From: a virus
Taxonomy: Duplodnaviria; Heunggongvirae; Uroviricota; Caudoviricetes
IMG/VR virus record: IMGVR_UViG_3300028805_000047
Reading direction: 5' to 3' (one strand)
Length of the DNA stretch: 64,000 nt
Shown: positions 1 through 64,000 of the stretch, one piece after another
Layout: every line of letters starts with the position of its first letter
How positions within the stretch are numbered: position 1 is the first letter of the stretch
Notes under the pieces: generated by a model
Told to the model about the DNA's origin: nothing
What the model saw: only the letters and a program-made list of their open reading frames with translations
The model's database searches: none
Made by a program: the position numbers and the translations under genes

Positions 1-1740
1 GTAAATCCGGGTGATACTACAGATACAAACTTGACAAAATTCTTGAACCTTAATTCAGTAAGTGTTCTCGCATCTTATACAGGTTCTTTGATTCCTAACT
101 TTATCAATAAATTAGGTGTTAATATCTGGATTCAAAAATTGATTAATGATGATACAAATTATACAGGTGTCATTTGTTATGAAAATACAGAATTGATAGA
201 AGATGTTAATGTTACTGAAGACGGTACTATAATTGAAAATATCGACTTGATTGGACATAATCTTGCTAAGTATGTTGACAATGAAGAAGAATCTGAACAA
301 ATGGATTCTTTCAGCTTCTTGTCATATGATGTTAATGGTTTGAATGAAAGTAAAATGTTCGAACCTATTGAGGCATTCAGCTTTAGCAATATTTCTTTGA
401 ATCCAAATGAAATTCTTGTTGATAAAGATACTGATGTAAAAGTTGGTGATTATTTTGTGTCAAAAGTTGGTAGTAAAGATGGTGTTAACAGATTGACGAG
501 AGTTTATTCAGTTAATATTATAACTGCTAATCCTGAACATGAAAGTTCTGAAGGCACAATATCATATAAGAAAATAATTTGTTATGATCAATTATTGATA
601 GCTGAAGATAAAGAAGAATCTTATAGTTGTATTTTGAAAGTTAAGACAATTGATGAATTATGTGACACATTACAATGGAAATGTTTGCATGGTTTCTCTT
701 TGAATGCTTCTCATATTCCAGGTAAGGGTATTGATGGTAATAAAAGCTTGAATGAACAACAGAATAATATCTTAGAAGTTCTTAGTCCAGATTCAACAAC
801 TACTAATTTGTACAAAGCTCTTACCGATAAGAATATTATTCAGTTCAGATATTTAGTTGATACATTTGGTAATGGTATTGAACCAGAATCAAAGAGCATA
901 TTTACTAAGATTTGTCAAAAAAGAATATCATTCGGTATTTTGAATGGTCCTTCTATTAAGGAATTCAAATCTATGAATTATCCAAATCCTGTATTCAGAA
1001 CAAGCAATGGCGCAATTTCATCTGAATATATCAGTAAGGGCGGTAATCCACAATTGGCTGCTAATTTCAGATATTCATTGCCTACTGAAGAACAAGGTGC
1101 AAGTTTTTCAGCATATTTTTATCCATATGTTACAATTATGGATAATGGTATAGAAAAAACAGTTCCACCTGCCGCTGCAGTATCTAACTTGTACTATGCT
1201 AAAGGTGATTTTCCATGGTATATTGTAGCAGGTGCAGATTTAGGTGTTCTTGGTGATGGCATAACTGGTACTGAATCAACTATTACGGAAGATAACAGAG
1301 ACTGGTTAGAACCATTCGGATTCAACAGTATTATTCATACTGACAAGTATAATGCAATGATTTACGGTAATGTTACTGCAAAACAAACTCCTAAATCATC
1401 ATTAAGCTCTTGCCATTGTACTGATACTTTAATTTATATCGTTTATACAATTGAAGGTATTTTACAGAGATATGTTTTCGGAACATATCATAACGATGAA
1501 AATACAAGAACTGAAATAAAAAGTCTTGTAGATGCGTTCCTTGAAAATGTTAAGAAAGCTGGAGGTATTTACGATTATAAAACTGTAATGAACAAATCAA
1601 ATAATACTGATGAGTTAATTGATGCGAATACTGGTGTAATTGATGTTGGTCTTGAATTGGTTAAAGGTCTTGAAAAGATTAACAATAGAGTGACAGTATA
1701 TCGTACAGGTGTAATTTCTTCTTTGTCATCTGGTGAATAA
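1..1740 (+). CDS. Large structural protein, 5'-truncated by the window edge; possibly the gp20-like portal by position upstream of the prohead protease/scaffold and capsid genes
   Basis: The track ORF starting at 31 (TTG) is open all the way to position 1 in the same frame. Its position upstream of the protease-scaffold and capsid genes resembles the T4 order 20-67-68-21-22-23. No diagnostic motif was recognised. Confidence 0.35.
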   Translation, partial: VNPGDTTDTNLTKFLNLNSVSVLASYTGSLIPNFINKLGVNIWIQKLINDDTNYTGVICYENTELIEDVNVTEDGTIIENIDLIGHNLAKYVDNEEESEQMDSFSFLSYDVNGLNESKMFEPIEAFSFSNISLNPNEILVDKDTDVKVGDYFVSKVGSKDGVNRLTRVYSVNIITANPEHESSEGTISYKKIICYDQLLIAEDKEESYSCILKVKTIDELCDTLQWKCLHGFSLNASHIPGKGIDGNKSLNEQQNNILEVLSPDSTTTNLYKALTDKNIIQFRYLVDTFGNGIEPESKSIFTKICQKRISFGILNGPSIKEFKSMNYPNPVFRTSNGAISSEYISKGGNPQLAANFRYSLPTEEQGASFSAYFYPYVTIMDNGIEKTVPPAAAVSNLYYAKGDFPWYIVAGADLGVLGDGITGTESTITEDNRDWLEPFGFNSIIHTDKYNAMIYGNVTAKQTPKSSLSSCHCTDTLIYIVYTIEGILQRYVFGTYHNDENTRTEIKSLVDAFLENVKKAGGIYDYKTVMNKSNNTDELIDANTGVIDVGLELVKGLEKINNRVTVYRTGVISSLSSGE

Positions 1741-2108
1741 TGCTTAGGGATTTTAACATATTACCTTCTAATTATGTCTCAACAGAGAGTAATCTGATTG
1801 AGGTAAATACAGAAATAGCTGAAGTTATACAACAGCTAAATATGTTATTCCTAACAGATAAAGAAGATGTTTTACTTCAAAGTGATTTTGGATGCAATTT
1901 AGAAAATTACCTCTTCAAGACTACGTTCTCTGAAGAGGTAATCTCTTCTGAAATCAAGAATGAAATAGATAAATATGTGTATTCAACTGAAAATGTAACA
2001 TATAAAGTAAATACCAAGTTTTTAACGTGGGAACATGATGTATGTATGCAAATTCAAATAGATATAAATAATAAAAATGAAAGTACGTCAATTACGTACT
2101 ATGCTTAA
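1740..2108 (+). CDS. Small hypothetical protein; by position could correspond to T4 gp67/gp68 prohead core proteins
   Basis: 122-aa ORF with an ATGA start/stop overlap with the upstream gene, sitting in the gp67/68 position of T4 synteny. No motif support. Confidence 0.3.
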   Translation: MLRDFNILPSNYVSTESNLIEVNTEIAEVIQQLNMLFLTDKEDVLLQSDFGCNLENYLFKTTFSEEVISSEIKNEIDKYVYSTENVTYKVNTKFLTWEHDVCMQIQIDINNKNESTSITYYA

Positions 2109-2119
2109 AATTATTTAAA

Positions 2120-3904
2120 ATGGAAAAAAGTAAGTATTTAGTTGAAAGTTTAAGCGAAAATGCTTGTAAGATAGATAAAAATCAAGATGTGATTTTTCTA
2201 GAAGGTGTTTTTACTAAGTTTGGTATAACGAATAAAAACAATCGTATCTATGATAGCAAAAACTTCATAGAAAAGATGAATAAGCTTCAACCAAAAATAG
2301 AATCAAAAGAATTACTTGGTGAGCTTGAACATCCTGATAATGTAAGATATGTATCTTATAAGAATGTTTCTCATATGGTTGAATCTTTGAAGTATGATGA
2401 AAAGACAGATACTGTTACAGGACGAATTCGTCTTTTGAATACACCAAGTGGACGTATAGCAAGAACACTTGTTGAAAATGGTGTTCCTTTACATATATCC
2501 TCAAGAGCTATTGGTTCTATGAAAGGTAATCATGTTATTGTTGAAGAGTTAATAACATATGACTTAGTTGCTGAACCTGGTTTTGAACAAGCAATTTTAC
2601 ATACTGTAAATGAGTCAAGAGATGATAATCCTAAATTGAAAAATGCTTTGCATTATATGACATCAAAACAAAAACCAGGTGTATTTTGTGAGTCATTAAG
2701 TAGTAAAAATACAAAAGTATATTCAGTAAATGAAAATGAAATTCCAGATAATAAAAATATAAATAAAGAAACTTCATACGATATGAATACTATAGAAATT
2801 ACAGCAAAAGCTAAAGCCTTGGATTTAGCTGATAAATTTGGTTGTCAAGCTGAATTAGTAGAGTATACTAATGATGATGAAACAATAGCAGTCATGAAAA
2901 TTTCATCAGATGATAAAGAAAAACTATCAGATTTTGTAAGATATTGTCTTGTTAATGACTGTGAAGGTGAACCTAAAGAAGAAACTGAGCTTTCCATTGA
3001 AGAAGAATCAAGATCAGTAGAATTGTTACGTAGACAAATTGACGATTATACTCGTTATTTGAAAAAGTATAATGAGGGTTTTGTTACTAAAGAACAAATG
3101 GAAGCTTACAGTAAAATGATTTCAGAAAATGCTGTGACTAAAGGTCAATTAGAGGCTTACAGCAAAATGATTTCAGAAAATGCCGTAACTAAAGATCAGT
3201 TGGATGCATACAGTAAAATGATTTCAGAAAATGCTGTGACTAAAGACCAACTCGATGCTTACAGCAAAATGATTTCAGAAAATGCAGTAACTAAAGACCA
3301 ACTCGATGCTTACAGCAAAATGATTTCAGAAAATACCGTGACTAAAGATCAGTTGGATGCTTACAGTAAAACAATCATTGAATCAATGAATAAACAAACT
3401 GAAGCTCTTGACAGAACTTGCGAAGTTTATGAAAGCAGAATAAAAGAATTGGAATCACAAGTTCGTTCAATTAACGAAGGTGTTTCCAAGACTGAAAAAG
3501 ATGCTGAAATGAAACAAATATTTGAAGCTATTCAAAATATTAAAAATGTTACTGAAACACAGCAACAAATTAATGAACAGCGTCAAATTGAAGAAACAGA
3601 AAATAACAAGATTAAATCTGAACAATATCTAGTTAACTTTATGCCTGACAGATATAAAGAATCTTGGGAAAAACTTTCAGATGAAAGAAAGAAAGAAATT
3701 CTTAAAGAAAGCAGATTATTCTTGATTAAAGATGTTGCTACTGCTGAAAGATTCTGGATGACTCGTGATTTTAGAGAAAAACCGATTGACACTAAAAAAT
3801 TCATTGAAGAATCTTTGAAGTCAAGCAACAAAAACATACGTACTGATGACGTTCAAGATAATATCAAGAACGAAATTATGAGACGTATGAAATACGGATT
3901 TTAA
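2120..3904 (+). CDS. Prohead protease (T4 gp21-like) fused to a scaffold-like coiled-coil domain carrying six 17-aa tandem repeats
   Basis: N-terminal ~200 aa carries 'IFLEGVF...NRIY...GELEHPD', with His71, His85 and Ser127-133 placed as in a herpesvirus/T4-type assemblin. The C-terminal part is charged coiled-coil containing YSKMISENAVTKDQLDA repeated 5-6 times; each repeat holds an I-x-E triplet, the T4 gp21 cleavage-site type. The gene sits directly upstream of the capsid gene. Confidence 0.55.
   Translation: MEKSKYLVESLSENACKIDKNQDVIFLEGVFTKFGITNKNNRIYDSKNFIEKMNKLQPKIESKELLGELEHPDNVRYVSYKNVSHMVESLKYDEKTDTVTGRIRLLNTPSGRIARTLVENGVPLHISSRAIGSMKGNHVIVEELITYDLVAEPGFEQAILHTVNESRDDNPKLKNALHYMTSKQKPGVFCESLSSKNTKVYSVNENEIPDNKNINKETSYDMNTIEITAKAKALDLADKFGCQAELVEYTNDDETIAVMKISSDDKEKLSDFVRYCLVNDCEGEPKEETELSIEEESRSVELLRRQIDDYTRYLKKYNEGFVTKEQMEAYSKMISENAVTKGQLEAYSKMISENAVTKDQLDAYSKMISENAVTKDQLDAYSKMISENAVTKDQLDAYSKMISENTVTKDQLDAYSKTIIESMNKQTEALDRTCEVYESRIKELESQVRSINEGVSKTEKDAEMKQIFEAIQNIKNVTETQQQINEQRQIEETENNKIKSEQYLVNFMPDRYKESWEKLSDERKKEILKESRLFLIKDVATAERFWMTRDFREKPIDTKKFIEESLKSSNKNIRTDDVQDNIKNEIMRRMKYGF
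3104..3380 (+). repeat. 51-nt tandem repeat (5 full copies plus a partial) inside the protease-scaffold gene
   Basis: Units 'gcttacagYaaaatgatttcagaaaatgcNgtRactaaagaYcaRYtNgaK' are directly visible with few synonymous differences. Confidence 0.9.
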
Positions 3905-3923
3905 TCAAAATTTAAAAAATATA

Positions 3924-3933
3924 AATAATATGT
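3924..3933 (+). promoter_or_regulatory. T4-type late promoter box TATAAATA upstream of the capsid gene
   Basis: 'aatataaataatat' lies about 70 nt upstream of the ATG at 4002. Confidence 0.45.
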
Positions 3934-4001
3934 ACATTATAGGAAAGAAAAGAACTTATAGTACAGAGTTAATATAAATATCAATTTTAAAATTTTTAAA
4001 A

Positions 4002-5681
4002 ATGGAAATAAATGACGTAAAAGCACTCCAAACATGGGGTAAACTTATTGAAGAATCTACAGGTATTAAAGATTCTCAGAAAGTTGCTTGGATGTCTAAG
4101 CTTTGTGCTATCCAAGACAACGAAGACAAAATTAGACCAGTATTAGAATCAGCATTCTGGGGTCCATCACTTAATCCTTCAATGACAATGCAAGGTGCAG
4201 GTGCAATTCAATTCCCAAGCGATGGTGATAATGGTTTCTCAGGTGTAAGAAATGGTTCTGCAGACGCAGTTGCTTCTTCTGTTGCGATTGCAATGCAAAC
4301 AGCTGCTCAAACAATCGCTCTTGACTTGTTAGCTGTAGTTCCTATTGCTGGTCCACAAGGACAATATCGTTTCTATGATACTGTTTATGAAGGCGGTCGT
4401 ATCAATGGTGACTTACGTACAGCTGACGGTACTCCAAAATTTACTAATGCAGTTGCTGACCCTCTATTGGTTGAAGCTACAGCAATTAGTGAAAATGGTA
4501 AAGCACTTTTGGAAGCAGTTGTTAATGAAACTTCTGAATCTGAAGTTGAAGGTAATGTAATTACAAGAGGTGACTTTAAATTGACTTTCATTGAACTTGG
4601 TTTTATTTCTGGTAAACCTATCTTCTTGGTAGAACGTACTGATGCTAAACCAGGTGAATTCAATGCACGTAGATTCAACGGTGCACCAACTTTGTATGAA
4701 ACATTCAAAGATGATTTGCAACTTGATCTAGTAAATACTAAAGAGAACCACATTACTGCATTCTCTGGTCGTGATTTCTACGAAAATTCAGTAACGAAAG
4801 AAACTGGTAAGAATCCTTACGATGGTAATTTCGGTATTGAACCATTCGAACGTGAAGAAGGTGAAGCAACTACAGTTAACTTCTTAGGTGCTAAACGTAC
4901 TTCAATGGACATCAAGGTAAAAACTTACCAAGTTGGTTTCTCTGCAACATGGGAACAAATCGAAGATGCTCAAGCTGATGGTCAAGATATTATAGCTCAA
5001 ATCGAAGCTGACGCTTTGAATGAACTTTCACAATCAGTTAACAAGTTGATTCTTTCTAAAATGTGGGAATTGGCTAAGAAACATACTGATATTCTTGAAG
5101 CTAAAGGTGAAGTACTTAACACTTACTTTATGTCAGCTAATGACACTGAAGTTCCTGAAGCTTATGCTGATTACAGCAAGGTAATTGTAGACAATGGTGG
5201 TGAAACTTCATTGACTCTTCAAGCTAGATTATTGAGAAAAATGCTTTATGCTGCTAATATAATTTCTCACGATTCTCGTTTGACTGGTGGTGAATTCTTC
5301 GCAATTGGTTCTACTCAATTCGTAACTGCTGTTCAATCAATCGCAGGTTTAGCTCAAGTGAACTTGCCTAACAATGTTCAATCAGTTGCTGATGCACCAA
5401 ATCCTATTGGTAAGGTAAGTAACATCATGGTTTATCAAGATCCTAACTTGCCAATCGATTACACTGGTGTAATTGTAGGTCGTAAAACTAAACCAAAAGA
5501 TCCAGGTTTGATTTTCTTACCATACATCATGGCTAAGAAAGTAACTACGACTGCAACTGCAACATTCGCTTATGCAGGTGCGATGAAATCACGTTTCGCA
5601 TTAGTTGCTGCAGGTCAACATCCTGAAATGCAATACTTGCGTTTCCACATCGCAGTAAGTGATTCAATCCAATTGATATAA
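4002..5681 (+). CDS. Major capsid protein, T4 gp23-like
   Basis: The N-terminus 'ALQTWGKLIEESTGIKDSQKVAWMSKLCAIQDNEDK' parallels T4 gp23 'LNKWKPLLEGEGLPEIANSKQAIIAKIFENQEKD'. Length 559 aa versus 521 in T4. It is followed by a strong terminator and sits downstream of the protease-scaffold gene. Confidence 0.75.
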   Translation: MEINDVKALQTWGKLIEESTGIKDSQKVAWMSKLCAIQDNEDKIRPVLESAFWGPSLNPSMTMQGAGAIQFPSDGDNGFSGVRNGSADAVASSVAIAMQTAAQTIALDLLAVVPIAGPQGQYRFYDTVYEGGRINGDLRTADGTPKFTNAVADPLLVEATAISENGKALLEAVVNETSESEVEGNVITRGDFKLTFIELGFISGKPIFLVERTDAKPGEFNARRFNGAPTLYETFKDDLQLDLVNTKENHITAFSGRDFYENSVTKETGKNPYDGNFGIEPFEREEGEATTVNFLGAKRTSMDIKVKTYQVGFSATWEQIEDAQADGQDIIAQIEADALNELSQSVNKLILSKMWELAKKHTDILEAKGEVLNTYFMSANDTEVPEAYADYSKVIVDNGGETSLTLQARLLRKMLYAANIISHDSRLTGGEFFAIGSTQFVTAVQSIAGLAQVNLPNNVQSVADAPNPIGKVSNIMVYQDPNLPIDYTGVIVGRKTKPKDPGLIFLPYIMAKKVTTTATATFAYAGAMKSRFALVAAGQHPEMQYLRFHIAVSDSIQLI

Positions 5682-5702
5682 TCAATTTGATTTGAGAATA
5701 CC

Positions 5703-5744
5703 GAAAGTCCTGAGTAGATAAGTCTATTCAGGACTTTCTTTTTT
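5703..5744 (+). terminator. Rho-independent terminator after the capsid gene
   Basis: Perfect 11-bp stem GAAAGTCCTGA/TCAGGACTTTC with a 14-nt loop and a TTTTTT run. Confidence 0.85.
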
Positions 5745-5762
5745 ATAAAATTTTTCAAATTT

Positions 5763-5791
5763 TTGATCCAACTTTCAAAAAGCTGTATTAT
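5763..5791 (+). promoter_or_regulatory. Sigma70-type promoter TTGATC-N17-TATTAT (copy 1 of a conserved family)
   Basis: -35 TTGATC, exact 17-nt spacer, -10 TATTAT, with an AT-rich upstream tract. The same ~58-nt element recurs at 20170, 30083, 53625 and (diverged) 61119. Confidence 0.6.
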
Positions 5792-5837
5792 ATTTACCTC
5801 ATCAAATTAAGGTTAACTATTAAAATTAAGAGGTATT

Positions 5838-6401
5838 ATGAGTACAACAGTAATATATTCAAATGCAGGAGATGTAGATACTTTGTTATTAAAGCTTATC
5901 TGGAAAGATATTAAAGATGTCAAGCTTATCGAGATTACTGAATTTTCAAAAGATTATGAAGATACAGTTGATAATGCTATACAATCTGAACAAGATACTA
6001 TCATATTTTGTGGACATGGTACCACAAATGGTTTACTATTTCCGGATTTCTATAAAAATGAATATATTTTACATGAAAATAATGTTGGACTTATTAAGGC
6101 AAGAAGAGTAATTTGTATGTGGTGCTATGCCTTAGACTTTTGTAAAAACAATAATATCCAAAATTGTTTTGCGACGTCTATGTTTATTTCTAATATTGAT
6201 GAAGCTATTGAAAATTGGATTTATGACGCTAAATCAAGTGAAATAAATGCAAGTACAGAAAACTTTTGTAAAGATCTTAATTACCTTATTAAAAATTGTG
6301 AGCTATCTGATTTTGCAAAATATATAAAAGACAGAATATACAAGAATAATAAAGTTGATACATTTAATAGAAGCAGTGTTGAAGTATTAAATGTTTTTTG
6401 A
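5838..6401 (+). CDS. Hypothetical protein (187 aa)
   Basis: Good Shine-Dalgarno 'aagaggt' 7 nt upstream, directly downstream of the conserved promoter. Confidence 0.6.
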   Translation: MSTTVIYSNAGDVDTLLLKLIWKDIKDVKLIEITEFSKDYEDTVDNAIQSEQDTIIFCGHGTTNGLLFPDFYKNEYILHENNVGLIKARRVICMWCYALDFCKNNNIQNCFATSMFISNIDEAIENWIYDAKSSEINASTENFCKDLNYLIKNCELSDFAKYIKDRIYKNNKVDTFNRSSVEVLNVF

Positions 6402-7085
6402 AATCATTTGATTTGCAATATCAGACATCATAGATTCTGTCAGTTTTGAATTCTTACCTTTCTTAGCAAGGACTGATATATAGTCTTTTAAGTCAAATGA
6501 GGCTTCAATAGTATTATCACCATATTTGGCTAATTCAAGAGACATTTGTGACAAACTTGCTTTTAATGATTCAATCTCAGCATTTAATGTGTCAATTGAG
6601 ACTTGTTGTTCATTGATTGTAGTCAGGTAGTCTGAATTAGCTTTTGTAAGTTCTTCATTTCTAGCTCTTAAATCATTTATATATTCTATTAAGTCTTGTG
6701 AAGGACTATCAACTGACTTAAATTTACCTGAAAATAATTCTGTTTCTACAGCAGAGGTTGTATTATCTACATATCTGCAAGTAATATGATATGATTCAGT
6801 ATTCATTTTCAGAATTTTCTTTGCATTTTCTGAACTAATAAAGAATACAACCTCGCCATTTGATTTATCATAATTAGAGACTTCAGTACATTCAGGTATC
6901 GCTATATCAGAAGTTTCGTCAATAAAGTGTAAGAATAATGTACCGACATTTGATACATTCAATAGCTTTTTATCTGAACTATGAAGTGTAAAAAATTTAT
7001 ATTGATCAAACATTGATAGTTTGATTGAATAAGAATCTCCATTATGTAAATCAGGATTTGACGGTTTATTTGCAATCGTTATCAT
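6387..7085 (-). CDS. Hypothetical protein with a C-terminal coiled coil (232 aa); third gene of the minus-strand operon
   Basis: Tightly packed behind 7087..8166 on the minus strand; heptad-rich C-terminus. Confidence 0.5.
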   Translation of the reverse strand: MITIANKPSNPDLHNGDSYSIKLSMFDQYKFFTLHSSDKKLLNVSNVGTLFLHFIDETSDIAIPECTEVSNYDKSNGEVVFFISSENAKKILKMNTESYHITCRYVDNTTSAVETELFSGKFKSVDSPSQDLIEYINDLRARNEELTKANSDYLTTINEQQVSIDTLNAEIESLKASLSQMSLELAKYGDNTIEASFDLKDYISVLAKKGKNSKLTESMMSDIANQMISKNI

Positions 7086-7086
7086 G

Positions 7087-8166
7087 TTATGCGATGTTTA
7101 TAGATTTACGTTTTGTAAATTCATCTTCAATACATCTCTCAAATCTATCTTTAAACTCGATATAAGACGCCATAAACTGATTATCTAAAATATCATCAGG
7201 TTTTAGCTTATAATAGTTCATGCACAAGTTTTTGATAATAAATTTAAGTATTTGTCTTATGTCATCATGTGATTTTAGAATATCGATAGTTTCTTTATTG
7301 TAAATTTTATCAATATCTATATCATATTCAGAAAAATCAAGTTTTTCCATGACGATAGACTTAGTATTATTATTTTGCTTATAGAATATATTGAATAATG
7401 TACATATTAAGCCTATCTTCATTTCATTAGGTGTGTTTATTGATTTTACAGATTTACATATTTCTTCTATATTTTGTTTTTTACAGAAAGAAATGAAATC
7501 TCTGAATACTAATCTGATTATTGTCGTATTAGCAGTAAAATCTTTTTTTGTTATATCAACTGATTCTTTTATAAGATTTATAACAATGTCTTCAGATGAT
7601 TTTATAATAAGTTTGTATGTAAGATTTTCATTAAAATCAACTTTAAGAATATCAGTAACAGCATATCTTTTGTCAACTATCTCAGAATCATATAAAACTT
7701 CTGTAAGCCTTTCAGACTGTTCAGGTGACAGCAGATTTGAATCAAATAAATTTTTACAGTGGTCAGTATTAAATATTTTTGACCAGAACACAAGACTTTC
7801 CTCGTCTTGCATAATTTCTTTATCAAGAATTATTTGCTTTAATGACAAACCGTTTTGGAATTTATCTGAACAAATGAATATAAATCTCCAGTAATCAGGA
7901 ACATCTTCATTTGAATAAAATCCTGTAAGATATTCTATTTGGTTCTTAAAAATAGAAGATGTTGTTTGTTCAATATATGTCAATTCAACAGGATTTTCTA
8001 TTGAAGATCCTGAATAAAATCTAATAGTGTCTTTAGTTTTTGAAAGTTGTAAAACAGGTTCAGTATAATTCTGTCTAAGAATTACTCTTGATGATTTTAT
8101 AATTTCATCAAATTTCTGCTTAGTGTACTTTTTTATTAAATCTTTAATCGTCATAGTTTTGAACAA
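7087..8166 (-). CDS. Hypothetical protein (359 aa); second gene of the minus-strand operon
   Basis: Overlaps the stop of the upstream ATP-grasp gene by 16 nt (translational coupling). Confidence 0.5.
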   Translation of the reverse strand: MFKTMTIKDLIKKYTKQKFDEIIKSSRVILRQNYTEPVLQLSKTKDTIRFYSGSSIENPVELTYIEQTTSSIFKNQIEYLTGFYSNEDVPDYWRFIFICSDKFQNGLSLKQIILDKEIMQDEESLVFWSKIFNTDHCKNLFDSNLLSPEQSERLTEVLYDSEIVDKRYAVTDILKVDFNENLTYKLIIKSSEDIVINLIKESVDITKKDFTANTTIIRLVFRDFISFCKKQNIEEICKSVKSINTPNEMKIGLICTLFNIFYKQNNNTKSIVMEKLDFSEYDIDIDKIYNKETIDILKSHDDIRQILKFIIKNLCMNYYKLKPDDILDNQFMASYIEFKDRFERCIEDEFTKRKSINIA

Positions 8167-10472
8167 AATTTTTTGAATTCTTCGTAATCAGCAAGATTTA
8201 TATTATTTATAGAATTAAATCCATGCGTATCTAATCTTGAACGGTTGCTTACCTCATTAGGTTTTACATATGTATTGAAACAATAATCAAGTATGTCATC
8301 ATTCAGTTCATATCCTAATTGAGTTTTAAGAAGATACAAGTAAACAATTACAAGGTCAAGCATTGATAAACCGCTTCTTGAATTTATTTCTATACAATAA
8401 ATTTTATTATCTGACGTTACAGCCAAATCTATTCCAATAAGTCCGTTCGCATTTGTTTTGTCAAAAATAGTATTAGCTATATCTTGAATTTTTTCAAGCA
8501 TATCTGAATCAAGCTGAACTAGTTCATATAAGAAATTCAGTCTGTCATCTTTTCCTTTTGTACGAATAGAATTTATTGGATGACGTCTATAACAAGAGAT
8601 AATTTGTTTATTGAAAACAAGTATTCTGTATTCTTCAACAATATCAATCAGTTTTTGATAGATATAATTATCCGGTTGATAGTCTTTCAGAATGTTTTTA
8701 TTTTTATCAATAAAAATACCTTGTGAAGAATGAGTACCTCTTATAGGCTTGCAGATTATATCTGAATCTGTATTTTCAATATCTTCTTTAGAAAGGTTTT
8801 TACAGATAAAATCACAATCTTTGAATGTATCATAGAACTTTGATTTGTCACTGCAGACCTTTAAGACATCAAAATTATTTTTAAGATTTTTTAATGATTG
8901 ATATTTGTTTTTGAAAAATTCAATTTCTGAATTATCAGTATTGATGTAATTCAAAGCAATCATATCATTAAGGTCTTTCTCGTCAGACTTTGCACGGATA
9001 TTAGGAAATTCATATAAGTCTGTTAAGGTATTACGTAATTTAATGTCTCGATGTCCCTTCGGCCAGTCAAGTCTTAAAAAACATATTTTCTTTTTCCAAT
9101 CTTCATTATTTTCATTTAGACGGAATAATTTTTCTCTGTCTGGTGAAACTAGAAAATCTAATTTATGAATCACGTCGGTGCCTATAAGGATTTTCTCACG
9201 GTCATCATTTTTTTCAGATTTATCAATATTTCTTATTGTGACATCAATATCTTTTAGTGTTTTACTTCCGACAGTCAAATCAAATTTTACTATAGGACGT
9301 TTATTCTTTTCGTCTGGTCTCAACTTTATTACGACATAGCCTTCAATTTTCTTTTTGAAGTGGTTGTCAAGTAAGTCAAATGATGCATATCCGTCAGAAA
9401 TTTCAAGATTGTCAACACAGATTGAACAAGTATTTCCTTCTTTACCTGTATCAAAACAACCTATCATTTTAACATTGTCAAGTTTTACATGTTCATTGAA
9501 TGAAACTATTTTTGATTCCTTAAACGTATATTTTACAGGATTAAAATACTTGCTTATAATTTTTACGATACGGTATATGACATTATGCTCACTTGGAGAA
9601 TATAGGGAATTGATTCCTTCAAGACCCGGTGAAGAATTAACTTCAATAACTCTGTCAATATCAGTTTTAGCATCGTGTAAGACATCGACACCGCACCAAC
9701 GACAGCCTGTTGCAATTGCAGCTTTTATAGCAACAAGTTTTTCAGATTCATTTGGAGTATATAGACTTATAGAACCTCCGACAGAATAGTTTGTTCTGAA
9801 ATCATCTTTAGCTGCAGTTCTTTTCATACAAGCTATAACACTGTAGTCATCAGTATTATTTGATAATTCTTTTGACGTACAGACAACGTGCATTCTGAGG
9901 TCATATGAAATGTCTATTTTATCCTGCAACAACAAAAAATCATATTCAGATAATTTATTTTGTGTGAATTTTAAAGCATCTATTTCATTGTAGAAACAAC
10001 ATACATCGTGACCTTTCGAACATTTGTCAGGTTTTATTACAACAGGATATGTTCTGTTATGTAGCAGCTTTATATAATTGTCAATAGTCAGTTTTTTAGT
10101 ATCTATTGTGCTTACTCCATATTCACATAATTTTTCATAAGTATCCCATTTTGATCTGCAGATATTTGATGAAGTCATTTTATTAAAAATAGGAATATTG
10201 TTAGTCTTTGCAAAATTCTGCAGTTTTACATATTGTTTTCTTATTTCTTGAGTACAGTTACTGTTTAATACCCATTTTCTAACAAGTATTACAGAATCTT
10301 CAGAAGTATATTCTTCGTTATTGACAGTGATTGATTTATCTTTAATATCAATTTTATCTTCAACAAGGTTAACTTTTATAAAATCAATATCAAAGTCTTC
10401 ACAGAATTTTTTAAATTGTTTAACAACGTCTTTTGAAGAATCAAGACATGATACAAAAAATAGTTTCATCAC
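8151..10472 (-). CDS. Tandem double ATP-grasp ligase (two RimK-like domains, 773 aa)
   Basis: First half has 'YPVVIKPDKCSKGHDVCCF' (phosphate-binding loop region) and 'GCRWCGVDVLHDAKTDIDRVIEVNSSPGLEGI'. Second half repeats the pattern with 'ICKPIRGTHSSQGIFI' and 'LIGIDLAVTSDNKIYCIEINSRSGLSML'. Confidence 0.65.
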   Translation of the reverse strand: MMKLFFVSCLDSSKDVVKQFKKFCEDFDIDFIKVNLVEDKIDIKDKSITVNNEEYTSEDSVILVRKWVLNSNCTQEIRKQYVKLQNFAKTNNIPIFNKMTSSNICRSKWDTYEKLCEYGVSTIDTKKLTIDNYIKLLHNRTYPVVIKPDKCSKGHDVCCFYNEIDALKFTQNKLSEYDFLLLQDKIDISYDLRMHVVCTSKELSNNTDDYSVIACMKRTAAKDDFRTNYSVGGSISLYTPNESEKLVAIKAAIATGCRWCGVDVLHDAKTDIDRVIEVNSSPGLEGINSLYSPSEHNVIYRIVKIISKYFNPVKYTFKESKIVSFNEHVKLDNVKMIGCFDTGKEGNTCSICVDNLEISDGYASFDLLDNHFKKKIEGYVVIKLRPDEKNKRPIVKFDLTVGSKTLKDIDVTIRNIDKSEKNDDREKILIGTDVIHKLDFLVSPDREKLFRLNENNEDWKKKICFLRLDWPKGHRDIKLRNTLTDLYEFPNIRAKSDEKDLNDMIALNYINTDNSEIEFFKNKYQSLKNLKNNFDVLKVCSDKSKFYDTFKDCDFICKNLSKEDIENTDSDIICKPIRGTHSSQGIFIDKNKNILKDYQPDNYIYQKLIDIVEEYRILVFNKQIISCYRRHPINSIRTKGKDDRLNFLYELVQLDSDMLEKIQDIANTIFDKTNANGLIGIDLAVTSDNKIYCIEINSRSGLSMLDLVIVYLYLLKTQLGYELNDDILDYCFNTYVKPNEVSNRSRLDTHGFNSINNINLADYEEFKKFCSKL

Positions 10473-10559
10473 TAAATATATTTAATCTAAATTATTTATA
10501 TTTAGTCAGTTATTTTAGTAGAAAGCAATTTTCATAAATATATTATAAAAATTAATGGT

Positions 10560-12269
10560 ATGCCAAGTTTTTACGAAGACAGTTTGAACGTTTCTCCAAT
10601 GAATGCATCGCCTAAGTCACTTAGTAATGCGATAAATTCAACGAAGGGACCAGCAGTAACAATAAACAGAATCAGTACTGACGAGAAAAATAAATTACAA
10701 CTATCTGAAGTTGAATTTAAAGATAAAAAAGTTCCTCTTCCTAAAAGTATTTTTAAGGATACTATAACTGTAAATTATAGGACTTTAAAATCTACTTATG
10801 CTGATTTGAAAGATGAAAGAGACAATGAATATAGTTTTACAGAATATTCTGATTATAAAACCTGTATGAAAGATGATGCTGAAGTTCAAGCATTTCTTAA
10901 AGATAGAGATAATCCGACTGTTGAAAATATTATGAAGTACTATAATGGCAGTACCAATGCTTTGAACGCTCATGGATTATGCAGATACAGATTACAGGAT
11001 TTTATATTTTGTAAAGATTATGGAGTAATACCTAATAACAGGCTTATAACATTACGCCGTTATACTATGCCGACATTTGATACAATGTTTGGTTTTGATA
11101 TGTCTCCAACTGATATGAATCTGATGAACAGGTTTGCTAAAAACCATAGTGCGTTATCCACAGCTTGTACATATATAAATGATGATAATAAAATATCAGA
11201 ACTTTTGAAAATGACATTTGGACAAGAATGGGAGCCTGTTCATTCAGAAGTTCAAACCCTTCAAGATCCAAGAGGTTCAATGGTTGATACATTTGATAAA
11301 TGGATAAAGAAGATTCCTGCTATTGGTAAAAGTATGAGTGATTCTACAGCCGATGTTATTGCGAAAGGTTTAACATCGACAGCAACAGGAATTTCTGCAT
11401 CAGAACTTACATTTAATGCAAAGAATAAACTTAAAGACGCCTTTTATCAAAATTATCCAGACGGTCTTTATAATGGCGTCAATCGTATTGAATCTGTAAT
11501 GCGAAGAAAACCTGGACTTAAATTCAGTCATGAAATAAAGCTTACGTTTAGATACAGTCTTAAAAGTTTACAGTATGTAAATCCTAAAATTGCATTTCTT
11601 GACTTAATGTCTAATTTTATGCTTTTAACTGGTAACTATGGTACTTTCTGGGGAGGTTCTATTCATTGGACAGGAAGTCCTGCAGCTCCGACATTTGGTG
11701 ATCCCGAGCTTTTAGTACAAGGAAAATATGGAGAATATGTCCATAGTGTATTTGACGATATATCTGCTTCTTTAAATAGGAAAAATGGAGGTGGAGCTGG
11801 AAAAAAGAGTTTTATGGAACTAGCAACTGAATTTATAAAGGGTTCAGCTGAAGCATTACTTGCTAATATATTAGGCGAAGGACAAAATACAGCAAATGCA
11901 CAAGTACCAAAAGCTTTATTAAAGTCAGATCCTGTTGGATTATGGCATCTTGTTATTGGAAATCCATTGAATCCAATAGCTGTTATTGGTAATTTATGTG
12001 TTTCAGATATTGAAATGTCATTTAATGATGTTTTAGGCCGTGATGACTTTCCGACTGAACTAACATTTGTTGTAACACTTCAACATGGTTTACCAAGAGA
12101 TATTGCTTCAGTGCAATCTATGTTCAATGCTGGACATGGTAGAATTTATGTACCTATTGAAACTAAACAAGGCAGGGGTATTTCAGGAACTGGTAAAGAT
12201 GATCAATTCCCAATGCTGAATGCCACAATAGAAGAAATTCAGGATTTCAAGAAGTTTTCAACGTCATGA
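10560..12269 (+). CDS. Hypothetical protein (569 aa), possibly virion-associated
   Basis: Long ORF with an ATAAATAT late-like box upstream; no recognisable motif. Confidence 0.5.
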   Translation: MPSFYEDSLNVSPMNASPKSLSNAINSTKGPAVTINRISTDEKNKLQLSEVEFKDKKVPLPKSIFKDTITVNYRTLKSTYADLKDERDNEYSFTEYSDYKTCMKDDAEVQAFLKDRDNPTVENIMKYYNGSTNALNAHGLCRYRLQDFIFCKDYGVIPNNRLITLRRYTMPTFDTMFGFDMSPTDMNLMNRFAKNHSALSTACTYINDDNKISELLKMTFGQEWEPVHSEVQTLQDPRGSMVDTFDKWIKKIPAIGKSMSDSTADVIAKGLTSTATGISASELTFNAKNKLKDAFYQNYPDGLYNGVNRIESVMRRKPGLKFSHEIKLTFRYSLKSLQYVNPKIAFLDLMSNFMLLTGNYGTFWGGSIHWTGSPAAPTFGDPELLVQGKYGEYVHSVFDDISASLNRKNGGGAGKKSFMELATEFIKGSAEALLANILGEGQNTANAQVPKALLKSDPVGLWHLVIGNPLNPIAVIGNLCVSDIEMSFNDVLGRDDFPTELTFVVTLQHGLPRDIASVQSMFNAGHGRIYVPIETKQGRGISGTGKDDQFPMLNATIEEIQDFKKFSTS

Positions 12270-12493
12270 TAAAATATATTACAAGGATTTGTCATTTTTT
12301 AAAAGCATTAAAAAATGAAATCAAATTTCGGACGCACAGTACTAAATCTATTGAGTACAAACATAGGTTAGGACATTGTATGGAATGCAAGTATATGGAA
12401 AGAGGCTTGTTTAAGAGATGTTCTGTATGTTCTTGTTTTATTAAATTAAAAACAAGATTTAAATCAGAGTCTTGCCCTCTATATATTTGGTAA
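12266..12493 (+). CDS. Small Cys-rich protein (75 aa), possible zinc binding
   Basis: 'CMECKYMERGLFKRCSVCSCF' cysteine cluster; ATGA overlap with the upstream stop. Confidence 0.4.
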   Translation: MIKYITRICHFLKALKNEIKFRTHSTKSIEYKHRLGHCMECKYMERGLFKRCSVCSCFIKLKTRFKSESCPLYIW

Positions 12494-12530
12494 ATGTTGT
12501 TTTTTAATTAAAATTAAAAATTTAAGAATA

Positions 12531-13748
12531 ATGGCAGAAAAAAAGATGGTTAGTTTAGATGATCTAAACAAATTTATGAATAAGTCTTCTAAATATGGAG
12601 GACTTGTCAGTGAAGGAGCAGTATCAGAGATAACTGATTATATTTCAACGGGTAATTATATGTTAAATGCCTGCTTGACAGGTTCTATTTTTAAGGGAAT
12701 TCCTAATAATAGAAGTACATGCCTCAGTGGTGTGTCTGGTGTTGGTAAAACATATCTTGCATTAAATATTTGTCGTGAGGCACAAAAGAAAGGATATTTT
12801 ATAATTTATTATGATTCTGAAAATGCCGTAGACAAGGAACAGTTTGAAAATTTTGGTGTTGATATACGTAAGGTAAGATATGAACCTGTTCAATCAATTC
12901 AAGAATTTCGTTCAAACCTTACTTCAACACTTGATTATCTTATAGAAGAAAAAGATAAAGGGTCTGATGTTCCTAAATTACTTATTATTCTTGATAGTGC
13001 CGGTAACTTGGCAACACAGAAAGAGATTGAAGATGCTAAAACAGGATCTGAAAAAGCTGACTTTTCCAAAGCAAAAATTATGAGGTCAGTATTCAGAATA
13101 GCATTGACAAAGCTCGGTATCTTAAATTCTACATTTGTATTTACAAACCATATCTATGAAGGTATGTCGATGTTTCCAACAACTATTCAATCAGGTGGTA
13201 AAGGTATTGTTTACGGAGCAAGTCTTATTCTTAATATGAATAAAGGCAAATTGAAAGAAGAAGGAAATAATCAAACAGGTGTAAGAGTTTATGCAGAACC
13301 ACAAAAGAACAGATTTTGCGTACCTACAAAAATTGAGTTCAATATATCATTTGTACGAGGTATGAATCCTTATATTGGTTTGGAAAATTATGTATCTTGG
13401 GAAAATTGTGGTATTGAAAGAGGTAAATTTATAACTCCAAAAGAGTTTGATAAATTACCTGAAAAAGATAAAGAGAAGTATGCTAAATATAAAGTCATTG
13501 ACAGTGAAGGAACTGAAAAATACTTTATACAAAGCGATACTGCAAGAAATATTTGTACTGATTCAGGTGAATCATATCCTGTCAAGGAATTATGGTCAGC
13601 AAAAGTATTTACAGAAGATCGTTTGAAAAGAATTGATGAAGTTATTGTAAAAGCATTATCGTATAATAAAAATTCTGATTCTGATTTAGATGATTTTGTT
13701 GGTGATGTTGATGATGTTGCCGAGGTTGATGAAGAACTTGAATATTAA
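12531..13748 (+). CDS. uvsX: UvsX-like RecA-family recombinase
   Basis: Walker A 'GVSGVGKTYLALNI'. Long collinear similarity to T4 UvsX ('ILDSAGNLATQKEIEDAK...KAKIMRSVFRIALTKL...FTNHIYE...NISFVRGMNPYIGL' against T4 'IDSLGNLASKKETEDAL...RAKTMKSLFRIVTPYF...INHTYE...DVKFDGGIDPYSGL') and an acidic C-terminus. Confidence 0.85.
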   Translation: MAEKKMVSLDDLNKFMNKSSKYGGLVSEGAVSEITDYISTGNYMLNACLTGSIFKGIPNNRSTCLSGVSGVGKTYLALNICREAQKKGYFIIYYDSENAVDKEQFENFGVDIRKVRYEPVQSIQEFRSNLTSTLDYLIEEKDKGSDVPKLLIILDSAGNLATQKEIEDAKTGSEKADFSKAKIMRSVFRIALTKLGILNSTFVFTNHIYEGMSMFPTTIQSGGKGIVYGASLILNMNKGKLKEEGNNQTGVRVYAEPQKNRFCVPTKIEFNISFVRGMNPYIGLENYVSWENCGIERGKFITPKEFDKLPEKDKEKYAKYKVIDSEGTEKYFIQSDTARNICTDSGESYPVKELWSAKVFTEDRLKRIDEVIVKALSYNKNSDSDLDDFVGDVDDVAEVDEELEY

Positions 13749-13756
13749 TATAAATT

Positions 13757-14194
13757 ATGACAAACGAAGAATTAAGTCAAAAGTTTAAGGACAGCATAGA
13801 TAATTGGACTAAGAAGATTAAAGATAACGTTATCGATAAGCTTAAGTCTGAAGATTTGTCTGTACTGAATAATGCCGAAGTTTATTATCTTTCATACCGT
13901 GAACAGATAATCACTGAAACATTCAATATCAGAAATGCTGTTTTTAAACTTAAAGTAAACAGAGACTTACAACAGGAGAAGCAAAACAAAAAACTTATGC
14001 TTTCTTCTGATGTAAGATTGTCTTCACAAGAAAAAAATCTCCAGTTAAATAATCTTATCAAAGAAGAAAATGAAAGAGTTTCATATTATGAAAATTACTT
14101 GATGTTCTTACAAGAAAGTGTAAAGACGCTTGATAATTTTGCATATGTTATAAAAAATAGATACGAAGCCTTAAAGTATAAAGCCGGTTTATGA
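13757..14194 (+). CDS. Possible UvsY-like recombination mediator (145 aa, coiled-coil)
   Basis: Size, location next to uvsX and weak C-terminal resemblance ('VIKNRYEALKYKAGL' against T4 UvsY 'AIKSRGFAIKHIQDMRAFEAGK'). Tentative. Confidence 0.3.
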   Translation: MTNEELSQKFKDSIDNWTKKIKDNVIDKLKSEDLSVLNNAEVYYLSYREQIITETFNIRNAVFKLKVNRDLQQEKQNKKLMLSSDVRLSSQEKNLQLNNLIKEENERVSYYENYLMFLQESVKTLDNFAYVIKNRYEALKYKAGL

Positions 14195-15201
14195 GAACTT
14201 GTATTGTTAATGAGTTATGTGATTACCAAGGTTATTATGAGAATTTTGGTAGAGTTGGGACTGAACCAATAGTACTTAGAGAACAACTTAAGATTGATGA
14301 TATTGTAGGACCTAAAAGAGGGTTTAATGATATTGATAGTTATAAATCGTATAACGAAGTAGATGTAAATGATTATGATAAAGTTTATGTCTATGGCAGT
14401 AATGATATTTACTACAATAATGAAATTGGTAAGACGAGATTTGATGCAAGGAAATTTTGGACAAAAGCAAAGAATGTTATTTTTCTGTCATTAAATAATT
14501 TGTATCTTCCAAAGAATTGGTTTGACAATATCAAAAGCCTAAAAGAATATATAACTGAAGAATTTGATTTTAATGAAATCAAACCGTCAGATTCAACCAA
14601 GTATACGCTTATAACTCCATTCGAGTTGTCAGATTATATAAAACAGCAATTAGGAATGGATGAATACCATAAAATAAATTTAGCTGAATCAGCAATATTA
14701 TATAGGAACAGAAGACTTGATTTATCATTCACTTCGTGTAAGTATGATTTATTTTATGACAGTAATTTTAATGAAGAAGATTTAAAATCCGTAAGAGGAT
14801 ATTTGGATTTTAGCAATAATAATCTTGTCGTTACAAGAAATACTGTGAATAAGTATATATACACATATACAAAGATAAAACAGGAACCAACAGAAAACAT
14901 GCAAAGGTATTTAGAAAGACTAAGTGTAAGTTTTGCGACAATTATATTTGACAATGAAGTAAACATACAGCTTAAAGAAATACCTACAAAACTATATGAA
15001 GCTGCTTCACAATTTTGTTATGTTTTTTATACTGAAAAACTTTCATACTTAAATGAAATATTCAATAATGATAATCATTTAGTTACAGGTCCTGAAGATT
15101 TAGTTTCAAAGCTTAATCATTTACAATCTCTAAAAACAAAACAATACCAAGATATTATATATAAGCAGTATAAAACATTGTCAGGACGTTGTTTATTATA
15201 A
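14191..15201 (+). CDS. Hypothetical protein (336 aa)
   Basis: ORF tiling with start/stop overlap. Confidence 0.5.
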   Translation: MRTCIVNELCDYQGYYENFGRVGTEPIVLREQLKIDDIVGPKRGFNDIDSYKSYNEVDVNDYDKVYVYGSNDIYYNNEIGKTRFDARKFWTKAKNVIFLSLNNLYLPKNWFDNIKSLKEYITEEFDFNEIKPSDSTKYTLITPFELSDYIKQQLGMDEYHKINLAESAILYRNRRLDLSFTSCKYDLFYDSNFNEEDLKSVRGYLDFSNNNLVVTRNTVNKYIYTYTKIKQEPTENMQRYLERLSVSFATIIFDNEVNIQLKEIPTKLYEAASQFCYVFYTEKLSYLNEIFNNDNHLVTGPEDLVSKLNHLQSLKTKQYQDIIYKQYKTLSGRCLL

Positions 15202-15216
15202 TAAATTTATTTTAGG

Positions 15217-15615
15217 ATGACACTTACAGAAATTATTAATACATATTTTAAAGGAAAGGGACTTGGCTTGTCAGATGCAGAAAAAGCTATGAGTTTTTCT
15301 ATAATGAGAAGATATTTGGCAGCTGATTATCCAGATATTGCAAATGAGATGAATTCATTTCATACACCTGCAGTTGCTGCATCTAATATCATTGCTATTT
15401 TATTACGTAAATATACAAAACCTCCAAAGTATGTAACATATAATTATAAGCCTGTAAATGATGAATATAAGTCAAATTTGATAGATATGTTTGAAGCAAA
15501 TTATAAAGATATTTTATTTTTGCAGCAAGTAAACAATACTAAATATAATGAACTTATTAAAAGTTTTCAAAAAGAGGATGTTAAAAATTTGAAAAAGAAT
15601 AAAAAATGGAAGTAA
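15217..15615 (+). CDS. Hypothetical protein (132 aa)
   Basis: ORF tiling. Confidence 0.45.
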   Translation: MTLTEIINTYFKGKGLGLSDAEKAMSFSIMRRYLAADYPDIANEMNSFHTPAVAASNIIAILLRKYTKPPKYVTYNYKPVNDEYKSNLIDMFEANYKDILFLQQVNNTKYNELIKSFQKEDVKNLKKNKKWK

Positions 15616-16955
15616 GAACAATAACATCTTTTCTAGAAAATGAAGTTAGGGAATATGCAAAGGATGTAATTGAAAATAGAGCAATTCCTTCTGTAATTGA
15701 CGGACTTAAACCGACTGCAAGAAAAGTTGTATATATTGCAAATAAAAAATGGAAAACATTATCTGAAAAACCGATGAAGGTATTTCAGTTAACTGGTGCG
15801 GTTGCAGAACAAGCATATTATCATCATGGTGATGCTTCGCTTAATTCAACTATTGTCAATATGGCTCAAAAGTTTAAGAATAATATGCCTTTACTTGAAG
15901 ATATTGGACAGTACGGAACATTACGTTCACCATATGCAGGAGCACCGAGATATATCTCGACGAGACTTTCGTCGAATTTCAGGTTAATTTATAAAGACTT
16001 TGATTTACTTGAAAATCAAGTTGATGAGGGTAATGTTATTGAACCAAAATATTTTTTACCAATTATTCCAGCCTGTATTGTAAACGGATCAAGCGGTATT
16101 GCCGTTGCATTTGCAATAAATGTTTTGAATAGAAATCCTTTTGATGTCATTGATGCATGCAAGGCCGTCATTACAGGTAAGAAGATAAATGAAAGTAACT
16201 TGAAGCCATATTACAGTGATTTCAGCGGCAGGATAGAACAGGATTTAGATAATAATCTTAAATGGCATTTCTTCGGAAAGTATGAAATCATAAAGGAAAA
16301 AACAGTACATATAACTGAACTACCCCCTAATATACAGTATGAAGCCTATGAAGCATATCTTAACACACTTATTGACAAGAAGATAATTGTTGATTATGAC
16401 GACAACTGTTCAAATAATATAGATTATACTGTTTATTTCAAGAAAGAAATTCTAAAAGATTATATAGCAAAGGGTAAGCTTGACAGTCTACTAAAAATGG
16501 AATCGACAGAAACAGAGAATTTTACATTTCTTGACGAAGAATCTAATATAAAACAATTTAATTCTGTAATAGATATTGTAAAGTATTTTGTTGATTTCAG
16601 ATTAGTTGTATATTCTAAAAGAAAAACCAAGCTTATTGCTGATAAGAAACATATAATTCAAATACTCAACAATAAAATTAGATTTATTGAAAATATTGAT
16701 AAGGATAATTCAATATTGCTTGATAAAAGAGAAAATGCGCTTATTGAATATTTGGAATCTAATAAGTTTGATAAAATAGACGAATCGTATTATTACTTGA
16801 CGTCTATGTCTATTTCTTCATTTACCCAAACTAATTTGAATAAATTGAAAAATCAACTTGTTGAAGAAGAAAATGAGTTGAAGGTAATTGAAGAGAAAAA
16901 TGAAAAGGAAATGTATTTAGAAGATTTGAAAGAACTTAAAAAATCTATAAAGTAA
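15606..16955 (+). CDS. Type II topoisomerase DNA-binding subunit (T4 gp52 / GyrA N-terminal-like)
   Basis: 'IPSVIDGLKPTARKVVYIA' matches the GyrA/ParC/gp52 'DGLKPVHRR' signature; 449 aa versus 442 in T4 gp52. Confidence 0.7.
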   Translation: MEVRTITSFLENEVREYAKDVIENRAIPSVIDGLKPTARKVVYIANKKWKTLSEKPMKVFQLTGAVAEQAYYHHGDASLNSTIVNMAQKFKNNMPLLEDIGQYGTLRSPYAGAPRYISTRLSSNFRLIYKDFDLLENQVDEGNVIEPKYFLPIIPACIVNGSSGIAVAFAINVLNRNPFDVIDACKAVITGKKINESNLKPYYSDFSGRIEQDLDNNLKWHFFGKYEIIKEKTVHITELPPNIQYEAYEAYLNTLIDKKIIVDYDDNCSNNIDYTVYFKKEILKDYIAKGKLDSLLKMESTETENFTFLDEESNIKQFNSVIDIVKYFVDFRLVVYSKRKTKLIADKKHIIQILNNKIRFIENIDKDNSILLDKRENALIEYLESNKFDKIDESYYYLTSMSISSFTQTNLNKLKNQLVEEENELKVIEEKNEKEMYLEDLKELKKSIK

Positions 16956-17773
16956 TGACAAATTATGATGAATGCATGATGGCTGAGTCAAAAATTGACT
17001 ATGGTATTAAATGGCTTAAAGATCAAGGAATTGATATTGAAAACCTTGATTTAAGCTTATTTCCTAATCGTGTCATACATTATAAGCTTTATGATAAATC
17101 TGAATACAAACCATATCTGAGTGACAAACTTAATGCAGGTGAAATGCTTGCAAAGCATAATCTTAGTGATATACAAATCCCGATAGTGTCGTCAGGACGG
17201 AGAATGCTTGAACTTTCAGACTTAAAGAATCTCGAAGAGGATTTATATATTATAAAATGTAACCATGCGTCAGGCTGGAACATATTTTTCAGGCCGAGCA
17301 TGTCAGATTCTGAATTAAAAAAGATAGTTGATAAAATAAATTTATATCTTATCTTAAATTTTGCATACATTTCAGGATATGAGTGGCAATATGAAAATAT
17401 TGAAAGAGGTTGGTTGATACAAAAGAGTTTAGGTGAACATCTTGTAGATTATCAATTTTTCTATGAGGATGAAAAATGTATGGCTGTTGATCTTCAAGTA
17501 AAATCTGATAAAAATCATGTATTGCATATCTTTTATGGCGGACCTGATGGAAACAGCCTTGATTATTTCATGGGTTCAATGCCGTTATATAAGACATTAC
17601 CTAAAAAGTTTTTAGAAGTTGTAAATAGAGCTAAAGTTTATGCAGATGAATTAGCTAAAAATATTAAATTTGCAAGAATTGATTTTTTATGTCCTAATTT
17701 TGATAAAATTTATTTTGAAGAATATACATTTTCACCTTATTCCGGAGTTTTAACATTTGAAAGTTATGTGTAG
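16955..17773 (+). CDS. ATP-grasp ligase, single domain (D-Ala-D-Ala-ligase/TupA-like pattern)
   Basis: 'LYIIKCNHASGWNIFF' and C-terminal 'ARIDFLCPNFDKIYFEEYTFSPYSG' resemble the ATP-grasp 'RVDFF..dg.iyl.EvNt.PG' block. Paralogous to the C-terminus of 50197..51594. Confidence 0.5.
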   Translation: MTNYDECMMAESKIDYGIKWLKDQGIDIENLDLSLFPNRVIHYKLYDKSEYKPYLSDKLNAGEMLAKHNLSDIQIPIVSSGRRMLELSDLKNLEEDLYIIKCNHASGWNIFFRPSMSDSELKKIVDKINLYLILNFAYISGYEWQYENIERGWLIQKSLGEHLVDYQFFYEDEKCMAVDLQVKSDKNHVLHIFYGGPDGNSLDYFMGSMPLYKTLPKKFLEVVNRAKVYADELAKNIKFARIDFLCPNFDKIYFEEYTFSPYSGVLTFESYV

Positions 17774-18389
17774 CAATATTAATGACATAGACATATTTGA
17801 CTATATTTCACATTCTGAATATGAGCAGTTTGTAGATGAGTGCATACAAAATAATTTGAATATAGAGGATGAATTGGACAAATTGAGAAAGAAAATTTAT
17901 GACTATTCAGAAATGAAGTCAAAGAAGTCTTCTGAGAAAACAAAAGAAGAGAAGATAAAAACATCGAGGACCACTAGCTTTCTTAAGAATACATCATTTA
18001 AAACAGTTGAAACAAAGGATATTAATATATCAGCATATATATCAAGAAACGTTGATTATGATTCTAATGAGCAGATTAAAAATTTTGACAGATATATAGA
18101 TGCATTGAAGAGGTCAAATACTTATGCAAGGTATGTAGAGGATAATAATGCCGTACTTACTTATGATAAGTTGTTTAATATAATGAATTACCTTATTGAA
18201 CAGAATCCTAAGAGGGATATTGTTGAGATACTTGCATTTCTTAATGATTTCTTTGATATTGACATTCAGTTATTTAAGAAAAATTATTTAACAAGTAAAA
18301 TTATAACGAAGATGAAAAATTATGCAAGAATGCATGGTATTCAAATTCGTGATGATGAAGATGAAGAAGAACAAAATGTACTTTTATGA
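17757..18389 (+). CDS. Hypothetical acidic protein (210 aa)
   Basis: ORF tiling. Confidence 0.45.
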   Translation: MKVMCSNINDIDIFDYISHSEYEQFVDECIQNNLNIEDELDKLRKKIYDYSEMKSKKSSEKTKEEKIKTSRTTSFLKNTSFKTVETKDINISAYISRNVDYDSNEQIKNFDRYIDALKRSNTYARYVEDNNAVLTYDKLFNIMNYLIEQNPKRDIVEILAFLNDFFDIDIQLFKKNYLTSKIITKMKNYARMHGIQIRDDEDEEEQNVLL

Positions 18390-19426
18390 ATAAGATTTGG
18401 ATTATAGGAGATACACATTTAGGATATAAGAACGATGACCAAAAATGTCTCGATTCGATGTTTACTTATTTAGAAAAAGTTATTGATAAGGTTACACAGG
18501 ACAAGTCTGATATATTTGTACATTTGGGTGATTTATATGACAGACGAACAACAATAGGCCTTGAAACTGTTGAAAGATCCATTAAGTTGTTTCAAAAACT
18601 TAAAGGAATGAGGACATATATTTTAGCAGGTAACCACGATACTAAAAATTGGGATAATCATGATATATCATCTTTATCTTTTATTCCATATATCAATAGT
18701 GATATTAAAATTATAAGAGATATAACAGAAATTGAAGAATTCGGTAAAAAACTTTTATTAATACCTTATTATCAGACAAGTACAGTATGTGAAAAATTGA
18801 AAGACTATAAGAGTAAAAATTATGATTATTGTTTTTCACATTTGGATTTTAACGGATTGAAACTTAATAAAGCAACCATTGCAAATACTGAACTTTCATC
18901 ATTTGATATTAATGCAAAATATATTTTTAACGGACATATACATCTGTCACAAGAAATTAATAATATCATAAATGTCGGATCCGCTTATGAACTTACATTG
19001 CATGATTTCGGAAATGACAAATTTATTTATTGTGTTGATACGAGTGATAACAGTATTAAAAAATATCGTAACAGATTTAGTCCAAGAATGATTAGAGTAA
19101 ATTATGAAGATATTCTTGAAGATGATAATATTTTTGAAACATTGAAAGGTAATAATGTCATTGTAGTAATTGATAGAAATAAGAACATACCAGAAGTACC
19201 TGAAATTATACAAAAAATTAAGAATACCGCATATTCAGTCACTTGGTCTATGGTAGAACGTGAACGGACTGATATAAGTAAAATACAACAGTCATCAGGA
19301 ACAACGTTTAATGAAAAACTTACAGGATATTCTAAAATGTTAAAAGATGATGAAATTTTTCCTGAAGACGATATTAATAATGTCGAGAAAGTAATTCTCG
19401 ACATATATTCAAACATTAAATCTTGA
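18386..19426 (+). CDS. Mre11/SbcD-type recombination nuclease (T4 gp47-like)
   Basis: Calcineurin-like phosphoesterase motifs 'IIGDTHLG', 'HLGDLYD', 'LAGNHD', 'NGHIHL'. N-terminus similar to T4 gp47 'MKILNLGDWHLG'. Confidence 0.7.
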   Translation: MNKIWIIGDTHLGYKNDDQKCLDSMFTYLEKVIDKVTQDKSDIFVHLGDLYDRRTTIGLETVERSIKLFQKLKGMRTYILAGNHDTKNWDNHDISSLSFIPYINSDIKIIRDITEIEEFGKKLLLIPYYQTSTVCEKLKDYKSKNYDYCFSHLDFNGLKLNKATIANTELSSFDINAKYIFNGHIHLSQEINNIINVGSAYELTLHDFGNDKFIYCVDTSDNSIKKYRNRFSPRMIRVNYEDILEDDNIFETLKGNNVIVVIDRNKNIPEVPEIIQKIKNTAYSVTWSMVERERTDISKIQQSSGTTFNEKLTGYSKMLKDDEIFPEDDINNVEKVILDIYSNIKS

Positions 19427-20099
19427 CATCATTATTCATGGAATTTGCAGTAATTGGTACGGCAGGCACACCTGTTGGACCTGTAGAAGCTGAATGTGTG
19501 TGACTATTAAAAATATTCATAAGCTCATTTGCAGAAATGAGTTTTTTAGAACCTTTATTAATAATTACATTTTTAGAATCAAGATTTATTTTCTTAGCCG
19601 AAAGGGTTATTTCGTTTTCATTGATTACAAGCTTTGAATTATTACAGATAAGTTCAATTTCTTCATTGTTGGTAAGCTTGATAATTTTAGTAGTATCACT
19701 TGAAGAAGATTCTATAACAAGTCCGTCTTCATCTGTGTAATAAAGTTTTAGAATATTTCCACTACGGAGCTTCTTATATAATAAGACATTCGCATCTACA
19801 TAATCTTTATTTTGTAATAAGTCAGTGATTACTGATTCGTCAGTATAAAGACAGCTTTTGTAAAAATAGTGGTACTCGTCTTGACGGTCAAGAATCATAA
19901 TAGTTCCGATTTTTGGAACCATAAAAGATGAAGAGTTTTGTTCTGCATATCTAAGGCACCAAGGCAGGTCATCATCAGGTATAATATAATTTCCACTTTT
20001 GTCTTTTGACATCTGCTTACTTAGAATACGGCATTTTATTCTACCTTTATATTCAGGGTCGATATTATCTACAACTTCACCTAATACTAACATAATCAA
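19416..20099 (-). CDS. Tail spike/baseplate hub protein with a gp5/VgrG-type OB-fold N-terminus and a C-terminal HxH tip (P2 gpV-like)
   Basis: 'GEVVDNIDPEYKGRIKCRI' and 'LPWCLRYAEQ...FMVPKIGTIMILD' match the gp5/VgrG N-terminal OB domain. C-terminal 'NSHTHSAS' resembles the metal-binding HxH apex of gpV-type spikes. A lone minus-strand gene. Confidence 0.45.
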   Translation of the reverse strand: MIMLVLGEVVDNIDPEYKGRIKCRILSKQMSKDKSGNYIIPDDDLPWCLRYAEQNSSSFMVPKIGTIMILDRQDEYHYFYKSCLYTDESVITDLLQNKDYVDANVLLYKKLRSGNILKLYYTDEDGLVIESSSSDTTKIIKLTNNEEIELICNNSKLVINENEITLSAKKINLDSKNVIINKGSKKLISANELMNIFNSHTHSASTGPTGVPAVPITANSMNNDVKI

Positions 20100-20169
20100 T
20101 GAGTTTATAGTTACATATTATTTATATTTTATATGAGCAATGAAAATTTTTTGAAAATTTTTCAAATTT

Positions 20170-20198
20170 TTGATCCAACTTATGAAAAGTTGTATTAT
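20170..20198 (+). promoter_or_regulatory. Sigma70-type promoter TTGATC-N17-TATTAT (copy 2)
   Basis: Same conserved element as at 5763. Confidence 0.6.
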
Positions 20199-20236
20199 AT
20201 TTACCTCAACAAATTATTATTAACAATTAAATTAAA

Positions 20237-20344
20237 ATGACGATGGGAAAACAAATTAAAACAGTAAAGCCAGTAAAGGAAACATTGGGTTGTCCAGAAG
20301 ATTTTCAAGGTTATCAAAGATTATTGAATGCCTTATTAAAGTAA
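20237..20344 (+). CDS. Small ORF (35 aa, MTMGKQIKTVKPVKETLGCPEDFQGYQRLLNALLK), not in the supplied track
   Basis: Starts about 38 nt after the -10 of the conserved promoter, the same spacing as the genes downstream of the other promoter copies. Confidence 0.35.
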   Translation: MTMGKQIKTVKPVKETLGCPEDFQGYQRLLNALLK

Positions 20345-20375
20345 GATTAAGTTTAACTATTAAAAATAATAATTT

Positions 20376-20948
20376 ATGTTACCGTCAACTTATTTACAAC
20401 GAGAAGTTTATCATTCAAAGAAGTTTTCAAATGATAAAGATGATTTAAGAAAGTATTATCCTTTATTAAGTAAGGAGGCTTTCAAGTTCTCAAAGAAATT
20501 TCCACTTATTCCATTCGACGATTTATTTGGATATGGATTATTTGGATTGGTAAAGGCACATCGCAAATTTCAGGGAGAAGAAAATGCACGTTTGCCATAT
20601 TATATGTTAATGATTGATGGTGAAATTCAACATGGCATTTTTTGTGTGGAAACACAGTTTGTACATCAGACAATAAACAAAATTAAAGATAGAGCAGCAA
20701 TTCAACCTGTCGGGATTTTGAATGCATCTCATTTTACAAATGAATCTGATGACAGAATGGTAACTGTTGAAAATATCTTAAATTCTGAAAACAATCTTTC
20801 TCCTATCGAGGACATTATAGTCCGTAAGGAGTTAAAGTTTACAAATATCAAAGCAATTGATATATGCGAACAATTTAAAATTAACAGAAAACAATACAAA
20901 GAAATTCTAGCATCGGCAATCGAGAAAATTAAATTATGTGTAATTTAA
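20376..20948 (+). CDS. Phage sigma factor (sigma70-family region 2 plus a region-4-like HTH); candidate late sigma in the T4 gene-55 position
   Basis: 'DLFGYGLFGLVKAHRKFQGEEN' resembles sigma70 region 2.2 ('GLIGLMKAVEKFD'). C-terminal 'KAIDICEQFKINRKQYKEILASAIEKIK' is HTH-like. 190 aa, located just after the gp47-like gene as gene 55 is in T4. Confidence 0.5.
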   Translation: MLPSTYLQREVYHSKKFSNDKDDLRKYYPLLSKEAFKFSKKFPLIPFDDLFGYGLFGLVKAHRKFQGEENARLPYYMLMIDGEIQHGIFCVETQFVHQTINKIKDRAAIQPVGILNASHFTNESDDRMVTVENILNSENNLSPIEDIIVRKELKFTNIKAIDICEQFKINRKQYKEILASAIEKIKLCVI

Positions 20949-20961
20949 AAAATTAAAGGTT

Positions 20962-21297
20962 ATGAAAACAAATAGAACAACATTAGAACAAAGCAAGCTG
21001 CTTCTTGATGCAGGATTACCTGAATATACTTCTGATATTAAAGAAGGAAAAGACATTTTTTGGAGTACAGAAAGATTGTTAAAATTGTTACCTGAGAAAA
21101 TTCATCCAAGTGAATACGATGATGACTATGAAGAACAAATTAAAATCAATATCTTTGGTGACAGTGTTAAAATCTGTTATACCAATGAATTTTATGGTAT
21201 TCCAAATTTTGAAAGTACTGATCATAATGGAGATATTTGTAAAGCTCTTGTAAATGTTATGTATAAACTTCTTAGAGCAAGATTGGTAATTTATTAA
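20962..21297 (+). CDS. Hypothetical protein (111 aa)
   Basis: ORF tiling; SD 'aaaggt'. Confidence 0.45.
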   Translation: MKTNRTTLEQSKLLLDAGLPEYTSDIKEGKDIFWSTERLLKLLPEKIHPSEYDDDYEEQIKINIFGDSVKICYTNEFYGIPNFESTDHNGDICKALVNVMYKLLRARLVIY

Positions 21298-21315
21298 AAT
21301 TAATAATTTTTAACT

Positions 21316-21858
21316 ATGGAAAATACGTTGTTCATATCAAATGTGAAAAAATTCATAGATAAGGAAATTAAGAAAGATACATATCTACATGACATACTTG
21401 GTGATATTCGTCTTGATGATTATGCAGTCATCGAATATACATTCAAGACAAGTCATAACGATAAACCTTACTGGCACAAAGGTGTTTATCAGCTAACTTG
21501 GAATTTGAGAGAAGGTCTGTATTTTTCTATAGTAGCATTGAAGTTAGAAGAACATCCTGAATATGGTATATCACAGTGGAGAATGAGGAGTAAAATCTCT
21601 ATAAGACATCTTGATATTTGGAGGGATGGAACAAGAAAGCTTGATACCCAAGAGTATGGGTCAACTGTCGTCAAATTGACAAAAGTTGATAAAGCAGAAG
21701 TATTTAATAATACTGATCTTGCTTATCCTTTTATTATTTCATCACTTGATAAAATTAAAAAGAACGGTAATGACGTATCTTCTACTTTATATCCTTATGA
21801 AAGTAATAAGGACTACGATTACGAAAAAACACACCAATTCATAAAATTATATTTGTGA
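21316..21858 (+). CDS. Hypothetical protein (180 aa)
   Basis: ORF tiling. Confidence 0.45.
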   Translation: MENTLFISNVKKFIDKEIKKDTYLHDILGDIRLDDYAVIEYTFKTSHNDKPYWHKGVYQLTWNLREGLYFSIVALKLEEHPEYGISQWRMRSKISIRHLDIWRDGTRKLDTQEYGSTVVKLTKVDKAEVFNNTDLAYPFIISSLDKIKKNGNDVSSTLYPYESNKDYDYEKTHQFIKLYL

Positions 21859-22169
21859 TTATAAAAGCGGATAAAATTAAAAAGCAGTTTATGGAAACAA
21901 TAGAAAAATATCTTGAAGAAAGCGGATTCAGATTTTATGACGATGAGGCATTTGACTATTATTACAAAGATTGTATTCTTTTCTATAAAGAAAGTGAAGA
22001 CAGTTGGGGAGCTCAAATAGAAAATGGCTGCGAACTTGTAGATGTCAGGGCAACTGCTATAAAGACAGTCGAATCAGCAAAAGCGGCGTTTGAAATGCTT
22101 AAAACAAAAGTTGATTGGAAGAAAATAGAAGCCTTGCAAGAATTCATTAAGAAACAAAACCAAAAATAA
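21855..22169 (+). CDS. Hypothetical protein (104 aa)
   Basis: ATGA overlap with the upstream gene. Confidence 0.45.
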   Translation: MIIKADKIKKQFMETIEKYLEESGFRFYDDEAFDYYYKDCILFYKESEDSWGAQIENGCELVDVRATAIKTVESAKAAFEMLKTKVDWKKIEALQEFIKKQNQK

Positions 22170-22177
22170 TTAGAATT

Positions 22178-22387
22178 ATGACAAAATTTTCTTTAATTCC
22201 AAAATTGTGCAAAGTCCTTGAGTTTAATTACTCAAGATATGCATATAATGGATATTGTGACAAACGAGTCTTACCAAGGAGAAGGTTACATATTGGAAAG
22301 TATTATGTTGCTGAACATTCAAAGACGAGAGGACTTAACAAAGGGGATAAGTTCATCATCAAAGAGAATGATGCAGAATATGAATAA
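22178..22387 (+). CDS. Hypothetical small protein (69 aa); the alternative frame 22218..22445 is equally possible
   Basis: Two overlapping small ORFs in different frames, neither with a clear RBS. Confidence 0.25.
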   Translation: MTKFSLIPKLCKVLEFNYSRYAYNGYCDKRVLPRRRLHIGKYYVAEHSKTRGLNKGDKFIIKENDAEYE

Positions 22388-22454
22388 AAATTCTGAAAAG
22401 CTTATAATGTCATTTACGTTATTAAAATGTAATAAGACCATATAGTTATGACAA

Positions 22455-23264
22455 ATGAAGAAATTCAAAAATAATTTTAAAATTTTTGAAATGAAAGTAG
22501 ATTTATTTCATGGTGATTGTATTGATATAATAAAAACTTTAATAAATGACAATATTAAAGTTGATGCTATTATTACAGATCCTCCATATGGTACTACAAA
22601 ATGTTCATGGGATTCTATTATTCCTTTAGAAACTTTATGGACACTTTTGAATCAAATTAGGAAAGATACAACACCAATATTATTGTTTGGACAAGAACCA
22701 TTTAGTTCCAAATTACGATTGTCAAATATATCAGAATACAGGTATGATATATATTGGGAGAAGGAACGAGCAACTAATATATTTCAAGTAAAGAAGAGAC
22801 CAGCAAAAGTTATTGAAAATGTATCAGTTTTTTACAAGAAACAACCTGTTTATAATCCTCAGATGACTATATATAATGGTAAAAGAAGATCAAACAAAAT
22901 AAAATATGGAAAATTAGGTGAACTTGTTGACTCAAATAATAAGAAACCATTTGAGTATAAAGACAATGGCTTACGCTATCCATTACAGGTTGTCAAGTTT
23001 GGTCGAGATATTTTGAAATCTAATTTACATCCAACTCAGAAGCCATTAGCTTTAATGGAATATTTAGTTAAGACATTTACAAATGAAGGAGATACTGTTC
23101 TTGATTTTACAATGGGTAGTGGAACAACAGGAGTTGCTTGTTTACATACAAATCGTTGTTTTATAGGAATAGAGAAAGATGAGAAATATTTCAATATTGC
23201 AAAAAGTAGAATAGAGAATGAACAGAAAGAAATAAAATTATTTAATTATGAAAACAAATTATGA
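22455..23264 (+). CDS. DNA methyltransferase, beta-class amino-MTase (DPPY motif IV before motif I); N6-adenine more likely than N4-cytosine
   Basis: 'AIITDPPYGTT' near the N-terminus and AdoMet motif 'LDFTMGSGTTGVAC' near the C-terminus. Confidence 0.75.
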   Translation: MKKFKNNFKIFEMKVDLFHGDCIDIIKTLINDNIKVDAIITDPPYGTTKCSWDSIIPLETLWTLLNQIRKDTTPILLFGQEPFSSKLRLSNISEYRYDIYWEKERATNIFQVKKRPAKVIENVSVFYKKQPVYNPQMTIYNGKRRSNKIKYGKLGELVDSNNKKPFEYKDNGLRYPLQVVKFGRDILKSNLHPTQKPLALMEYLVKTFTNEGDTVLDFTMGSGTTGVACLHTNRCFIGIEKDEKYFNIAKSRIENEQKEIKLFNYENKL

Positions 23265-23649
23265 TTTAGCAAAAGAAGAGATGCTCAAGCTGAGTGCAAA
23301 TGTAAATAAAAAATATACTATCTCTAAAATTGTATTTGATGAGATTGAAAAAAGAAATTTGCAAGAAAAAGCATATCAAGCATTTAAAACTTATTTACTA
23401 CACCTTGACAGATGTTGGTTTAGAGAATCGGCAGATGTAAGAAGCAACAATGAACACATACATCAGTTAAAAGAAGAATTACGAAACATTTTAGAGTCAA
23501 AAATAAATGAAAAAGACATTGAAACTTTGTTGCATTGTCTTAGTGATGGTATATTAAAAAATCTTGTCACAAAACAAATATTGGAAAATAAACACAGTCA
23601 ATATATCAGAACAGGTTTTATAAAATTTAGAAATACATTTACTAAATAA
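23248..23649 (+). CDS. Hypothetical protein (133 aa)
   Basis: Overlaps the end of the methyltransferase gene. Confidence 0.45.
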   Translation: MKTNYDLAKEEMLKLSANVNKKYTISKIVFDEIEKRNLQEKAYQAFKTYLLHLDRCWFRESADVRSNNEHIHQLKEELRNILESKINEKDIETLLHCLSDGILKNLVTKQILENKHSQYIRTGFIKFRNTFTK

Positions 23650-23656
23650 TTTTATT

Positions 23657-23983
23657 ATGAATACATTTTTATTGTGTTATATTGTCTTAGTAGCTATCAT
23701 AATTATCTTTACTTGTATTTATACCAATAAAATTTGGGAAAGAAGAGATAAGAGAATGAAGTTAATTGATGAAGCTTTATCTGTTATATGTACGGCTGAA
23801 AGTCAAGAAGATGTTTCAAAACTTTATCAGGTTCTTGATAAAATGGAAGAGTTAGCAAATTCGAAAGAAGATTTTGAAAATGCAAAAGTACAGCTGCTTG
23901 AATTTTTTGATAAAAGGCTTAAATATGTTGAAAGGAGCAGACAAAAACAATTATATTTTGACAATCTTATGAAAAGATATTAG
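23657..23983 (+). CDS. Small single-pass membrane protein with a coiled-coil tail (108 aa)
   Basis: N-terminal hydrophobic helix 'FLLCYIVLVAIIIIFTCIY', then a charged helical region. Confidence 0.45.
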   Translation: MNTFLLCYIVLVAIIIIFTCIYTNKIWERRDKRMKLIDEALSVICTAESQEDVSKLYQVLDKMEELANSKEDFENAKVQLLEFFDKRLKYVERSRQKQLYFDNLMKRY

Positions 23984-23987
23984 GATT

Positions 23988-25088
23988 ATGGAAAAGGATA
24001 CATTTGAAAAAATTAGAAAAGAAGGTCGTCTTCTTTATGAATATGTCAGGGGATCACAAGCACATGGTCTTGCTACCGAAACTTCCGATGTAGATACAGG
24101 AGGTGTTTATATTGCATCATTTAAAAAGTTTTGTGCTGGTGATGTAGAAGAAACTATTGCTGATGAGAAGAATGACAATAGCTGGTTTGAACTTGGAAAG
24201 TTTATGGAGCTTATTGCAAAGAGTAATCCCAATGCGCTTGAAGCTCTTTTTGTTCCTAATAAATGTGTACTTTATGAATCCCTTTTATTTAAAATAATAA
24301 AAGAAAGAAGATATGAATTTTTGTCAAAGGAGTGTTTGTCATCTTTTGGAGGATATGCAATTGCTCAAATTAAACGAGCAAGAGGACTTAATAAAATGAT
24401 ACATATGCCAAATGATATGGAGCGCAAGACTCCACTTGACTTCTGTTTTGTTCCAAAAGATCAAGGTTCTACTAAATTAGTAGACTGGCTTCGGAATGCA
24501 GGACTTGAACAAGATAAATGCGGACTTTCAAAACTACCTAATATGCCAGGAATGTATGGAGTATATTATGATGCAAGCGGTACATTCGGATATCATGGAA
24601 TTATTGGTGACAACAGTAATGAATTAAGGCTTTCATCTATTCCAAAAGGTGAACATCCAATGATTTTCATGTCATATAACGAAGCCGGGTATACAAAGCA
24701 TTGTATTGATTATCGTAATTGGAAGGAATGGAAAGAAAAAAGAAATCCTGTCAGATATGAATCGAACCTACATAAGAACTATGATGCGAAGAATATGTCT
24801 GAAGCTTTCCGTCTTGTTACAATGGCTATAGAGCTTGCAAAAACAGGTGTATTCAGATGTGACAGAAGAAATATTGACAGGGAAGAACTTCTTGCAATAA
24901 AACATCATAAGTATGAATATGATGAGATTATGAATATGCTTGAAGCAAAAGAAAAAGAATTGAAAGAAGCTACAGTGTCTTCAAAACTTCCTGAAATAAA
25001 CGATAAGGCATATATAGAAAAATTACTGTCTGACATTAGAGGTGATTTTTACATGAATTGGATGATGCAAAAGATGTTCCCGAAATAA
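23988..25088 (+). CDS. Pol-beta-superfamily nucleotidyltransferase (366 aa), function unknown
   Basis: 'VRGSQAHGLATETSDVDTGG' fits the GS-x(9-13)-DxD nucleotidyltransferase signature. Confidence 0.45.
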   Translation: MEKDTFEKIRKEGRLLYEYVRGSQAHGLATETSDVDTGGVYIASFKKFCAGDVEETIADEKNDNSWFELGKFMELIAKSNPNALEALFVPNKCVLYESLLFKIIKERRYEFLSKECLSSFGGYAIAQIKRARGLNKMIHMPNDMERKTPLDFCFVPKDQGSTKLVDWLRNAGLEQDKCGLSKLPNMPGMYGVYYDASGTFGYHGIIGDNSNELRLSSIPKGEHPMIFMSYNEAGYTKHCIDYRNWKEWKEKRNPVRYESNLHKNYDAKNMSEAFRLVTMAIELAKTGVFRCDRRNIDREELLAIKHHKYEYDEIMNMLEAKEKELKEATVSSKLPEINDKAYIEKLLSDIRGDFYMNWMMQKMFPK

Positions 25089-25121
25089 TGCAGCTATAAA
25101 TACTGTATAAATTTAAAGGTT

Positions 25122-25490
25122 ATGGAAAATTTACAAACATTTAAAGGTTTCATTAATGAAGCTTCATCAATGAATAATGAAAATAATATAGAATTTGAAA
25201 GAGAGTACTGCAGTAAGGATGAAAAATTCAGATATCAGTTACTAAGCCGTATGCAGAGCGATTGCGAATACGCCCTTGGTAATGGCAGAATATATGGAAA
25301 TCATTTCTGGGCTGGTAACGAAAAAGAACAAATTCGTGATATGATGTCATTATGGTTGTCACTTAATGATAAGCCTGAATGGTTGTCACTTGATCAAATA
25401 AATAATTATTCAAAAGAAATGACAGGAAAATCACTTACTGAACTTGGATATGATTTTGAGGGCTTGAAAAAAGAATATAATCAAGTTTAA
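25122..25490 (+). CDS. Small protein carrying the N-terminal CTS-like module (MENLQTFKGFINEASS)
   Basis: Shares the N-terminal module with the DUF285-repeat proteins; TATAAATA box at about 25091. Confidence 0.5.
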   Translation: MENLQTFKGFINEASSMNNENNIEFEREYCSKDEKFRYQLLSRMQSDCEYALGNGRIYGNHFWAGNEKEQIRDMMSLWLSLNDKPEWLSLDQINNYSKEMTGKSLTELGYDFEGLKKEYNQV

Positions 25491-25516
25491 AACAATTTTT
25501 ATCTAAAATACTTCAA

Positions 25517-25554
25517 AACAACCCTGTCAGAAACGTCAGGGTTGTTTTATTTTT
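25517..25554 (+). terminator. Rho-independent terminator (conserved hairpin AACAACCCTG...CAGGGTTGTT, copy 1)
   Basis: 10-bp stem, 10-nt loop, TTTTATTTTT tail. Confidence 0.85.
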
Positions 25555-25625
25555 AGGGATTAGCAACAATATTTCCATAAATGTTGTTTATTATATTTAC
25601 TTAATTAATATTAAAATTAACAGTT

Positions 25626-26417
25626 ATGGTTATTGACAATTTTGAAAAAATTAAACCTATTTTAAAATGGGACACAAAAGATGATTTCTATCATGTAATG
25701 ATAATGCAGCGTCCAAAGGAGACTGGTATTCAAAGAGTAGTCAAACAGTTCATCGTCAAGGAAGGTGATTTAGACAAACTTCATGATAGAATCATTGAGT
25801 ATTGTAAAACTTACAATGCACGTGCATATATCAATCCAAATCGAAAGAGTTTCAAGAATACGACATTGACGACTATACAAAATTTGACAACGTGTGTGAT
25901 TAAGGAAGACTATAGTGGCGTTCAAGACAAGTTCTTTTCAGCATGCGGACAAATTGGGTCTAACTACAAGAAAATTTTTGTCATAGACATTGATTGCAAG
26001 GATGAAGCACTTATTTCTGAAGTTCATGACTACGTAAATACCTTGATGCCAAATCCCGGAGAAGATAAAATCATTCTAAGGGTTGACACAAAGAATGGTG
26101 TTCATTTGTTGTCCAGTCCATTCAATCCTGATGAATTAAAAAACAAATACAATATCGATGTGCACAAGAATAACTTCACATTGCTATACTTTGAATATGA
26201 AGATTTGAACGAGTTTTTGAAAAATGGAAACAAGCTAGAATTGATAGGAATTATTCGTAAAAGATGTGAAAATGAATTTGGCCTTAAAGAAACTAAATCA
26301 TTGATTGATTATTACGAAGAATGCAATTTAGATTTAAACAATTTATTTAATAAGGCAGCTATAGAAACGGCTATTGATGAAATGTGGAAATATTTTGAAA
26401 GTAAAATAAGCAAATAG
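25626..26417 (+). CDS. Hypothetical protein (263 aa); weak hints of an archaeo-eukaryotic-primase-like core
   Basis: 'KIFVIDIDCKDE' (DxD-like) followed by 'NGVHLLSS' (sxH-like). Speculative. Confidence 0.4.
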   Translation: MVIDNFEKIKPILKWDTKDDFYHVMIMQRPKETGIQRVVKQFIVKEGDLDKLHDRIIEYCKTYNARAYINPNRKSFKNTTLTTIQNLTTCVIKEDYSGVQDKFFSACGQIGSNYKKIFVIDIDCKDEALISEVHDYVNTLMPNPGEDKIILRVDTKNGVHLLSSPFNPDELKNKYNIDVHKNNFTLLYFEYEDLNEFLKNGNKLELIGIIRKRCENEFGLKETKSLIDYYEECNLDLNNLFNKAAIETAIDEMWKYFESKISK

Positions 26418-26425
26418 TCAATATT

Positions 26426-26692
26426 ATGAAATTGAGAGATTTAAAGTATTTAATGTCTATTGTAGATAAAAGTATTGCTTCGTGTCGTAACAATATTTAT
26501 TGGTATGAACAGCAAGTAACATCAGCATCGAGAGATGAGTGTATTATTTTAAAAGACGGAAAGAAAAAACAAGAAGAAGAAATTCGTAAACTTAAACTTG
26601 TTCGTAAAGAAATAGATAGAGAAATATCACAAATAGCAATAAACGAAAAAATATTACAATTTAAAAAAAGACGAAAAAATGGTTGTAAATGA
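26426..26692 (+). CDS. Hypothetical charged protein (88 aa)
   Basis: ORF tiling. Confidence 0.4.
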   Translation: MKLRDLKYLMSIVDKSIASCRNNIYWYEQQVTSASRDECIILKDGKKKQEEEIRKLKLVRKEIDREISQIAINEKILQFKKRRKNGCK

Positions 26693-27956
26693 ATACTTTG
26701 ATATTCTAAATACTGTTAAACAAGCTATAAAGGGCAGCAGGTTTGAAGATAAGGTATATTCTGTCGGTGGATGTGAACGCGACAGGATATTAGGACGTCC
26801 TATTAAAGATATTGATTTTGCCGTAGAACTTCAAAATGGAGGTATAGACTTGGTGAAATTTTTATTTGAAAAAGATTACCTTGTCGGTGAACCTGTAATT
26901 TTTGAAAGATATGGAACTTGTAAGTTTTGTTTAAAAGATTTTCCTGAACATGATTTGGAGGCTGTTCAAACACGTAAGGAAAAATATACAGATTATAATT
27001 CAAGAAATCCTGAGACAGCTTTTGGAGAACTGAAGGATGATGCTATAAGGCGTGATCTTACAATAAACGCCATTTACAGAAATGTCTCGACTGATGAAAT
27101 TGTCGACATAACAGGAGGATTGGAAGATATTAAGAATAAGGTCATCAGAACTACATCGAATCCTGATTTTGTTTTTGATGATGATCCTTTACGGATATTA
27201 CGGGTTATCAGGTTTTCAACAGTACTTGGTTGGAAAATAAGTGATGATGTTTATGATTCCATAAAGAAGAATGCGGACAGATTGAGCATTATTTCACACG
27301 AAAGAATTATAGACGAGCTTGTAAAAATTCTGTCATCTGAAAATGCAAAATATGGATTTGAGCTTATTAACAGGACAAATTGCTTTTACAGGGTGTTCCA
27401 ATACATATATCCGGGTGTTGATTCAGAGAAAGAAAAATTGATTAAAAACTGTATAGAAGGTTCTGACTTGGTAAGTAATCTTGCAGCCGTATATGTCAAT
27501 ATATGCAGTTCAACCACTGCTAAAGAATGTATGAAGAACATGCATTTTGGAAATCATGTGATTTATGTAGTCGCAAGAATAATTGACAATGTTAATTATC
27601 TTATGGATTTGCCTGAAATATCTTGTGTTACGACAAGAAAAATGATGAGTAGGTTTGTAGACAAATATGACCAAATGCGGGCTGAACGTATAGCATTGAC
27701 AAAATTGCTTCATGAAGGCAATACTAAAATGTATAACAGAATATATAAGTATAGTCTGTCAAGTCATAAAGAGTTAAGGGATAAGACCTGGAATTATAAT
27801 AAGATACTGCCTGTAAATGGAGATGATATACGAAATACATTTAATGTAGAAGGCAGAAAAGTTGGGGAATATCTTAGAAAAGCTTCTGAACTTTATTATG
27901 AATTTCCAGATTCTGACAAAGACACATTATTGAATATGTTAAGTAAAAATGAATAA
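26679..27956 (+). CDS. tRNA nucleotidyltransferase (CCA-adding enzyme / poly(A) polymerase family, class II)
   Basis: Head-domain motifs 'VGGCERDRILGRPIKDIDFAV' (GG.vRD..LG..pkDiD) and 'RRDLTINAIY' (RRD.T.NA). Confidence 0.7.
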   Translation: MVVNEYFDILNTVKQAIKGSRFEDKVYSVGGCERDRILGRPIKDIDFAVELQNGGIDLVKFLFEKDYLVGEPVIFERYGTCKFCLKDFPEHDLEAVQTRKEKYTDYNSRNPETAFGELKDDAIRRDLTINAIYRNVSTDEIVDITGGLEDIKNKVIRTTSNPDFVFDDDPLRILRVIRFSTVLGWKISDDVYDSIKKNADRLSIISHERIIDELVKILSSENAKYGFELINRTNCFYRVFQYIYPGVDSEKEKLIKNCIEGSDLVSNLAAVYVNICSSTTAKECMKNMHFGNHVIYVVARIIDNVNYLMDLPEISCVTTRKMMSRFVDKYDQMRAERIALTKLLHEGNTKMYNRIYKYSLSSHKELRDKTWNYNKILPVNGDDIRNTFNVEGRKVGEYLRKASELYYEFPDSDKDTLLNMLSKNE

Positions 27957-27995
27957 TTATAAATATATCATAATAAAATAAACTTAAAAAAGATT

Positions 27996-28955
27996 ATGAA
28001 AAATTTACAGACTTTTAAGAGCTTCATCAATGAAGCTGCTTCAATAGAAAAAGGACCTGATGGAATGTATCATCCAAAAGATAGAGAGGGATTAGAAAGT
28101 ATTCTTAATCAGCTTATAAAAGAAAGAGGAAATGAGGGTGACTTCAATGATATTGATACGTCAGCAATTACTGATATGAATGGATTATTTTATCGTAATT
28201 GGGATTTTAATGGAAATATATCCAAATGGGATGTAAGCAATGTCACTAATATGCGTGGAATGTTTGAGTTTGCAACATCATTTAACCAACCTATTGGAAA
28301 TTGGAATGTTAGTAAAGTTACTGATATGAGTTCTATGTTTCAATGTGCCTATAATTTTAATCAAGATATATCCAGATGGAATGTAGGTAATGTTAAAAAT
28401 ATGGAAATGATGTTTACATGGACAACATCATTTAACCAACCTATTGGAAATTGGAATGTTAGTAAAGTTACTGATATGAGTCATATGTTTGAAAGAGCAG
28501 AATCATTTAATCAAGACATTTCAAAATGGAATACAGATAATATTACAAGTAAGGTGTATAGCATGTTTGAAAAATGTCCAATTAAGGATGAATATAAGTG
28601 CATATTTACAAAAATTAAAAATGAAATACCTGAAGATGATGACGATGATGAAGGTAGTATGAGTGATCAAGAACTTAAAGATTTATTTAGTAAGAAAGTA
28701 TATGGTGAAATGGAAGAGGATCCAGATCCAGTTGTTTTGAATGCAAAAACTGATGTATTTTGTGATGAGGGTGATATTGATTTTGATAAATGGATGGATA
28801 AACTAATTAGTACTGTTACGGACCGTTATGGAGATGATTTTACTGAAGAAGAGATGAAAAAAGCAGTTTATGCAGATAAAGAATTTTTAGACGATTTAAA
28901 AAGCGAGTATGAATCTTGTAAAGAAGCTTGTGAAGAAAATGATGAGGATTATTAA
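27996..28955 (+). CDS. CTS-module protein with DUF285/BspA-like ~26-residue repeats and an acidic C-terminus (319 aa)
   Basis: N-terminus 'MKNLQTFKSFINEAASIEKGPDGMYHPK...RGNEGDFNDIDTS', then repeats of the 'FNQPIGNWNVSKVTDMSxMF' type. TATAAATA box at about 27960. Confidence 0.6.
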   Translation: MKNLQTFKSFINEAASIEKGPDGMYHPKDREGLESILNQLIKERGNEGDFNDIDTSAITDMNGLFYRNWDFNGNISKWDVSNVTNMRGMFEFATSFNQPIGNWNVSKVTDMSSMFQCAYNFNQDISRWNVGNVKNMEMMFTWTTSFNQPIGNWNVSKVTDMSHMFERAESFNQDISKWNTDNITSKVYSMFEKCPIKDEYKCIFTKIKNEIPEDDDDDEGSMSDQELKDLFSKKVYGEMEEDPDPVVLNAKTDVFCDEGDIDFDKWMDKLISTVTDRYGDDFTEEEMKKAVYADKEFLDDLKSEYESCKEACEENDEDY

Positions 28956-28984
28956 AAATAATTCTTATCTAAAAATACTTCAAA

Positions 28985-29021
28985 AACAACCCTGTCAGAA
29001 ACGTCAGGGTTGTTTTATTTT
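28985..29021 (+). terminator. Rho-independent terminator (conserved hairpin, copy 2)
   Basis: AACAACCCTG/CAGGGTTGTT stem with a T-run. Confidence 0.85.
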
Positions 29022-29140
29022 AAAATAATTTGAAACGATATGTAAAAATATTGTTTATTATATTTACTTCAACAAATTAAATAACAGCATTAAACAAATA
29101 GTTATAAATATATTATAATATAAGTTAAACCTAAAAGATT

Positions 29141-29977
29141 ATGGAAAATTTAAAAACTTTCAAAAGTTTCATCAATGAAGCAGCTTCAATAGAAAAGAGT
29201 CAAGACGGAATGTATCATCCAAAAGATAAAGAGGAATTAGAAAGTATTCTCAATAAGCTTATAAAAGAAAGAGGTAATGAAGGTGACTTCAATGATATTG
29301 ATACATCAGCAGTTACTGATATGTCAGAGTTATTTTGGCATAAAACACTTTTTAATGGTGATATTTCTAAATGGAATACTAGTAATGTTACTAATATGGC
29401 TAATATGTTTGAGATGGCAAGATCTTTCAATCAACCTATTGGTAATTGGGACGTAAGCAGTGTTACAGACATGCATGAAATGTTTTTGCAAGCACAAAAA
29501 TTTAATCAAGACATTTCTAAATGGGATGTAAGTTTTGTAAGAAATATGGATGGTTTATTTTGTCTTGCAGAATCTTTCAATCAACCTATAGGTAATTGGA
29601 ACACAAGTAAAGTGACTAACATGGAAAGAATGTTTAATGGAGCAATTTCTTTTAATCAATCTATTGGAAATTGGAATACTAGTAATGTTACTAATATGGC
29701 TTCTATGTTTCATAATGCAAAAGCTTTTAACCAACCTATTGAAGGTTGGGATGTTAGCAATGTTACTAAAATGAATGATATGTTTTCAGGTACTGATTCT
29801 TTCAATCAAAACATATCTAAATGGGATACAAGTAAAGTTGTTAGTATGGTAGGTATGTTTTTGCGAGCAAAAGCTTTTAACCAAGATATCTCTAATTGGA
29901 ATGTAAAAGAAGTTAAAGATTCTGAAGATATATTTTATAATTGTCCAATCAAAGAAGAATTTAAGCCAAGATTTTAA
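29141..29977 (+). CDS. CTS-module protein with DUF285/BspA-like repeats (278 aa)
   Basis: 'MENLKTFKSFINEAASIEKSQDGMYHPK...' followed by about eight 'FNQ.I..W[DN][TV]S.V..M..MF' repeats. 'ttataaatatat' late box about 40 nt upstream. Confidence 0.6.
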   Translation: MENLKTFKSFINEAASIEKSQDGMYHPKDKEELESILNKLIKERGNEGDFNDIDTSAVTDMSELFWHKTLFNGDISKWNTSNVTNMANMFEMARSFNQPIGNWDVSSVTDMHEMFLQAQKFNQDISKWDVSFVRNMDGLFCLAESFNQPIGNWNTSKVTNMERMFNGAISFNQSIGNWNTSNVTNMASMFHNAKAFNQPIEGWDVSNVTKMNDMFSGTDSFNQNISKWDTSKVVSMVGMFLRAKAFNQDISNWNVKEVKDSEDIFYNCPIKEEFKPRF

Positions 29978-30016
29978 AGAGTAAAATTAAAAAAATTCTT
30001 ATCTAAAATACTTTGT

Positions 30017-30055
30017 AAAACAACCCTGACATTTCTGACAGGGTTGTTTTATTTT
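30017..30055 (+). terminator. Rho-independent terminator (conserved hairpin, copy 3)
   Basis: 12-bp stem AAAACAACCCTG/CAGGGTTGTTTT with a T-run. Confidence 0.85.
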
Positions 30056-30082
30056 AAAATAATTTAAAAATTTTTCAAATTT

Positions 30083-30111
30083 TTGATCCAACTTTCAAAA
30101 AGTCATATTAT
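30083..30111 (+). promoter_or_regulatory. Sigma70-type promoter TTGATC-N17-TATTAT (copy 3)
   Basis: Same conserved element. Confidence 0.6.
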
Positions 30112-30154
30112 ATTTACCTCATCAAATTAGTATTAACGATTAAAATTAAGGATT

Positions 30155-30442
30155 ATGACAGATATAACACAAGAGTCAGTCTTTAAAAAATTTATAAAAT
30201 TTTCTGACGAGTTTCCAAGAGAAAATGAAGAGATAGTATTCATTGAAAAGATGCACAGCAATTTGCATCTTACAATATGTGCATATTATGTTGAAAGATC
30301 AAAGAAAGATTTTGAAGAGTGCTACATATATTCAAACAATTACCAGAATACATTTTCTACAGACAAGACCGAATTAAGATTAGGTGATTTCTATTGGATG
30401 TATGCGAAAGACTTTAAGGAAAATTTAAGTAAAATGTTTTAA
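30155..30442 (+). CDS. Hypothetical protein (95 aa)
   Basis: SD 'aaggat'; downstream of the conserved promoter. Confidence 0.5.
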   Translation: MTDITQESVFKKFIKFSDEFPRENEEIVFIEKMHSNLHLTICAYYVERSKKDFEECYIYSNNYQNTFSTDKTELRLGDFYWMYAKDFKENLSKMF

Positions 30443-30452
30443 AATTAATTTT

Positions 30453-31094
30453 ATGAATAGTACGACAAGTAATACATGGTTTTCAGAAACGACAAATACA
30501 AGTGTTTTTGTAAAACAACCTATTGACTTAGGCATGGCTGATTCAGGTGATTTGTTTTATGACAAATCAGGATTTGAAATCAGGTTTATTGGATATGCCG
30601 GTGATTTCTACGGTCAAGACATTTATTATTGTGCCAAAATTACGCATAAATTGCCTAACAATATAGTGGACATTTACAAGTATTACAGAGATGGCGAGGT
30701 TGTGGAAGATACAGCGAATACTGACAGCATTTACTCAAAATCTGATACACAAGGTTATATTGGGACACAAAAAGAGTTGTGTACGATAGAATTTACTAAA
30801 ACTGAGCTTTCTACTGACAGCATACAGCTTACACAAGGTATTGACACATATACGGCATTTCGTCATATCAATCGTAAATGCTTTATAAAGTTCATTGACA
30901 ATTTAAGTTATCAAGACGCTCTTAAAGCATATCAGGCAATGCATGATAATGATAAGGCGAATAAAGAAAAATACACATTAAATGTCTTGACAAATTATTT
31001 TGATGACAATGACAAAAATTACAATTACGAATTAAGCGGATTTGAGTTGTCAGATTTGAGCAAAGTAAAATTTAATGTAGAAAAACTTTCTTAA
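30453..31094 (+). CDS. Hypothetical protein (213 aa)
   Basis: ORF tiling. Confidence 0.45.
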   Translation: MNSTTSNTWFSETTNTSVFVKQPIDLGMADSGDLFYDKSGFEIRFIGYAGDFYGQDIYYCAKITHKLPNNIVDIYKYYRDGEVVEDTANTDSIYSKSDTQGYIGTQKELCTIEFTKTELSTDSIQLTQGIDTYTAFRHINRKCFIKFIDNLSYQDALKAYQAMHDNDKANKEKYTLNVLTNYFDDNDKNYNYELSGFELSDLSKVKFNVEKLS

Positions 31095-31104
31095 ACTATA
31101 TACT

Positions 31105-31332
31105 ATGGAAAATTTTATCAAACTTCATACAGAAAACAATCAAGAAATATTGATAGATATTCTTGATTTTATAAATGTTGAGGAATTTAAATCCAATGAC
31201 TGTAATTCAATAGTTTATTATTCTGATAAAAAAGATGGTAGGTTTGAATATTTTCAGGAACTTGTGAAAGAAACAAAAGAAGAAGTCCTTATGAAATTAC
31301 AGAAAAGTACAAAGAACAATTTAAAGTTATGA
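31105..31332 (+). CDS. Hypothetical protein (75 aa)
   Basis: ORF tiling. Confidence 0.4.
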   Translation: MENFIKLHTENNQEILIDILDFINVEEFKSNDCNSIVYYSDKKDGRFEYFQELVKETKEEVLMKLQKSTKNNLKL

Positions 31333-31544
31333 CAAAAGAACAATTTGAAGAAAAGTACAAATTTGCACTTAGTATCGGATGCGAAACAGTATCAAGGGAA
31401 GAAGACGATATCAGGAGATATATTCAGAGATGGAACCTTGATGAAAAGAAAATTGAAGAAACATACAATAATTCAACATGGTCTGAACATACGACACTTG
31501 AAAGATGTTTGAGTTTCATCAAAAAGAAAAAAATTATTAAATAA
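31329..31544 (+). CDS. Hypothetical protein (71 aa)
   Basis: ATGA overlap. Confidence 0.4.
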   Translation: MTKEQFEEKYKFALSIGCETVSREEDDIRRYIQRWNLDEKKIEETYNNSTWSEHTTLERCLSFIKKKKIIK

Positions 31545-31610
31545 TTTTAAATTTCTGTAAAAACATTGTTTATTATATTTACTTAATTATTAATTTTAAA
31601 CTTAACAAAA

Positions 31611-32417
31611 ATGAAAAAATTATTAGTTTTAGCAGTACTTGCAGCAATGTTTGCAAGCTGTACAAGAGTGGATTCCGCTGAAGTCGGTATCAAATTCAAA
31701 AAATTCAGTTTGACTGAACAGGGTGAACTTATTGCGACTACCTGTACAGGTTGGACATGGTATAATCCATTTACAACAAGCGTCTACACTTATCCCATTT
31801 CAGTCCAACAAAAGGATTACGATTCTTTGAAAATTATGACAAAGGATGCAGCAATTTTCAGTATGGATCCATATTTGTCATATCGCCTTAATCGATCAAA
31901 GGCTATTGATGTATTTAAAACATATCGTAATGACTTAAAGACTATTGAAGAAGGTTATATAAAGACTTGTATTTATGACGCGTACCGTATTTGTGCCAAT
32001 AAGTATACATCTGATGAGTTAATGAGTAGCCGGGCTGTTTTTGAGAATGATGTCCGTATGATACTTGATTCGTCTCTTGCAAGTGAAGGCTTCGAGATAA
32101 AAGAATTTACATCTCAGATAGTACCTCCTCAGAGTTTGTCACAAATGATTAATGAAAAGAATGCTGCAGTACAAAGGGCGTTGAAGGCAGAGAACCAAGT
32201 TAAAGAAGCTGAAGCCAATGCCAAGATTGCGATTGCCAAGGCAAAAGGAAAAGCTGAGGCGTTGAAAATAGAGGCTGATGGTGAAGCATATTATAATAGA
32301 ACTGTAGCACAATCATTAAATTCATTGCTTGTACAACAATATGCATTAGAGAAGTGGGACGGAAAATTACCTGTTACAAATGCATCTAATTCTATACCGT
32401 TTCTGAACATAAAATAA
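31611..32417 (+). CDS. Lipoprotein with an SPFH/Band-7-like domain
   Basis: Signal peptide plus lipobox 'LAVLAAMFASC'. C-terminal 'ENQVKEAEANAKIAIAKAKGKAEALKIEADGEAYYNRTVAQSLN' is typical of the SPFH (HflK/C, flotillin) family. Confidence 0.5.
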   Translation: MKKLLVLAVLAAMFASCTRVDSAEVGIKFKKFSLTEQGELIATTCTGWTWYNPFTTSVYTYPISVQQKDYDSLKIMTKDAAIFSMDPYLSYRLNRSKAIDVFKTYRNDLKTIEEGYIKTCIYDAYRICANKYTSDELMSSRAVFENDVRMILDSSLASEGFEIKEFTSQIVPPQSLSQMINEKNAAVQRALKAENQVKEAEANAKIAIAKAKGKAEALKIEADGEAYYNRTVAQSLNSLLVQQYALEKWDGKLPVTNASNSIPFLNIK

Positions 32418-32459
32418 ATTTGTTGACATTTTTTATATTTTCTTATTTCTTATTTTGGT

Positions 32460-32492
32460 AATGCCCTGTCAGTTTTGATAGGGCATTATTTT
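32460..32492 (+). terminator. Rho-independent terminator
   Basis: AATGCCCTGTCA/TGATAGGGCATT stem (one G-U), GTTT loop, T-run. Confidence 0.8.
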
Positions 32493-32535
32493 ATAAATAA
32501 TAAATATATTGTTGAACGTTAAAATATTTTAAGTT

Positions 32536-33390
32536 ATGCCAATACGAAAAGTACACGGTGGATATAAATTCGGCAAGGTCGGAAAAGTATATCGAACAAA
32601 GAAAAAAGCTGAAAAGCAGATGAGAGCAATGTATGCAAATGGTCTTGCTGAAGAAACCAAGGATCTTCCAACATTTAAAAATTTTATTAATGAATCTGAA
32701 GATGTTTCAAAATCATTTGAAGAACTTAAATCAGGTGACAAGCTTTATAGATGTAAACTTTATTTTGATTCTAATCACAATAAAGATTTAGGTATTCCTG
32801 ATTCTATAAAAGTTTGGACAATGACTGTTAGTATGGTAGGCTATTTTAATAATGAATTTCAAATAAGTTATGCATATGACACAGACAACTTTAAAGAAGC
32901 AATTAAAATACAAGATGCCTATGAAAGCTGTGATATGGAAGATGATAGTTCATTTATTGCAACTAGCATTGATGCATTGGTAAAAGGTGTTTCAAAAGTA
33001 TTTGGCAATAAAGTTGGTTCTAAAGTCTTAGTCAGTGCTAAAGATTCAGATACCGGTAATTCTAACACATTTGCAAGTCTTTCAACTGGTGATAAGTTTT
33101 ATGTATGGAAAGCAAATGACAGAGAGTACATATATGAATATACTTTTCAAGACATTGAAAAGGACAGATATGATGAGGTTTCTATAGTAGGCATTAATAG
33201 TTTTACAGGTCATGAAACATTCCCTTTGTCACAAGAGGAATTTCATAAGTCAATAGTAAAGATTGACGCAAATGGTAAAGATGTTGATTTGGATAACTAC
33301 AAAATTAGTGATTTAAAAACATTGATTTGTGTCGATAAAAATGAAATCCTTGATATTCTCAGAGCTTCTGAAAGCGATATTGTAAAATAA
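32536..33390 (+). CDS. Protein with a conserved 47-aa basic N-terminal module followed by an internal CTS-like motif (284 aa); paralog of 52369..53127
   Basis: 'MPIRKVHGGYKFGKVGKVYRTKKKAEKQMRAMYANGLAEETKDLPTFKNFINESED' is nearly identical over the first ~50 aa to the ORF at 52369, and the upstream ~30 nt are identical as well. Confidence 0.55.
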   Translation: MPIRKVHGGYKFGKVGKVYRTKKKAEKQMRAMYANGLAEETKDLPTFKNFINESEDVSKSFEELKSGDKLYRCKLYFDSNHNKDLGIPDSIKVWTMTVSMVGYFNNEFQISYAYDTDNFKEAIKIQDAYESCDMEDDSSFIATSIDALVKGVSKVFGNKVGSKVLVSAKDSDTGNSNTFASLSTGDKFYVWKANDREYIYEYTFQDIEKDRYDEVSIVGINSFTGHETFPLSQEEFHKSIVKIDANGKDVDLDNYKISDLKTLICVDKNEILDILRASESDIVK

Positions 33391-33436
33391 CATAGTTATC
33401 AACGAAGTAAAATTATGATATAATGACAGCTCTTAA

Positions 33437-33622
33437 ATGTTTATAGATATTAAGCGTTTGGGAGCTGTCATTTATAAATTAGTTCACATGAGTTGCAACT
33501 GTTCTAAAATTAAGCTATCAAATGTAATTAGTACTATTAAGAAAGCTTGGAAAGAGTCATCTAATATACAAAAACCTGAAAAGCAAGAAGTTAAGGTTAT
33601 AAATAAAAGAAAAATAGAATAA
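33437..33622 (+). CDS. Hypothetical small protein (61 aa)
   Basis: ORF only. Confidence 0.3.
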   Translation: MFIDIKRLGAVIYKLVHMSCNCSKIKLSNVISTIKKAWKESSNIQKPEKQEVKVINKRKIE

Positions 33623-33912
33623 TGGATACAAGAAAGGTTTATGATACAAAGCTTTTAAAATATCGCGATTTCCAGCCTCTTAGAAATCAGCATAAATATG
33701 ATTTCACAAAAATAAAGAATTGCGGATATGATATTGATAAAGAAGGTATCTTAAAAAGATGTGTCAGTAAAGTGATGTATTCAGATTCGAAAATGTCAAT
33801 ATTTTTAAATTATATAGATAGAATGCTTGTACATTTTATAGACTGTATAAAATATATTCAGTTCTATAATAATTTTTCAATGAAGAATGATGACACTCAT
33901 ATAAATATATAA
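33622..33912 (+). CDS. Hypothetical protein (96 aa)
   Basis: ORF tiling. Confidence 0.4.
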   Translation: MDTRKVYDTKLLKYRDFQPLRNQHKYDFTKIKNCGYDIDKEGILKRCVSKVMYSDSKMSIFLNYIDRMLVHFIDCIKYIQFYNNFSMKNDDTHINI

Positions 33913-33924
33913 AAGTATATTAAA

Positions 33925-35334
33925 ATGAGACATTCTTTTTTCAAATTAACAAATTCAATATTACTTGAATACATACCATGGAGCGACATGGCTGATGAAA
34001 CTTTGTCTATAAAATATCCTGAGATTATAGGCAGACATCTTTCAATGAATAGGACATGCGTAGTAGAAGACTACAAATATTATAAAAGCAAGTATATCTT
34101 TATAGATGACTTTCAGACAGATTTTGAAAGTATGACTACAAATTGCAGTAAGTCAAATACTGTTTTCTCTATGGAGACAAATAAAGGCAGTTTTATAGAT
34201 GCCGGATTTGATAAAGAAGTTTGTTACCTCGATATAGACAGGGATTTTACGAATACAAGAAATATGAAATATTCGTCAAATGAAGTTATGAATTTTGATA
34301 CGATAATACTTCATTTTACGAGAAGCGGACTTGATTTGTCAGGATATAAGTCATATATATTTGAAATAAAGAATTATACGACACTTGAAGAGAATAATCT
34401 CGTTTTTGCTTCAGTTTTATTAAATGCTGACAGTAAGTATATATTGAATGCAAGGCCTGAATGCATAGACGGAAAACTATATGTTAAGAAAATGGTTTTC
34501 AGAATACCAAGTGTTTCATATTTGAATGATGCAGATACTTTAAAGAATTTTAGAGGTTTTCTAAAACCTAATGATTTAAATGGATCATACTGCAAGGCTT
34601 CTTTACTTGGTGTCAAGAATATTTCTGTACAAGGAGGCATATATAATGTTTATAATACTGAATTTATCAGTGCAGCAAATATAACTGAACTAAGGAATAG
34701 GGATATTGCTCTTGAACTTGGACATGCTCAGACAGGCGAATATTTTGTATTAAGATCAGTTGCAAATGATGGCAGTATAGAGATGAGTGATTATTTACGT
34801 TCTCAAAATGATTCATTTATAATGGATTATAAATTGACACTTACCGAATACTATGTTTCTGATTCTTCAATAGAAGTTCTTAGTAAAGTGACAGATTCTG
34901 TAGAATATGTTAAGTCATTTGATATAGCTGTCGATGACAATACATGTAATGAGGAGATATTTTACAGACCTACTCTGAAAATGAATAATGCATATTATTT
35001 TGTTCTTTCCTGCGAAATGACGCTTACATCTGTTTCAGACGGCAATTCATCTGTATTTAATGCAACTTATGAATACGGACGAGATAATGGAGAAAATGTA
35101 TCAATATATGGAAAGAATATCAGACCATATATAAACAAGTCATCTAATTTATTGTCTGTCAATGTATATAATAAACGTAAGAAAGATGATGAGATGATGC
35201 CTGTACTTCAAGTTAATTCAACAGCCTCATTGAATCAAAAAGCTACAACTGTTAATATTTCATCATTTATTGAAAGTACTGATATTTTGGTATCTGTATC
35301 AGATGTGACAACACAAGATATTACTATAGAATAA
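33925..35334 (+). CDS. Hypothetical late (virion/tail?) protein (469 aa)
   Basis: TATAAATA box at about 33905; first gene of a block of tail-fibre-like genes. Confidence 0.5.
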   Translation: MRHSFFKLTNSILLEYIPWSDMADETLSIKYPEIIGRHLSMNRTCVVEDYKYYKSKYIFIDDFQTDFESMTTNCSKSNTVFSMETNKGSFIDAGFDKEVCYLDIDRDFTNTRNMKYSSNEVMNFDTIILHFTRSGLDLSGYKSYIFEIKNYTTLEENNLVFASVLLNADSKYILNARPECIDGKLYVKKMVFRIPSVSYLNDADTLKNFRGFLKPNDLNGSYCKASLLGVKNISVQGGIYNVYNTEFISAANITELRNRDIALELGHAQTGEYFVLRSVANDGSIEMSDYLRSQNDSFIMDYKLTLTEYYVSDSSIEVLSKVTDSVEYVKSFDIAVDDNTCNEEIFYRPTLKMNNAYYFVLSCEMTLTSVSDGNSSVFNATYEYGRDNGENVSIYGKNIRPYINKSSNLLSVNVYNKRKKDDEMMPVLQVNSTASLNQKATTVNISSFIESTDILVSVSDVTTQDITIE

Positions 35335-35412
35335 TTTGTTTGTCTTCAAACTTTTATAAATATATAAATTCTAGACGTCTGCTCAGCAGGTCTAATAAAA
35401 TGAAGACGAACA

Positions 35413-36225
35413 ATGAACTTAAAAGACAATAAATATCAAAATCTTGATTTAACAGACTGTTTAAAAACTTTACGTAAAAAAGTTAATGAAAACTTTGAAA
35501 AGGTTAAAAATAATTTAGGCCTTTTAGATTCAGCTATTTGCAAAGTTTCAGACAATACATATATTGCGAAACTTATGAAGGCAATTCTTGATGTAAAGTC
35601 AGCAACTGTTAACGGAGAATTTTATGCAAAGTTTTCAGATAAGAATACAGACGGATTAAGACTTTCAAGTAAGGGTGTTCAAATTACATCTTATCATGAT
35701 ATTGCCAATATAGAATCTGAAAGAGGATTTATATATACAATATCTTCAGCAGCACAAAATGCTTATATTGATTTGACATCACCTGAATTATATAATGCAA
35801 TGCCTGATGATGAAGTAATTTGTATAAGAATAGACGACAATGCGTCAATATATGCTGAAATAAAAGTTAATCTGATAGGATTTAATTCTATCCGTTCAAT
35901 AAAGCTTACTCCAGATATTCCTTCAGTAACGCTTATGAAGGTTCATGATTCTTCAGCAGCAAGATTTGTAGTTTTGTCTTATGCAAATCTTCAGATGAAG
36001 GATGAATCTGAGCAGTCTTATGAAGAACTAGAACAGCGTATTATTAAACTAGAGGCTTCGATGGATATTGTAATTAATAATATTACAGACATAGAAACAG
36101 GCATTATGAATATTGAAAATAGTATTACAAATATTACTAATAATGTTAATGAATTAAGTAATAGGGTTCAAATGAATACGTCTGATATAGCACAGTTAAA
36201 ATCAATGGATTGGGAACAAGTATAA
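35413..36225 (+). CDS. Fibre-like protein with a C-terminal coiled coil (270 aa)
   Basis: 'LEASMDIVINNITDIETGIMNIENSITNITNNVNELSNRVQ' heptad repeats; TATAAATA box plus a hairpin upstream (35355..35400). Confidence 0.45.
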   Translation: MNLKDNKYQNLDLTDCLKTLRKKVNENFEKVKNNLGLLDSAICKVSDNTYIAKLMKAILDVKSATVNGEFYAKFSDKNTDGLRLSSKGVQITSYHDIANIESERGFIYTISSAAQNAYIDLTSPELYNAMPDDEVICIRIDDNASIYAEIKVNLIGFNSIRSIKLTPDIPSVTLMKVHDSSAARFVVLSYANLQMKDESEQSYEELEQRIIKLEASMDIVINNITDIETGIMNIENSITNITNNVNELSNRVQMNTSDIAQLKSMDWEQV

Positions 36226-36237
36226 AATATTTTAGTA

Positions 36238-36651
36238 ATGGAAGATTATATTAAAATAGAAGAAAATGACAATCTTGAGGAATCAAGAAAAAAGATTAAC
36301 AGAAATTTCAAAATTTTAAAGGATAATTTATCAGAAATTTCTGTAACAGCTCCTTATAATTATCATACAGCAGAGACAACTTTGTTGGAAAGTGGTAATT
36401 TTTACAATTTAGGAATTATACTTGCATTTCCTGATCTTGTGTCTACAAAATGTATAGATAGTCAGCCAATTAAACAAATTAAAGCATTTTTTAATTGTGA
36501 AGAAACTATTTCATTACCTACGGATACAATTAATTATGAGGATATTACGTGGTATGGTACTAATTTTGAAGTTTCTAATGATTCAATTAATGCAGGTACA
36601 TATACTGTAGAAATAATTGATAATAATGCATTTATAACAAAATTACTATAA
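36238..36651 (+). CDS. Hypothetical protein (137 aa)
   Basis: ORF tiling within the tail-fibre block. Confidence 0.45.
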   Translation: MEDYIKIEENDNLEESRKKINRNFKILKDNLSEISVTAPYNYHTAETTLLESGNFYNLGIILAFPDLVSTKCIDSQPIKQIKAFFNCEETISLPTDTINYEDITWYGTNFEVSNDSINAGTYTVEIIDNNAFITKLL

Positions 36652-36662
36652 TTGTTTTTATT

Positions 36663-39494
36663 ATGGCTTATCCTAATTTTTTATATAGTTCAAAACTTTA
36701 TTCAGAAGTGCCTGTACGCACAGGTGCTTTTTTAGTTGCATATTATAGTTCTTCAGATAAGGCTAATGATGTTAAGTCATTGTTTGTATGTCTCCCTGAT
36801 AGTAATTCATGGACATATTGTGGAAAGAATGACATTTATCAAGAGTTAGAAAATACATCTGTATCATTAGATTATTCCAATGCTGATTTAGGTGTCGCGA
36901 AATTTTATGACTGTATAAGTGATTTGACAAGTCTTACGGTTACAAACGCTGTTTTAGGTGAAGAACCACAAACAACGATGTTTATAAAATTTAAAGCAGG
37001 TGAAGGATTTCAACTCAATCTTGAAGGCTTTACGTATCTTGATGAAGAAGTCGGAACTATACCTGATTTAGCTGAAGGATATACGTATTTATTGACGATT
37101 AGAAATGGATTTGTAACAATTGATTCTTCTCTTAGACTTGATTTGACAAGTGCGACTAATGAAGATATTGACAATATTTTTGAAGAGCCAGAGACATCAG
37201 AAGATATAAAACTTTTAATTAATGTTTCAAATCTTCGTCATTTTTGGAATATAGTGAAAGAATCATCAAAGCAGTCTGACTGGAATCAAAATGAGGAGTC
37301 AGAAACTGGCTTCATTAAACATCGTACGCATTATGAATATAGTAAAAGTTTTTCATCTTCAGATTCTGATTATACAATTGTTTCAAAAAATGTGACAGAC
37401 TTTTATTATTTTGATTATATATTTAATAGCATATCAGAATTAGATAATAGAATTCTTAATATAACATATTATAATGGAAGTTATAATGTTAAAAGTAAGC
37501 TTATATACATTGAAAATGAAGCATCAGAATTTTCTGAAAGTTTCGGAGCGTATACTCTTGGATATAATATAGGTGAAGGATTTGCTGAAGTCGGTATATA
37601 CTTACCTAATCAAGCTATTATTGATGATACGACCTATGAAGCCGGACTTTATATAATTAAAGGCATTACAGGTGATGTAAATCCATATGTAACTGAATTT
37701 ACAATTTCAAAATGTATAGAAAAACTTGATAATAAATTTTTGAATATTGATGACAGATATTATCCGAATTCAGAAAATCCACAATCAGGCAAGGCAGTTG
37801 CTGAAGCAATCGGTAAAGTGACTGAATTGATTCCAAACGGTACATCATCATCAAACCAACTTGTAAATAATTCACGACTTAATGATGTAATAGATCAGAA
37901 TGCAAAAGATTATATTGCACCTGATTCATCTATGGTTGTACCATTTGAATATTGTACCTATGTCGGCGGAACTACCAATCTTGAAAATGGGCCTTGGTAT
38001 AAGGGAGGAATTGAGTGTGGAACAGGTCAGGATCCTGTCTATGTTGTTGAAGGAGACTATGCACTTGTAATGAAAGATGAAAGTGTCTGTTACTTTGAAG
38101 CATTCGGTTACAGGTACCAACGTCATAAAGATGGCGGACAAACTCCATTTGGATATGTTGTTTTACCTGATGTCCAGCATACAACAACAGAGATTGTACA
38201 AATAAGTGGAGGTGTTTATGATGGTGCACTTTATTTTGTAGATAATACACGTACATTTAATGCTGATAATGATTTATTGTTTATTGTAACAAATCTTAGT
38301 GTACTTACGGATTCAGTACACATGTTTTATGCAAGTCAGCCATCAGAAATAAGTGGAGATCCAATTACAAGATATGATTTGAGGTTTCCATCGACTCGTT
38401 ATAGATGTTCTATTGCACAGACAGCTACTAACAATCCTACATGGAGTTTTATGTATTTTGTAAATGATACACCTTTAACAGGTGAATATCTACAGGTATT
38501 AAATTCAAATATAACTGCTGAAAAAGTTGATAAACTTGACAGTATAGATATAAGTCATACAACAACAAGCGGACTTGAGAATTATACAACCGTAACTATT
38601 GTTGTTGGAAATAAGACGGAATCATTTAAAATATATAGTATAGACCAAAATTTTTCAAAATCTAATAGTAAAAATCCTGTATCAACAGCAGCTGTATATA
38701 ATGAACTTTCAAAAAGAGTAAATAAAACTGATTTTGAAAATGTAGTAAAAAATGTTGTACATATTAATAAAGAGACAGGTGATGCATATTTGATTGATGA
38801 TTCAAGCGATTTAAATTATGAAAAAGCTCACAGTATTTATAATGTTTATGCAACAATAAACTCTAACAATCTTGTACTTACACAAGATAATATAGATAAT
38901 AATACATATTTTTATATATTTGATGTTGATAATATTAATGGTAATTTATATCTATCTGTAAGGTCAGCGCAAAGACTTAGATTATGTCTTGTATCTGATA
39001 ATGCAGATGATACTGCTGAAAAAGTAAAAACAAGGATTGAAGGATATGGACATGGAACAGGTCAAAAATATACATATCATGGCACATGGGCAATAAATTT
39101 AGGTAATGATAAAACATATACTGACGATGAACCTTATGCAATTGATAATTCTGGAGCAAAGCATGCAAAAGTTTTAATAATATACGTTGGTAATAATGAC
39201 GTAACTCCTATTATAAGAGCCAGTACAGGTGCAAGAATTGATGCATTCTTATCTAGTGTTGATCCTGACAGTACTAATGCTGTCCAAAGTCAAGCAGTTG
39301 ACAAAGCATTAAAGAATATTATCATAGAAGGATATTATTATAACAATAAATTTTGGTCTGACTCCCAACATACTGAAGAAATTACAGGTGCATCTAATAA
39401 GTTGTATGTAGATATTTCAAGTAATACTATATATAAGTATGTAAATCAATCATTTACAAAAGCTACAGATTCTTTACAATGGGATAATTTCTAA
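36663..39494 (+). CDS. Large tail-fibre/baseplate structural protein (943 aa)
   Basis: Long Ser/Thr/Asn/Gly-rich ORF in the late block; no specific motif. Confidence 0.5.
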   Translation: MAYPNFLYSSKLYSEVPVRTGAFLVAYYSSSDKANDVKSLFVCLPDSNSWTYCGKNDIYQELENTSVSLDYSNADLGVAKFYDCISDLTSLTVTNAVLGEEPQTTMFIKFKAGEGFQLNLEGFTYLDEEVGTIPDLAEGYTYLLTIRNGFVTIDSSLRLDLTSATNEDIDNIFEEPETSEDIKLLINVSNLRHFWNIVKESSKQSDWNQNEESETGFIKHRTHYEYSKSFSSSDSDYTIVSKNVTDFYYFDYIFNSISELDNRILNITYYNGSYNVKSKLIYIENEASEFSESFGAYTLGYNIGEGFAEVGIYLPNQAIIDDTTYEAGLYIIKGITGDVNPYVTEFTISKCIEKLDNKFLNIDDRYYPNSENPQSGKAVAEAIGKVTELIPNGTSSSNQLVNNSRLNDVIDQNAKDYIAPDSSMVVPFEYCTYVGGTTNLENGPWYKGGIECGTGQDPVYVVEGDYALVMKDESVCYFEAFGYRYQRHKDGGQTPFGYVVLPDVQHTTTEIVQISGGVYDGALYFVDNTRTFNADNDLLFIVTNLSVLTDSVHMFYASQPSEISGDPITRYDLRFPSTRYRCSIAQTATNNPTWSFMYFVNDTPLTGEYLQVLNSNITAEKVDKLDSIDISHTTTSGLENYTTVTIVVGNKTESFKIYSIDQNFSKSNSKNPVSTAAVYNELSKRVNKTDFENVVKNVVHINKETGDAYLIDDSSDLNYEKAHSIYNVYATINSNNLVLTQDNIDNNTYFYIFDVDNINGNLYLSVRSAQRLRLCLVSDNADDTAEKVKTRIEGYGHGTGQKYTYHGTWAINLGNDKTYTDDEPYAIDNSGAKHAKVLIIYVGNNDVTPIIRASTGARIDAFLSSVDPDSTNAVQSQAVDKALKNIIIEGYYYNNKFWSDSQHTEEITGASNKLYVDISSNTIYKYVNQSFTKATDSLQWDNF

Positions 39495-39505
39495 TAGTAT
39501 ATGTT

Positions 39506-39796
39506 ATGGATATGTTATTATTTGAAGAATATAATTTGATAAATGAAACAAAGCAATTTGATAAACTTTATCAAAAAGTGTTCTATTCTATTAAAGATGT
39601 AAAAGACATTACACATAAAAAATCTGATAATAAAGATTCAGGAGTAAGATATGTCATTGTAAATAATACAAAATACAGGATTGAAAAGATAAAGTCTTTT
39701 GATAAAGTTGTTTTGGTTGTTTTAAAGGGTAGAGAGATTATAAAGGATGACAGTATTAAAGGAAGAGTATTTAAGGCTTATATAAGTCAAAAATAA
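39506..39796 (+). CDS. Hypothetical protein (96 aa)
   Basis: ORF tiling. Confidence 0.4.
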   Translation: MDMLLFEEYNLINETKQFDKLYQKVFYSIKDVKDITHKKSDNKDSGVRYVIVNNTKYRIEKIKSFDKVVLVVLKGREIIKDDSIKGRVFKAYISQK

Positions 39797-39866
39797 ATAT
39801 TAAAGTATTTACTCTAAAAATTTTAAAAATATAAATATTAAAGTATTTACCTTAAAAATTTAAAAA
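39794..39866 (+). repeat. About 36-bp tandem direct repeat (2 copies) containing a TATAAATA-like box, upstream of a tail-fibre gene
   Basis: 'ataaatattaaagtatttactctaaaaattttaaaaat' and 'ataaatattaaagtatttaccttaaaaatttaaaaat' are adjacent. Confidence 0.8.
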
Positions 39867-39867
39867 T

Positions 39868-40671
39868 ATGGCAAATTTTAAAATCGCGAGAGGTACGCAA
39901 AGTGCGTACATTGCAATTACAACAAAAGACCAGGATACTATTTATGTGTGTACAGATACCGGTAATATGTATCTTGGTTCAAAACCATTGTTTGAATCAA
40001 ATGCATTTATTGGTGCATCTGTAAATGGCAAAGTAATTACGTTTACAACGCATGGTGAAAATGGTACGACGTCTACGTCGACATTGACATTAACAGACCT
40101 TGCTACAACTGATGACGTACAAACTGCAATATCTACTGCGCTTGGTTCAGTGTATGTTTACAAAGGTTCATGCGCGTATTCGGAACTACCAACATCCGGT
40201 AACAAAAAGGGTGACACATGGAATGTAACAGATGAACATGGAGGTTATCCTGCTGGTACAAACTATGCATGGGATGGTGAAAAATGGGACCCACTTGGTG
40301 GTGATGTATCGAATTTCAAAACTAAACAATCAGCTGTAGCTGACCCGACAGCAAGTGGTAATGCAATAGCATTTATAGATTCTATTACGCAAAATGAAAA
40401 CGGCGTAATAACACCTACAAAGAAAACTATACCGAATGCATCAGGAAGTGCTGCTGGTCTTATGAGTTCTGCCCATTATACGAAACTTGAAGGCATAGCA
40501 CAAGGTGCACAAGTTAACGTTCTTGAAGGTGTACAAATAAACGGTACTAATTTGACTGTTACTGATAAAAAAGTAAACATCGTAACAAATACAGCATACG
40601 ATGCAAGTACTAATAAACTTGCAACTATGTCTGATGTAGCAGGTGCAACATTATCTTGGGGCAGTTTCTAA
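39868..40671 (+). CDS. Tail fibre protein with a HylP/Mtd-type N-terminal motif (267 aa)
   Basis: 'RGTQSAYIAITTKDQDTIYVCTDTGNMYLGSK' resembles the conserved N-terminus of phage fibre/hyaluronidase proteins ('GELGFETDTG...G'). Confidence 0.55.
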   Translation: MANFKIARGTQSAYIAITTKDQDTIYVCTDTGNMYLGSKPLFESNAFIGASVNGKVITFTTHGENGTTSTSTLTLTDLATTDDVQTAISTALGSVYVYKGSCAYSELPTSGNKKGDTWNVTDEHGGYPAGTNYAWDGEKWDPLGGDVSNFKTKQSAVADPTASGNAIAFIDSITQNENGVITPTKKTIPNASGSAAGLMSSAHYTKLEGIAQGAQVNVLEGVQINGTNLTVTDKKVNIVTNTAYDASTNKLATMSDVAGATLSWGSF

Positions 40672-40682
40672 ACAAATAATGT

Positions 40683-42863
40683 ATGAATGTTAAATGTCTA
40701 CGAGGCATAGAAGCCAACCTTCCTACATCAGGCATGATAGAGGAAGGTTGTCTTTACTTTTGTACTGATACTGGAAATATCTATTTCGGTATAAGTACTA
40801 CAGCATTAGTGTTATTAGCGAACAATTCGTTCTACGGAACATGTGGAACCGCTGCAGCAAATCAGGTTAAAGTAGTCTCCTTGCAAAATGCGACAGGATT
40901 TGCATTAAGAGTTGGTACAGTTATACGAGTTAGGTTCACAAATACTAATAGTTATAATGCGACATCGACAGCAACTGTACAATTAAATGTTAACAGCACA
41001 GGTGCAAAGAATATTGTTGGTGGTGCCTCTGCCGTTGCCACAGGTACAAATACAACTTACTTTGGCAGAGCTGGCTATGTGAACACGTATGTTTACAATG
41101 GCTCACAATGGGTATGGTGTGGTTCGTCAGCTGATAATAATAGTACATATACTCCACAATCATTAGGTTTTGGTTATGGAACTTGTTCAACCGCCGCCGC
41201 AACCGTCGCAAAGGTTGTAACCCTGAGTTCCTACAATCTTACAACAAATGGATTTGTTGCTGTCAAATTTACTAATGCTGTGCCAGCATCAGCGACAATG
41301 AACATAAATAGTAAGGGTGCAAAGGCAATCTACTATAAAGGTGCAGCAATTACAGCTAATATTATACAAGCAGGTGATATTGGCATATTTGTATACAATG
41401 GTTCCCAATATCATCTAATAACAACCGATAGGTTAGCGAAGAACGCCGTAACAGGTTTGTCAATAAGTGGCAAGACGATAACTGTTACAAAGGGCGATGG
41501 TACAACTTCTACTTTAACAACGCAAGATACAACATATACACCAGAATCTTTAGGTAATGGTTATGCAGTATGTAGTACAAGCAGTGGAACTGCTCTAACA
41601 GCGACTTTAACAAATTATATTTTAAAGAAAAATGGATTTGTTACAGTCTTGTTTAATTATGACGTTCCTGCTAATGCAACACTTAATATAAACGGACAAG
41701 GTGCATGCAGCATTATGTGCAGGAATCGTGGATATGGTAGTGTAATTGCAACAATATCTGATGGTTACATTCGTGCAGGTAGTTTTGCAACATTTGTTTG
41801 CTATGAAGTTGCACAAAATACATATTGCTACTTACTAACATCAGAAGCGAACTTCAATCTTGTCAATGCAGTTGGTTCAGGCTCATTACAAGGCAAAAAC
41901 AATCCATACGGTGCTACAAGTGCTACAGGTGCAAATTCACTTGTGATAGGTGAATATCTCGGAACAAGTACAGGAAATAATGTCTTAGTTGCAGCATCTA
42001 CCAGTAATAATATAGTAACAGGCAATCAGGGCGCTATTCTTGGGTCTAATGGCGGTGCAAGTGTGTCAGGAGATAATTCTGTAGTAATTGCAGGAAGAGG
42101 TTCTAATGATGCGGATAATTCAGCAATCATAGGTTCAACGAGTTGTTCTATTGCAGAAAAAGACTCTAACGGATATGATGTATCTCAATCTGTTGCACTC
42201 GGTGGTTTTAGTGGGACATTAAATGAATCACAGACAACAGCTGTACATAACTTAAAGAATACGTTTGGTGACAAATGGGACTCAAGTGGTATAACAACCA
42301 AAGAGGGTACTACAGTTAACAGCAGCATAAGAGCTGTAGGTGATATTGATACTCAATATACTAACGGACAGAGTACATGGAATTTCAAAACATTAAATGC
42401 AATTGCAAGCTTAGTAAATGGGTGGTTCATTGATTTGAATACAAAACTCTACGATTGGTTTGGCGGTGTTGACAGCAATGTTAAAAAAGTCTCAATAGTT
42501 AAAAAAATAAATACATCTGTTGCAGGAACAACAACTTTGTATACAATCCCAAATGGGTATGTAGCAGTTCCCTTGAAATCACGAGCCACAGGAAGATTGA
42601 CGATTGAATGTTCTTGTCCGCAATTAAACATAAATGCTTATGAACAAGTTGAATGTTCAATTATGTGGACAGATGAAGCTGGTGCGAAAAACACAACTCT
42701 TTCTTTAAGTATTGGCAAGAATGAGACAGCAAATGTTTCTACAGCAATTACGAATTTCGTAGGTGATACTGGAAATATTTCTTGTCAAATTACTACTGCT
42801 TCAACACATAGCGCTTTTATGTATGTATATTTTGATTTGTTGTTATTGCCAAAAAATAGTTAA
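40683..42863 (+). CDS. Tail fibre / receptor-binding protein with three internal ~100-aa repeats (726 aa)
   Basis: N-terminal 'EEGCLYFCTDTGNIYFG' is the same motif as the upstream gene. Three repeated units each start 'YGTC(G/S)TAAA..VKVV(S/T)L' and run to 'GAK.I...'. Confidence 0.55.
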   Translation: MNVKCLRGIEANLPTSGMIEEGCLYFCTDTGNIYFGISTTALVLLANNSFYGTCGTAAANQVKVVSLQNATGFALRVGTVIRVRFTNTNSYNATSTATVQLNVNSTGAKNIVGGASAVATGTNTTYFGRAGYVNTYVYNGSQWVWCGSSADNNSTYTPQSLGFGYGTCSTAAATVAKVVTLSSYNLTTNGFVAVKFTNAVPASATMNINSKGAKAIYYKGAAITANIIQAGDIGIFVYNGSQYHLITTDRLAKNAVTGLSISGKTITVTKGDGTTSTLTTQDTTYTPESLGNGYAVCSTSSGTALTATLTNYILKKNGFVTVLFNYDVPANATLNINGQGACSIMCRNRGYGSVIATISDGYIRAGSFATFVCYEVAQNTYCYLLTSEANFNLVNAVGSGSLQGKNNPYGATSATGANSLVIGEYLGTSTGNNVLVAASTSNNIVTGNQGAILGSNGGASVSGDNSVVIAGRGSNDADNSAIIGSTSCSIAEKDSNGYDVSQSVALGGFSGTLNESQTTAVHNLKNTFGDKWDSSGITTKEGTTVNSSIRAVGDIDTQYTNGQSTWNFKTLNAIASLVNGWFIDLNTKLYDWFGGVDSNVKKVSIVKKINTSVAGTTTLYTIPNGYVAVPLKSRATGRLTIECSCPQLNINAYEQVECSIMWTDEAGAKNTTLSLSIGKNETANVSTAITNFVGDTGNISCQITTASTHSAFMYVYFDLLLLPKNS

Positions 42864-43142
42864 TTCTTATATTTGTAAAAATAATGACGTCATTAGAAAT
42901 TAAATATAATGCGTACAATTTAACAACTACTATTACCTAAAAACTAATGATATTTAAAGATAATATATATCTTTGTAAAAGATATATAGTAAAATAATTT
43001 ATAATCTTTGTTATTTTTGTAAATAAATAATAATAGATATGCAAAATATTTAGATATATAATTAGACAAAACATAAACATATAGTAATGAAGTCGAATAA
43101 GGTTTTAGAAATTTTAAAGATTCATAGACAAACCCTTCATAG

Positions 43143-43565
43143 GTATCTACAAAGAAACAGCAAAAAGATTTAGAAAATCAAATAAATTTAATTAGTGAGT
43201 TTGCAAATAAAAATGGTTATAAAATATCGAAAATTTACAAAGACATTGCATCTGGCATTTCTTTTGACAGAAAAGAATTTAAAGAGATGTTAGATGAAAT
43301 AATTGCACATAAGATTAAATTAGTCATAATTAAAGATAAAGATAGATTGACAAGAGTTTCATTTGATTTATGGAAATCTTTATTCAAGCAATTTGATTGT
43401 GATTTAATAGTTGTCAATATTTATAATAATGGCGATTCTATCGAAAAAGAAATTTTTGAAGATATAATTTCAATGATTCATTGTTTTGCGATGAGAATGT
43501 ATTCATCAAGACGAAAGAAAAAATTGCAATTGACATCAGAAGATTTAAAAAACGAAATAGAGTAA
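43143..43565 (+). pseudogene. tnpA: tnpA remnant (IS607-type serine recombinase catalytic domain with N-terminal deletion and frameshift)
   Basis: 'KQQKDLENQINLISEFANKNGYKISKIYKDIASGISFDRKEF...KLVIIKDKDRLTRVSF...' matches the resolvase fold. The region that should carry the active-site Ser is absent and there is no start codon until 43287. Confidence 0.6.
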
Positions 43566-43568
43566 AAG

Positions 43569-44822
43569 ATGCAATATGTATATAGATTCATATTAAACAC
43601 AGATGTTTCTACTAAAGATACTTTAGTAGAGATGTGTTCTGTGTCAAAATGTCTATATAATCAAGCATTATATGAAATAAAGCAAACACTTAAAAAAGAA
43701 AACAAATTCTTATTTTATCAAGATTTAGAAAAAATAATGAAGACCAAAACTAATCTTGAAGGTAATATCAACTATCGTCTGCTAAAAGCCCAAGTATCAC
43801 AGCAGAATCTAAAAACACTTGATAAATCTATAAAGAGTTATTTAAATTCCCTTAAAGAATATAAAATACATCCTGAAAAATTCACTGGTAAACCTGAACT
43901 GCCAAATTGGAATAAAGGGAAGTATAGACAGCTTATTTTCACAAACCAGTCTGCTGTAATAAAAAATGGTAATATCTTTGTAAGTAAAACTATAAAATTT
44001 TCCATACCACAATACGACAGGTATAAAGATTTGATTTCAAATTTCAATCAAATAAGGATATTGCCAAAAAGAAGGGGAACGGCATTAGAATGCGAGATAG
44101 TCTATGAAATACCAGAAATGCATTTTGATTTAGACTATGAACGTTATGCATCAATAGATTTCGGTGTAGACAATTTAGTAACATTTGTCAACGATTATTC
44201 GAATCCGGTGATTTATTCAGGGAAACAAATTAAATCAATAAACCAATATTTTAATAAAAGACTTGCAAAGTTAAACAGTTCACTCAAGAAATGTCAAGAT
44301 ACATACACAAGTAAACAAAAAACAAATCTATATGAAAAGAGAGAAAGACGCATTAACGACATTTTCCATAAAGTAAGCAAACATATTGTAGATGAATTAG
44401 TAAAGCGTAATGTAGGAAATTTAGTTGTAGGTTATAATAGCGGATGGAAAGACTCCATCAACCTTGGAAACAAGAACAACCAGACTTTTGTTCAAATACC
44501 TTATGCAAAACTTGTTAAATATCTAAAATATAAATGCGAATCTTGCGGAATTTATTTTATAAAACATGAAGAAAGTTATACATCAAAATGTGACAGCATT
44601 GCATTAGAAAAGATTGGTAAACATGAAAAATATTCAGGGAAACGTATAAAACGAGGCCTTTTCCAATCAGCATCAAATAAGTTGATAAATGCTGACGTGA
44701 ATGGTGCAATGAACATCATGAGAAAAGTAGTTGATGATTCTTACGCAAGTATGATAATCAATAGTGGTAGGCTGTTCCTACCATTAAAGTTTAATAATCT
44801 TTACGATTTGAAAACTTTATAA
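43569..44822 (+). CDS. tnpB: TnpB-family protein (OrfB_IS605/Cas12-ancestor fold), likely nuclease-inactive
   Basis: RuvC-I 'SIDFGVDNL' and RuvC-III 'NADVNGAMNI' are present. The RuvC-II position reads 'NLVVGYNSGW' with no Glu, and the zinc finger keeps only 1 of 4 Cys ('YTSKCDSIA...GLFQSASNK'). Confidence 0.75.
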   Translation: MQYVYRFILNTDVSTKDTLVEMCSVSKCLYNQALYEIKQTLKKENKFLFYQDLEKIMKTKTNLEGNINYRLLKAQVSQQNLKTLDKSIKSYLNSLKEYKIHPEKFTGKPELPNWNKGKYRQLIFTNQSAVIKNGNIFVSKTIKFSIPQYDRYKDLISNFNQIRILPKRRGTALECEIVYEIPEMHFDLDYERYASIDFGVDNLVTFVNDYSNPVIYSGKQIKSINQYFNKRLAKLNSSLKKCQDTYTSKQKTNLYEKRERRINDIFHKVSKHIVDELVKRNVGNLVVGYNSGWKDSINLGNKNNQTFVQIPYAKLVKYLKYKCESCGIYFIKHEESYTSKCDSIALEKIGKHEKYSGKRIKRGLFQSASNKLINADVNGAMNIMRKVVDDSYASMIINSGRLFLPLKFNNLYDLKTL

Positions 44823-44940
44823 ACAAAATTTTATACTTTATTATAAAATTTATAAATTTTGGAACATGAAGACAACAGATAGTATTCAAGAGCGTAAGAA
44901 AGGCGGTTGGTGGAATTCAATACTTATCAAATAACATTCA

Positions 44941-44962
44941 CATATAAATAATATAAATAAAG
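44941..44962 (+). promoter_or_regulatory. Two T4-type late boxes (TATAAATA) upstream of the 1193-aa gene
   Basis: 'catataaataatataaataaag' immediately upstream of the ATG at 44972. Confidence 0.45.
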
Positions 44963-44971
44963 TTTATAAAA

Positions 44972-47900
44972 ATGGATGCATTATTATCTTTTAAAGATTT
45001 TTCTAAATCTGAACTATTAGAAAATCAATCTCAATACTATGATTCTCTTTTTAAAAAGATTAACATTTATACAAATAATGTCAGACTTGGTATAATTAAT
45101 GAAAATGCCAAATATATTGACAGAGATATTTATCTTATTGAAGAAGAGAAGCAAGTTGCTCATGATATTTTAATAATGCTCAAAGAGCAGTTGGTAAAAA
45201 CTGCTTATGAAAGATATGATATTGTTTTAGATGAAGGCTTGATTGACAGTACAAAGAATTTTGTCAATAAAGTAAAGAATAAAGCTCAAAATACCGTAAA
45301 TAACTTAAAAGATACAAAGTCCAAAATAACGACTGCATTCAATATGTTGCTTGAAGCCATTAAGAAAGGTTTTAAGACAATATCAGAATTATTAAAGTTT
45401 TTCAGAGAATGGCTGTTTGAAAAATTGAGCGATACGCTTAGTGACTCTATTGAAAAATTAGGCCTTATTGGTAAAGGTAAAAACGAATCTGAAAAAGAAA
45501 CAAATTCAATTTATAACGGTCCAATCAATGTAGGTACTGCAACCATTACTGAATCAAAAAATAAAGATGATGAAAAATCAGATAAAGAAGATCTTGCTAA
45601 TTCATTTAAGAAATATACTGAAAATATAAAGTCAGTAGAGATTGACAATAGTGAGCAAAGCAATGCTGACAATGGTTTGAAGAGAGAAGGTGAAAAAGAC
45701 TTTTTTGACGCCGTAGTCGCTGCTACAATGACCAAGGTTAAAGAAATTCCTGATGCTGACAAAGTTGAATTGAATGAAAGTGTATTTTCAGACCTTGTAA
45801 ATGGAATTAAGAATAATGACCTGTTTAGAAAATTTGCAAATAATGCATTTGTAAAGAAGATTCAAGGAAATAAAGTCGTTCGATTTTTGTCAATGATTTT
45901 AATTGGTATTGTTTCTTCAATAATTGTAACACAATGCTTGCCCGTTATTCTATCAGCTATCACACTGGCGCTTGGAGCAACAGCAGGCGGGACTTTGGTG
46001 ACATTGATTCCTATTGTATGTAGAATTATATGGTCATCAAGAGCAGTGCTTAAAGTATTTATTAACAGATATAAAGATTGGAAACATGTTAAAGAAACAG
46101 GTGAGGACAACAGCTTTATAACTGGTAAATTCTTACTTGACTTACTTGTTCAAATCGCCATACTTGCTGCAACAAATGTAATTCCGATGGGGACTATTTT
46201 AGGTAAGATTGGTGGATTTGTATCTAAAATACCATTTGTCGGCGATTTGGCAAAAACTGTCGGAACTGAAGTTGGATCATTTGTAGGTAAGTTTATCGGA
46301 GCAATCCAAGATTTACTATTAACTGCAACTGAAAAAACTTCAAGTGCCATTGTCGGACAGATTATACCTCAAGAGCAAGTACAAAAAATTGTTGCTGAGG
46401 CTTTCAGGAATTGCGGACTTGCAAACTGGTTTTCAAGTAAATTCAATTATGAATATACACATGAAGAAACTGTAACTCAAACAAAGAATTTGTCAAGTGA
46501 GGAACATGACGCAAAACAAAAGGAGATAGCTAAGAAAATGCGTGAAGATGCTTCAAATCCTGACCTTGATAAACAATTCCAAAAAGAATTCAGTAATTCA
46601 GGAACAAATGGGGCTCAGGCAAACTGTCCTACTGATGCCTTGACAGGTGATAATGAAAAATATGCAGATGTCGCGAAAAGTTTGAGAAATGAAATTGAAA
46701 AAGCTACAGGTGTAGACGGTATACATTTTATAGATAAGGACGGACTACCTGTCGTAGTTGACAATTCTGGAAATCCTATTACAGACAGAAGTATTCTTGA
46801 CAAAGTTCAGAATACTGTGTTGAACGGCAACGGTGGTCAAGGCTGGATTGGAAATGGAAAGGATCAGTTTCCAATAACTACAAGAAAAGCTGGAGGAGCG
46901 ATATTCAAAATTTGGGGTGGTGAAGCAAAAGAAACTATTTCTAAATTAGTTGCAGACACACTTGACGGAGATTTATTCCCTCTTGTATTTTCACCTTTCA
47001 AGAGATTCAAAGATAATGCGATATTGTTAAGCAAGTCAAATGCAAGTTACAGTAAAAAGTTCAGCGGTAATTTAGGTCGTGGAATGGTCGTTGAGATGAC
47101 ATTTAAAGAACTTAAAGAAAAAGCGACTAATACCAAATCGATTAGCGAACTTGAAACTTTATTTAAAAATTTGAAAAATAATGCCGAGACAAGGGTTGAA
47201 AGCGATAAAGAGGCATTTGAAAAAGTAGACAAGATAAATTATGATGACAACAAGCTTCTTGTAATGTATGCAAAAGTTGAAGATGAGAATGTACCTTTCT
47301 TTGCATTCTCATATGATGCAATGAAACTTATTGACTGCTATAAAATGCCTGAAGGAACATCTAAGACAAGTAAGGAACGTACGGAAGTTATGAATGTAGA
47401 AGGCTTGTTCTCCCATTTGAATATAGTTCCTGAAGAAAAACACGACACTGAAGTAAAGGATAAGATATTTGATATGCTTGCCTTATATCTTCAGAAGGCT
47501 GCAGTCACAATGACACGAAAATATTATTTGCCTATTGTCAAAGACGGTGAAAAATTCGTACCTGTCAAAGAAGCAGGTGATACTTCCACTCTTACTGAAT
47601 TATACGGTATGTCTCTTGACAGAATTTGTGAAATTTTGAACTCTAACAAGGAAACTGCCGACGGTGAATTTAGAAGTTTGACAAATACAATATTCTCAGG
47701 TATCAATAACGAAAATGATCCTACTATTGAGAAAGAGAAAACTTATGTAAAGGATAATATTATTCCAATGCTTTCAGAGGATACGTTCTTGTCAAAAATG
47801 ATTAAGGAAGATCCTAAATACCGTAGGTTGAAAAAATGGCTTTATGACGATGATGGTAATTTCAATAAAGATGTAATTGACAAAGATGTCGAAAGCAAGC

Positions 47901-48553
47901 TTTATAGAATAATGACATCTTATTCTGATGATACTACAAGAAGTTGGAAAGACTTATTTAAGAATCTTGATGACAAGAAAATCAAGTCATTAAATATAAA
48001 GGCATTGGATGAAAATATATGGAATAACAAAAGTAAGATTAAGAAAGGTGCAAAAGAACTTGAAAATAATAAAGAGATTGAAAAAGAGCCTGAACATAAA
48101 CTTAAAGAAATCAAATCTTCTGAAAAGCGTTCAACGACATTTATCAGTAATATGATAAAACGTTTTGATGTTGATGAAAAGAAATCTGACATACATAAGG
48201 CATTTGTAAAACAAGCTATGAAAGATTGTGAGTCCTTGTATAAGGATGGAAATCTTAATGAAGAGATTTTAAGAGACAAATATATTGCTGCAGCGCTTAC
48301 AAGAATATTCAATTCTAAAAAATATCGTACAGATGAAAATTTTGATGAAGTAGCTAAGAAGAGAATAAGTCGTGCTGTGAACCTGTCAAGTTTTAAAGAC
48401 GAAGGTGATAAGCTGAAAGAAAGTCTTTTCAATGCATATAAACTTATTAAAGATAAGAAAATATCAAATGAGTATAGAGGATTGAAAGAAGGCTTGTATG
48501 GCAATCTTATGACATTTAATGAATTTATTAATGAGTGCTGTTTTCCTTTCTGA
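44972..48553 (+). CDS. Large virion-associated protein (1193 aa) with hydrophobic transmembrane-like segments and long charged coiled-coil regions; possibly a tape-measure or ejection protein
   Basis: Late boxes upstream. Hydrophobic stretch 'FLSMILIGIVSSIIVTQCLPVILSAITLALGATAGGTLVTLIPIVC' and a glycine-zipper region. No enzymatic motif recognised. Confidence 0.5.
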   Translation: MDALLSFKDFSKSELLENQSQYYDSLFKKINIYTNNVRLGIINENAKYIDRDIYLIEEEKQVAHDILIMLKEQLVKTAYERYDIVLDEGLIDSTKNFVNKVKNKAQNTVNNLKDTKSKITTAFNMLLEAIKKGFKTISELLKFFREWLFEKLSDTLSDSIEKLGLIGKGKNESEKETNSIYNGPINVGTATITESKNKDDEKSDKEDLANSFKKYTENIKSVEIDNSEQSNADNGLKREGEKDFFDAVVAATMTKVKEIPDADKVELNESVFSDLVNGIKNNDLFRKFANNAFVKKIQGNKVVRFLSMILIGIVSSIIVTQCLPVILSAITLALGATAGGTLVTLIPIVCRIIWSSRAVLKVFINRYKDWKHVKETGEDNSFITGKFLLDLLVQIAILAATNVIPMGTILGKIGGFVSKIPFVGDLAKTVGTEVGSFVGKFIGAIQDLLLTATEKTSSAIVGQIIPQEQVQKIVAEAFRNCGLANWFSSKFNYEYTHEETVTQTKNLSSEEHDAKQKEIAKKMREDASNPDLDKQFQKEFSNSGTNGAQANCPTDALTGDNEKYADVAKSLRNEIEKATGVDGIHFIDKDGLPVVVDNSGNPITDRSILDKVQNTVLNGNGGQGWIGNGKDQFPITTRKAGGAIFKIWGGEAKETISKLVADTLDGDLFPLVFSPFKRFKDNAILLSKSNASYSKKFSGNLGRGMVVEMTFKELKEKATNTKSISELETLFKNLKNNAETRVESDKEAFEKVDKINYDDNKLLVMYAKVEDENVPFFAFSYDAMKLIDCYKMPEGTSKTSKERTEVMNVEGLFSHLNIVPEEKHDTEVKDKIFDMLALYLQKAAVTMTRKYYLPIVKDGEKFVPVKEAGDTSTLTELYGMSLDRICEILNSNKETADGEFRSLTNTIFSGINNENDPTIEKEKTYVKDNIIPMLSEDTFLSKMIKEDPKYRRLKKWLYDDDGNFNKDVIDKDVESKLYRIMTSYSDDTTRSWKDLFKNLDDKKIKSLNIKALDENIWNNKSKIKKGAKELENNKEIEKEPEHKLKEIKSSEKRSTTFISNMIKRFDVDEKKSDIHKAFVKQAMKDCESLYKDGNLNEEILRDKYIAAALTRIFNSKKYRTDENFDEVAKKRISRAVNLSSFKDEGDKLKESLFNAYKLIKDKKISNEYRGLKEGLYGNLMTFNEFINECCFPF

Positions 48554-48600
48554 TTTCACATAAATAAATTAAGTTTAATATTATTAATTAAATTCAGAAT

Positions 48601-49575
48601 ATGGTCTATAGAGCGAAAATTTCCATTAAGAAAAGTATATTTGAGAAAGAGATTAAACCGTTAAAAGTAAAGAATAACAGAGTTCAGAACACCAGAACTA
48701 TTCTTTTGACGAATAATATACCTCATCCTTATAAGTCTAAAATAGACACTAAGGCCGTTGAAATTAAAGTAAAACAGGAGAAACCTGTTCAAACTCCATT
48801 AAAGCTTAATACGAATAGTAGTCCTGTAAAAAATAACAAAGACTACAGTGTTAAAATAATTCCTTTAAAAGAGAAAGTCCTTGAACTTGAAAACAGACCT
48901 GAAGATATTATACAAGAAATAGAAAATATCTGTTATACAGTAATTAAAGGACCTTATGACACTTTAAAAGAGCCTACATTCAAATCTGAAGGTTGGAGGT
49001 ATATTTGTTTTACTGATCAAAATGTTGTAAGTGACGTATGGGAAATAAAACCAATTCCAGAAGAACTTTCAAAACTTGATGATATAAAACAACAGAGATG
49101 TTTGAAAACACAACCTCATAAATTTTTACCAGAGCATGAATGGTCAGTTTATGTTGATGCAAATATTACAGTTAAAGTTGGAATGTGGAAGCTCATAAAA
49201 GATATTTGTGAGTTTAAGGATTTTTCAGTCCCTACACATCCTTCAAATAATTGTATATATAACGAAAGAAAAGTATGTATGTCATTAAAAAAAGATAATG
49301 GTACTGAATCTGAAAAACAATTTAAGAAATATCAGAAAGAAGGAATGCCAGAACATAATGGATTAAATGAGACAAATCTTTTAGTTCGTAAAGATTGTAA
49401 TGATGTTAGAAAACTTGATGATTTATGGTGGAAAGAGATTAAAAACGGTTCACACAGGGATCAGTTGTCATTTAATTACTGTACTTGGAAACTTGACTAT
49501 AAAGTGAATAATCTGAATAAGGATATTGTTAGAAAATCTAAATATTTTTCAATTATACGTCATTTATCAAATTAA
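48601..49575 (+). CDS. Hypothetical protein (324 aa); a DxD-like 'SVYVDANI' raises the possibility of a nucleotide-sugar transferase
   Basis: ORF tiling; weak motif only. Confidence 0.4.
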   Translation: MVYRAKISIKKSIFEKEIKPLKVKNNRVQNTRTILLTNNIPHPYKSKIDTKAVEIKVKQEKPVQTPLKLNTNSSPVKNNKDYSVKIIPLKEKVLELENRPEDIIQEIENICYTVIKGPYDTLKEPTFKSEGWRYICFTDQNVVSDVWEIKPIPEELSKLDDIKQQRCLKTQPHKFLPEHEWSVYVDANITVKVGMWKLIKDICEFKDFSVPTHPSNNCIYNERKVCMSLKKDNGTESEKQFKKYQKEGMPEHNGLNETNLLVRKDCNDVRKLDDLWWKEIKNGSHRDQLSFNYCTWKLDYKVNNLNKDIVRKSKYFSIIRHLSN

Positions 49576-49583
49576 AATTAAAT

Positions 49584-50213
49584 ATGTATTGTATTTTAAG
49601 TATATTAGATACTGATAAAGGTAATAAAATAGCTGATGATATGATTATATGGCTAAGAAAATCATATAATATTATAACAGTTAAACATAATGGTCAGCGA
49701 TTTGAATATCCAGGTATAAAAGTAGCTATTGACAAGTCAATTGAATTAAATGAACCAGTATTATATTTACATACAAAGGGAGCATTTAATGATAGAATAA
49801 TAGAGGATAAAGAAGAATTTGTAACTAAACACAAATTGAATATATTACCAAATGAAATTACAGAAATAAATTTACCTAAATATACAAGATTTTTATGGCA
49901 GTATGAATTTGAAGATCCTAAAAAATATTTAATAGAATTATCTGATAAAGAACCTATGGTTGTATGTCCATATTCTGGATTGAATAAAATTACTTGGTTA
50001 AATGGATTTATAATGAATTCAAAAGCTGCTAAAGAATTATCTAAAACATTCAGAGAATCTTATAATAGATTTTATTATGAACAAATGTTTAAGAATACAA
50101 AAGTTATTGTTAAAGGTCTCAGAATAAATAATGTTATTCCTGATGGTATACAATCATCAGTTTGGAATGATATGATAAATTTATATAATCAATATTATGA
50201 TGCTAATAAGTAA
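49584..50213 (+). CDS. Hypothetical protein (209 aa)
   Basis: ORF tiling. Confidence 0.45.
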   Translation: MYCILSILDTDKGNKIADDMIIWLRKSYNIITVKHNGQRFEYPGIKVAIDKSIELNEPVLYLHTKGAFNDRIIEDKEEFVTKHKLNILPNEITEINLPKYTRFLWQYEFEDPKKYLIELSDKEPMVVCPYSGLNKITWLNGFIMNSKAAKELSKTFRESYNRFYYEQMFKNTKVIVKGLRINNVIPDGIQSSVWNDMINLYNQYYDANK

Positions 50214-51594
50214 TAGTTGTATTTCTAGTTGGATATTTACAAAGATATTTAATCAAGAGATTAATCATCCATTAGTATGGTGTACAATAGATCCTGAATC
50301 AATGTGTAATTTAATTGAAAATTTTTATGCAATTGATTTTTCAAAATATTGTCTTAGAAAATATACTGATAGTACATTCTCAATAGTTATTGATAACAAA
50401 GTAAGAGTAAATTATGTTCATTATAAAAAAGATATTAATGAAAATAATATTAAAGTTATAGAAACAAATGTCTTTTATAATAAGATTGAAGATTTTATTA
50501 TACAGAAGTATGAACAAAGATTAAAAAGATTTAATAAAAATGATAAACCTGTATTTATTTTAGGATTTCCAAGTGATATTAAGTCAGAAGCAAATTATAC
50601 TAAAGATGACGTCAAAAAGATAATAGAACATAATATTAATAAATTTAAAATAATTACATGTATCAATGATTGTAATTATGGAGATGAAGTAATAAAATTT
50701 CCTAAAAATAAATTTATAGATAATGGTCTAGATTTTAGTACTTATATATATAATAATTCTAATATCTTAAAGGATATGAATCAATATTTTGAAAAGAAAA
50801 ATGAATTTATAGAATGGTGTAAAGGAAGATATAACCTAGATAATCCTAAAACTATTCAAGATAAAATACAATGGTTAAAATTAAATGATTCAACTGATTT
50901 AAAAACATGTTGTGCTGACAAAATTTTATTACATGATTACTGTAAAGAAAAACTTGGTAAAGATATTTGTATACCAGTTATTAAAGTATTTAATGATTTT
51001 TGTATAAATTTAAATGAATTACCAAAGCAGTTTGTATTAAAATGCAATCATGGTAGCGGTATGAATATTATTGTAAAAGATAGTAGTTTATTAGATATAG
51101 TTGATACTAAAAATAAACTTGAAAAATGGTTAAATAAAGATTTTGCATTTCAAAATCATTTTGAATATCATTATCATAATATTAAAAGAAAAATTTATGC
51201 TGAAAAATTTATGATTGATGAAAAACAAAAATCATCATTATATGATTATAAATTTTGGTGTTTTAATGGTGTACCTAAATTTTTTACAATAAATGAAGGT
51301 CATGGACATGGACCACTTATACACTATAATCTAGATGGATCAAGGTCAAGTATAGAAAGATTAGATCATTCAGTTCCTATAGGATTAGATTATGATAAAC
51401 CTAAAAACTTTGATTTAATGGTTGAATATGCAAAAACTTTGTCAAAAGATTTTAAGCTTGTCAGAGTTGATTTCTATGAAATAAATAATGAAGTTTATTT
51501 AGGTGAATTGACATTTACACCTGGTTCTGGAACTTTTAGATATAAGAATAGAGAAGATGAAATAGCTGTTGGAAATATGTTGAAACTTAAATAG
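50197..51594 (+). CDS. Protein with a C-terminal ATP-grasp ligase domain (465 aa)
   Basis: 'FVLKCNHGSGMNIIVKD' and 'LVRVDFYEINNEVYLGELTFTPGSG' parallel the ORF at 16955 and the ATP-grasp C-terminal block. Confidence 0.5.
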   Translation: MMLISNSCISSWIFTKIFNQEINHPLVWCTIDPESMCNLIENFYAIDFSKYCLRKYTDSTFSIVIDNKVRVNYVHYKKDINENNIKVIETNVFYNKIEDFIIQKYEQRLKRFNKNDKPVFILGFPSDIKSEANYTKDDVKKIIEHNINKFKIITCINDCNYGDEVIKFPKNKFIDNGLDFSTYIYNNSNILKDMNQYFEKKNEFIEWCKGRYNLDNPKTIQDKIQWLKLNDSTDLKTCCADKILLHDYCKEKLGKDICIPVIKVFNDFCINLNELPKQFVLKCNHGSGMNIIVKDSSLLDIVDTKNKLEKWLNKDFAFQNHFEYHYHNIKRKIYAEKFMIDEKQKSSLYDYKFWCFNGVPKFFTINEGHGHGPLIHYNLDGSRSSIERLDHSVPIGLDYDKPKNFDLMVEYAKTLSKDFKLVRVDFYEINNEVYLGELTFTPGSGTFRYKNREDEIAVGNMLKLK

Positions 51595-51634
51595 CATCTT
51601 TTATTGTTTATTATTAAAAACAAATTTTAAGATT

Positions 51635-52321
51635 ATGAATCCAACAGAGTATTTTTATTTTGACATTGAGACGTCAGGAGCTTACAGGGATATTCATACA
51701 ATGTACACGAAAACTCCAGAAATGTATAAATTGTTTATTCATAAAATGGAGAGGATGAGAGAAAAAGATCCAGCTATGAAAGATTCAAATATAGTTCCAT
51801 TATATCCTATGAAAGCTCCATTGTTTCCAGAGTTTGGCAGGATTGTATGTTTTTCGTACGCATATTTTGACAATGACAATTTATATCTTGATTCTGTTCA
51901 AAACCCTGATGAGGAACAGCTAATACATGGAATACTCGATGTTATCAATACAATAGTGATTCCTAAAAATTTAAAGCTTTGTGGATATAATATCAAAGGA
52001 TTTGACATACCGTATCTTTTCAAAAAATTCCTACACTATAAAATGACACCGCCTGCCTGTGTGAATTTCTTTAATAAGAAACCATGGGAGGTTGAATGTC
52101 TTGACCTTATGGAATTATGGAAGAATAATTCAAACCAGCAAATCGCGACATTAGAGGAATTCGCATTTGCCCTTGGTATAGAGTCACCTAAAACCGAGCT
52201 TTCAGGAGACAAGGTTCATGAGACATATTATAAAGGCGAGCATGAACTGGTTAAGAAATATTGTCAGCAGGATGTTATGTGTTGTGTTAAATGCGTTTAC
52301 GAAATTCAAAATTTAGTTTAA
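51635..52321 (+). CDS. DEDDy-type 3'-5' exonuclease (DnaQ-like), standalone 228 aa
   Basis: Exo I 'YFDIETSG', Exo II 'CGYNIKGFDIPYLF', Exo III 'YCQQDV' (YxxxD). Confidence 0.6.
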   Translation: MNPTEYFYFDIETSGAYRDIHTMYTKTPEMYKLFIHKMERMREKDPAMKDSNIVPLYPMKAPLFPEFGRIVCFSYAYFDNDNLYLDSVQNPDEEQLIHGILDVINTIVIPKNLKLCGYNIKGFDIPYLFKKFLHYKMTPPACVNFFNKKPWEVECLDLMELWKNNSNQQIATLEEFAFALGIESPKTELSGDKVHETYYKGEHELVKKYCQQDVMCCVKCVYEIQNLV

Positions 52322-52368
52322 CATAAATATATCGTATAAATTGTTGAACATTTAAAATATTTTAAGTT

Positions 52369-53127
52369 ATGCCAATACGAAAAGTACATGGAGGATATAA
52401 ATTCGGCAAGGTCGGAAAAGTATATCGAACAAAGAAAAAAGCTGAAAAACAAATGCGAGCAATGTATGCACATGGATTAGCTGAAGAGACCAAGGACCTG
52501 CCGACATTCAGTGCCGTAATAAATGAAGAAATTAATCCGCAAGTAGTAAATCATTCTTGGCAAGTATCTGATTTTATGAGAGGTGCTGAGCAAATTGATA
52601 AAAGTTTAACCGATTTGGTTGATAGTTTCTTGAATAATTTTGTCAATAAAATTTTTACATATTACTCACAGCAGGCTGATTTAAATGACAGTGATAAAAT
52701 TATAACGCCAATTGTCATAAGCCTTAATTCAGTAAGTTCTAAAAAACAATCAAAACCATTTGAAATCGTCATCGATTCAAATTATGAAGAACCATTATTA
52801 AATGATGGAAAGTACGGCCTTAGTGAAAAAACACGGTTTGTAAAAATAGATCAAGAAGATGATTATAAAACACTAGTCGGTAATATAATCTATTCTGATA
52901 GTGCGACAATGGAAACACTTGGTAAATTTTACTTTAATAAATTTTCACTCGGCCAGTCTTTTGTAATATCTATTAGAAATGAAGAAGGTGAAGGAACTCA
53001 ATATGCAAAACAGGCATTTGATTCAGGATGTAATGCAAATAATGGCATTATAGAATTTACTTTGAACAATTATCCTGATTTTGCTGAACTTGCTAATAAG
53101 TTTATAAATTCATTGAATACGTTATAA
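52369..53127 (+). CDS. Paralog of 32536..33390: conserved basic 47-aa N-terminal module with a divergent C-terminus (252 aa)
   Basis: 'MPIRKVHGGYKFGKVGKVYRTKKKAEKQMRAMYAHGLAEETKDLPTF...'. About 170 nt including the upstream leader are ~90% identical to 32505..32680. Confidence 0.55.
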   Translation: MPIRKVHGGYKFGKVGKVYRTKKKAEKQMRAMYAHGLAEETKDLPTFSAVINEEINPQVVNHSWQVSDFMRGAEQIDKSLTDLVDSFLNNFVNKIFTYYSQQADLNDSDKIITPIVISLNSVSSKKQSKPFEIVIDSNYEEPLLNDGKYGLSEKTRFVKIDQEDDYKTLVGNIIYSDSATMETLGKFYFNKFSLGQSFVISIRNEEGEGTQYAKQAFDSGCNANNGIIEFTLNNYPDFAELANKFINSLNTL

Positions 53128-53131
53128 TACT

Positions 53132-53521
53132 ATGGAAAATTTAAAAACTTTCAACAGCTTCATCAATGAAGCAGCTTCACTCGAAAAGGGACCTGATGGA
53201 ATGTATCATCCTAAATACAAGTTTGAGCTTAAAGCTCTTATGGAACAGTTGATAAAGAAAAGAGGTAATAGAGGTGATTTCAATGATATTGATACATCAA
53301 CCATTACTGATATGAGTGAATTATTTAAGTATAATAAAGAATTTAATGGAGATATTTCTAAATGGAATACAAGCAATGTCAAAGTCATGAAAGATATGTT
53401 CTTTAAAGCAGAAAAGTTTAATAGAGACATATCTCAATGGGATACAAGTAAAGTCACTGACATGAGTAATATGTTTGATGATTGTCCAATAAAAGAGGAA
53501 TATAAACCAAAATTCAAATAA
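53132..53521 (+). CDS. Short CTS-module protein with two or three DUF285-like repeats (129 aa)
   Basis: 'MENLKTFNSFINEAASLEKGPDGMYHPK...GDFNDIDTS...NGDISKWNTSNVKVMKDMF'. Confidence 0.55.
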   Translation: MENLKTFNSFINEAASLEKGPDGMYHPKYKFELKALMEQLIKKRGNRGDFNDIDTSTITDMSELFKYNKEFNGDISKWNTSNVKVMKDMFFKAEKFNRDISQWDTSKVTDMSNMFDDCPIKEEYKPKFK

Positions 53522-53560
53522 TAAGTAGGATTAAAAAATTCTTATCTAAAATACTTCAAA

Positions 53561-53597
53561 AACAACCCTGTCAGAAATGTCAGGGTTATTTTATTTT
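53561..53597 (+). terminator. Rho-independent terminator (conserved hairpin, copy 4, one mismatch)
   Basis: AACAACCCTG...CAGGGTTATT stem with a T-run. Confidence 0.8.
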
Positions 53598-53624
53598 AAA
53601 ATAATTTGAAAATTTTTCAAAATT

Positions 53625-53653
53625 TTGATCCAACTTTCAAAAATCTGTATTAT
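53625..53653 (+). promoter_or_regulatory. Sigma70-type promoter TTGATC-N17-TATTAT (copy 4)
   Basis: Same conserved element. Confidence 0.6.
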
Positions 53654-53690
53654 ATTTACCTCAACAAATTAACATTAAAACAATGAGGAT

Positions 53691-54122
53691 ATGAATACAA
53701 TTTATGTAATGAAGGACAAAGAATATTCAAGAGAAGAAGTTCTTGAGTCTTGGAACAGGGTGATAGCAGCTGTTGACAAATACTACAGCAAGGCTAAGAA
53801 AGTCTGTAGCTGGGATAACAAGTACAGTTTCTTTCGAGAATTCATTTTTCCTAAGACAAAGCTCTGGACATTTGATATTCTTAACAAAGCTGTTTTTAAT
53901 AAATTAAGAAGTTATGACACTCCGTTTCTAAGGCTTTCAAATGGATACATGCTTGACGGATTCGGACGTAATGTAACATATTTCAAGTTGGGAGAAAACG
54001 GATCGTGTTATTTCGATGATTTGGAAGGTAATAAAAGATATGGTATCGAATGTACACGATTCCTAAACGGTAATACAAGAGTAAGAATTTTTATCAGTGA
54101 ACAATTAAATATTAACAATTAA
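53691..54122 (+). CDS. Hypothetical protein (143 aa)
   Basis: SD 'gagga'; downstream of the conserved promoter. Confidence 0.5.
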   Translation: MNTIYVMKDKEYSREEVLESWNRVIAAVDKYYSKAKKVCSWDNKYSFFREFIFPKTKLWTFDILNKAVFNKLRSYDTPFLRLSNGYMLDGFGRNVTYFKLGENGSCYFDDLEGNKRYGIECTRFLNGNTRVRIFISEQLNINN

Positions 54123-54133
54123 AATTAAGGATT

Positions 54134-54673
54134 ATGAGAGAGGAAATTACAGAAAAGCTTGTGATCGTAAAGACTCCTAAAAAGATCACAATGTATGTTG
54201 CTGAAGATGGTACAAAATTTCAGGACAAGCAAGACTGCATATGTTATGAATTAAAGCCAAAATGGAATAATTGGCTTGAAAAGTTCGATGTGAAGGAAAT
54301 TGAATCCGAAAATTCTTCAACAGATACAATTGCATTTATGTATCATAAGGAATATGACAGTGAAATCCGGGAGTTCCTAAAAGCATATTCAAAATATTAT
54401 AAGTATGCCAAGGATGGTAAAATTTACCCTCGGTATCTAGGTAATCTTACAATAAGTGTATTAGGACATGTCGAAAATGAGATTAATAAAAAGGAATTTA
54501 TCGATAAGGAAATATACAAGTTTAATGTATATTATGATGAAGGAGATATTGACTATGAATATGGTACCTATGAGGTGGAATTTTTAGGTTGGGAAGAGGA
54601 GTCCTCAAAACTTCATGAGAAAATACAAGAACTTGAAAAAATATTTGGAAAGAAATTTATTATTAACAATTAA
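54134..54673 (+). CDS. Hypothetical protein (179 aa)
   Basis: SD 'aaggat'. Confidence 0.5.
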   Translation: MREEITEKLVIVKTPKKITMYVAEDGTKFQDKQDCICYELKPKWNNWLEKFDVKEIESENSSTDTIAFMYHKEYDSEIREFLKAYSKYYKYAKDGKIYPRYLGNLTISVLGHVENEINKKEFIDKEIYKFNVYYDEGDIDYEYGTYEVEFLGWEEESSKLHEKIQELEKIFGKKFIINN

Positions 54674-54685
54674 AATTAAACAGTT

Positions 54686-54934
54686 ATGAGTCCAGTAGTT
54701 CCACATTCGACATATACTCATCATAGTCATCATCAAGACAATTATAAACAAGTTTCGTTCACCTGTGATTCTTGTCATTCAAAATGTTATGTAAGCATAA
54801 AAGATGGTGACAATATTCCAAATGTGTGCAATTATTGTCAGATGACAACCTGTGAAAAAGCTGTATATAGCGGATTTGGAATATTTGTTTTTATAATAAT
54901 CGGAATTCTGATTGTAAAATGGTGCAGAGCATAA
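54686..54934 (+). CDS. Cys/His-rich small protein with a C-terminal membrane anchor (82 aa)
   Basis: 'CDSCHSKC...CNYCQMTTCEK' followed by 'GFGIFVFIIIGILIV'. Confidence 0.45.
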   Translation: MSPVVPHSTYTHHSHHQDNYKQVSFTCDSCHSKCYVSIKDGDNIPNVCNYCQMTTCEKAVYSGFGIFVFIIIGILIVKWCRA

Positions 54935-54968
54935 GAAAATTTGTTGTTTATTATTAAAAATTAAAATT

Positions 54969-55526
54969 ATGGCTTGGAATACTTTTAATAAGCAGACTGC
55001 TGACAGTACTGCAAATACTGCAAAGCTTTTATCTATAATCGCAGAAAAAAGTAAACTTATAGATCTTTTGCTAGACTCAATTGACCATTCATATCTCCAA
55101 ACTGACGGAACATATGGAGATTTGTCAAAAGAGGTTTCTGACAAAGTAGAATACATTAAAAAGTTAAAATATAAGAATAAACTTGATGATTATAAAAACC
55201 AAGAATCTCAAGAATTTAATACTGAAGAAATTAAGAACCTTGATGGTACAATCGTAAATTTCATTCTTCCAAGACTAAAAGCATTTAGGGAATTACGAGC
55301 TTCAACTCCAATAGAATTCGAAGAAGATGATTCAAATATTAAGAAATCAAGATTTGCGATGGATTTTAATTCTAAAGAAGATTGGCTTGCCTCACTTAAT
55401 TATATGATTGATTATTTTGAGAAATATGAAAAATATAAGAATAGTAAAAGTGGTTCATGGAAAGCAATGACTAATACGACTTTCCAAACACTTGGAGAAT
55501 GTTTTTCAAGACTTAACATTAAATAA
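54969..55526 (+). CDS. Hypothetical protein (185 aa)
   Basis: ORF tiling. Confidence 0.45.
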   Translation: MAWNTFNKQTADSTANTAKLLSIIAEKSKLIDLLLDSIDHSYLQTDGTYGDLSKEVSDKVEYIKKLKYKNKLDDYKNQESQEFNTEEIKNLDGTIVNFILPRLKAFRELRASTPIEFEEDDSNIKKSRFAMDFNSKEDWLASLNYMIDYFEKYEKYKNSKSGSWKAMTNTTFQTLGECFSRLNIK

Positions 55527-55554
55527 ATATGTTTGACTTTAATTATTAAAAATT

Positions 55555-55857
55555 ATGAATTCACTAATTATTATCATTCCGGGAATTTTGAATTTCCTTT
55601 GTTGGTTTTTACATTTAAATGCGACGCATGCAATGTCATTTTTGAAATTTTTAATTATTGTACCAATTTCATTTTGTCCTGTCATAAATATTGCATGTCT
55701 TATAATATTTATTATTTTAAGGCTCATAAATATTACTAATGATTATGAGAAGCTTAGTACATGTTATGATGAGGATAATCTTCTAGGCATGTCAAAAGAA
55801 ATTGACACTGATACGATAAGTGGAAAAATAATTAAGTTTTTTACTAAAAACAGATAA
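55555..55857 (+). CDS. Small two-helix membrane protein, copy A of a tandem paralog pair (100 aa)
   Basis: 'IIIPGILNFLCWFLHLNATHAMSFLKF...CPVINIACLIIFIIL...SGKIIKFFTKNR'. Two hydrophobic helices with the same architecture as the next ORF. Confidence 0.5.
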   Translation: MNSLIIIIPGILNFLCWFLHLNATHAMSFLKFLIIVPISFCPVINIACLIIFIILRLINITNDYEKLSTCYDEDNLLGMSKEIDTDTISGKIIKFFTKNR

Positions 55858-55860
55858 GAT

Positions 55861-56157
55861 ATGGATATGATGATACTCATTCCAGCAATATTAAATTTTT
55901 TGTGTTGGACAATACATTTAAGCGCTACAAAACGTCTCAGCTTTATAAAGTTTATATTTTTTACAGCTTTGTCAATTTGCCCTGTTGTAAATATACTGTC
56001 TCTTTTTGCATTTGTACTTTGTGCTGTGCTAAGAGCGATATGTACTTCTGAATTTTTTGAAGGATCTGATTTAAACAGTCCTTTCGGATTCTCTGTTGAA
56101 TATGACGAAACAACATTAAGCGGTAAACTGATAAAATTACTTTCAAAAGACAGATAA
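55861..56157 (+). CDS. Small two-helix membrane protein, copy B of the tandem paralog pair (98 aa)
   Basis: 'ILIPAILNFLCWTIHLSATKRLSFIKF...CPVVNILSLFAFVLC...SGKLIKLLSKDR'. Confidence 0.5.
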   Translation: MDMMILIPAILNFLCWTIHLSATKRLSFIKFIFFTALSICPVVNILSLFAFVLCAVLRAICTSEFFEGSDLNSPFGFSVEYDETTLSGKLIKLLSKDR

Positions 56158-56158
56158 G

Positions 56159-56365
56159 ATGGAAAATCCTAATTTGACGTTCAAACAATTCATAACTAAT
56201 ATTTTTAAGAAACTTTCCTGTTGCCATAAGTGGGAATTGTTGACAAAAACAGAACATATTGACAAATATCATGTATCTTTACCAAACGAGAAACCGTTAG
56301 TGAAATCAACAACTTATGTGTTTACATGTAAGAAATGTGGCAAACTTCGTAAGTTTACCGTGTAA
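56159..56365 (+). CDS. Small zinc-ribbon-like protein (68 aa)
   Basis: 'CCHKWELL...CKKCGKLRKF'. Confidence 0.4.
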   Translation: MENPNLTFKQFITNIFKKLSCCHKWELLTKTEHIDKYHVSLPNEKPLVKSTTYVFTCKKCGKLRKFTV

Positions 56366-56424
56366 TTACAATTTCTCAAATCTTATAAATAATTAAGAAG
56401 GTAAAGATTTAAAATTTTTAAGCT

Positions 56425-57648
56425 ATGACAAAAATAAACTCAAAAATTATCCGTCTCGACGGCGAAATAGTCGAGTCAGCTGATGTTGTTGAAAATTTAA
56501 TAAATGCGTTTGAAGATTCTGACGCAATGTCTCAGGATATTGACGATTTACATTCAGAAGCAATTTTAACAATTCTGACACATATTAAATCATCTGATGT
56601 TGATGACAGCTATGATTTGGAATTTAGAGAATTGAAAATAACTGATATTGATTTTCCAAGCCTTAACTTGTTTTATGACAAAGCTGCATATGTTATATTA
56701 AAAACTGTAAAGACGGTATTTAAAGATGTCGTTACAATTCTTGATGCACAGCATGAGTTATTTTCACAGACATTCTATGTTCCTGAACAAATGTTTTTCA
56801 CGGCATTGAATACAAAAATGAATGTCGATATGGCATATGAACAAGATTCTGTATCTGAATCATTCTTGAATAAAGTTTATTTGACAGGTACGGAATTGAG
56901 ATACTGTGACGAGTTCGCTCTTGAATCGAAAGAAGACAGAGAAGTAATCCACAATGTAATGCACAAAAATGATGTTGCATTGTATAAGTCAAATAAAAAG
57001 GTATTTGAAGCACTTTCAAAAATGTTCAACGTTGTAAAAACAGAAAACAAGAACATCTTTAAGTTATACCATAAACCACAAGGTTCTTCTGAATATGAAA
57101 ACCTCGGTGTACGTGTACGTTGTTCAAACAGACTGCTTGCATCTGTTGACACTTTCAAAATGAAATCTGAAAGTTCTATTCTTGAACTTAACAGAGAATC
57201 AAATGAAAGCTTGAATAATTATTATAAGACTAAAATAAACCAATTGCTTAAAGAAGAGAAGAAAGCGACAATCAACATCCCTAAGAATTGTCAATCTTTG
57301 ATTCTTGAATTCCTTCCAGTTCTTTGCACGCCTGAAACTGTAAATCAATGCGAGTTGACAACAACAGGAGTTGATACGCCGAAAATGGAAATCAAGTGTA
57401 ATGAAGAATTGCCTCAGGAACTTCAAAATAAGGTAAAAGACGCTATTGACAAAGCAAAATCAATCTACAATTCAAATGAGAGTGCTAAGAAAATTGTTAC
57501 GATGTACTATCAGATTAAAGAACTTTTGAAAGGTCTTACAGAAGATCAAGTTCGTAAAATGTCTCCTTTTGAACAGGATGAGATGATTTGGAATCTTTTA
57601 GCTATTAAGAATTCAAGTCAAAATAATGAAGAAGGCATGGTAGGTTAA
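56425..57648 (+). CDS. Hypothetical protein (407 aa)
   Basis: ORF tiling; followed by a terminator. Confidence 0.5.
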   Translation: MTKINSKIIRLDGEIVESADVVENLINAFEDSDAMSQDIDDLHSEAILTILTHIKSSDVDDSYDLEFRELKITDIDFPSLNLFYDKAAYVILKTVKTVFKDVVTILDAQHELFSQTFYVPEQMFFTALNTKMNVDMAYEQDSVSESFLNKVYLTGTELRYCDEFALESKEDREVIHNVMHKNDVALYKSNKKVFEALSKMFNVVKTENKNIFKLYHKPQGSSEYENLGVRVRCSNRLLASVDTFKMKSESSILELNRESNESLNNYYKTKINQLLKEEKKATINIPKNCQSLILEFLPVLCTPETVNQCELTTTGVDTPKMEIKCNEELPQELQNKVKDAIDKAKSIYNSNESAKKIVTMYYQIKELLKGLTEDQVRKMSPFEQDEMIWNLLAIKNSSQNNEEGMVG

Positions 57649-57673
57649 TTTATAGCCTACCATTCTTTATTTT
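57637..57673 (+). terminator. Rho-independent terminator overlapping the stop codon
   Basis: ATGGTAGG/CCTACCAT 8-bp stem, 11-nt loop, TCTTTATTTT tail. Confidence 0.7.
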
Positions 57674-57762
57674 CAGCATTTCGTTGTTTCTTATATAAGG
57701 AGTTTATTTAAGCTCCTATAATTGAAATTACACACTATAAAATACTAAACGGAACTAATAGT

Positions 57763-58884
57763 ATGATAAGCATTGAAAACAATGATTGGAAAGTTTGTCT
57801 TACAGAAAGTTATGACGGCTATAATCAGATAAGTTTTGTAAATGGAGTAGAAACAACAGATGGAGGAACACATGTAGACTATGTAATAAATGAAATTATT
57901 AAAAAATATAAAGCCTTGTTTGATAAGAAGAACAAGTGCAATGTTCCCCGTTCGCTAATTATTCTTAATTTTTTCATATTCATCAGTGCGACTGTAAAGA
58001 ATCCAAAATTCAGCTCGCAGACAAAGACTAAATTGGTTTCATCTTCTTCAGACTTCTATAATCCTATTGAAATTACTGACAAGTTCATAAAGGAATTATA
58101 TAAGTCAGAGATAACAAACCTTTTACTTGACATGCTTGCAAAGAAGAACGAGGCTGATGAACGGACGTCGCTCAGAAAACTTAATTCACAGCTGAAACGG
58201 CTTTCAGTAAAGAAACTTGTCGACTGCTCTCTTGCTGGAAAGGACAATATCAATACAAGCCTTTCAATAACTGAAGGTGATTCTGCGTCTGCAGGTTTCA
58301 GGAAATTCAGATCTGCCAAGACACAAGCTTTATATCCTATAAGGGGTAAATTATTGAATGTCAGATGTGCGAATAATTCCAAAATATACGCATCTGAAGA
58401 ACTGAAAGGAATTATGTCAGCTATGGGGCTTAAAATAGGCGAAGATCCGTTTAAGGATGGAAAATGCTCGCTCAGGATTGGTGAAATTAGAATATACTCT
58501 GATGCTGATACAGATGGCTCGCATATTGCTGGACTTATTTTGAATTTCGTCGCAAAATACTGGCCGTCGATGATAAAGAACCACAGACTTGCAAGAGTCA
58601 ATACACCGATTATAAAAGCGACAAATACAAAAAACAAATCTGAACAATACAGGTTTTACTACTTAAATGAATATAAGGAATGGGAAAAGACACATCAGGC
58701 TTCAAAGTATGCGATAGAATACTACAAGGGCCTTGGTGCACTTGACGACAAAGAATATCAAGAAATCGTTCAGAATCCGAATATCTATTATTATGAGTTG
58801 GATGATGTATATGAGGAGGAATTGGATATTTGGTTTGGTGACGACGCGGATAAAAGAAAGGAAAAAATGTCAAAAACAATTTAA
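57763..58884 (+). CDS. Type II topoisomerase ATPase-subunit fragment: C-terminal transducer and TOPRIM domains only (GyrB / T4 gp39-gp60-like); the GHKL ATPase domain is not encoded here
   Basis: 'NPKFSSQTKTKLVSS' (E. coli GyrB 'DPKFSSQTKDKLVSS'), 'SITEGDSASAGFRKFRSAKTQALYPIRGKLLNV' (TOPRIM EGDSAGG...PL+GKILNV) and 'IYSDADTDGSHIAGL'. The ORF begins mid-transducer ('SFVNGVETTDGGTHV'). Confidence 0.8.
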   Translation: MISIENNDWKVCLTESYDGYNQISFVNGVETTDGGTHVDYVINEIIKKYKALFDKKNKCNVPRSLIILNFFIFISATVKNPKFSSQTKTKLVSSSSDFYNPIEITDKFIKELYKSEITNLLLDMLAKKNEADERTSLRKLNSQLKRLSVKKLVDCSLAGKDNINTSLSITEGDSASAGFRKFRSAKTQALYPIRGKLLNVRCANNSKIYASEELKGIMSAMGLKIGEDPFKDGKCSLRIGEIRIYSDADTDGSHIAGLILNFVAKYWPSMIKNHRLARVNTPIIKATNTKNKSEQYRFYYLNEYKEWEKTHQASKYAIEYYKGLGALDDKEYQEIVQNPNIYYYELDDVYEEELDIWFGDDADKRKEKMSKTI

Positions 58885-59050
58885 TTTTTGTGAGTATGTC
58901 AGAGACAGAAGCAATTACAAAACGCCAGAAAAAATTGTCTGATAATAAGGATTCTATGAAAGTAGTCGTAAAAGTCAGCAATATTTTTTCAGATATTAAG
59001 AACTCAAACCAAGAAAAATTAAAAGTAACTGTTTAAAATTATAATTACAA

Positions 59051-60355
59051 ATGGACAACACAGATTCACATACGGAAGTCGTAATACTTTCATATATTGT
59101 ACAGAATCCAAATTATTTGAAGTTCCTGACTAAGAATATGTTTAGTTTCGACCTTCTTAACACAATAGTTGAAGAAATCAAAACCTTCTACTATGAGTTT
59201 AAGGAAATGCCGACTGAGACACAGTTAAGGAACCAAATGACTTTAAAGAACGGAGATGATCTTGACTTTGATGTCACACAGGCAATATCTGAAATATACA
59301 ATCACGATTATATCGAGGATGAATGGTGTCAGAAAACTACACAAGGATTTATTCAGTCAGTGACATTGAAGAAGAATATGACAAAGGCTGCTGAATACCT
59401 TAGTTCTATTGATATTTCTTTAAGTAATGCGGATGAGGCAGTCAATAAGGCACTTGATATGATTGATGCTACAAGGCAGATAAATTTCGATACCAATTTA
59501 GGTTCGAATTTCTTTGATCCTGAATCACACAAGCCTAAAAAACTGCAAACTGTACCTTATACGTTTTCAAGTATTGACAGAGCTATCGGCGGAATAGAAG
59601 TCGGTACGCTTACGGTATATCTTGGTGTTACAAATGTTGGTAAATCTGTATTTTTGTGTAATGATGCAGCATTTTATGTAAAGCAAGGTAAGAATGTGTT
59701 ATACATAACTTGTGAAATGTCAGAACAAAGAATTGGAGCACGTATTGCAAGAAACTTACTGAATTTGACAGGAGAAGAGTATGAGGCGATTTGTGAATCC
59801 AAATCTGGCATAAAACGAGAAATGGACAAATTTAAAACCTCGATGCTTAATAGGACCGGTAATCTTTGGATAAAGCAATATCCGCAAGGTACCTGTACCA
59901 CAATCGATATTGATAATTATATCAAAACGATTGAAGATAAAGAAGGATTTAAGGTCCATGTGGTTCTTGTCGACTATATCGGGATTATGGCGAATTACAG
60001 GAGCATGAATTCTGATAATACTTATAACTCCTTGAAATACATATCACAAGACCTAAGAGCAGTTGCAGTGAAGCAACAAGTTTCAGTAATAACAGCCTGT
60101 CAGCTTAACAGAGGTGCTTATGATTCTATGAATGATGTGGAAATTAAGAATATTTCAGAATCAAAAGCAGTTGCCGACAACTCTGACACAATTCTTGGTA
60201 TTATTCAGAATGATGCAATGAGAGAGGATAATACATATAAGTTAAAACCTGTCAAAGTCCGTGATGGAAAACGAGGAGACATTTATTGTAAGATTGATGT
60301 CGACTATGACAAAATGCAACTGTCTGAAAGACTTTTTGATGATGACGAAGAGTAA
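59051..60355 (+). CDS. DnaB-family replicative helicase (T4 gp41-like)
   Basis: Walker A 'LGVTNVGKSVFLCN', H2 'VVLVDYIGIM', H3 'ITACQLNRGAY'. N-terminal helical domain. Confidence 0.75.
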   Translation: MDNTDSHTEVVILSYIVQNPNYLKFLTKNMFSFDLLNTIVEEIKTFYYEFKEMPTETQLRNQMTLKNGDDLDFDVTQAISEIYNHDYIEDEWCQKTTQGFIQSVTLKKNMTKAAEYLSSIDISLSNADEAVNKALDMIDATRQINFDTNLGSNFFDPESHKPKKLQTVPYTFSSIDRAIGGIEVGTLTVYLGVTNVGKSVFLCNDAAFYVKQGKNVLYITCEMSEQRIGARIARNLLNLTGEEYEAICESKSGIKREMDKFKTSMLNRTGNLWIKQYPQGTCTTIDIDNYIKTIEDKEGFKVHVVLVDYIGIMANYRSMNSDNTYNSLKYISQDLRAVAVKQQVSVITACQLNRGAYDSMNDVEIKNISESKAVADNSDTILGIIQNDAMREDNTYKLKPVKVRDGKRGDIYCKIDVDYDKMQLSERLFDDDEE

Positions 60356-60380
60356 GGTATTTTTATTAAAAATTTAAAAC

Positions 60381-61097
60381 ATGGATGTAATTTTACCTTT
60401 ACACAGTGACATTTCAAAAACTGCACTACAAGACAATCTTGAAGCAAAATTTTGCATATACGGACTTTTTAAGAATTTCAAAGACTTAAACAGGTTGTTT
60501 ATTGTTACAAACACTGAAGTAGAGATAGATTCTATCAATTCTGAGGGTATTATAGACAAATCAAGGATAATATATGTAAATAGGGGAGATGATTGCGCAC
60601 AGGCGAAAGATGCTGTAATTATTGATAAGATTGCAGCAGTCATTTCAGCATATCCTGATTTATCTGAAGATTTTTTATTTATTTCAGATGACCAGCTTTT
60701 CATAAAACCTACTTATGCTTATGAAATCGTACCTTTAATAAGGGAAGGTATTACAGGTTCTGGAATTTATAGGAGACGAGTACAAAACACGCTTAACAGG
60801 TTTGAGAATCCAAAACTTATGGAACCTCACCAGCCAAATATCTTTAATAAGACAATGTTCAAGAAAATGATAAGTGAAATTGACTATATTAAAGAATTTG
60901 AATCAGTTGTAATTTATACATTATATTTCAACTATGTGAAAGAAGATGTCTTTACGTCTTGTCCAATATATTATCATGTCGGTGTTGAGGATGATAAGAT
61001 AATTCCTGATAATTGTAAAATTCTTGCATTCTGGAATGGTGCATTCAAGGATACAAAGTATAGGAACTTAATTAAAGAAAAATTATTTTCAAAATAA
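60381..61097 (+). CDS. Hypothetical protein (238 aa)
   Basis: ORF tiling. Confidence 0.45.
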   Translation: MDVILPLHSDISKTALQDNLEAKFCIYGLFKNFKDLNRLFIVTNTEVEIDSINSEGIIDKSRIIYVNRGDDCAQAKDAVIIDKIAAVISAYPDLSEDFLFISDDQLFIKPTYAYEIVPLIREGITGSGIYRRRVQNTLNRFENPKLMEPHQPNIFNKTMFKKMISEIDYIKEFESVVIYTLYFNYVKEDVFTSCPIYYHVGVEDDKIIPDNCKILAFWNGAFKDTKYRNLIKEKLFSK

Positions 61098-61118
61098 TTT
61101 GAAAATTTTCTAATGATT

Positions 61119-61147
61119 TTAATTCAACTTTCAAAAACTTGTATTAT
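61119..61147 (+). promoter_or_regulatory. Diverged copy of the conserved promoter element (TTAATT-N17-TATTAT)
   Basis: Spacer and -10 are conserved, -35 is degenerate. Followed by a TATAAATA-like box ('ttataaatatatcat') at about 61185. Confidence 0.4.
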
Positions 61148-61229
61148 ATTTACCTTAACAAATTAAATAACAGAGTTAAACAAATAATTATAAATATATC
61201 ATAATATAAGTTAAGCCTTAAAAAAGATT

Positions 61230-62072
61230 ATGGAAAATTTAAAGACTTTTAGAAGTTTCATCAATGAAGCAGCTTCAATAGAAAAAGGTTCTGACGGAAT
61301 ATATCACCCTCAAAATAAAGAAGAATTAAAATCACTTATTAAACAGCTTATAGAAGAAAGAGGTTATGAAGGTGATTTTAATGATATAGATACATCTGCA
61401 TTGACTGATTTTAGAGGTGTGTTCTATGAAATGAAATCTTTTAATGGTGACATTTCCAAATGGAATGTTAGTAATGCTACAGATATGTATGGCATGTTTC
61501 AACGGGCAGAAAGTTTCAATAGAGATATATCTAAATGGAATGTGAGTAAAGTACGAGAGATGGGATGTATGTTCTGTGATGCCTATGCTTTCAATCAACC
61601 TATAGGTGGTTGGGATGTACATAATGTGTTCGATATGGCATATATGTTCTGTAATGCTAAAAATTTTAATCAAGACCTCAATTCATGGAATCTTGACAGT
61701 GCTGATATGGTTAACGGTATGTTTAAAGGAGCTACACATTTTAATCAAGACTTGAATAAATGGAATATGTCTAAAATACATTCTACACATGCTATGTTTG
61801 CCTATGCAGAAAACTTTAATGGTGATATATCTACATGGGATGTTCGTCGAGTTGAAGACATGCATGACATGTTTCTTCATGCAATAGAATTTAACGGAGC
61901 AATTGGAAATTGGAATGTGTCAAATGTAAAAACAATGGTTGGAATGTTTGCGTATGCGAAGTGCTTTAACCAAGACTTGAGAGACTGGAATATTGACAAT
62001 GTAAAATACTACAATTATATGTTTGAAGGTTGTTCTATTAAAGATGTGTACAAGCCTAAGTTCAAAAACTAA
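61230..62072 (+). CDS. CTS-module protein with DUF285/BspA-like repeats (280 aa)
   Basis: 'MENLKTFRSFINEAASIEKGSDGIYHPQ...GDFNDIDTS', then about eight 'FN.DIS.WNVS.V..M..MF' repeats. Confidence 0.6.
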   Translation: MENLKTFRSFINEAASIEKGSDGIYHPQNKEELKSLIKQLIEERGYEGDFNDIDTSALTDFRGVFYEMKSFNGDISKWNVSNATDMYGMFQRAESFNRDISKWNVSKVREMGCMFCDAYAFNQPIGGWDVHNVFDMAYMFCNAKNFNQDLNSWNLDSADMVNGMFKGATHFNQDLNKWNMSKIHSTHAMFAYAENFNGDISTWDVRRVEDMHDMFLHAIEFNGAIGNWNVSNVKTMVGMFAYAKCFNQDLRDWNIDNVKYYNYMFEGCSIKDVYKPKFKN

Positions 62073-62122
62073 ATTTCAATAAATTATATAACAACCAAAA
62101 TGATAAATTTTTGTAAAAACAC

Positions 62123-62151
62123 TTGACTTTTCTAAATACAATCTATATATT
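62123..62151 (+). promoter_or_regulatory. Near-consensus sigma70 promoter TTGACT-N17-TATATT in an otherwise non-coding 250-bp region
   Basis: Exact 17-nt spacer, followed by two stem-loops (62204..62220 and 62224..62258) and no ORF until 62323. Confidence 0.45.
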
Positions 62152-62157
62152 GCAAAT

Positions 62158-62262
62158 ATGAAAAGTAGTTGATGAGTCTTACATAGGTGAGATAGTCAAT
62201 AGAGGCTGGTTGTTCCAGCCGGTAAAGTTTAGAAATCTGTATCAAATTCCTAAACTTTATAA
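62158..62262 (+). ncRNA. Candidate small structured RNA (about 100 nt) downstream of the sigma70-like promoter
   Basis: Hairpins GGCTGG-ttgtt-CCAGCC and AAAGTTTAG-17 nt-CTAAACTTT. No coding potential. A 3' U-tract is not clean. Confidence 0.25.
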
Positions 62263-62322
62263 ATAAATTCGTATAATTGGTAATAATTTTAATAGGATTT
62301 AGAACATTTTAATATAAAAATT

Positions 62323-63282
62323 ATGGAAAATTTAAAAACTTTCAGAAATTTCATCAATGAAGCAGTTTCAATAGAAAAAGGTACTGATGGTATGTATCAT
62401 CCTAAAAGTAAAGATGAGCTTGAAGCACTTATAGAACAGTTGATAAGTGAAAGAGGTAATGAAGGTGATTTCAATGACATTGACACTTCTCTTGTCACAG
62501 ACATGAACTACTTGTTCTTTCAGAAGAATGACTTCAACGGTGACATAAGCAAGTGGGACACTAGCAATGTCACAGACATGAGTGCGATGTTCTGCCAATG
62601 TGACAAGTTCAACTGTGACATCTCTGGCTGGGACACTAGCAATGTCACGAACATGAACTCAATGTTCACTTGGTGCAAAGAGTTCAACCAAGACATCAGC
62701 AACTGGAACACAAGGAATGTGAAGAGCATCTCAAACATGTTCTTCAGAGCAGAGAAGTTCAATCAGCCAGTCGGAAAGTGGGACACGGGGAATGTCAAAG
62801 ACATGAGCCACACATTTGAGTATGCGCTATCTTTCAATCAAGACTTGAGCAAGTGGAGCACGAAGAAAGTGAAGACTATGGAGAAGATGTTCTATGAAGC
62901 GAAAGCGTTCAACAGCGATGTGACAACTTGGGACACTAAGAATGTGAAAGATTTCAACGGAATGTTCTGTGGAGCAAGCTCTTTCAATCAAGACATAAGT
63001 AAGTGGAACACAAGCAAAGCGATTGACATGTGTGGAATGTTCTGCAATGCAACTTCTTTCAACCAAGACATCTCTTGTTGGGACACGAGCAATGTAGAAG
63101 GCGTCTATGAGATGTTCTGGGGAGCAAAAAGCTTTGATCAAGACTTGAGCGGATGGAAGCTTGAGAAAGTCGATAGCTGGATTGACAAGATGTTTGACCA
63201 CGACTACAAGAACGGAATGCCACGCAAATATGTCGAGATGAGTGGAGCTTTCATGAACATGTTCAAAAATCTTCGAAGATAA
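62323..63282 (+). CDS. CTS-module protein with DUF285/BspA-like repeats (319 aa); chimeric, with an AT-rich native N-terminal module and a GC-richer repeat body
   Basis: 'MENLKTFRNFINEAVSIEKGTDGMYHPK...GDFNDIDTS', then repeats. From about 62480 codon usage switches to C/G-ending codons (AAC, AAG, TTC, GAC, ATC), unlike every other gene in the window. Confidence 0.6.
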   Translation: MENLKTFRNFINEAVSIEKGTDGMYHPKSKDELEALIEQLISERGNEGDFNDIDTSLVTDMNYLFFQKNDFNGDISKWDTSNVTDMSAMFCQCDKFNCDISGWDTSNVTNMNSMFTWCKEFNQDISNWNTRNVKSISNMFFRAEKFNQPVGKWDTGNVKDMSHTFEYALSFNQDLSKWSTKKVKTMEKMFYEAKAFNSDVTTWDTKNVKDFNGMFCGASSFNQDISKWNTSKAIDMCGMFCNATSFNQDISCWDTSNVEGVYEMFWGAKSFDQDLSGWKLEKVDSWIDKMFDHDYKNGMPRKYVEMSGAFMNMFKNLRR

Positions 63283-63318
63283 TTAAAGAAGAATATAAAC
63301 CTCATTTTAATTAAAATT

Positions 63319-63660
63319 ATGGAATTTAAGACATTCAATACATTTATAAACGAATCATCTAAACATATGAAAACTTTTGCAGAACTTAAAAGAGGTAATT
63401 ACATTTATTACTATTCAGGTAACTTAAAAGCAGCTAAGCAGCTTAGATTCAAAAAACTAGAAGGTAAAAATCTATTTTTTACTTTCGACGGTGAAGAGTT
63501 TTATTTTAGTATTAAAGATGTTGATACAGGAGTTTGTGCAAACCTTAACACAAGGACAATGATTAAACGACGTTATATCATTTGTACCGATAAAACTGAA
63601 TTCATTGAACGACTTAGTAAAATAGGTGTCAATATTACAGACAAAGACATTATAAAATAA
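63319..63660 (+). CDS. Small protein with a CTS-like N-terminus (MEFKTFNTFINESS) (113 aa)
   Basis: N-terminal motif similarity; followed by a bidirectional terminator. Confidence 0.45.
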   Translation: MEFKTFNTFINESSKHMKTFAELKRGNYIYYYSGNLKAAKQLRFKKLEGKNLFFTFDGEEFYFSIKDVDTGVCANLNTRTMIKRRYIICTDKTEFIERLSKIGVNITDKDIIK

Positions 63661-63682
63661 TCATTTTTATATAGTCAATTAC

Positions 63683-63720
63683 AAATGCCTCTTATTAGCT
63701 TTAATGAGAGGCATTTTTAT
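63683..63720. terminator. Bidirectional rho-independent terminator between convergent genes
   Basis: AAATGCCTCT/AGAGGCATTT 10-bp stem, flanked by A-run and T-run. Confidence 0.7.
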
Positions 63721-64000
63721 CTCGATATAGTAAAGTTAATTGCGAATGAGTATTTTGTCAAAGCTTCTTTATCAATAACAGTTTTCTTAATAAGTTGGTC
63801 GCTTGTGTCAGACAATGCATGTGATTCAAGAAGCTTATATCCTTGTTCTTCCTTTTCAGCATCAGTTACAGACATATCATAATCATTTACAATTTCAGAA
63901 GATGTATGTTCTTTTTTGATATACAGGTTTGCTGATTCTATATGATAGAAAGACAACAAGTTTTCTTTTATGTAATCTTTTGCAAAATCCAAATTAGACG
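63717..64000 (-). CDS. Hypothetical protein on the minus strand, probably truncated at the window edge
   Basis: A 91-aa-plus ORF ending at the bidirectional terminator; more plausible than the overlapping short plus-strand ORF. Confidence 0.35.
   Translation of the reverse strand, partial: SNLDFAKDYIKENLLSFYHIESANLYIKKEHTSSEIVNDYDMSVTDAEKEEQGYKLLESHALSDTSDQLIKKTVIDKEALTKYSFAINFTISR

Follow-up and report, generated by a model that had tools for sequence, protein, structure and literature searches.

The stretch of DNA analysed here (the window) is 64,000 nt long, has a GC content of 30%, and is part of the ~255-kb genome of an uncultured T4-related phage. The window encodes a T4-type core including tail sheath, S77 prohead protease, gp23-type capsid protein, UvsX/RecA, and topoisomerase II subunits, together with a DnaB-like helicase, a DNA methylase, ATP-grasp enzymes, and TnpB; DNA polymerase B and a UvsW-like helicase are encoded beyond the window in the same genome. 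These core genes and the presence of putative late promoters containing TATAAATA characterize the genome as that of a T4-type myophage. The phage also encodes two N6/N4 DNA methylases and a sigma-like protein of 190 aa, whose match to sigma region 2 is weak (E 0.012 and 2.5e-4). Six paralogues in the window, five DUF285 proteins and one LPD11 protein, have a common N-terminus, MENLKTFKSFINEA, which presumably resembles the capsid-targeting sequence (CTS) of T4.

The nearest phage capsids in GenBank, with identities not exceeding 33%, belong to uncultured huge phages and to phages of Tenacibaculum, Prevotella (Lak), Chryseobacterium, Flavobacterium, and Sphingomonas; where the host of a capsid relative is named, it is mostly a member of the Bacteroidota. 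A Shine-Dalgarno-like motif is located upstream of only 4 of the 73 genes, and weak use of Shine-Dalgarno sites is the pattern of Bacteroidota (PMC6847099). On the basis of the named hosts and of this scarcity the phage probably infects a member of the Bacteroidota; the TnpB protein, compared with bacterial genomes with the aim of finding the host, gave no match. The scaffold of one relative (L036, SHIW14) appears to come from a sheep-rumen study, which suggests a rumen origin of the phage lineage.

The intergenic regions of this genome contain a small number of repeated modules. The longest is a ~95-nt unit with consensus AAAAATTTTTCAAAATTTTGATCCAACTTTCAAAAAGnnGTATTATATTTACCTCAACAAATTAATATTAACATTAAAATTAAnGGAnATG, composed of a promoter and a leader and present in five copies in the window:

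5743..5836, + strand: long module copy 1 (nhmmer E 1.3e-21), extending as far as ATG 5838, where a 187-aa gene with no assigned function starts.
20148..20243, + strand: long module copy 2, at a divergent junction, heading a 35-aa ORF, the sigma-like 190-aa gene, the DNA methylase, and further genes.
30062..30158, + strand: long module copy 3, heading an operon of 95-, 213-, 75-, and 71-aa genes with no assigned function.
53604..53693, + strand: long module copy 4, heading small genes without assigned function (143, 179, 82, 185 aa, and more).
61098..61229, + strand: diverged long promoter with type-2 leader (E 9.7e-14), in which TTAATTCAAC replaces TTGATCCAAC; no hairpin; TATAAATA at 61189; ends at the CTS-DUF285 gene at 61230.

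The module consists of phased A/T tracts, a TTGATCCAAC box, a conserved spacer, the core TATTATATTTAC, and an A/U-rich leader that extends up to the ATG; within it the two occurrences of AAAATTTT lie 10 nt apart, those of TTTCAAAA 20 nt. A 39-nt promoter pattern with at most three mismatches gives five matches in the window, with 0.00 expected from shuffles, and the core gives nine exact matches, all on the + strand, with 2.28 in shuffles even when one mismatch is allowed; eight of these exact copies are intergenic and one (49759) lies within a gene. In the genome as sampled, all 14 long copies are co-oriented with the downstream gene and end at its ATG, the distance between core and ATG being 37–52 nt with a type-1 leader and ~85 nt with a type-2 leader. 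The genes that follow are small ORFs without Pfam or PHROG function, the protein resembling sigma region 2, and the DNA methylase. The GATC in the box is invariant in 13 of the 14 copies, and GATC is the most depleted 4-nt palindrome genome-wide (observed/expected 0.42). The leader is unstructured (MFE 0 to -3.6 kcal/mol, z >= -0.2), the spacer inverted repeat CAACTTT..AAAGTTG is not kept from one long copy to the next, since variable positions fall within it, and Rfam gave no match in the window. A stem-loop is located directly upstream in only 4 of the 13 canonical long modules (5703-5836, 29989-30158, 53531-53693, and one site outside the window), the other nine having no terminator-like hairpin. 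Elsewhere in the genome the TAA stop of the preceding gene often falls in the 5' edge of the long module, with no terminator between them.

A second promoter type, TTGTTTATTATAT, shares its core with the long module and is present in ~10 copies, all on the + strand, which is the coding strand. Downstream of these short promoters are the UvsW-like helicase, the gene preceding DNA polymerase, topoisomerase subunits and genes of their region, and others. The short-type copies located in the window include:

25568..25625, + strand: short-type promoter TTGTTTATTATATTTAC with leader (repeat family D15; promoter 25568-25610), ending at the ATG at 25626.
29035..29140, + strand: hybrid of short-type promoter and type-2 leader (families D13, D15, and D16), with TATAAATA at 29103, ending at the ATG of the CTS-DUF285 gene at 29141.
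31550..31610, + strand: short-type promoter (family D15, 31550-31592), upstream of the Band_7/lipoprotein gene at 31611.
15189..15216, + strand: short-type variant TTGTTTATTATAA, upstream of the gene at 15217, beside the topoisomerase genes.
57684..57762, + strand: short-type variant TTGTTTCTTATAT, upstream of the GyrB-like topoisomerase subunit at 57763.

The motif TATAAATA would mark promoters of the T4 late type. It is found at 23 sites, 19 of which lie no more than 120 nt upstream of a start on the same strand, and it precedes the capsid gene, the protease gene, and five CTS genes, as T4-type late promoters would; the copy upstream of the capsid gene is kept in a relative. It is also carried by the type-2 leader of the CTS genes, which occurs once alone:

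27947..27995, + strand: type-2 leader with TATAAATA at 27958 (family D16), upstream of the CTS-DUF285 gene at 27996.

Hairpins followed by T-runs complete the set. A terminator module is present in four copies, each directly 3' of a CTS-tagged DUF285/LPD11 paralogue, and a further hairpin of other sequence follows the major capsid gene:

5703..5744, + strand: unique terminator with a 16-bp stem and a T6 tail (-24.5 kcal/mol, z -7.3), directly 3' of the major capsid gene and not homologous to the family hairpin.
25487..25567, + strand: terminator module copy 1 (family D9), with 3' box TTTTTATCTAAAATACTT, hairpin at 25517-25546 and T-run, after the CTS-LPD11 gene.
28955..29035, + strand: terminator module copy 2, following the CTS-DUF285 gene at 27996-28955.
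29989..30069, + strand: terminator module copy 3, with the hairpin apex (30019-30048) inverted relative to the other three copies.
53531..53611, + strand: terminator module copy 4, downstream of a truncated CTS-DUF285 gene (53132-53521), with a stem weakened by a G-to-A change (-13.6 kcal/mol).

The module combines a 3' box, which reads TTCTTATCTAAAATACTT at 29996 and 53539, with a stem of 12 bp that is interrupted by a single mismatch close to the apex; TTTTATTTT and AAAATAATTTGAAA complete it. Its hairpin pattern has three matches in the window against 0.00 expected from shuffles; only owing to its inverted apex did the fourth copy (30019) escape this search. Folding energies of the family hairpins lie between -13.6 and -19.8 kcal/mol (z -3.9 to -6.4), and the TTTTATTTT T-run comes next; including that of the capsid gene (range -13.6 to -24.5 kcal/mol), folding and T-runs predict that the hairpins are transcription terminators. 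A consensus terminator scan reported none in the 20–32 kb region, where folding reveals the family hairpins clearly, presumably because of the mismatch near the apex. The genes before the four hairpins are paralogous, with a common 5' end (family D8), and the same terminator module follows unrelated C-terminal coding sequences. The first-pass annotation had described the repeats as flanking the CTS/DUF285 genes, which is overstated: the conserved hairpin goes with the CTS 3' ends and not with the promoter, the long promoters mostly head genes other than this family, and only one DUF285 gene (29141-29977), located between two terminator modules, has modules on both sides.

Hairpin, promoter, and leader are joined in different ways at different sites:

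Sites 29989 and 53531: family hairpin, long promoter, type-1 leader.
Site 28955: family hairpin, short promoter, type-2 leader.
Site 25487: family hairpin followed by an unrelated linker, short promoter, own short leader of neither type.
Site 61098: no hairpin, diverged long promoter, type-2 leader.
Site 5703: unique hairpin, long promoter, type-1 leader.

All the repeat copies listed in the first-pass annotation are present where it had placed them, and the repeat search recovers them as families D6, D9, D10, D13, D15, and D16; its account of their structure needed revision. In the interval 5703-5808, under which it had reported the repeats, the hairpin at 5703-5738 is the unique terminator of the capsid gene, and only 5743-5836 belongs to the long family. 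Composite cassettes of ~140 bp, with full family hairpin and long promoter, exist at 29989-30158 and 53531-53693 and only there, the other sites having other combinations. The copy at 25517 had been considered terminator-only, but a short-type promoter follows it at 25568-25610, and the short-type copies at 31550-31592, 15189, and 57684 had been missed.

The hairpin at 30019 differs from the other copies at seven positions in direct orientation and at one as reverse complement, which points to an in-place inversion of the palindrome. This inverted apex and the varied combinations of modules indicate recombination among the copies, a process that we infer from the present arrangement of the repeats. 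For recombination of the T4 type, repeats that are 80–140 nt long and ~90% identical suffice as substrates, and PeSL mini-circles come from topologies in which a gene lies between two such repeats (PMC2839356); the same topology is present here, with the gene 29141-29977 between terminator modules and, in the part of the genome outside the window, a 120-aa ORF directly flanked by two long modules.

At least nine further long modules are located in Ga0310691_10000194 (= IMGVR_UViG_3300031994_000035), giving at least 14 in the ~120 kb sampled. A 255,141-bp contig is matched by the polymerase of this sequence (P0023), by the capsid protein of the window (P0001), and by the 179-aa protein of the window (P0012), and the Logan run SRR9006654 has both the polymerase and the capsid protein; these matches argue that Ga0310691_10000194 is another part of the same ~255-kb genome as the window. 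Promoter-core identity is ~90% both within and between the two genome parts, with zero fixed differences between them. Ga0310691_10000194 had also been considered as a divergent relative, with modules ~90% identical and only three matching proteins (31–53%), which would have implied an extraordinary conservation of the modules between phages; this was rejected in favour of the same genome, the protein matches being those of paralogues. In pattern scans of viral, metagenome, and genome collections, no carrier of the long module or of the hairpin was found other than the window and Ga0310691_10000194; a further candidate, Ga0209119_1006982, was a chance pattern match. In three independent Logan assemblies and in one JGI contig, breaks fall within the modules or next to them, as expected for true repeats.

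The conservation of the repeats in relatives, on which the first-pass annotation had made its reading depend, was found for the type of arrangement and not for the long module, which was not detected in any true relative. It is absent from 21.7 kb of a 238.6-kb relative whose capsid protein is 78% and whose polymerase is 55% identical; this phage, which also has CTS-DUF285 genes, carries immediately downstream of the capsid gene two small ORFs bracketed by two copies of its own cassette of hairpin and short-type promoter, at a distance of 884 nt. Apparent strain variants at this position were only gene-calling differences on 100% identical DNA and were discarded. A relative with 68% capsid identity has a unique terminator and TTGTTGTTTTATATA after the capsid gene. 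The comparison of gene content at such junctions, which had been proposed as a check, reveals a different gene behind the capsid terminator-promoter in each of the three phages (68–78% capsid identity). In contigs sharing the 179-aa early-region protein at 73–78% identity the neighbours are other genes and the order of small genes is shuffled; one of them has a four-copy promoter family, TTTGTATTATATTTGTAAAAACAAA, exact twice and diverged twice, with TATATTTG in all four. Phages found via the topoisomerase (41–52% identity) have neither the module nor comparable repeats in their ~20-kb loci. The architecture and the core thus recur in relatives, the long module itself being lineage-specific among the phages compared, as has been reported for PeSL sets (PMC4122927).

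The long module contains TTGATC-N17-TATTAT, which had been regarded as a textbook sigma-70 promoter. The geometry is ideal and the score is 9/12, but this qualification is doubtful: matches of this kind occur in this DNA at the frequency expected by chance at 30% GC (80 found against 73.2 expected), and the host group is probably Bacteroidota, so the consensus may not be that of the host. The main sigma factor of Bacteroidota does not use the sigma-70 consensus and relies instead on -33 TTTG and -7 TAnnTTTG elements, the -7 box TAHHTTTG being located ~5 nt before the transcription start (PMC6847099). In all copies TATATTTA matches five of the six near-invariant positions of this box, with G-5 replaced by A. 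TTTG sits 23 nt upstream of it, the usual distance being shorter, ~19–21 nt. A perfect -7 box, TATATTTG, is found in a diverged copy in the tRNA array and in the relative L036. Upstream of genes, canonical TAHHTTTG boxes show no enrichment (7 of 72). Neither a sigma-70 nor a Bacteroidota -33/-7 reading fits the long module cleanly.

The explanation that we consider probable is that the repeats are PeSL-like regulatory cassettes, in which the phage's own transcription punctuation is assembled from a few reusable modules that also serve as portable recombination homology. The long module would be the main promoter and translation-start unit of one temporal class, most likely early since it heads operons of small genes without known function and the sigma-like factor, and the short module a second class, likely middle-like since it heads replication and other genes; promoter activity and timing are thus predicted from motifs and from the genes downstream. 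Together with the TATAAATA sites, these two classes would form a T4-style multi-class promoter layout. The terminator module would end transcription of the CTS-tagged DUF285/LPD11 genes and, where it abuts a promoter module, form an insulated terminator-promoter cassette. The modules (80–140 nt, ~85–95% identical) may double as portable stretches of homology between which cassettes are exchanged and gene conversion or unequal crossing-over takes place, a function proposed for PeSLs, since the phage has a T4-type recombination apparatus (UvsX, UvsW-like helicase). Their role in gene shuffling is plausible but unproven, and the expansion of the CTS/DUF285 family, which the first-pass annotation had explained by it, is likewise unproven: no rearrangement has been mapped to a module edge, the relatives found in the searched collections being not close enough.

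The same repeats could be ordinary promoters and terminators without any role in genome plasticity, kept alike by purifying selection, with the hairpins as leftovers of CTS duplication. Every copy is located exactly where a promoter or a terminator is expected, the four hairpins follow paralogues with a common 5' end, the lack of a rearrangement at a module edge is consistent with this reading, and selection on function alone could account for the near-identity of the copies. It is nevertheless doubtful, considering that the spacer and ~35 nt of the leader, unconstrained in ordinary promoters, are conserved, that module combinations are shuffled and the same terminator stands after unrelated C-terminal sequences, that one hairpin is inverted in place, and that the length and identity of the repeats suffice for T4-type recombination (PMC2839356). 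A mobile or site-specific element, such as a miniature transposon or an integron-like attC downstream of cargo genes, would explain the dispersed copies and the presence, immediately 3' of cargo-like genes, of a hairpin that is imperfect at a single position, but it is very improbable. Terminal inverted repeats and target duplications are absent; each copy is oriented as its gene is and ends at a start codon; among the ~50 of 73 window genes compared with Pfam or PHROGs, none matched an integrase family; TnpB (43569-44822), which alone resembles a transposase, has no relation to the modules; and Rfam gave no match. By eye, the hairpin arms are also presumably unlike the R''/R' consensus of attC.

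A further question is which polymerase or sigma factor reads the long module. A phage-specified factor (an injected or early sigma factor, an activator, or a methylation switch), in place of the unmodified host holoenzyme, would explain the near-invariance of ~50 nt, with spacer and upstream sequence ~90% identical, the phased repeats, and the GATC kept in the box though depleted genome-wide; the phage codes for candidates in its sigma-like protein and its two methylases, and the host-type TAHHTTTG is not enriched upstream of its genes. This appears unlikely all the same: the sigma-like match is weak, and the gene is itself downstream of a long module, so that at least the first round of transcription needs the host enzyme. 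In addition, TATATTTA is near the Bacteroidota -7 box, which is perfect in a relative, and phasing of A/T tracts is typical of strong host promoters (PMC6847099). With respect to the PeSL-like reading, a more far-reaching form of it can be advanced only tentatively: the long module might be a self-contained portable expression unit, with bent DNA upstream, a recognition box, a core, and a leader for translation, read or switched by a phage factor or by GATC methylation and kept uniform by recombination, letting a probable Bacteroidota jumbo phage shuffle its early genes. If true, a PeSL-type system would for the first time be described beyond the phages of Proteobacteria, and its recognition logic would not be that of sigma-70.

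The PeSL-like reading would provide a map of three promoter classes (long, short, and TATAAATA) for a phage lineage of ~255 kb, uncultured and presumably from the rumen. It would also carry over to a distant branch of T4-related phages, with hosts probably among the Bacteroidota, the PeSL concept in which regulatory repeats serve as handles for recombination. The modules also represent compact candidate parts (strong promoter, leader, terminator) for use in Bacteroidota, and may explain why short-read assemblies of this phage are fragmented at these sites.

Among known systems, the closest are the PeSL (promoter-early stem-loop) cassettes described in RB49/phi1, T4/PST, and KVP40/nt-1 (Arbiol et al. 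2010, PMC2839356; Comeau et al. 2014, PMC4122927), to which the first-pass annotation had compared the repeats. As in those phages, dispersed conserved intergenic units are found in a myophage with a T4 core, with a strong promoter-like sequence, -35/N17/-10 geometry, an AT-rich region, and a leader up to the ATG; some copies have an adjoining stem-loop terminator, the consensus is lineage-specific, many copies are conserved per genome (at least 14 long, ~10 short, and four hairpins), and they lie beside ORFans in regions of varying content. The resemblance stands for co-oriented intergenic signals, T4 core, nearby small genes, mosaics, and some composites, and is partial for the stem-loop, which is coupled to 4 of 13 long modules: only a minority of the copies is composite, and the conserved stem-loop goes with the 3' end of one gene family and not with the promoter. 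In contrast to PeSLs, moreover, the host is probably a member of Bacteroidota and not a proteobacterium, so that a sigma-70 identity is doubtful, and the module has a greater length, with a conserved region for translation start. Like the PmSLs (promoter-middle stem-loops) described for nt-1, a Vibrio phage (PMC4122927), the short type would form a second class of repeated promoters with a TATTAT-like -10 and a different upstream box, here GTAAAA..TTGTTTATTATAT upstream of replication genes; the TGCTT Mot box of PmSL is absent here, and the middle class is assigned from the downstream genes only.

As far as it is described in PMC4122927, the polymorphism of the T4 internal-protein (IP) locus (Repoila et al. 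1994) is similar in the N-terminal capsid-targeting-like leader, the conserved flanking regulatory sequence, the variable cargo (here DUF285 repeats or LPD11), and the late plus earlier promoters; the cargo families differ, and the CTS of the present phage is a putative one. With the primary-sigma promoters of Bacteroidota (PMC6847099) the long module shares five of six -7 positions, upstream phased AT tracts, and few Shine-Dalgarno sites, whereas the A in place of G-5 in all copies and the TTTG 23 nt upstream set it apart. By analogy with these systems, the repeats are best explained as PeSL-like, functionally comparable to PeSL/PmSL cassettes, and not as a new kind of element.

The long module (a repeated promoter of about 95 nt with a leader ending at the start codon) usually carries the type-1 leader, whose 3' half corresponds to the sequence ATTAACnATTAAAATTAA, often followed by GGA or GAGG, which was found 7 times against 0.5 expected and is also located upstream of internal operon genes lacking a promoter. 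Its sites include:

Window 5812-5829, ATTAACnATTAAAATTAA
Window 30132-30149, ATTAACnATTAAAATTAA
Window 54111-54128, ATTAACnATTAAAATTAA
Window 54662-54679, ATTAACnATTAAAATTAA

The window has only four Shine-Dalgarno-like sites, and three of them are part of this element, suggesting that this leader half is a reusable translation-start element.

GATC is the most depleted 4-nt palindrome, with an observed/expected ratio of 0.42 both in the window and in contig Ga0310691_10000194, which holds another part of the same genome. It is nevertheless fixed within TTGATCC in all but one of 14 long modules (13 of 14). The phage also encodes two N6_N4 DNA methylases.

Window 5763, TTGATCC in a long module
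Window 20170, TTGATCC in a long module
Window 30083, TTGATCC in a long module
Window 53625, TTGATCC in a long module
Window 22455-23264, N6_N4 DNA methylase gene
Rest-of-genome contig Ga0310691_10000194, 57427-58176, N6_N4 DNA methylase gene

In independent short-read assemblies of this phage (L013, L014, L015, L043-L045), contigs break off at a distance of 40-125 nt from the neighbouring gene, within or beside repeated modules; therefore, the repeats fragment its assemblies.

The first sizeable gene downstream of the long promoter at 20193 (window 20376-20948) encodes a 190-aa protein weakly matching sigma-factor region 2 (PHROG 351, E 2.5e-4; FliA structure 1rp3, E 0.012); this protein could be a late sigma factor of the gp55 type. 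In the same genome, an array of 16 tRNA genes (L004, a locus on the rest-of-genome contig, 155-3209; contig positions ~33.2-36.2 kb) contains at ~2164 a diverged long-type promoter with a perfect TATATTTG box, and a canonical long module lies directly 3' of its last tRNA (~3288).

The phage also carries a TnpB gene (window 43569-44822) with OrfB_IS605 and Cas12f1-like TNB domains, whose 3' end and ~150 nt downstream (44722-44867) are repeated with 73-78% identity at 62160-62307, between two DUF285 genes bearing a putative capsid-targeting sequence (CTS); this copy could be what remains of a solo right end or of an omega-RNA-like element. A 176-nt repeat (88% identity; 32519-32694 and 52352-52527) takes in the 5' ends of genes 32536-33390 and 52369-53127, along with the region upstream of them; these genes are another dispersed paralogue pair, and six 51-nt (17-aa) tandem repeats occupy 3031-3422 within the prohead protease/scaffold-like gene 2120-3904.

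Six paralogues in the window share the N-terminus MENLKTFKSFINEA(A/S)S, with DUF285 repeats as cargo in five and LPD11 in one, and most of them have a TATAAATA late promoter:

Window 25122-25490, CTS paralogue
Window 27996-28955, CTS paralogue
Window 29141-29977, CTS paralogue
Window 53132-53521, CTS paralogue
Window 61230-62072, CTS paralogue
Window 62323-63282, CTS paralogue

MEKLKTFKSFIKE versions of this N-terminus occur in the relative with 78% capsid identity (L029, 20416 and 21413). We take the shared N-terminus to be similar to the capsid-targeting sequence of T4, which is cut by the prohead protease after a glutamate.

Follow-up and report, generated by a model that had tools for sequence, protein, structure and literature searches.

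A predicted three-module amidoligase and peptidase of a tailed phage, related to the bacterial RimK/RimB system

Three adjacent ORFs occupy the minus strand of the 64,000-nt stretch of giant-phage DNA analysed here (the window), and the ORF list places them where a previous sequence-only reading had put them. Gene 1 (nt 8151..10469, minus strand; 772 aa; stop codon TGA at nt 8151..8153) specifies the three-module ligase, which is identical to public protein P0001. Gene 2 (nt 7087..8154, minus strand) encodes a phage-specific protein of 355 aa, and gene 3 (nt 6387..7085, minus strand) a protein of 232 aa. The genes are as tightly packed as had been described: the stop codon of the ligase gene overlaps the start of gene 2 (ATGA), and the gene 2 stop codon, TAA, is followed after a 1-nt spacer by the ATG of gene 3. 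The gene ends given previously are retained, but the starts, GTG 10472 (giving a 773-aa ORF) and TTG 8166, are less likely than ATG 10469 for the ligase and ATG 8154 for gene 2, both of which agree with public gene calls. Orthologs of all three genes occur in two related phage lineages (L003 and L005), which shows that the genes are genuine rather than shadow ORFs. The order ligase, gene 2, gene 3 is the same in L003, where a 27-nt gap replaces the overlap between the first two, so the overlap is not conserved. In L005 the ligase gene lies about 3.5 kb from the pair formed by genes 2 and 3, with five opposite-strand genes intervening. In each of the three lineages, the minority strand carries all three genes. 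Contrary to what had been claimed, the remainder of the window is not strictly unidirectional, because a baseplate-like gene elsewhere (nt 19416..20099; PHROG 37871, E 1.3e-9) is also on the minus strand.

A T4-late-promoter-like motif, TATAAATA, is found 24 nt upstream of the ligase ATG (nt 10493..10500, minus strand; sequence verified), and a second copy (nt 8204..8211, minus strand) lies inside the 3' end of the ligase gene, 50 nt upstream of the gene 2 ATG. There are 23 copies in the window, against a mean of 5.1 and a maximum of 12 for composition-matched 8-mers; 18 of the 23 are in sense orientation and not more than 80 nt upstream of gene starts, while one is antisense. The motif is also present upstream of the ligase gene in L003 and L005, and in the latter the gene 2 ortholog has a copy of its own. 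As the same motif precedes the genes for the MCP, the prohead protease and a baseplate protein, besides five leader-bearing genes, the operon is probably a late one, and the ligase gene is probably transcribed late, together with virion genes, from what the motif suggests is a T4-type late promoter.

As judged by profiles and structural models, the gene 1 product is a single-chain amidoligase and peptidase with three modules, and not a tandem of two RimK copies. Two complete RimK-like ATP-grasp domains had been proposed for this chain; two ATP-grasp domains are indeed present, but only the first is of the RimK family, and the RimB-like peptidase domain between them had been overlooked. The earlier count of four ATP-grasp domains in the window is borne out, with profile searches supporting the fold for all four and each passing its Pfam cut-off. 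In the 773-aa ORF, Pfam RimK scores 81 bits (E 1.1e-22; cut-off 21), a match located in module 1, and ATP-grasp_3 scores 60 bits.

Module 1 (aa 1-310; nt 9540..10469, minus strand) comprises a RimK-family ATP-grasp domain with its pre-ATP-grasp domain, as assigned from profiles, the AF2 model and Foldseek. It displays the features of the ATP-grasp superfamily: the profile match, an E-x-N motif of the Mg/ATP-binding kind (EVN, nt 9636..9644), a Gly-rich K-P...G loop (KPDKCSKGHDV) and a predicted three-subdomain fold. The best Foldseek matches to its model (pLDDT 85-95) are RimK structures (7qys, 5zct, 7qyr and 4iwx; TM 0.83-0.85), ranks 1-23 being RimK throughout save for two ArgX chains, and a PDB sequence search found 7qyr at 2.2e-12. 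Residues 11-289 align to positions 7-262 of the 276 in the curated RimK model TIGR00768, for which the whole protein scores 82.9 bits, under the cut-off of 143.4. The NCBIfam model for the cofactor ligase MptN performs nearly as well (1.2e-22) as the RimK family model, both being below their own cut-offs. Because of this sub-threshold score and the near-equal MptN match, specificity of module 1 for glutamate and for a protein substrate is not established.

Module 2 (aa 320-443; nt 9141..9512, minus strand) is a predicted RimB-like peptidase domain of the retropepsin type. Comparison with a bacterial RimB domain by hhalign gave a probability of 92% (E 5.7e-7, 120 columns) and paired the sequence FDTG (DTG at nt 9444..9452) with VDSG of RimB, so the D-(T/S)-G catalytic motif is intact; F340 and D341 are invariant across 11 aligned sequences. 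The Pfam RimB-type family PF05618 falls below its cut-off of 27 in the window protein (14.9 bits, E 0.025) and exceeds it in the homologs YerA41_066 (29.0 bits) and Mosig_00005 (28.0 bits). The AF2 model shows an all-beta domain (pLDDT 65-91). The following stretch (aa 444-529; nt 8883..9140, minus strand) is a linker or possibly a reduced pre-ATP-grasp region; residues 444-520 have pLDDT values below 50, and many columns are invariant in the alignment of the three orthologs.

Module 3 (aa 530-715; nt 8325..8882, minus strand) is a second, divergent ATP-grasp domain that matches Pfam ATP-grasp_3 (6.9e-13) as well as YheCD and Ddl_C. ATP-grasp_3 scores 49.4, 23.2 and 27.8 bits in the three orthologs (cut-off 23.2). 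The KPIRGTHSSQGI loop, an Asp and EIN (nt 8382..8390) are conserved among them, leaving the ATP/Mg motifs intact. A RimK-like assignment was considered and rejected, as a RimK match to this module is listed for the window protein alone, at 22.8 bits, and for none of its orthologs. BLASTP between modules 1 and 3 found no similarity (E 0.56), and by sequence module 3 is an ATP-grasp of a different lineage. Its AF2 model is of moderate quality, and no pre-ATP-grasp domain preceding it could be recognised there.

A search of ~5.8 billion protein clusters found only two full-length three-module orthologs, P0002 (46% identity) and P0003 (43%), each from a large phage contig. Large phages widely encode the two-module RimK-RimB form, with at least 580 relatives on viral contigs; it is common among uncultivated large phages and has a fixed RimK-then-RimB order. 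In a survey of 80 viral loci, 77 of 91 ligase-family ORFs carried the RimB-like domain; in eight loci a standalone RimB-like gene came after a RimK-like one, and three had a RimK-RimB gene followed by a separate, overlapping ATP-grasp gene, the product of which is similar to module 3 (BLASTP 4e-5 to 7e-8). One small clade has fused a second, unrelated ligase to RimK-RimB, with the gene placed behind a late-promoter-like motif. Such ligases had been described as unusual for T4-like phages. RimK-type genes are rare in phage records (29/50,697), but they have already been annotated in T4-like cyanophages, Mosig, Melnitz and YerA41, and are common in uncultivated large phages; the unusual part is the three-module fusion, a rare form of a ribosome-modifying system known from bacteria. 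A paralog of the two-module type (P0008) appears to be present in the same genome. The literature searched contained no experimental or biochemical work on phage RimK-type proteins.

The two-module phage proteins (YerA41_066, Mosig_00005, P0004-P0009; PHROG 2599, annotated 'ribosomal protein S6 glutaminyl transferase') have the same domain order as the window protein and are 25-37% identical to it over residues ~55-447. They differ in length (460-500 aa), in lacking module 3, and in being usually co-directional among replication genes. RimB biochemistry and a bacterial RimBK hybrid have been described (PMC11957791). In Pseudomonas RimABK, module 1 has its counterpart in RimK, with which it shares fold and motifs, and module 2 aligns to RimB including D-(T/S)-G; by analogy, the phage protein would also share the writer-plus-trimmer logic of that system, in which RimB has the characterised role of trimming poly-Glu on proteins (PMC11957791). 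The phage protein differs in being phage-encoded behind a late-promoter-like motif, in combining its activities in one chain with a third module and no RimA, and in scoring under the curated full-length RimK and PF05618 cut-offs. Fusion in one polypeptide is also seen in the bacterial RimBK hybrids (P0012/P0013-type), such as DP2392 of Desulfotalea psychrophila, the RimB part of which is proteolytically active (PMC11957791), but there RimB is N-terminal, whereas RimK comes before RimB in the phage proteins, and a second ATP-grasp is absent from the hybrids. The second-best structural match to module 1 is to LysX/ArgX, RimK-family ligases that act on the C-terminal glutamate of a protein, the carrier LysW; these systems lack a peptidase domain. 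No LysW-like carrier was found, and the YerA41 protein annotated 'LysW-like' is without an acidic C-terminus.

Orthologs of gene 2 share 32-37% identity, and the protein has no match in Pfam, PHROG or NCBIfam. On other phage contigs, its more distant relatives make up the N-terminal portion of longer proteins (571-628 aa), and no ligase was found near them in those loci. Gene 3 is better conserved (52-55% identity between orthologs) and has no Pfam match by sequence. Its AF2 model (pLDDT 85) consists of a beta-sandwich (aa 19-124), a long helix (130-190) and two short helices, and the top PDB matches by Foldseek are phage baseplate, tail-tip and connector chains (8hqz_T, 9mt4_G/H, 7qg9_L, 6v8i and 4v96; E 8e-5 to 1.5e-3, TM 0.43-0.51), while the named BFVD matches are BppU_N, the LtfC/p132/Gp6 beta-sandwich and minor tail proteins. 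The modelled fold is similar to that of the BppU_N / LtfC-p132 beta-sandwich virion proteins, and gene 3 probably encodes a virion accessory protein (tail, baseplate or neck) made up of a beta-sandwich and a coiled coil. The family is widespread in phages (81 representatives, 165 viral-contig relatives), and in 77 of 80 fetched loci there is no RimK-type ligase within 10 kb. Because of these loci, the gene 2 loci where no ligase was found nearby, the split arrangement in L005 and the internal TATAAATA, genes 2 and 3 look like ordinary, probably late, phage genes that simply lie downstream of the ligase and not like its dedicated partners.

Amino-acid or peptide ligation, as suggested by the sequence-only reading, is still the best reading of gene 1, the ATP-grasp folds having held. 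We assign a probability of about 0.5 to the combined interpretation that gene 1 encodes an amidoligase and peptidase that builds and trims poly-glutamate-type protein tails, late and in the cytoplasm, with genes 2 and 3 and the two TupA-like genes (see below) separate from it. By analogy with RimK and RimB, module 1 would catalyse the ATP-dependent addition of alpha-linked L-glutamate to a protein C-terminal carboxylate, or polymerise free glutamate, and module 2, dimerised through RimK oligomerisation, would trim poly-Glu and might stimulate module 1. Module 3 could carry out a further ATP-dependent amide ligation, e.g. priming an acceptor without terminal Glu, or adding a different residue. 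Candidate targets would be ribosomal protein S6 of the host or, on the phage side, a late or virion protein. A search among the window proteins yielded no candidate substrate: a ...DDDEE C-terminus occurs only in the DnaB-like helicase, and the sheath ends in a single Glu.

The site and time of action bear on whether the enzyme might instead be loaded into the capsid and modify a host protein (e.g. S6) as the next infection begins, in the manner of T4 Alt, which is packaged in the capsid and injected with the DNA. A capsid-targeting (CTS) leader was defined by aromatics at -6 and -3, an aliphatic residue at -2 and Glu at 0. Of 72 distinct two-module relatives, 30 have an N-terminal leader, F..F[LI]NE[AS], with a spacing that fits positions 4, 7, 8 and 10, mapped by function, in the capsid-targeting sequence of T4 (compared using the T4 IPIII sequence), and seven window proteins carry a CTS-like leader. 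These leaders, the late-promoter motif ahead of the ligase gene, and the annotation of the YerA41 homolog as a structural protein (listed as 'Ribosomal protein modification protein', with an asterisk) would all favour packaging. However, the window protein, whose frame is closed by a stop four codons upstream, begins MKLFFVSCL, and neither it nor its two orthologs, which start alike, have such a leader; the paralog retains only a reduced form (MNLLE/SKK), and YerA41 particles contained many enzymes, which weakens the structural annotation. Packaging of the three-module protein is therefore rather unlikely, and, being leaderless and behind a late-promoter-like motif, it most likely has its site of action in the cytoplasm, at a late stage of infection. 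A different view, in which the ligase and genes 2 and 3, possibly with the TupA-like genes, form one system, e.g. with the product of gene 2 or 3 as substrate or scaffold, draws on the ATGA overlap and tight packing, the gene order in L003, the shared minority strand in three lineages, the C-terminal ...KNI of gene 3, invariant in three phages, and a small TupA-like gene within a few kb in relatives. Neighbourhood comparison speaks against it, through the gene 2-like loci where no ligase was found nearby, the 77 of 80 gene 3 loci with no RimK-type gene within 10 kb and the separation in L005, as do the 27-nt gap in L003, the internal TATAAATA before gene 2, the lack of a terminal Glu on both products and the different family of the TupA-like proteins, so that such a system appears quite improbable.

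The chemistry itself could be otherwise. Synthesis of a small molecule or free polymer, with no protein modified, is a minor but real possibility: the product might be a peptide or cofactor conjugate (as made by MptN/CofF, glutathione-type or dipeptide ligases) or free poly-alpha-glutamate, in keeping with the near-equal MptN score, itself sub-cut-off, and the kinship of module 3 to ligases of the Ddl, YheCD and ATP-grasp_3 types. Against this, the best structural matches of module 1 are protein-modifying RimK and then ArgX/LysX, and hundreds of phage homologs have kept a RimB-like domain, the known role of which is poly-Glu trimming on proteins. Attachment of amino acids to modified bases in DNA or nucleotides is very improbable, even though YerA41, the DNA of which is hypermodified, has the gene for its homolog in a neighbourhood of ribonucleotide reductase and dUTPase genes, and a weak match to T4 beta-glucosyltransferase (E 7e-4) occurs in the window at nt 14191..15201. 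The Carin-5 paper compares the thymidine modification of YerA41 and Carin-5 with the SP-15 type (dihydroxypentyl, sugar, phosphate), and a text search of that paper found no occurrence of ATP-grasp, RimK or glutam-; nor did the searched literature hold any link between ATP-grasp enzymes and phage base hypermodification. The RimK-like fold, like the RimB-like peptidase domain, suggests peptide chemistry, and late timing fits replication-coupled modification poorly.

A broader scheme, which we put forward with low confidence, would cast the two-module RimK-RimB proteins as effectors that are targeted to the capsid, processed by a protease and injected, and that rewrite the C-terminal tail of some protein of the host (e.g. 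S6) at the onset of infection. The leaderless, late three-module form would then be a derived cytoplasmic version, enabled by its additional ligase to write mixed or primed amino-acid tails on a new target, for instance a virion protein, and the two together would constitute an undescribed class of phage polyglutamylation enzymes. RimK/RimB reshapes the proteome, and to our knowledge is the only characterised bacterial system that both adds poly-glutamate tails to a ribosomal protein and removes them. Many of the phage relatives, as described above, have a leader resembling the T4 capsid-targeting signal. If the proposed chemistry is correct, the phage enzymes would represent a viral system for writing protein tails that comes with its own editor, and it becomes a testable question whether host ribosomes, or the virion proteins of the phages themselves, are polyglutamylated by phages. 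The three-module enzyme could also serve as a compact tool for enzymatic peptide tailing.

The two remaining ATP-grasp proteins of the window belong to the TupA-like family (PF14305, cut-off 25), of which neither ATP-grasp module of the fusion is a member. The first, of 272 aa (nt 16955..17773, plus strand; 49.4 bits, 5.8e-13), has 54% identical orthologs in L003 and L005. In the second (nt 50197..51594, plus strand; 465 aa), the C-terminal half matches (residues 223-461; 146.8 bits, 1e-42), and the N-terminal 223 aa have no Pfam match. A common pattern, 'KCNHGSG...RVDF...E.TF.PGSG', had been proposed for both; it is exact in the second, but the first has KCNHASG, RIDF and EEYTFSPYSG. Similarly, of the two glycosyltransferase-like genes thought to precede the second, one (nt 48601..49575) is a TOD1/MUCI70-like gene (PF04765, E 1.7e-15), while the other (nt 49584..50213) gave no signal. 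By sequence family and neighbourhood, the TupA-like genes are a separate ATP-grasp group outside the RimK-type unit; the family name and the TOD1/MUCI70-like gene next to one of them suggest that their chemistry may be glycan-related.

The ligase gene of the minus-strand block (8151..10469) was shown to encode a three-module protein in which the catalytic motifs are intact. A complete RimK-family ATP-grasp forms module 1 (aa 1-310): it matches Pfam RimK (1.1e-22), its alignment to TIGR00768 spans nearly the whole model at a score below the curated cut-off, and its AF2 model (pLDDT 85-95) has RimK as best solved-structure match (TM 0.83-0.85), followed by ArgX and LysX. Module 2 (aa ~320-443) is an all-beta, RimB-like domain that was overlooked in the sequence-only reading. 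The match to PF05618, the RimB-like peptidase family, is weak in the window protein, and is above the Pfam cut-off for the same domain in the homologs of phages YerA41 and Mosig. A profile of seven module 2 sequences aligns with the RimB domain of a bacterial RimBK protein (92% probability, E 5.7e-7), placing FDTG on the catalytic VDSG and LIGTD on LLGRE. F340 and D341 are invariant in the 11 sequences aligned, and the DTG aspartate is essential in RimB (PMC11957791). A poorly modelled linker (444-520) leads to module 3 (aa ~530-715), which is a second ATP-grasp, matching ATP-grasp_3 (49 bits) as well as YheCD and Ddl_C, and retaining the K-P...G loop, Asp and E-I-N motifs. Both ATP-grasp domains had been described as RimK-like; this is correct for module 1 and does not hold for module 3, whose RimK similarity is marginal in the window protein, RimK being unlisted for its two orthologs. 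An internal duplication, with module 3 as a copy of module 1, was ruled out (BLASTP E 0.56).

Within large phages, the three-module protein is confined to a small clade. Only two other full-length examples (46% and 43% identity) were found among ~5.8 billion protein clusters, on contigs of 62 kb and 239 kb, and an IMG/VR search added three contigs, all from one ortholog lineage (L003). The two-module form, RimK followed by a RimB-like domain (460-500 aa), has at least 580 viral-contig relatives, many on contigs of 100-430 kb, and among the best 80 loci of these the RimB-like domain is present in 77 of 91 ligase-family ORFs. Sequenced phages rarely carry the family (29/50,697 records). Members in T4-like cyanophages are already annotated as 'ribosomal protein S6 glutaminyl transferase', and other carriers are Mosig, Melnitz, YerA41/GN1 and a Lak megaphage. 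At eight loci the form is split, a RimK-like gene preceding a standalone RimB-like gene, and at three loci a separate ATP-grasp gene, similar to both module 1 and module 3, follows and overlaps a RimK-RimB gene. Since the modules occur both fused and split, these arrangements support the view that the RimK, RimB-like and second ATP-grasp modules work together. A long match at contig locus L109, considered as a second three-module protein, proved to be two adjacent genes. A pattern-based scan of viral contigs and of 185,579 reference genomes, which reaches fairly close relatives only, detected no standalone protein related to module 3. At two IMG/VR loci (L163, 4755..5711; L166, 4753..5697), a gene adjoining a 592-aa RimK-like gene joins a standalone RimB-like domain to a C-terminal region with an acetyltransferase-like motif (read by eye), which would be another architecture of the RimK/RimB toolkit.

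A two-module, RimK-type paralog with a degenerate DTG (P0008) appears to be encoded elsewhere in the genome of the window and in relatives, with lengths of 465-469 aa in the paralog set (L007, 8001..12757; L098, 6001..10729; L160). Behind it, in L007 and L098, comes a conserved 1108-aa ORF, for which Pfam and PHROG scans were uninformative; the pair recurs in relatives, and in L007 is encoded on the minority strand and preceded by TATAAATA. A 469-aa ORF of the window (33925..35334), of the same length as P0008, was considered as a fifth ATP-grasp candidate and rejected, being unrelated and without a Pfam match.

By analogy, module 1 would ligate alpha-linked glutamates onto a protein C-terminus or make free poly-Glu, module 2 would trim the poly-Glu tails and possibly stimulate module 1, and module 3 might form an additional amide bond, either as a priming step or to add a different residue. 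No experimental paper on a phage RimK was found. A search of the window for substrates with an acidic C-terminus turned up nothing beyond replication proteins such as the DnaB-like helicase (...DDDEE) and UvsX, and was not specific; the 'LysW-like' protein of YerA41 has no acidic C-terminus. A single Glu is the C-terminal residue of the tail sheath in two genomes, the window (31..1740, plus strand; ...SSGE) and the 62-kb relative L005 (18396..20909; ...SFNE), and as an acceptor for the RimK-type ligase the sheath would be speculative, and only a lead.

The window contains ~60 plus-strand genes and the block of three minus-strand ORFs (8151..10472, 7087..8166 and 6387..7085); a further minority-strand gene is baseplate-like (19416..20099). 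Judged by sequence, the three ORFs are real genes, because two related phage lineages carry orthologs of all three. The likely starts are the ATGs at 10469 (ligase, 772 aa) and 8154 (gene 2, 355 aa), the same as in public calls on a Logan contig with these genes, and the G+C content of the operon region (27-29%) is as low as in the remainder of the window. A near-DNA search of phage records with the region as query gave no match. Both junctions are as first described: the ligase stop TGA overlaps the gene 2 ATG (ATGA), and the gene 2 TAA is separated by 1 nt from the ATG of gene 3. Convergent with gene 3 is a 187-aa gene (5838..6401, plus strand) that overlaps its 3' end by 15 nt, and a strong terminator-like hairpin (5703..5738, plus strand; 16-bp stem, then a T-run) lies directly 3' of the capsid gene.

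Word-indexed homolog searches with genes 2 and 3 returned near-identical copies only. An exhaustive HMMER search gave 81 representatives of the gene 3 family, with 165 relatives in IMG/VR, and Pfam and PHROG scans of family members were uninformative. The AF2 model of gene 3 (pLDDT 85) combines a beta-sandwich with a helix of ~60 residues and a pair of short ones. Among solved structures it comes closest to phage baseplate, tail-tip and connector chains, and its named viral matches are the BppU N-terminal domain, the LtfC/p132/Gp6 beta-sandwich and minor tail proteins; on this model the product is probably a virion part. Elsewhere, large unannotated proteins and replication genes lie on either side of gene 3 in a conserved, co-directional block, and across 80 of its loci (10-kb flanks) matches to a RimK-type profile were limited to three contigs of the L003 lineage. 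Gene 2 is without annotation. In other phages, longer proteins have N-terminal parts distantly related to it; Pfam and PHROG scans of these proteins were uninformative, and no ligase was found in their loci. In the 62-kb relative the ligase lies ~3.5 kb away from the gene 2/gene 3 pair, which still adjoins a conserved divergent 569-aa gene. The tight gene 2/gene 3 junction is kept across lineages, while the ligase/gene 2 overlap is not. We conclude, from 10-kb flanks, that neither gene 2 nor gene 3 is a dedicated partner of the ligase; both are probably late genes.

The proteins beginning at 16955 and 50197 are TupA-like (PF14305), 28% identical to each other, and belong to an ATP-grasp family distinct from the RimK-type enzyme. 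The small gene (16955) is conserved in relatives; the large one (50197) follows a TOD1/MUCI70-like glycosyltransferase gene. A link of the two to the RimK-type enzyme had been suggested, but nothing ties either to it, and the neighbourhood comparison likewise leaves genes 2 and 3 without a dedicated tie to it. What was seen in the sequence has largely stood, as has the ligase chemistry read from it, whereas the single multi-gene ligation system has not.

The sequence TATAAATA, which we take to be the T4 late-promoter consensus, occurs 23 times in the window (for example at 3973, 2063, 20126(-), 10500(-) and 8211(-)), against a mean of 5.1 and a maximum of 12 for composition-matched 8-mers. Eighteen of the 23 copies are in sense orientation not more than 80 nt upstream of gene starts, and 1 is antisense. 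Copies lie ahead of the prohead protease gene, the capsid gene (two copies) and the baseplate gene of the minus strand, and in a window-wide scan none lay 5' of the UvsX and topoisomerase genes; by its placement the sequence behaves as a late-promoter motif. One copy lies 24 nt upstream of the ligase ATG and a second 50 nt upstream of gene 2. Ahead of the ligase the motif recurs in both relatives, and the gene 2 ortholog in L005 and the paralog have it upstream too. As it precedes the ligase, gene 2 and virion genes, the operon is probably late. A sigma-70 promoter scan was uninformative (46 found vs 35 expected).

A rival explanation is that the enzyme is packaged in the capsid. Seven plus-strand window genes (starts 25122, 27996, 29141, 53132, 61230, 62323 and 63319), five of them with TATAAATA directly upstream, encode proteins with a near-identical start, ME/KNL(K/Q)TF(K/R/N)(S/G/N)FINEA(A/S). 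This leader resembles the T4 capsid-targeting sequence and a gp21-type site for cleavage after Glu, and the seven, several of which match PHROGs 17273 and 3649 (function unassigned), are likely to be capsid-packaged internal or ejected proteins. A comparable leader, VL(D/N)F.SFLNE(A/S)K, with its Glu typically at residue 13-17, is present in 30 of 72 distinct two-module ORFs as against 6 of 285 other ORFs of the same loci (L103-L182; alignment A1), a difference inflated by relatedness among the sequences. The six 'background' ORFs are genes neighbouring the RimK-RimB gene with the same leader type, which suggests clusters of putative capsid-targeted proteins that include the RimK-RimB enzyme. 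T4 IPIII begins MKTYQEFIAE. The leader spacing (aromatic at -6 and -3, aliphatic at -2, Glu at 0) agrees with the functional positions in T4, where residues 4 and 7 serve targeting and 8 and 10 processing, gp21-type proteases cleaving after Glu (PMC9026906). The YerA41 homolog is, moreover, annotated as a structural protein. These features are a lead towards packaging, but the focal three-module protein and its orthologs have no such leader, and for this reason a cytoplasmic, late role is favoured for it.

The window belongs to a large phage, with a gp23-like capsid protein, sheath, gp21-type prohead protease, UvsX, DnaB-like helicase and split topoisomerase II genes; the ligase protein is also on record from a 255-kb contig. 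The closest capsid relatives are from uncultured megaphages and phages of Tenacibaculum, Prevotella, Chryseobacterium and Flavobacterium, and of 64 genes only 2-4 have a Shine-Dalgarno-like core ahead of them; since these fit together, we infer a host of Bacteroidota type. The window yielded no tRNA genes. The topoisomerase II subunits, GyrA-like (15606..16955) and GyrB/Toprim-like (57763..58884, both plus strand), lie ~41 kb apart, and the small TupA-like gene begins on the final base of the former. Between the UvsX and topoisomerase genes, 14191..15201 (plus strand) has a weak T4 beta-glucosyltransferase match (E 7e-4, below cut-off) that may hint at DNA glucosylation. Close together on the plus strand are genes for an RlaP-like nucleotidyltransferase, of an RNA repair pathway family (23988..25088), and a poly(A)-polymerase/CCA-adding-type enzyme (26679..27956). 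A 92-aa ORF (43287..43565, plus strand) matches just the C-terminal part of the resolvase N-terminal domain (Pfam Resolvase 55-137 of 145), and with the 417-aa ORF directly 3' of it (43569..44822, plus strand) may represent a split or degraded serine recombinase.

What the first reader, a model, noticed from the sequence alone, without database searches (positions are those of the whole stretch)
25122..63660. Expanded family of proteins carrying a T4-like capsid-targeting sequence (CTS), suggesting a large packaged and injected cargo set
At least seven ORFs (25122, 27996, 29141, 53132, 61230, 62323, 63319) begin with M-E-N-L-K-T-F-K-S-F-I-N-E-A-A-S. Six of them extend the shared N-terminus to about 55 aa (…GMYHPK…RGNEGDFNDIDTS). 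The core K-T-F-x-x-F-I-x-E-A parallels the T4 internal-protein CTS as I recall it (MKTYQEFIAE|A), which directs proteins into the prohead and is removed by gp21 at I/L-x-E. This phage has a gp21-like protease and a gp23-like capsid. Several of these genes are preceded by TATAAATA late boxes, as expected for packaged proteins. In T4 such cargo includes the anti-restriction protein IPI, so this could be a diversified arsenal of injected effectors, far larger than T4's three internal proteins.
Basis: partly seen in the sequence, partly recalled or inferred. Interest (0 to 1): 0.85.

Follow-up and report, generated by a model that had tools for sequence, protein, structure and literature searches.

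The report
T4-style capsid-targeting leaders on phage cargo genes
A giant phage puts the same short N-terminal tag, nearly identical to the one phage T4 uses to load proteins into its head, on at least nine unrelated proteins, which suggests a large set of proteins that is packaged with the DNA and probably injected into the host.

Summary
Seven + strand ORFs start with M-[EK]-N-L-[KQ]-T-F-x-x-F-I-N-E-[AS]. Only five of them, not six, share the ~55-aa N-terminus. Residues ~20-60 of that stretch are the normal N-cap of the DUF285 fold, so the true leader is about 13-16 aa.

I found more members:
- Two ORFs (32536, 52369) carry the motif at the end of a shared 54-aa basic propeptide.
- A 1193-aa ORF ends with the motif.

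The cargo bodies are unrelated to each other: five DUF285/BspA-like solenoids, one LPD11 domain and three unknowns. Homologues of the LPD11 protein elsewhere lack the leader.

The window comes from a jumbo myophage of at least 255 kb. It encodes a Peptidase_S77 (T4 gp21 family) protease-scaffold fusion and a gp23-type capsid protein. TATAAATA boxes precede these head genes and most leader genes.

The leader keeps all four residues that were mapped as functional in the T4 CTS. It matches annotated T-even internal head proteins at 9 of 10 positions (MKTFKEFINEA).

Similar leader families are widespread:
- About 20 genes in huge phage LR756500, including LRR proteins.
- Arrays inside the head modules of marine phage contigs.

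The motif is N-terminal in 96 of 119 viral hits but in only 4 of 75 cellular hits.

Verdict: a prohead-targeting, protease-cleaved leader is well supported by sequence analysis. Packaging and injection remain untested. I class it as a new variant of a known kind.

The parts
25122..25490 (+). Leader (MENLQTFKGFINE|A) fused to an LPD11 domain. Predicted mature protein: 109 aa, pI 4.8.
   Evidence: PF18824, E 7.9e-25. Nine homologues of 81-107 aa elsewhere lack the leader. AlphaFold: leader pLDDT ~55, domain >90. TATAAATA at 25095.
27996..28955 (+). Leader (MKNLQTFKSFINE|A) + DUF285 solenoid + very acidic C-terminal tail. Predicted mature protein: 306 aa, pI 4.3.
   Evidence: PF03382, E 3.5e-67. 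Sequence. TATAAATA at 27958.
29141..29977 (+). Leader (MENLKTFKSFINE|A) + DUF285 solenoid.
   Evidence: PF03382, E 9.5e-96. Closest homologues are BspA-type surface proteins of marine Flavobacteriaceae/Bacteroidota. TATAAATA at 29103.
53132..53521 (+). Leader + short DUF285 protein (129 aa).
   Evidence: PF03382, E 3.2e-27. AlphaFold: residues 1-15 are a low-confidence detached helix, residues 20-129 have pLDDT >90. Upstream box is TATAAATT, a near-match.
61230..62072 (+). Leader + DUF285 solenoid.
   Evidence: PF03382, E 8.3e-80. TATAAATA at 61189. The ~60-nt upstream region is shared with 27996 and 29141.
62323..63282 (+). Leader + DUF285 solenoid.
   Evidence: PF03382, E 1.7e-95. TATAAATA at 62258.
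63319..63660 (+). Leader variant (MEFKTFNTFINE|S) + 101-aa basic body of unknown function (pI 9.6).
   Evidence: Weak similarity to the body of ORF 32536. No Pfam or PHROG family.
32536..33390 (+). Class B member: a 54-aa propeptide made of a basic module (MPIRKVHGGYKFGKVGKVYRTKKKAEKQMRAMYA) followed by DLPTFKNFINE|S, then a 231-aa acidic body.
   Evidence: The basic module matches phrog_31267. TATAAATA at 32492.
52369..53127 (+). Class B member: the same basic module followed by DLPTFSAVINE|E, then an unrelated body.
   Evidence: The first ~45 aa are almost identical to ORF 32536 and the rest is unrelated.
44972..48553 (+). 1193-aa protein with a hydrophobic central region. It ends in the motif (LMTFNEFINE|CCFPF; motif at 48512-48535). 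Possible C-terminal propeptide.
   Evidence: TATAAATA at 44943 and 44952. C-terminal processing by gp21 is known for T4 Alt (PMC9026906).
2120..3904 (+). Prohead protease fused to a scaffold region (594 aa). Tandem 17-aa repeats (nt 3082-3371) each carry AYSKMISE|N.
   Evidence: Peptidase_S77, E 2.6e-13. phrog_207. Sequence. Tandem repeat. Motif hits. TATAAATA at 2063.
4002..5681 (+). gp23-type major capsid protein. Its N-terminal region carries W12-G-K-L-I-E-E|S, which fits the same motif.
   Evidence: PF07068, E 6.8e-15. Sequence. The same site appears in relatives (GKWAPIIES.TGI in L028/L072, NWGAQITESTGI in PTm1). TATAAATA at 3920 and 3973.

Best explanation
The 13-16-residue leader is a capsid-targeting sequence of the T4 type.

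Proposed mechanism:
1. The tagged genes are transcribed late from TATAAATA promoters, together with the protease-scaffold and capsid genes.
2. The short amphipathic leader, with aromatic residues at positions 7 and 10, docks the protein onto the scaffold core of the assembling prohead.
3. The gp21-family (Peptidase_S77) protease then cuts after Glu13 (F-I-N-E|A/S). This is the same hydrophobic-x-x-hydrophobic-I-x-E site that recurs in the scaffold repeats and in the capsid protein N-terminus.
4. The leader peptide leaves the head. The mature cargo stays inside and is ejected with the DNA.

Predicted cargo: five DUF285 solenoids of 14-36 kDa, one LPD11 protein, and bodies of unknown function. 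The repeat-protein cargo most likely acts by binding host proteins early in infection, in defence evasion or takeover.

Status of each step:
- Shown here: the motif, its modularity, its match to authentic T-even internal-protein leaders, the protease and capsid families, and the shared promoter box.
- Inferred: docking, cleavage, retention, injection and effector function.
For: 1. The leader sits on at least three unrelated body types, with synonymous codon variation in the leader. LPD11 homologues elsewhere lack it.
2. The invariant positions F7, F10, I11 and E13 correspond to T4 CTS Y4, F7, I8 and E10, the residues mapped for targeting and processing.
3. The same 10-mer occurs in annotated internal head proteins of T4 relatives G8 and MP1.
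4. The genome encodes an S77 protease fused to a scaffold and a gp23-type capsid protein. The scaffold repeats and the capsid N-terminus carry the same I-x-E motif. The relaxed motif occurs 25 times against 6.9±2.6 expected, and the strict motif 9 times against 0.17.
5. 19 of 23 TATAAATA boxes lie 12-74 nt upstream of a same-strand ORF. These ORFs include the protease, the capsid gene, five class A leader genes, ORF 32536 and ORF 44972.
6. The nearest GenBank relative, LR756500, has about 20 ORFs starting MK[YF]I..Y..F[ILV].E with unrelated bodies, including LRR and DUF2201 proteins. Its invariant positions are the same four.
7. In marine contigs L028 and L072, 5-6 leader genes sit inside the portal / protease-scaffold / capsid module.
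8. The leader is virus-specific. 96 of 119 IMG/VR hits are at ORF N-termini, against 4 of 75 hits in 596 Gb of bacterial and archaeal genomes.
9. LPD11 comes from polyvalent proteins that are predicted to be injected with DNA (PMC5512222).
10. AlphaFold places the leader as a detached low-confidence helix.
Against: - No virion proteome exists for this phage or for any relative I could find. The MA9V-1 paper reports SDS-PAGE only.
- The mature cargo is mostly acidic (pI 4.3-5.3), whereas T4 IPI-III are basic.
- The protease match to S77 is distant, and its specificity is inferred from motif recurrence rather than measured.
- The 25-kb head region of cultured relative PTm1 has no such leader genes.
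- Some leader-bearing proteins in IMG/VR look like ordinary enzymes, for example cytidylyltransferase-like proteins.
- A window-type protease or capsid gene lies near the leader gene in only 12 of 124 loci. That is about what chance gives for ~150-kb genomes.
- Class B and the C-terminal copy place the motif away from the N-terminus.
Confidence: 0.7

Rival explanations
1. The shared N-terminus is only a by-product of recent gene duplication and recombination. A promoter-plus-5'-end cassette is copied with each new paralogue and the peptide itself has no function.
For: Five of the genes are DUF285 paralogues with 62-66% identity. Genes 27996, 29141 and 61230 share a ~60-nt upstream region. Conserved flanks are known to drive module shuffling in T4-like phages (PMC4122927, listed).
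Against: The leader also heads non-homologous bodies: LPD11, ORF 63319 and the class B bodies. It shows synonymous variation under a fixed peptide. The same four invariant positions recur in a distant phage whose leader otherwise differs. The leader also occurs in T-even internal proteins. Recombination may well spread the cassette, but that does not explain the residue pattern.
Confidence: 0.08
2. The leader is a phage-specific N-terminal tag with a function other than capsid loading. Examples are targeting to another assembly (tail, baseplate, head surface fibres), control of protein stability, or enhancement of translation initiation in AT-rich late mRNAs.
For: The cargo is acidic and unlike the T4 internal proteins. 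Some tagged proteins in viral contigs look enzymatic. PTm1-type phages carry head fibres (PMC10537231). Co-location with protease genes is not above chance overall.
Against: The conserved residues are exactly the T4 targeting and cleavage residues, ending in I-x-E followed by a small residue. The same motif recurs in the scaffold and in the capsid propeptide, which are protease substrates by homology. A translation effect would not need the fixed F..FI.E pattern. Leader genes sit inside head modules in L028 and L072.
Confidence: 0.17
3. The leader is a secretion or lipoprotein signal. On this view the DUF285 proteins are exported to the host surface, as their bacterial homologues are.
For: The closest DUF285 homologues are BspA-type surface proteins, many with a T9SS C-terminal domain (PF18962) or lipoprotein-like N-termini.
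Against: The leader has no hydrophobic core, no lipobox and no twin-arginine motif (sequence). The phage copies lack the T9SS C-terminal domain. The pattern is essentially absent from N-termini in 596 Gb of cellular genomes.
Confidence: 0.02

Closest known systems
Phage T4 internal proteins IPI, IPII, IPIII and Alt, with their capsid targeting sequence (CTS, MKTYQEFIAE) processed by gp21
   Same: Short N-terminal leader. Aromatic residues at the two targeting positions. I-x-E followed by a small residue at the cleavage site. An S77-family protease and a gp23-type capsid protein in the same genome. TATAAATA boxes upstream. Unrelated cargo behind one tag.
   Different: Three extra residues precede the KTF core. 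There are at least nine tagged genes in 64 kb, against three IPs plus Alt in T4. The cargo is mostly acidic repeat proteins rather than small basic proteins. The protease is fused to the scaffold. The phage is a jumbo phage of at least 255 kb outside the Straboviridae, probably infecting Bacteroidota.
Polymorphic internal head protein genes of T4 relatives (for example Escherichia phage G8 gp264 and Morganella phage MP1 gp258)
   Same: The leader MKTF[KQ]EFINEA matches the window core KTFKSFINEA at 9 of 10 positions.
   Different: These are single small genes at the ipI locus of ~165-kb T4-like genomes. The bodies are unrelated to DUF285 or LPD11.
Ejection and inner-body proteins of giant phages phiKZ, 201phi2-1 and SPN3US, cleaved by a gp21-like prohead protease
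   Same: Jumbo phages with many head-internal proteins, paralogue families, and cleavage after x-x-E by a gp21-related protease (PMC5694885).
   Different: Their propeptides are mostly long (>100 aa), differ between proteins and end in A/S-x-E. Here a short, uniform, T4-like tag is reused. Capsid similarity places the window with the PAU / PTm1 / LR756500 group rather than with phiKZ-like phages.
Phage P1 DarB N-terminal capsid targeting signal
   Same: An N-terminal signal that is sufficient to load an anti-restriction protein, and a reporter, into the head (PMC9024508).
   Different: I saw no sequence resemblance. According to the paper, P1 lacks a separate scaffold system, and the system is defined for a single 250-kDa cargo.
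Polyvalent proteins and solo LPD domains (Iyer et al. 2017)
   Same: ORF 25122 carries LPD11, a domain from proteins predicted to be delivered with invading DNA.
   Different: Here LPD11 is a solo domain behind a CTS-like tag, not part of a multidomain giant protein. A fold search gave no functional clue.
BspA / DUF285 (PF03382) surface repeat proteins of Bacteroidota and Mycoplasma
   Same: Five of the cargo proteins are clear members, with E values from 1e-27 to 1e-96, and include the usual N-cap and the C-terminal CPIKEEYKP cap.
   Different: The phage copies have swapped the signal peptide for the CTS-like leader and lack the T9SS sorting domain.

Membership tests
T4-type capsid targeting sequence (CTS) | Located within the first ~10-20 residues of the precursor | tested here: met
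   Seven ORFs carry the motif at residues 5-14. Two class B ORFs carry it at residues 43-54, and one ORF carries it at its C-terminus.
T4-type capsid targeting sequence (CTS) | Aromatic residue at CTS position 4 and Phe at position 7 (targeting determinants) | tested here: met
   F7 and F10 are invariant in 7 of 7 window leaders. Y7 and F10 are invariant in 20 of 20 LR756500 leaders. Mapping is from PMC9026906.
T4-type capsid targeting sequence (CTS) | Ile/Leu at P3 and Glu at P1, followed by a small residue (gp21 cleavage site) | tested here: met
   I11-N12-E13 followed by A (6 ORFs) or S (1 ORF).
T4-type capsid targeting sequence (CTS) | A gp21-family prohead protease and a scaffold core encoded by the same phage | tested here: met
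   ORF 2120-3904 matches Peptidase_S77 (E 2.6e-13) and phrog_207, and has a C-terminal repeat-rich scaffold region.
T4-type capsid targeting sequence (CTS) | Precursor is incorporated into proheads and the leader is removed; mature protein is present in virions | not testable with these tools
   This needs virion mass spectrometry. I found no proteome for this phage or its relatives.
T4-type capsid targeting sequence (CTS) | Leader alone suffices to package a foreign protein | not testable with these tools
   This needs a fusion experiment. Indirect support: the same leader occurs on unrelated natural bodies.
T4 internal proteins (IPI-III) | Small, highly basic mature proteins | tested here: not met
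   Mature cargo is 12-36 kDa, and six of nine have pI 4.3-5.3. Only ORF 63319 (pI 9.6) and ORF 53132 (pI 8.0) are basic. The genes are therefore not IP homologues; only the tag is shared.
T4-type late promoter | TATAAATA box shortly upstream of late (structural) genes | tested here: met
   19 of 23 boxes lie 12-74 nt upstream of a same-strand ORF, including the protease and capsid genes. The overall count, 23 against 14.7±4.3 expected, is only weakly enriched.
T4-type late promoter | gp55/gp33-type late transcription factors encoded by the phage | not tested
   None was identified among the window ORFs that I scanned. The rest of the genome (at least 255 kb) was not available.
DUF285 / BspA-like repeat proteins (PF03382) | Pfam match above the gathering score | tested here: met
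   Five ORFs score 95-316 bits against a cut-off of 25.
LPD11 (PF18824) | Pfam match above the gathering score | tested here: met
   ORF 25122 scores 87.2 bits against a cut-off of 27.
Sec / lipoprotein signal peptide | Hydrophobic core of 7-15 residues followed by a signal peptidase site or lipobox | tested here: not met
   The leader MENLKTFKSFINEAAS is charged and amphipathic, with no hydrophobic run. By contrast, P0038 and P0018 begin MKKILLLSVLIIFSCS and MKRIVLFVYFTCTLFSCS.

The most novel reading that the evidence does not exclude
A conserved, computable tag (aromatic-x-x-F-[ILV]-x-E near the N-terminus) marks the head-packaged and injected protein set of a large, mostly uncultivated group of phages with gp21-type protease-scaffold fusions. 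In jumbo and huge phages this set has expanded into arsenals of repeat-protein binders: DUF285 in this phage and LRR proteins in LR756500. These binders were captured from host surface proteins and retargeted into the capsid to neutralise host factors at the moment of DNA entry. If so, injected effectors could be read directly from metagenomes.
Probability: 0.35. Interest if true: 0.8.

Novelty: new variant of a known kind. Interest (0 to 1): 0.62.

Why it matters
- Proteins injected with phage DNA act before any phage gene is expressed. They are a favoured place for anti-defence and takeover functions, as with T4 IPI and Alt. They are very hard to predict from sequence.
- If this short tag marks them, it gives a simple rule for listing candidate injected proteins in jumbo phages and in thousands of uncultivated phage contigs.
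- It points to an unexpected cargo class: solenoid binders copied from host surface proteins.
- It also suggests that the T4 protein-packaging trick used in biotechnology could be carried over to phages of Bacteroidota.

Tried and rejected
- **Near-identical DNA in GenBank phages:** none found.
- **tblastn with the first 50 aa against GenBank phages:** nothing significant.
- **Specific leader pattern in IMG/VR and JGI metagenome contigs:** it did not recover the source genome or any DUF285-plus-leader relatives, only other leader families.
- **Genome-wide count of tagged genes:** not possible. Only about 8 kb upstream and 10 kb downstream of the window could be fetched.
- **Test for enrichment of window-type protease or capsid genes near leader genes in IMG/VR loci:** 12 of 124 loci, about the chance level, so I make no enrichment claim.
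- **Cultured relative PTm1:** no leader genes in its 25-kb head region. I did not scan the rest of that genome.
- **Virion proteomics for relatives:** only an SDS-PAGE gel for MA9V-1.
- **Function of LPD11:** a Foldseek search of a good AlphaFold model against the PDB gave no hit with E < 1.
- **Function of ORFs 63319, 32536, 52369 and 44972:** no convincing Pfam or PHROG family.
- **A second cleavage site at L-I-x-E|RG (residues 40-43) in the DUF285 proteins:** considered and set aside. It lies in a confidently folded cap helix, and ORF 53132 lacks the Glu.

Full report
**1. What is in the sequence**

The window has 30.3% G+C. Seven + strand ORFs begin with a near-identical peptide:

| ORF | N-terminus |
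|---|---|
| 25122 | MENLQTFKGFINEASS |
| 27996 | MKNLQTFKSFINEAAS |
| 29141 | MENLKTFKSFINEAAS |
| 53132 | MENLKTFNSFINEAAS |
| 61230 | MENLKTFRSFINEAAS |
| 62323 | MENLKTFRNFINEAVS |
| 63319 | MEFKTFNTFINESSK |

- The codons differ at synonymous sites, so it is the peptide that is conserved.
- A profile built from the leader found no further N-terminal copies in six-frame translations. It did flag two other copies: an internal one in ORF 32536-33390 (residues 43-54) and a copy at the very C-terminus of the 1193-aa ORF 44972-48553 (LMTFNEFINECCFPF).
- A homology search then showed that ORF 52369-53127 shares its first ~45 residues with ORF 32536 and continues with DLPTFSAVINEE. After that the two proteins are unrelated.
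- There are therefore two leader classes. Class A is a 13-16-aa tag at the N-terminus (7 genes). Class B is a 54-aa propeptide made of a basic module followed by the tag (2 genes). There is also one C-terminal copy.
- In a crude set of 72 genes, the strict motif [TSP][FY]xx[FY]IxE occurs 9 times against 0.17 expected from residue shuffles. A relaxed form occurs 25 times against 6.9±2.6.

**2. What the tagged proteins are**

- Five are DUF285/BspA-like repeat proteins (PF03382, E 1e-27 to 1e-96). ORF 25122 is an LPD11 domain (PF18824, E 8e-25). ORF 63319 and the two class B bodies match no family.
There are five. Residues ~20-60 are not leader. They are the usual N-cap of this DUF285 subfamily and also occur in homologues that have quite different N-termini (P0063, P0022).
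- AlphaFold of ORF 53132 agrees. Residues 1-15 form a detached helix with pLDDT below 50, and residues 20-129 form one domain with pLDDT above 90.
- The closest DUF285 homologues are surface proteins of marine Flavobacteriaceae and other Bacteroidota. They carry signal or lipoprotein N-termini and often a T9SS sorting domain. The phage copies have the tag instead and lack the sorting domain.
- Nine LPD11 homologues from other sources are 81-107 aa long and start directly with the domain. The tag has therefore been grafted on here.
- LPD11 was defined in polyvalent proteins that are predicted to be injected with invading DNA (PMC5512222). A fold search with a good model of the protein gave no functional hint.
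- After the predicted cut, the cargo proteins are 12-36 kDa and mostly acidic (pI 4.3-5.3), apart from ORF 63319 (pI 9.6) and ORF 53132 (pI 8.0).

**3. The phage**

- The window encodes a tail sheath, a gp25-like protein, and a 594-aa protein with an N-terminal Peptidase_S77 (T4 gp21 family) domain followed by a repeat-rich scaffold-like region. It also encodes a gp23-type major capsid protein, UvsX, a split topoisomerase II, SbcD and other genes.
- The exact proteins occur on a 255,141-bp metagenomic contig.
- By capsid protein, the nearest GenBank records are the 462-kb uncultured phage LR756500.1 (33% identity), Tenacibaculum phages PTm1/PTm5/pT24, Sphingomonas phage PAU, Chryseobacterium phages and the Lak phages.
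- This is therefore a jumbo myophage, not a member of the T4 family proper. Its host is probably in the Bacteroidota. The evidence is the source of its DUF285 genes and the hosts of its relatives.

**4. Does the tag behave like the T4 CTS?**

- The T4 CTS is MKTYQEFIAE (PMC8442874). Amber-suppressor mapping places targeting at residues 4 and 7 and processing at residues 8 and 10. gp21 cuts after L/I-x-E (PMC9026906).
- Aligned with an offset of three, the window leader has F7, F10, I11 and E13 followed by A or S. These are invariant in all seven copies.
- A degenerate DNA pattern for [KQ]TFxxFINE[AS] was run against IMG/VR. In 96 of 119 matches a Met lies within six residues upstream, so the motif sits at an ORF N-terminus, and the downstream sequences are unrelated to one another.
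- Two of those loci are cultured T4 relatives, Escherichia phage G8 and Morganella phage MP1. In both, the match is the start of the gene annotated 'internal head protein' at the classical ipI position, next to dNMP kinase, 57B, RNA ligase and the tRNA cluster. The G8 leader MKTFKEFINEA differs from the window core at one position.
- As a control, the same pattern found 75 matches in 596 Gb of bacterial and archaeal genomes. Nearly all are in short or out-of-frame stretches, and only 4 are N-terminal; one of those is identical to a viral protein. A longer, window-specific pattern found none. The tag is thus a virus-specific N-terminal module.

**5. Consistency within the phage**

- The scaffold part of the protease gene holds a 51-nt tandem repeat of 5.7 copies. 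Each copy encodes AYSKMISE|N. The capsid protein has W12-G-K-L-I-E-E|S.
- The capsid site is conserved in relatives: GKWAPIIES.TGI in L028 and L072, and NWGAQITESTGI in PTm1.
- The expected protease substrates therefore carry the same hydrophobic-x-x-hydrophobic-I-x-E pattern as the tag.
- TATAAATA occurs 23 times, against 14.7±4.3 expected. 19 of the 23 lie 12-74 nt upstream of a same-strand ORF. These ORFs include the protease-scaffold gene, the capsid gene, five class A genes, ORF 32536 and ORF 44972. This fits joint late expression. I did not identify the transcription factors involved.

**6. Relatives**

- I fetched 458 kb of LR756500.1. About 20 ORFs begin MK[YF]I..Y..F[ILV].E and have unrelated bodies.
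- The invariant positions are again 7 (Y), 10 (F), 11 (I/L/V) and 13 (E).
- The bodies include classical LRR proteins and a DUF2201 metallopeptidase/VWA protein.
- Just upstream of the window, the source contig has one more class A-like gene (MKNKFLTFKEYIVEAA...). It also has internal copies of the motif in a DUF2201_N protein and in a MoxR-like/DUF285 protein.
- Marine contigs L028 and L072 show this gene order: portal, leader gene, phrog_207 protease-scaffold (605 and 637 aa), leader gene (in L072), capsid protein. Each has 5-6 leader genes inside or beside the head module.
- Other contigs (L124-L126) carry tandem arrays of small genes that each start MKNLQTF.EF[ILV]NE.

**7. Interpretation**

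The simplest reading is that this is the T4 capsid-targeting system, reused on a larger scale and with different cargo. I put 0.7 on a prohead-targeting, protease-cleaved leader, and roughly 0.5 on the cargo being injected effectors.

Points against:
- There is no proteomic evidence.
- The cargo is acidic.
- The protease match is distant, and its specificity is inferred only.
- No leader genes occur in the PTm1 head region.
- Some tagged proteins in viral contigs look like ordinary enzymes.
- There is no statistical excess of nearby protease genes across loci.

Rivals:
- A pure duplication artefact is unlikely. The bodies are unrelated, and the same four positions are fixed in a leader family whose other positions differ.
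- A secretion signal is excluded by composition.
- A different function for the tag remains possible (0.17).

**8. Novelty**

- The T4 CTS, CTS-like leaders on variable proteins in T4 relatives, and cleaved head-internal proteins in phiKZ-like giants are all known.
- In the searchable literature I found no description of the following:
  - a short uniform T4-like tag used by jumbo and huge phages of the PAU / PTm1 / LR756500 group or by the marine phages with protease-scaffold fusions;
  - DUF285 or LRR solenoids as tagged cargo;
  - the class B composite leader.
- I therefore rate it a new variant of a known kind, of moderate to high interest.

Noticed in passing
window 32536-32655 and 52369-52488: The basic N-terminal module MPIRKVHGGYKFGKVGKVYRTKKKAEKQMRAMYA (phrog_31267) is widespread. 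It has 183 representative proteins at E<=0.001. Most are 45-130 aa long. It also heads unrelated proteins of 226-875 aa, one of which has a NUDIX-like region. Its function is unknown. Here it precedes the CTS-like motif.
   Followed up: partly
LR756500.1 (loci L131, L136-L144), e.g. ORFs starting at 13446(+), 181730(-), 199531(-), 332545(-), 313912(-), 15898(-), 125087(-): Many leader-bearing proteins of this huge phage also share a C-terminal motif (...NADDFGFFDN, ...NADDFGLI, ...NSSDFGFFDN). Both ends of otherwise unrelated proteins are therefore conserved. This could be a second sorting or processing signal.
   Followed up: no
window 43569-44822 (+): A TnpB-like gene (OrfB_IS605 plus the Cas12f1-like TNB domain, also phrog_506 transposase) sits between tail-fibre-like genes and the 1193-aa ORF. 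A 92-aa ORF lies just upstream (43287-43565).
   Followed up: partly
window 3082-3371: A 51-nt tandem repeat (5.7 copies, 86% matches) lies inside the protease-scaffold gene. It encodes 17-aa units, each with an I-S-E site. The protease and scaffold form one 594-aa polypeptide, as in PTm1, where the gene is annotated 'prohead core scaffolding protein and protease'.
   Followed up: partly
window 28590-28955 (C-terminal third of ORF 27996): This DUF285 cargo protein ends in a ~120-aa extremely acidic tail (EDDDDDEGS...EENDEDY), giving a mature pI of 4.3. The composition recalls DNA-mimic anti-restriction proteins. That resemblance is speculation from memory and was not tested.
   Followed up: no
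L134:1-4430 (source contig, about 4-8 kb upstream of the window): A MoxR-like AAA (AAA_5, faint) / DUF285 protein of more than 857 aa and an 810-aa DUF2201_N protein lie beside the neck and sheath genes. Both contain internal copies of the motif (KPFSQFLKES and LLTFYQFINES). In LR756500 the DUF2201 protein carries the leader at its N-terminus.
   Followed up: partly
L124 (Ga0210003_1003072), L125, L126: Marine metagenome contigs carry tandem arrays of 4-8 small genes that each start MKNLQTF.EF[ILV]NE and have unrelated bodies. They lie next to cell-wall hydrolase and glycosyltransferase genes.
   Followed up: partly
window 15606-16955 and 57763-58884: Topoisomerase II-like pieces are encoded about 41 kb apart: a phrog_551 topoisomerase II match in the first ORF, and GyrB and Toprim domains in the second. 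The window also has a tRNA nucleotidyltransferase gene (26679-27956), but no tRNA gene was found in the window.
   Followed up: no
window 31611-32417, 50197-51594, 8151-10472(-): Unusual accessory genes are present: an SPFH/Band 7 protein, a TupA-like ATP-grasp enzyme next to a glycosyltransferase, and a 772-aa RimK/ATP-grasp protein.
   Followed up: no
window, upstream of 25122, 27996, 29141, 61230 and 62323: The bases just before these five start codons are A/T-rich (AAAAGATT, AAAGGTT, AAAAATT) with no AGGAGG-like Shine-Dalgarno. This fits a Bacteroidota host, as do the Flavobacteriaceae-like DUF285 genes.
   Followed up: no
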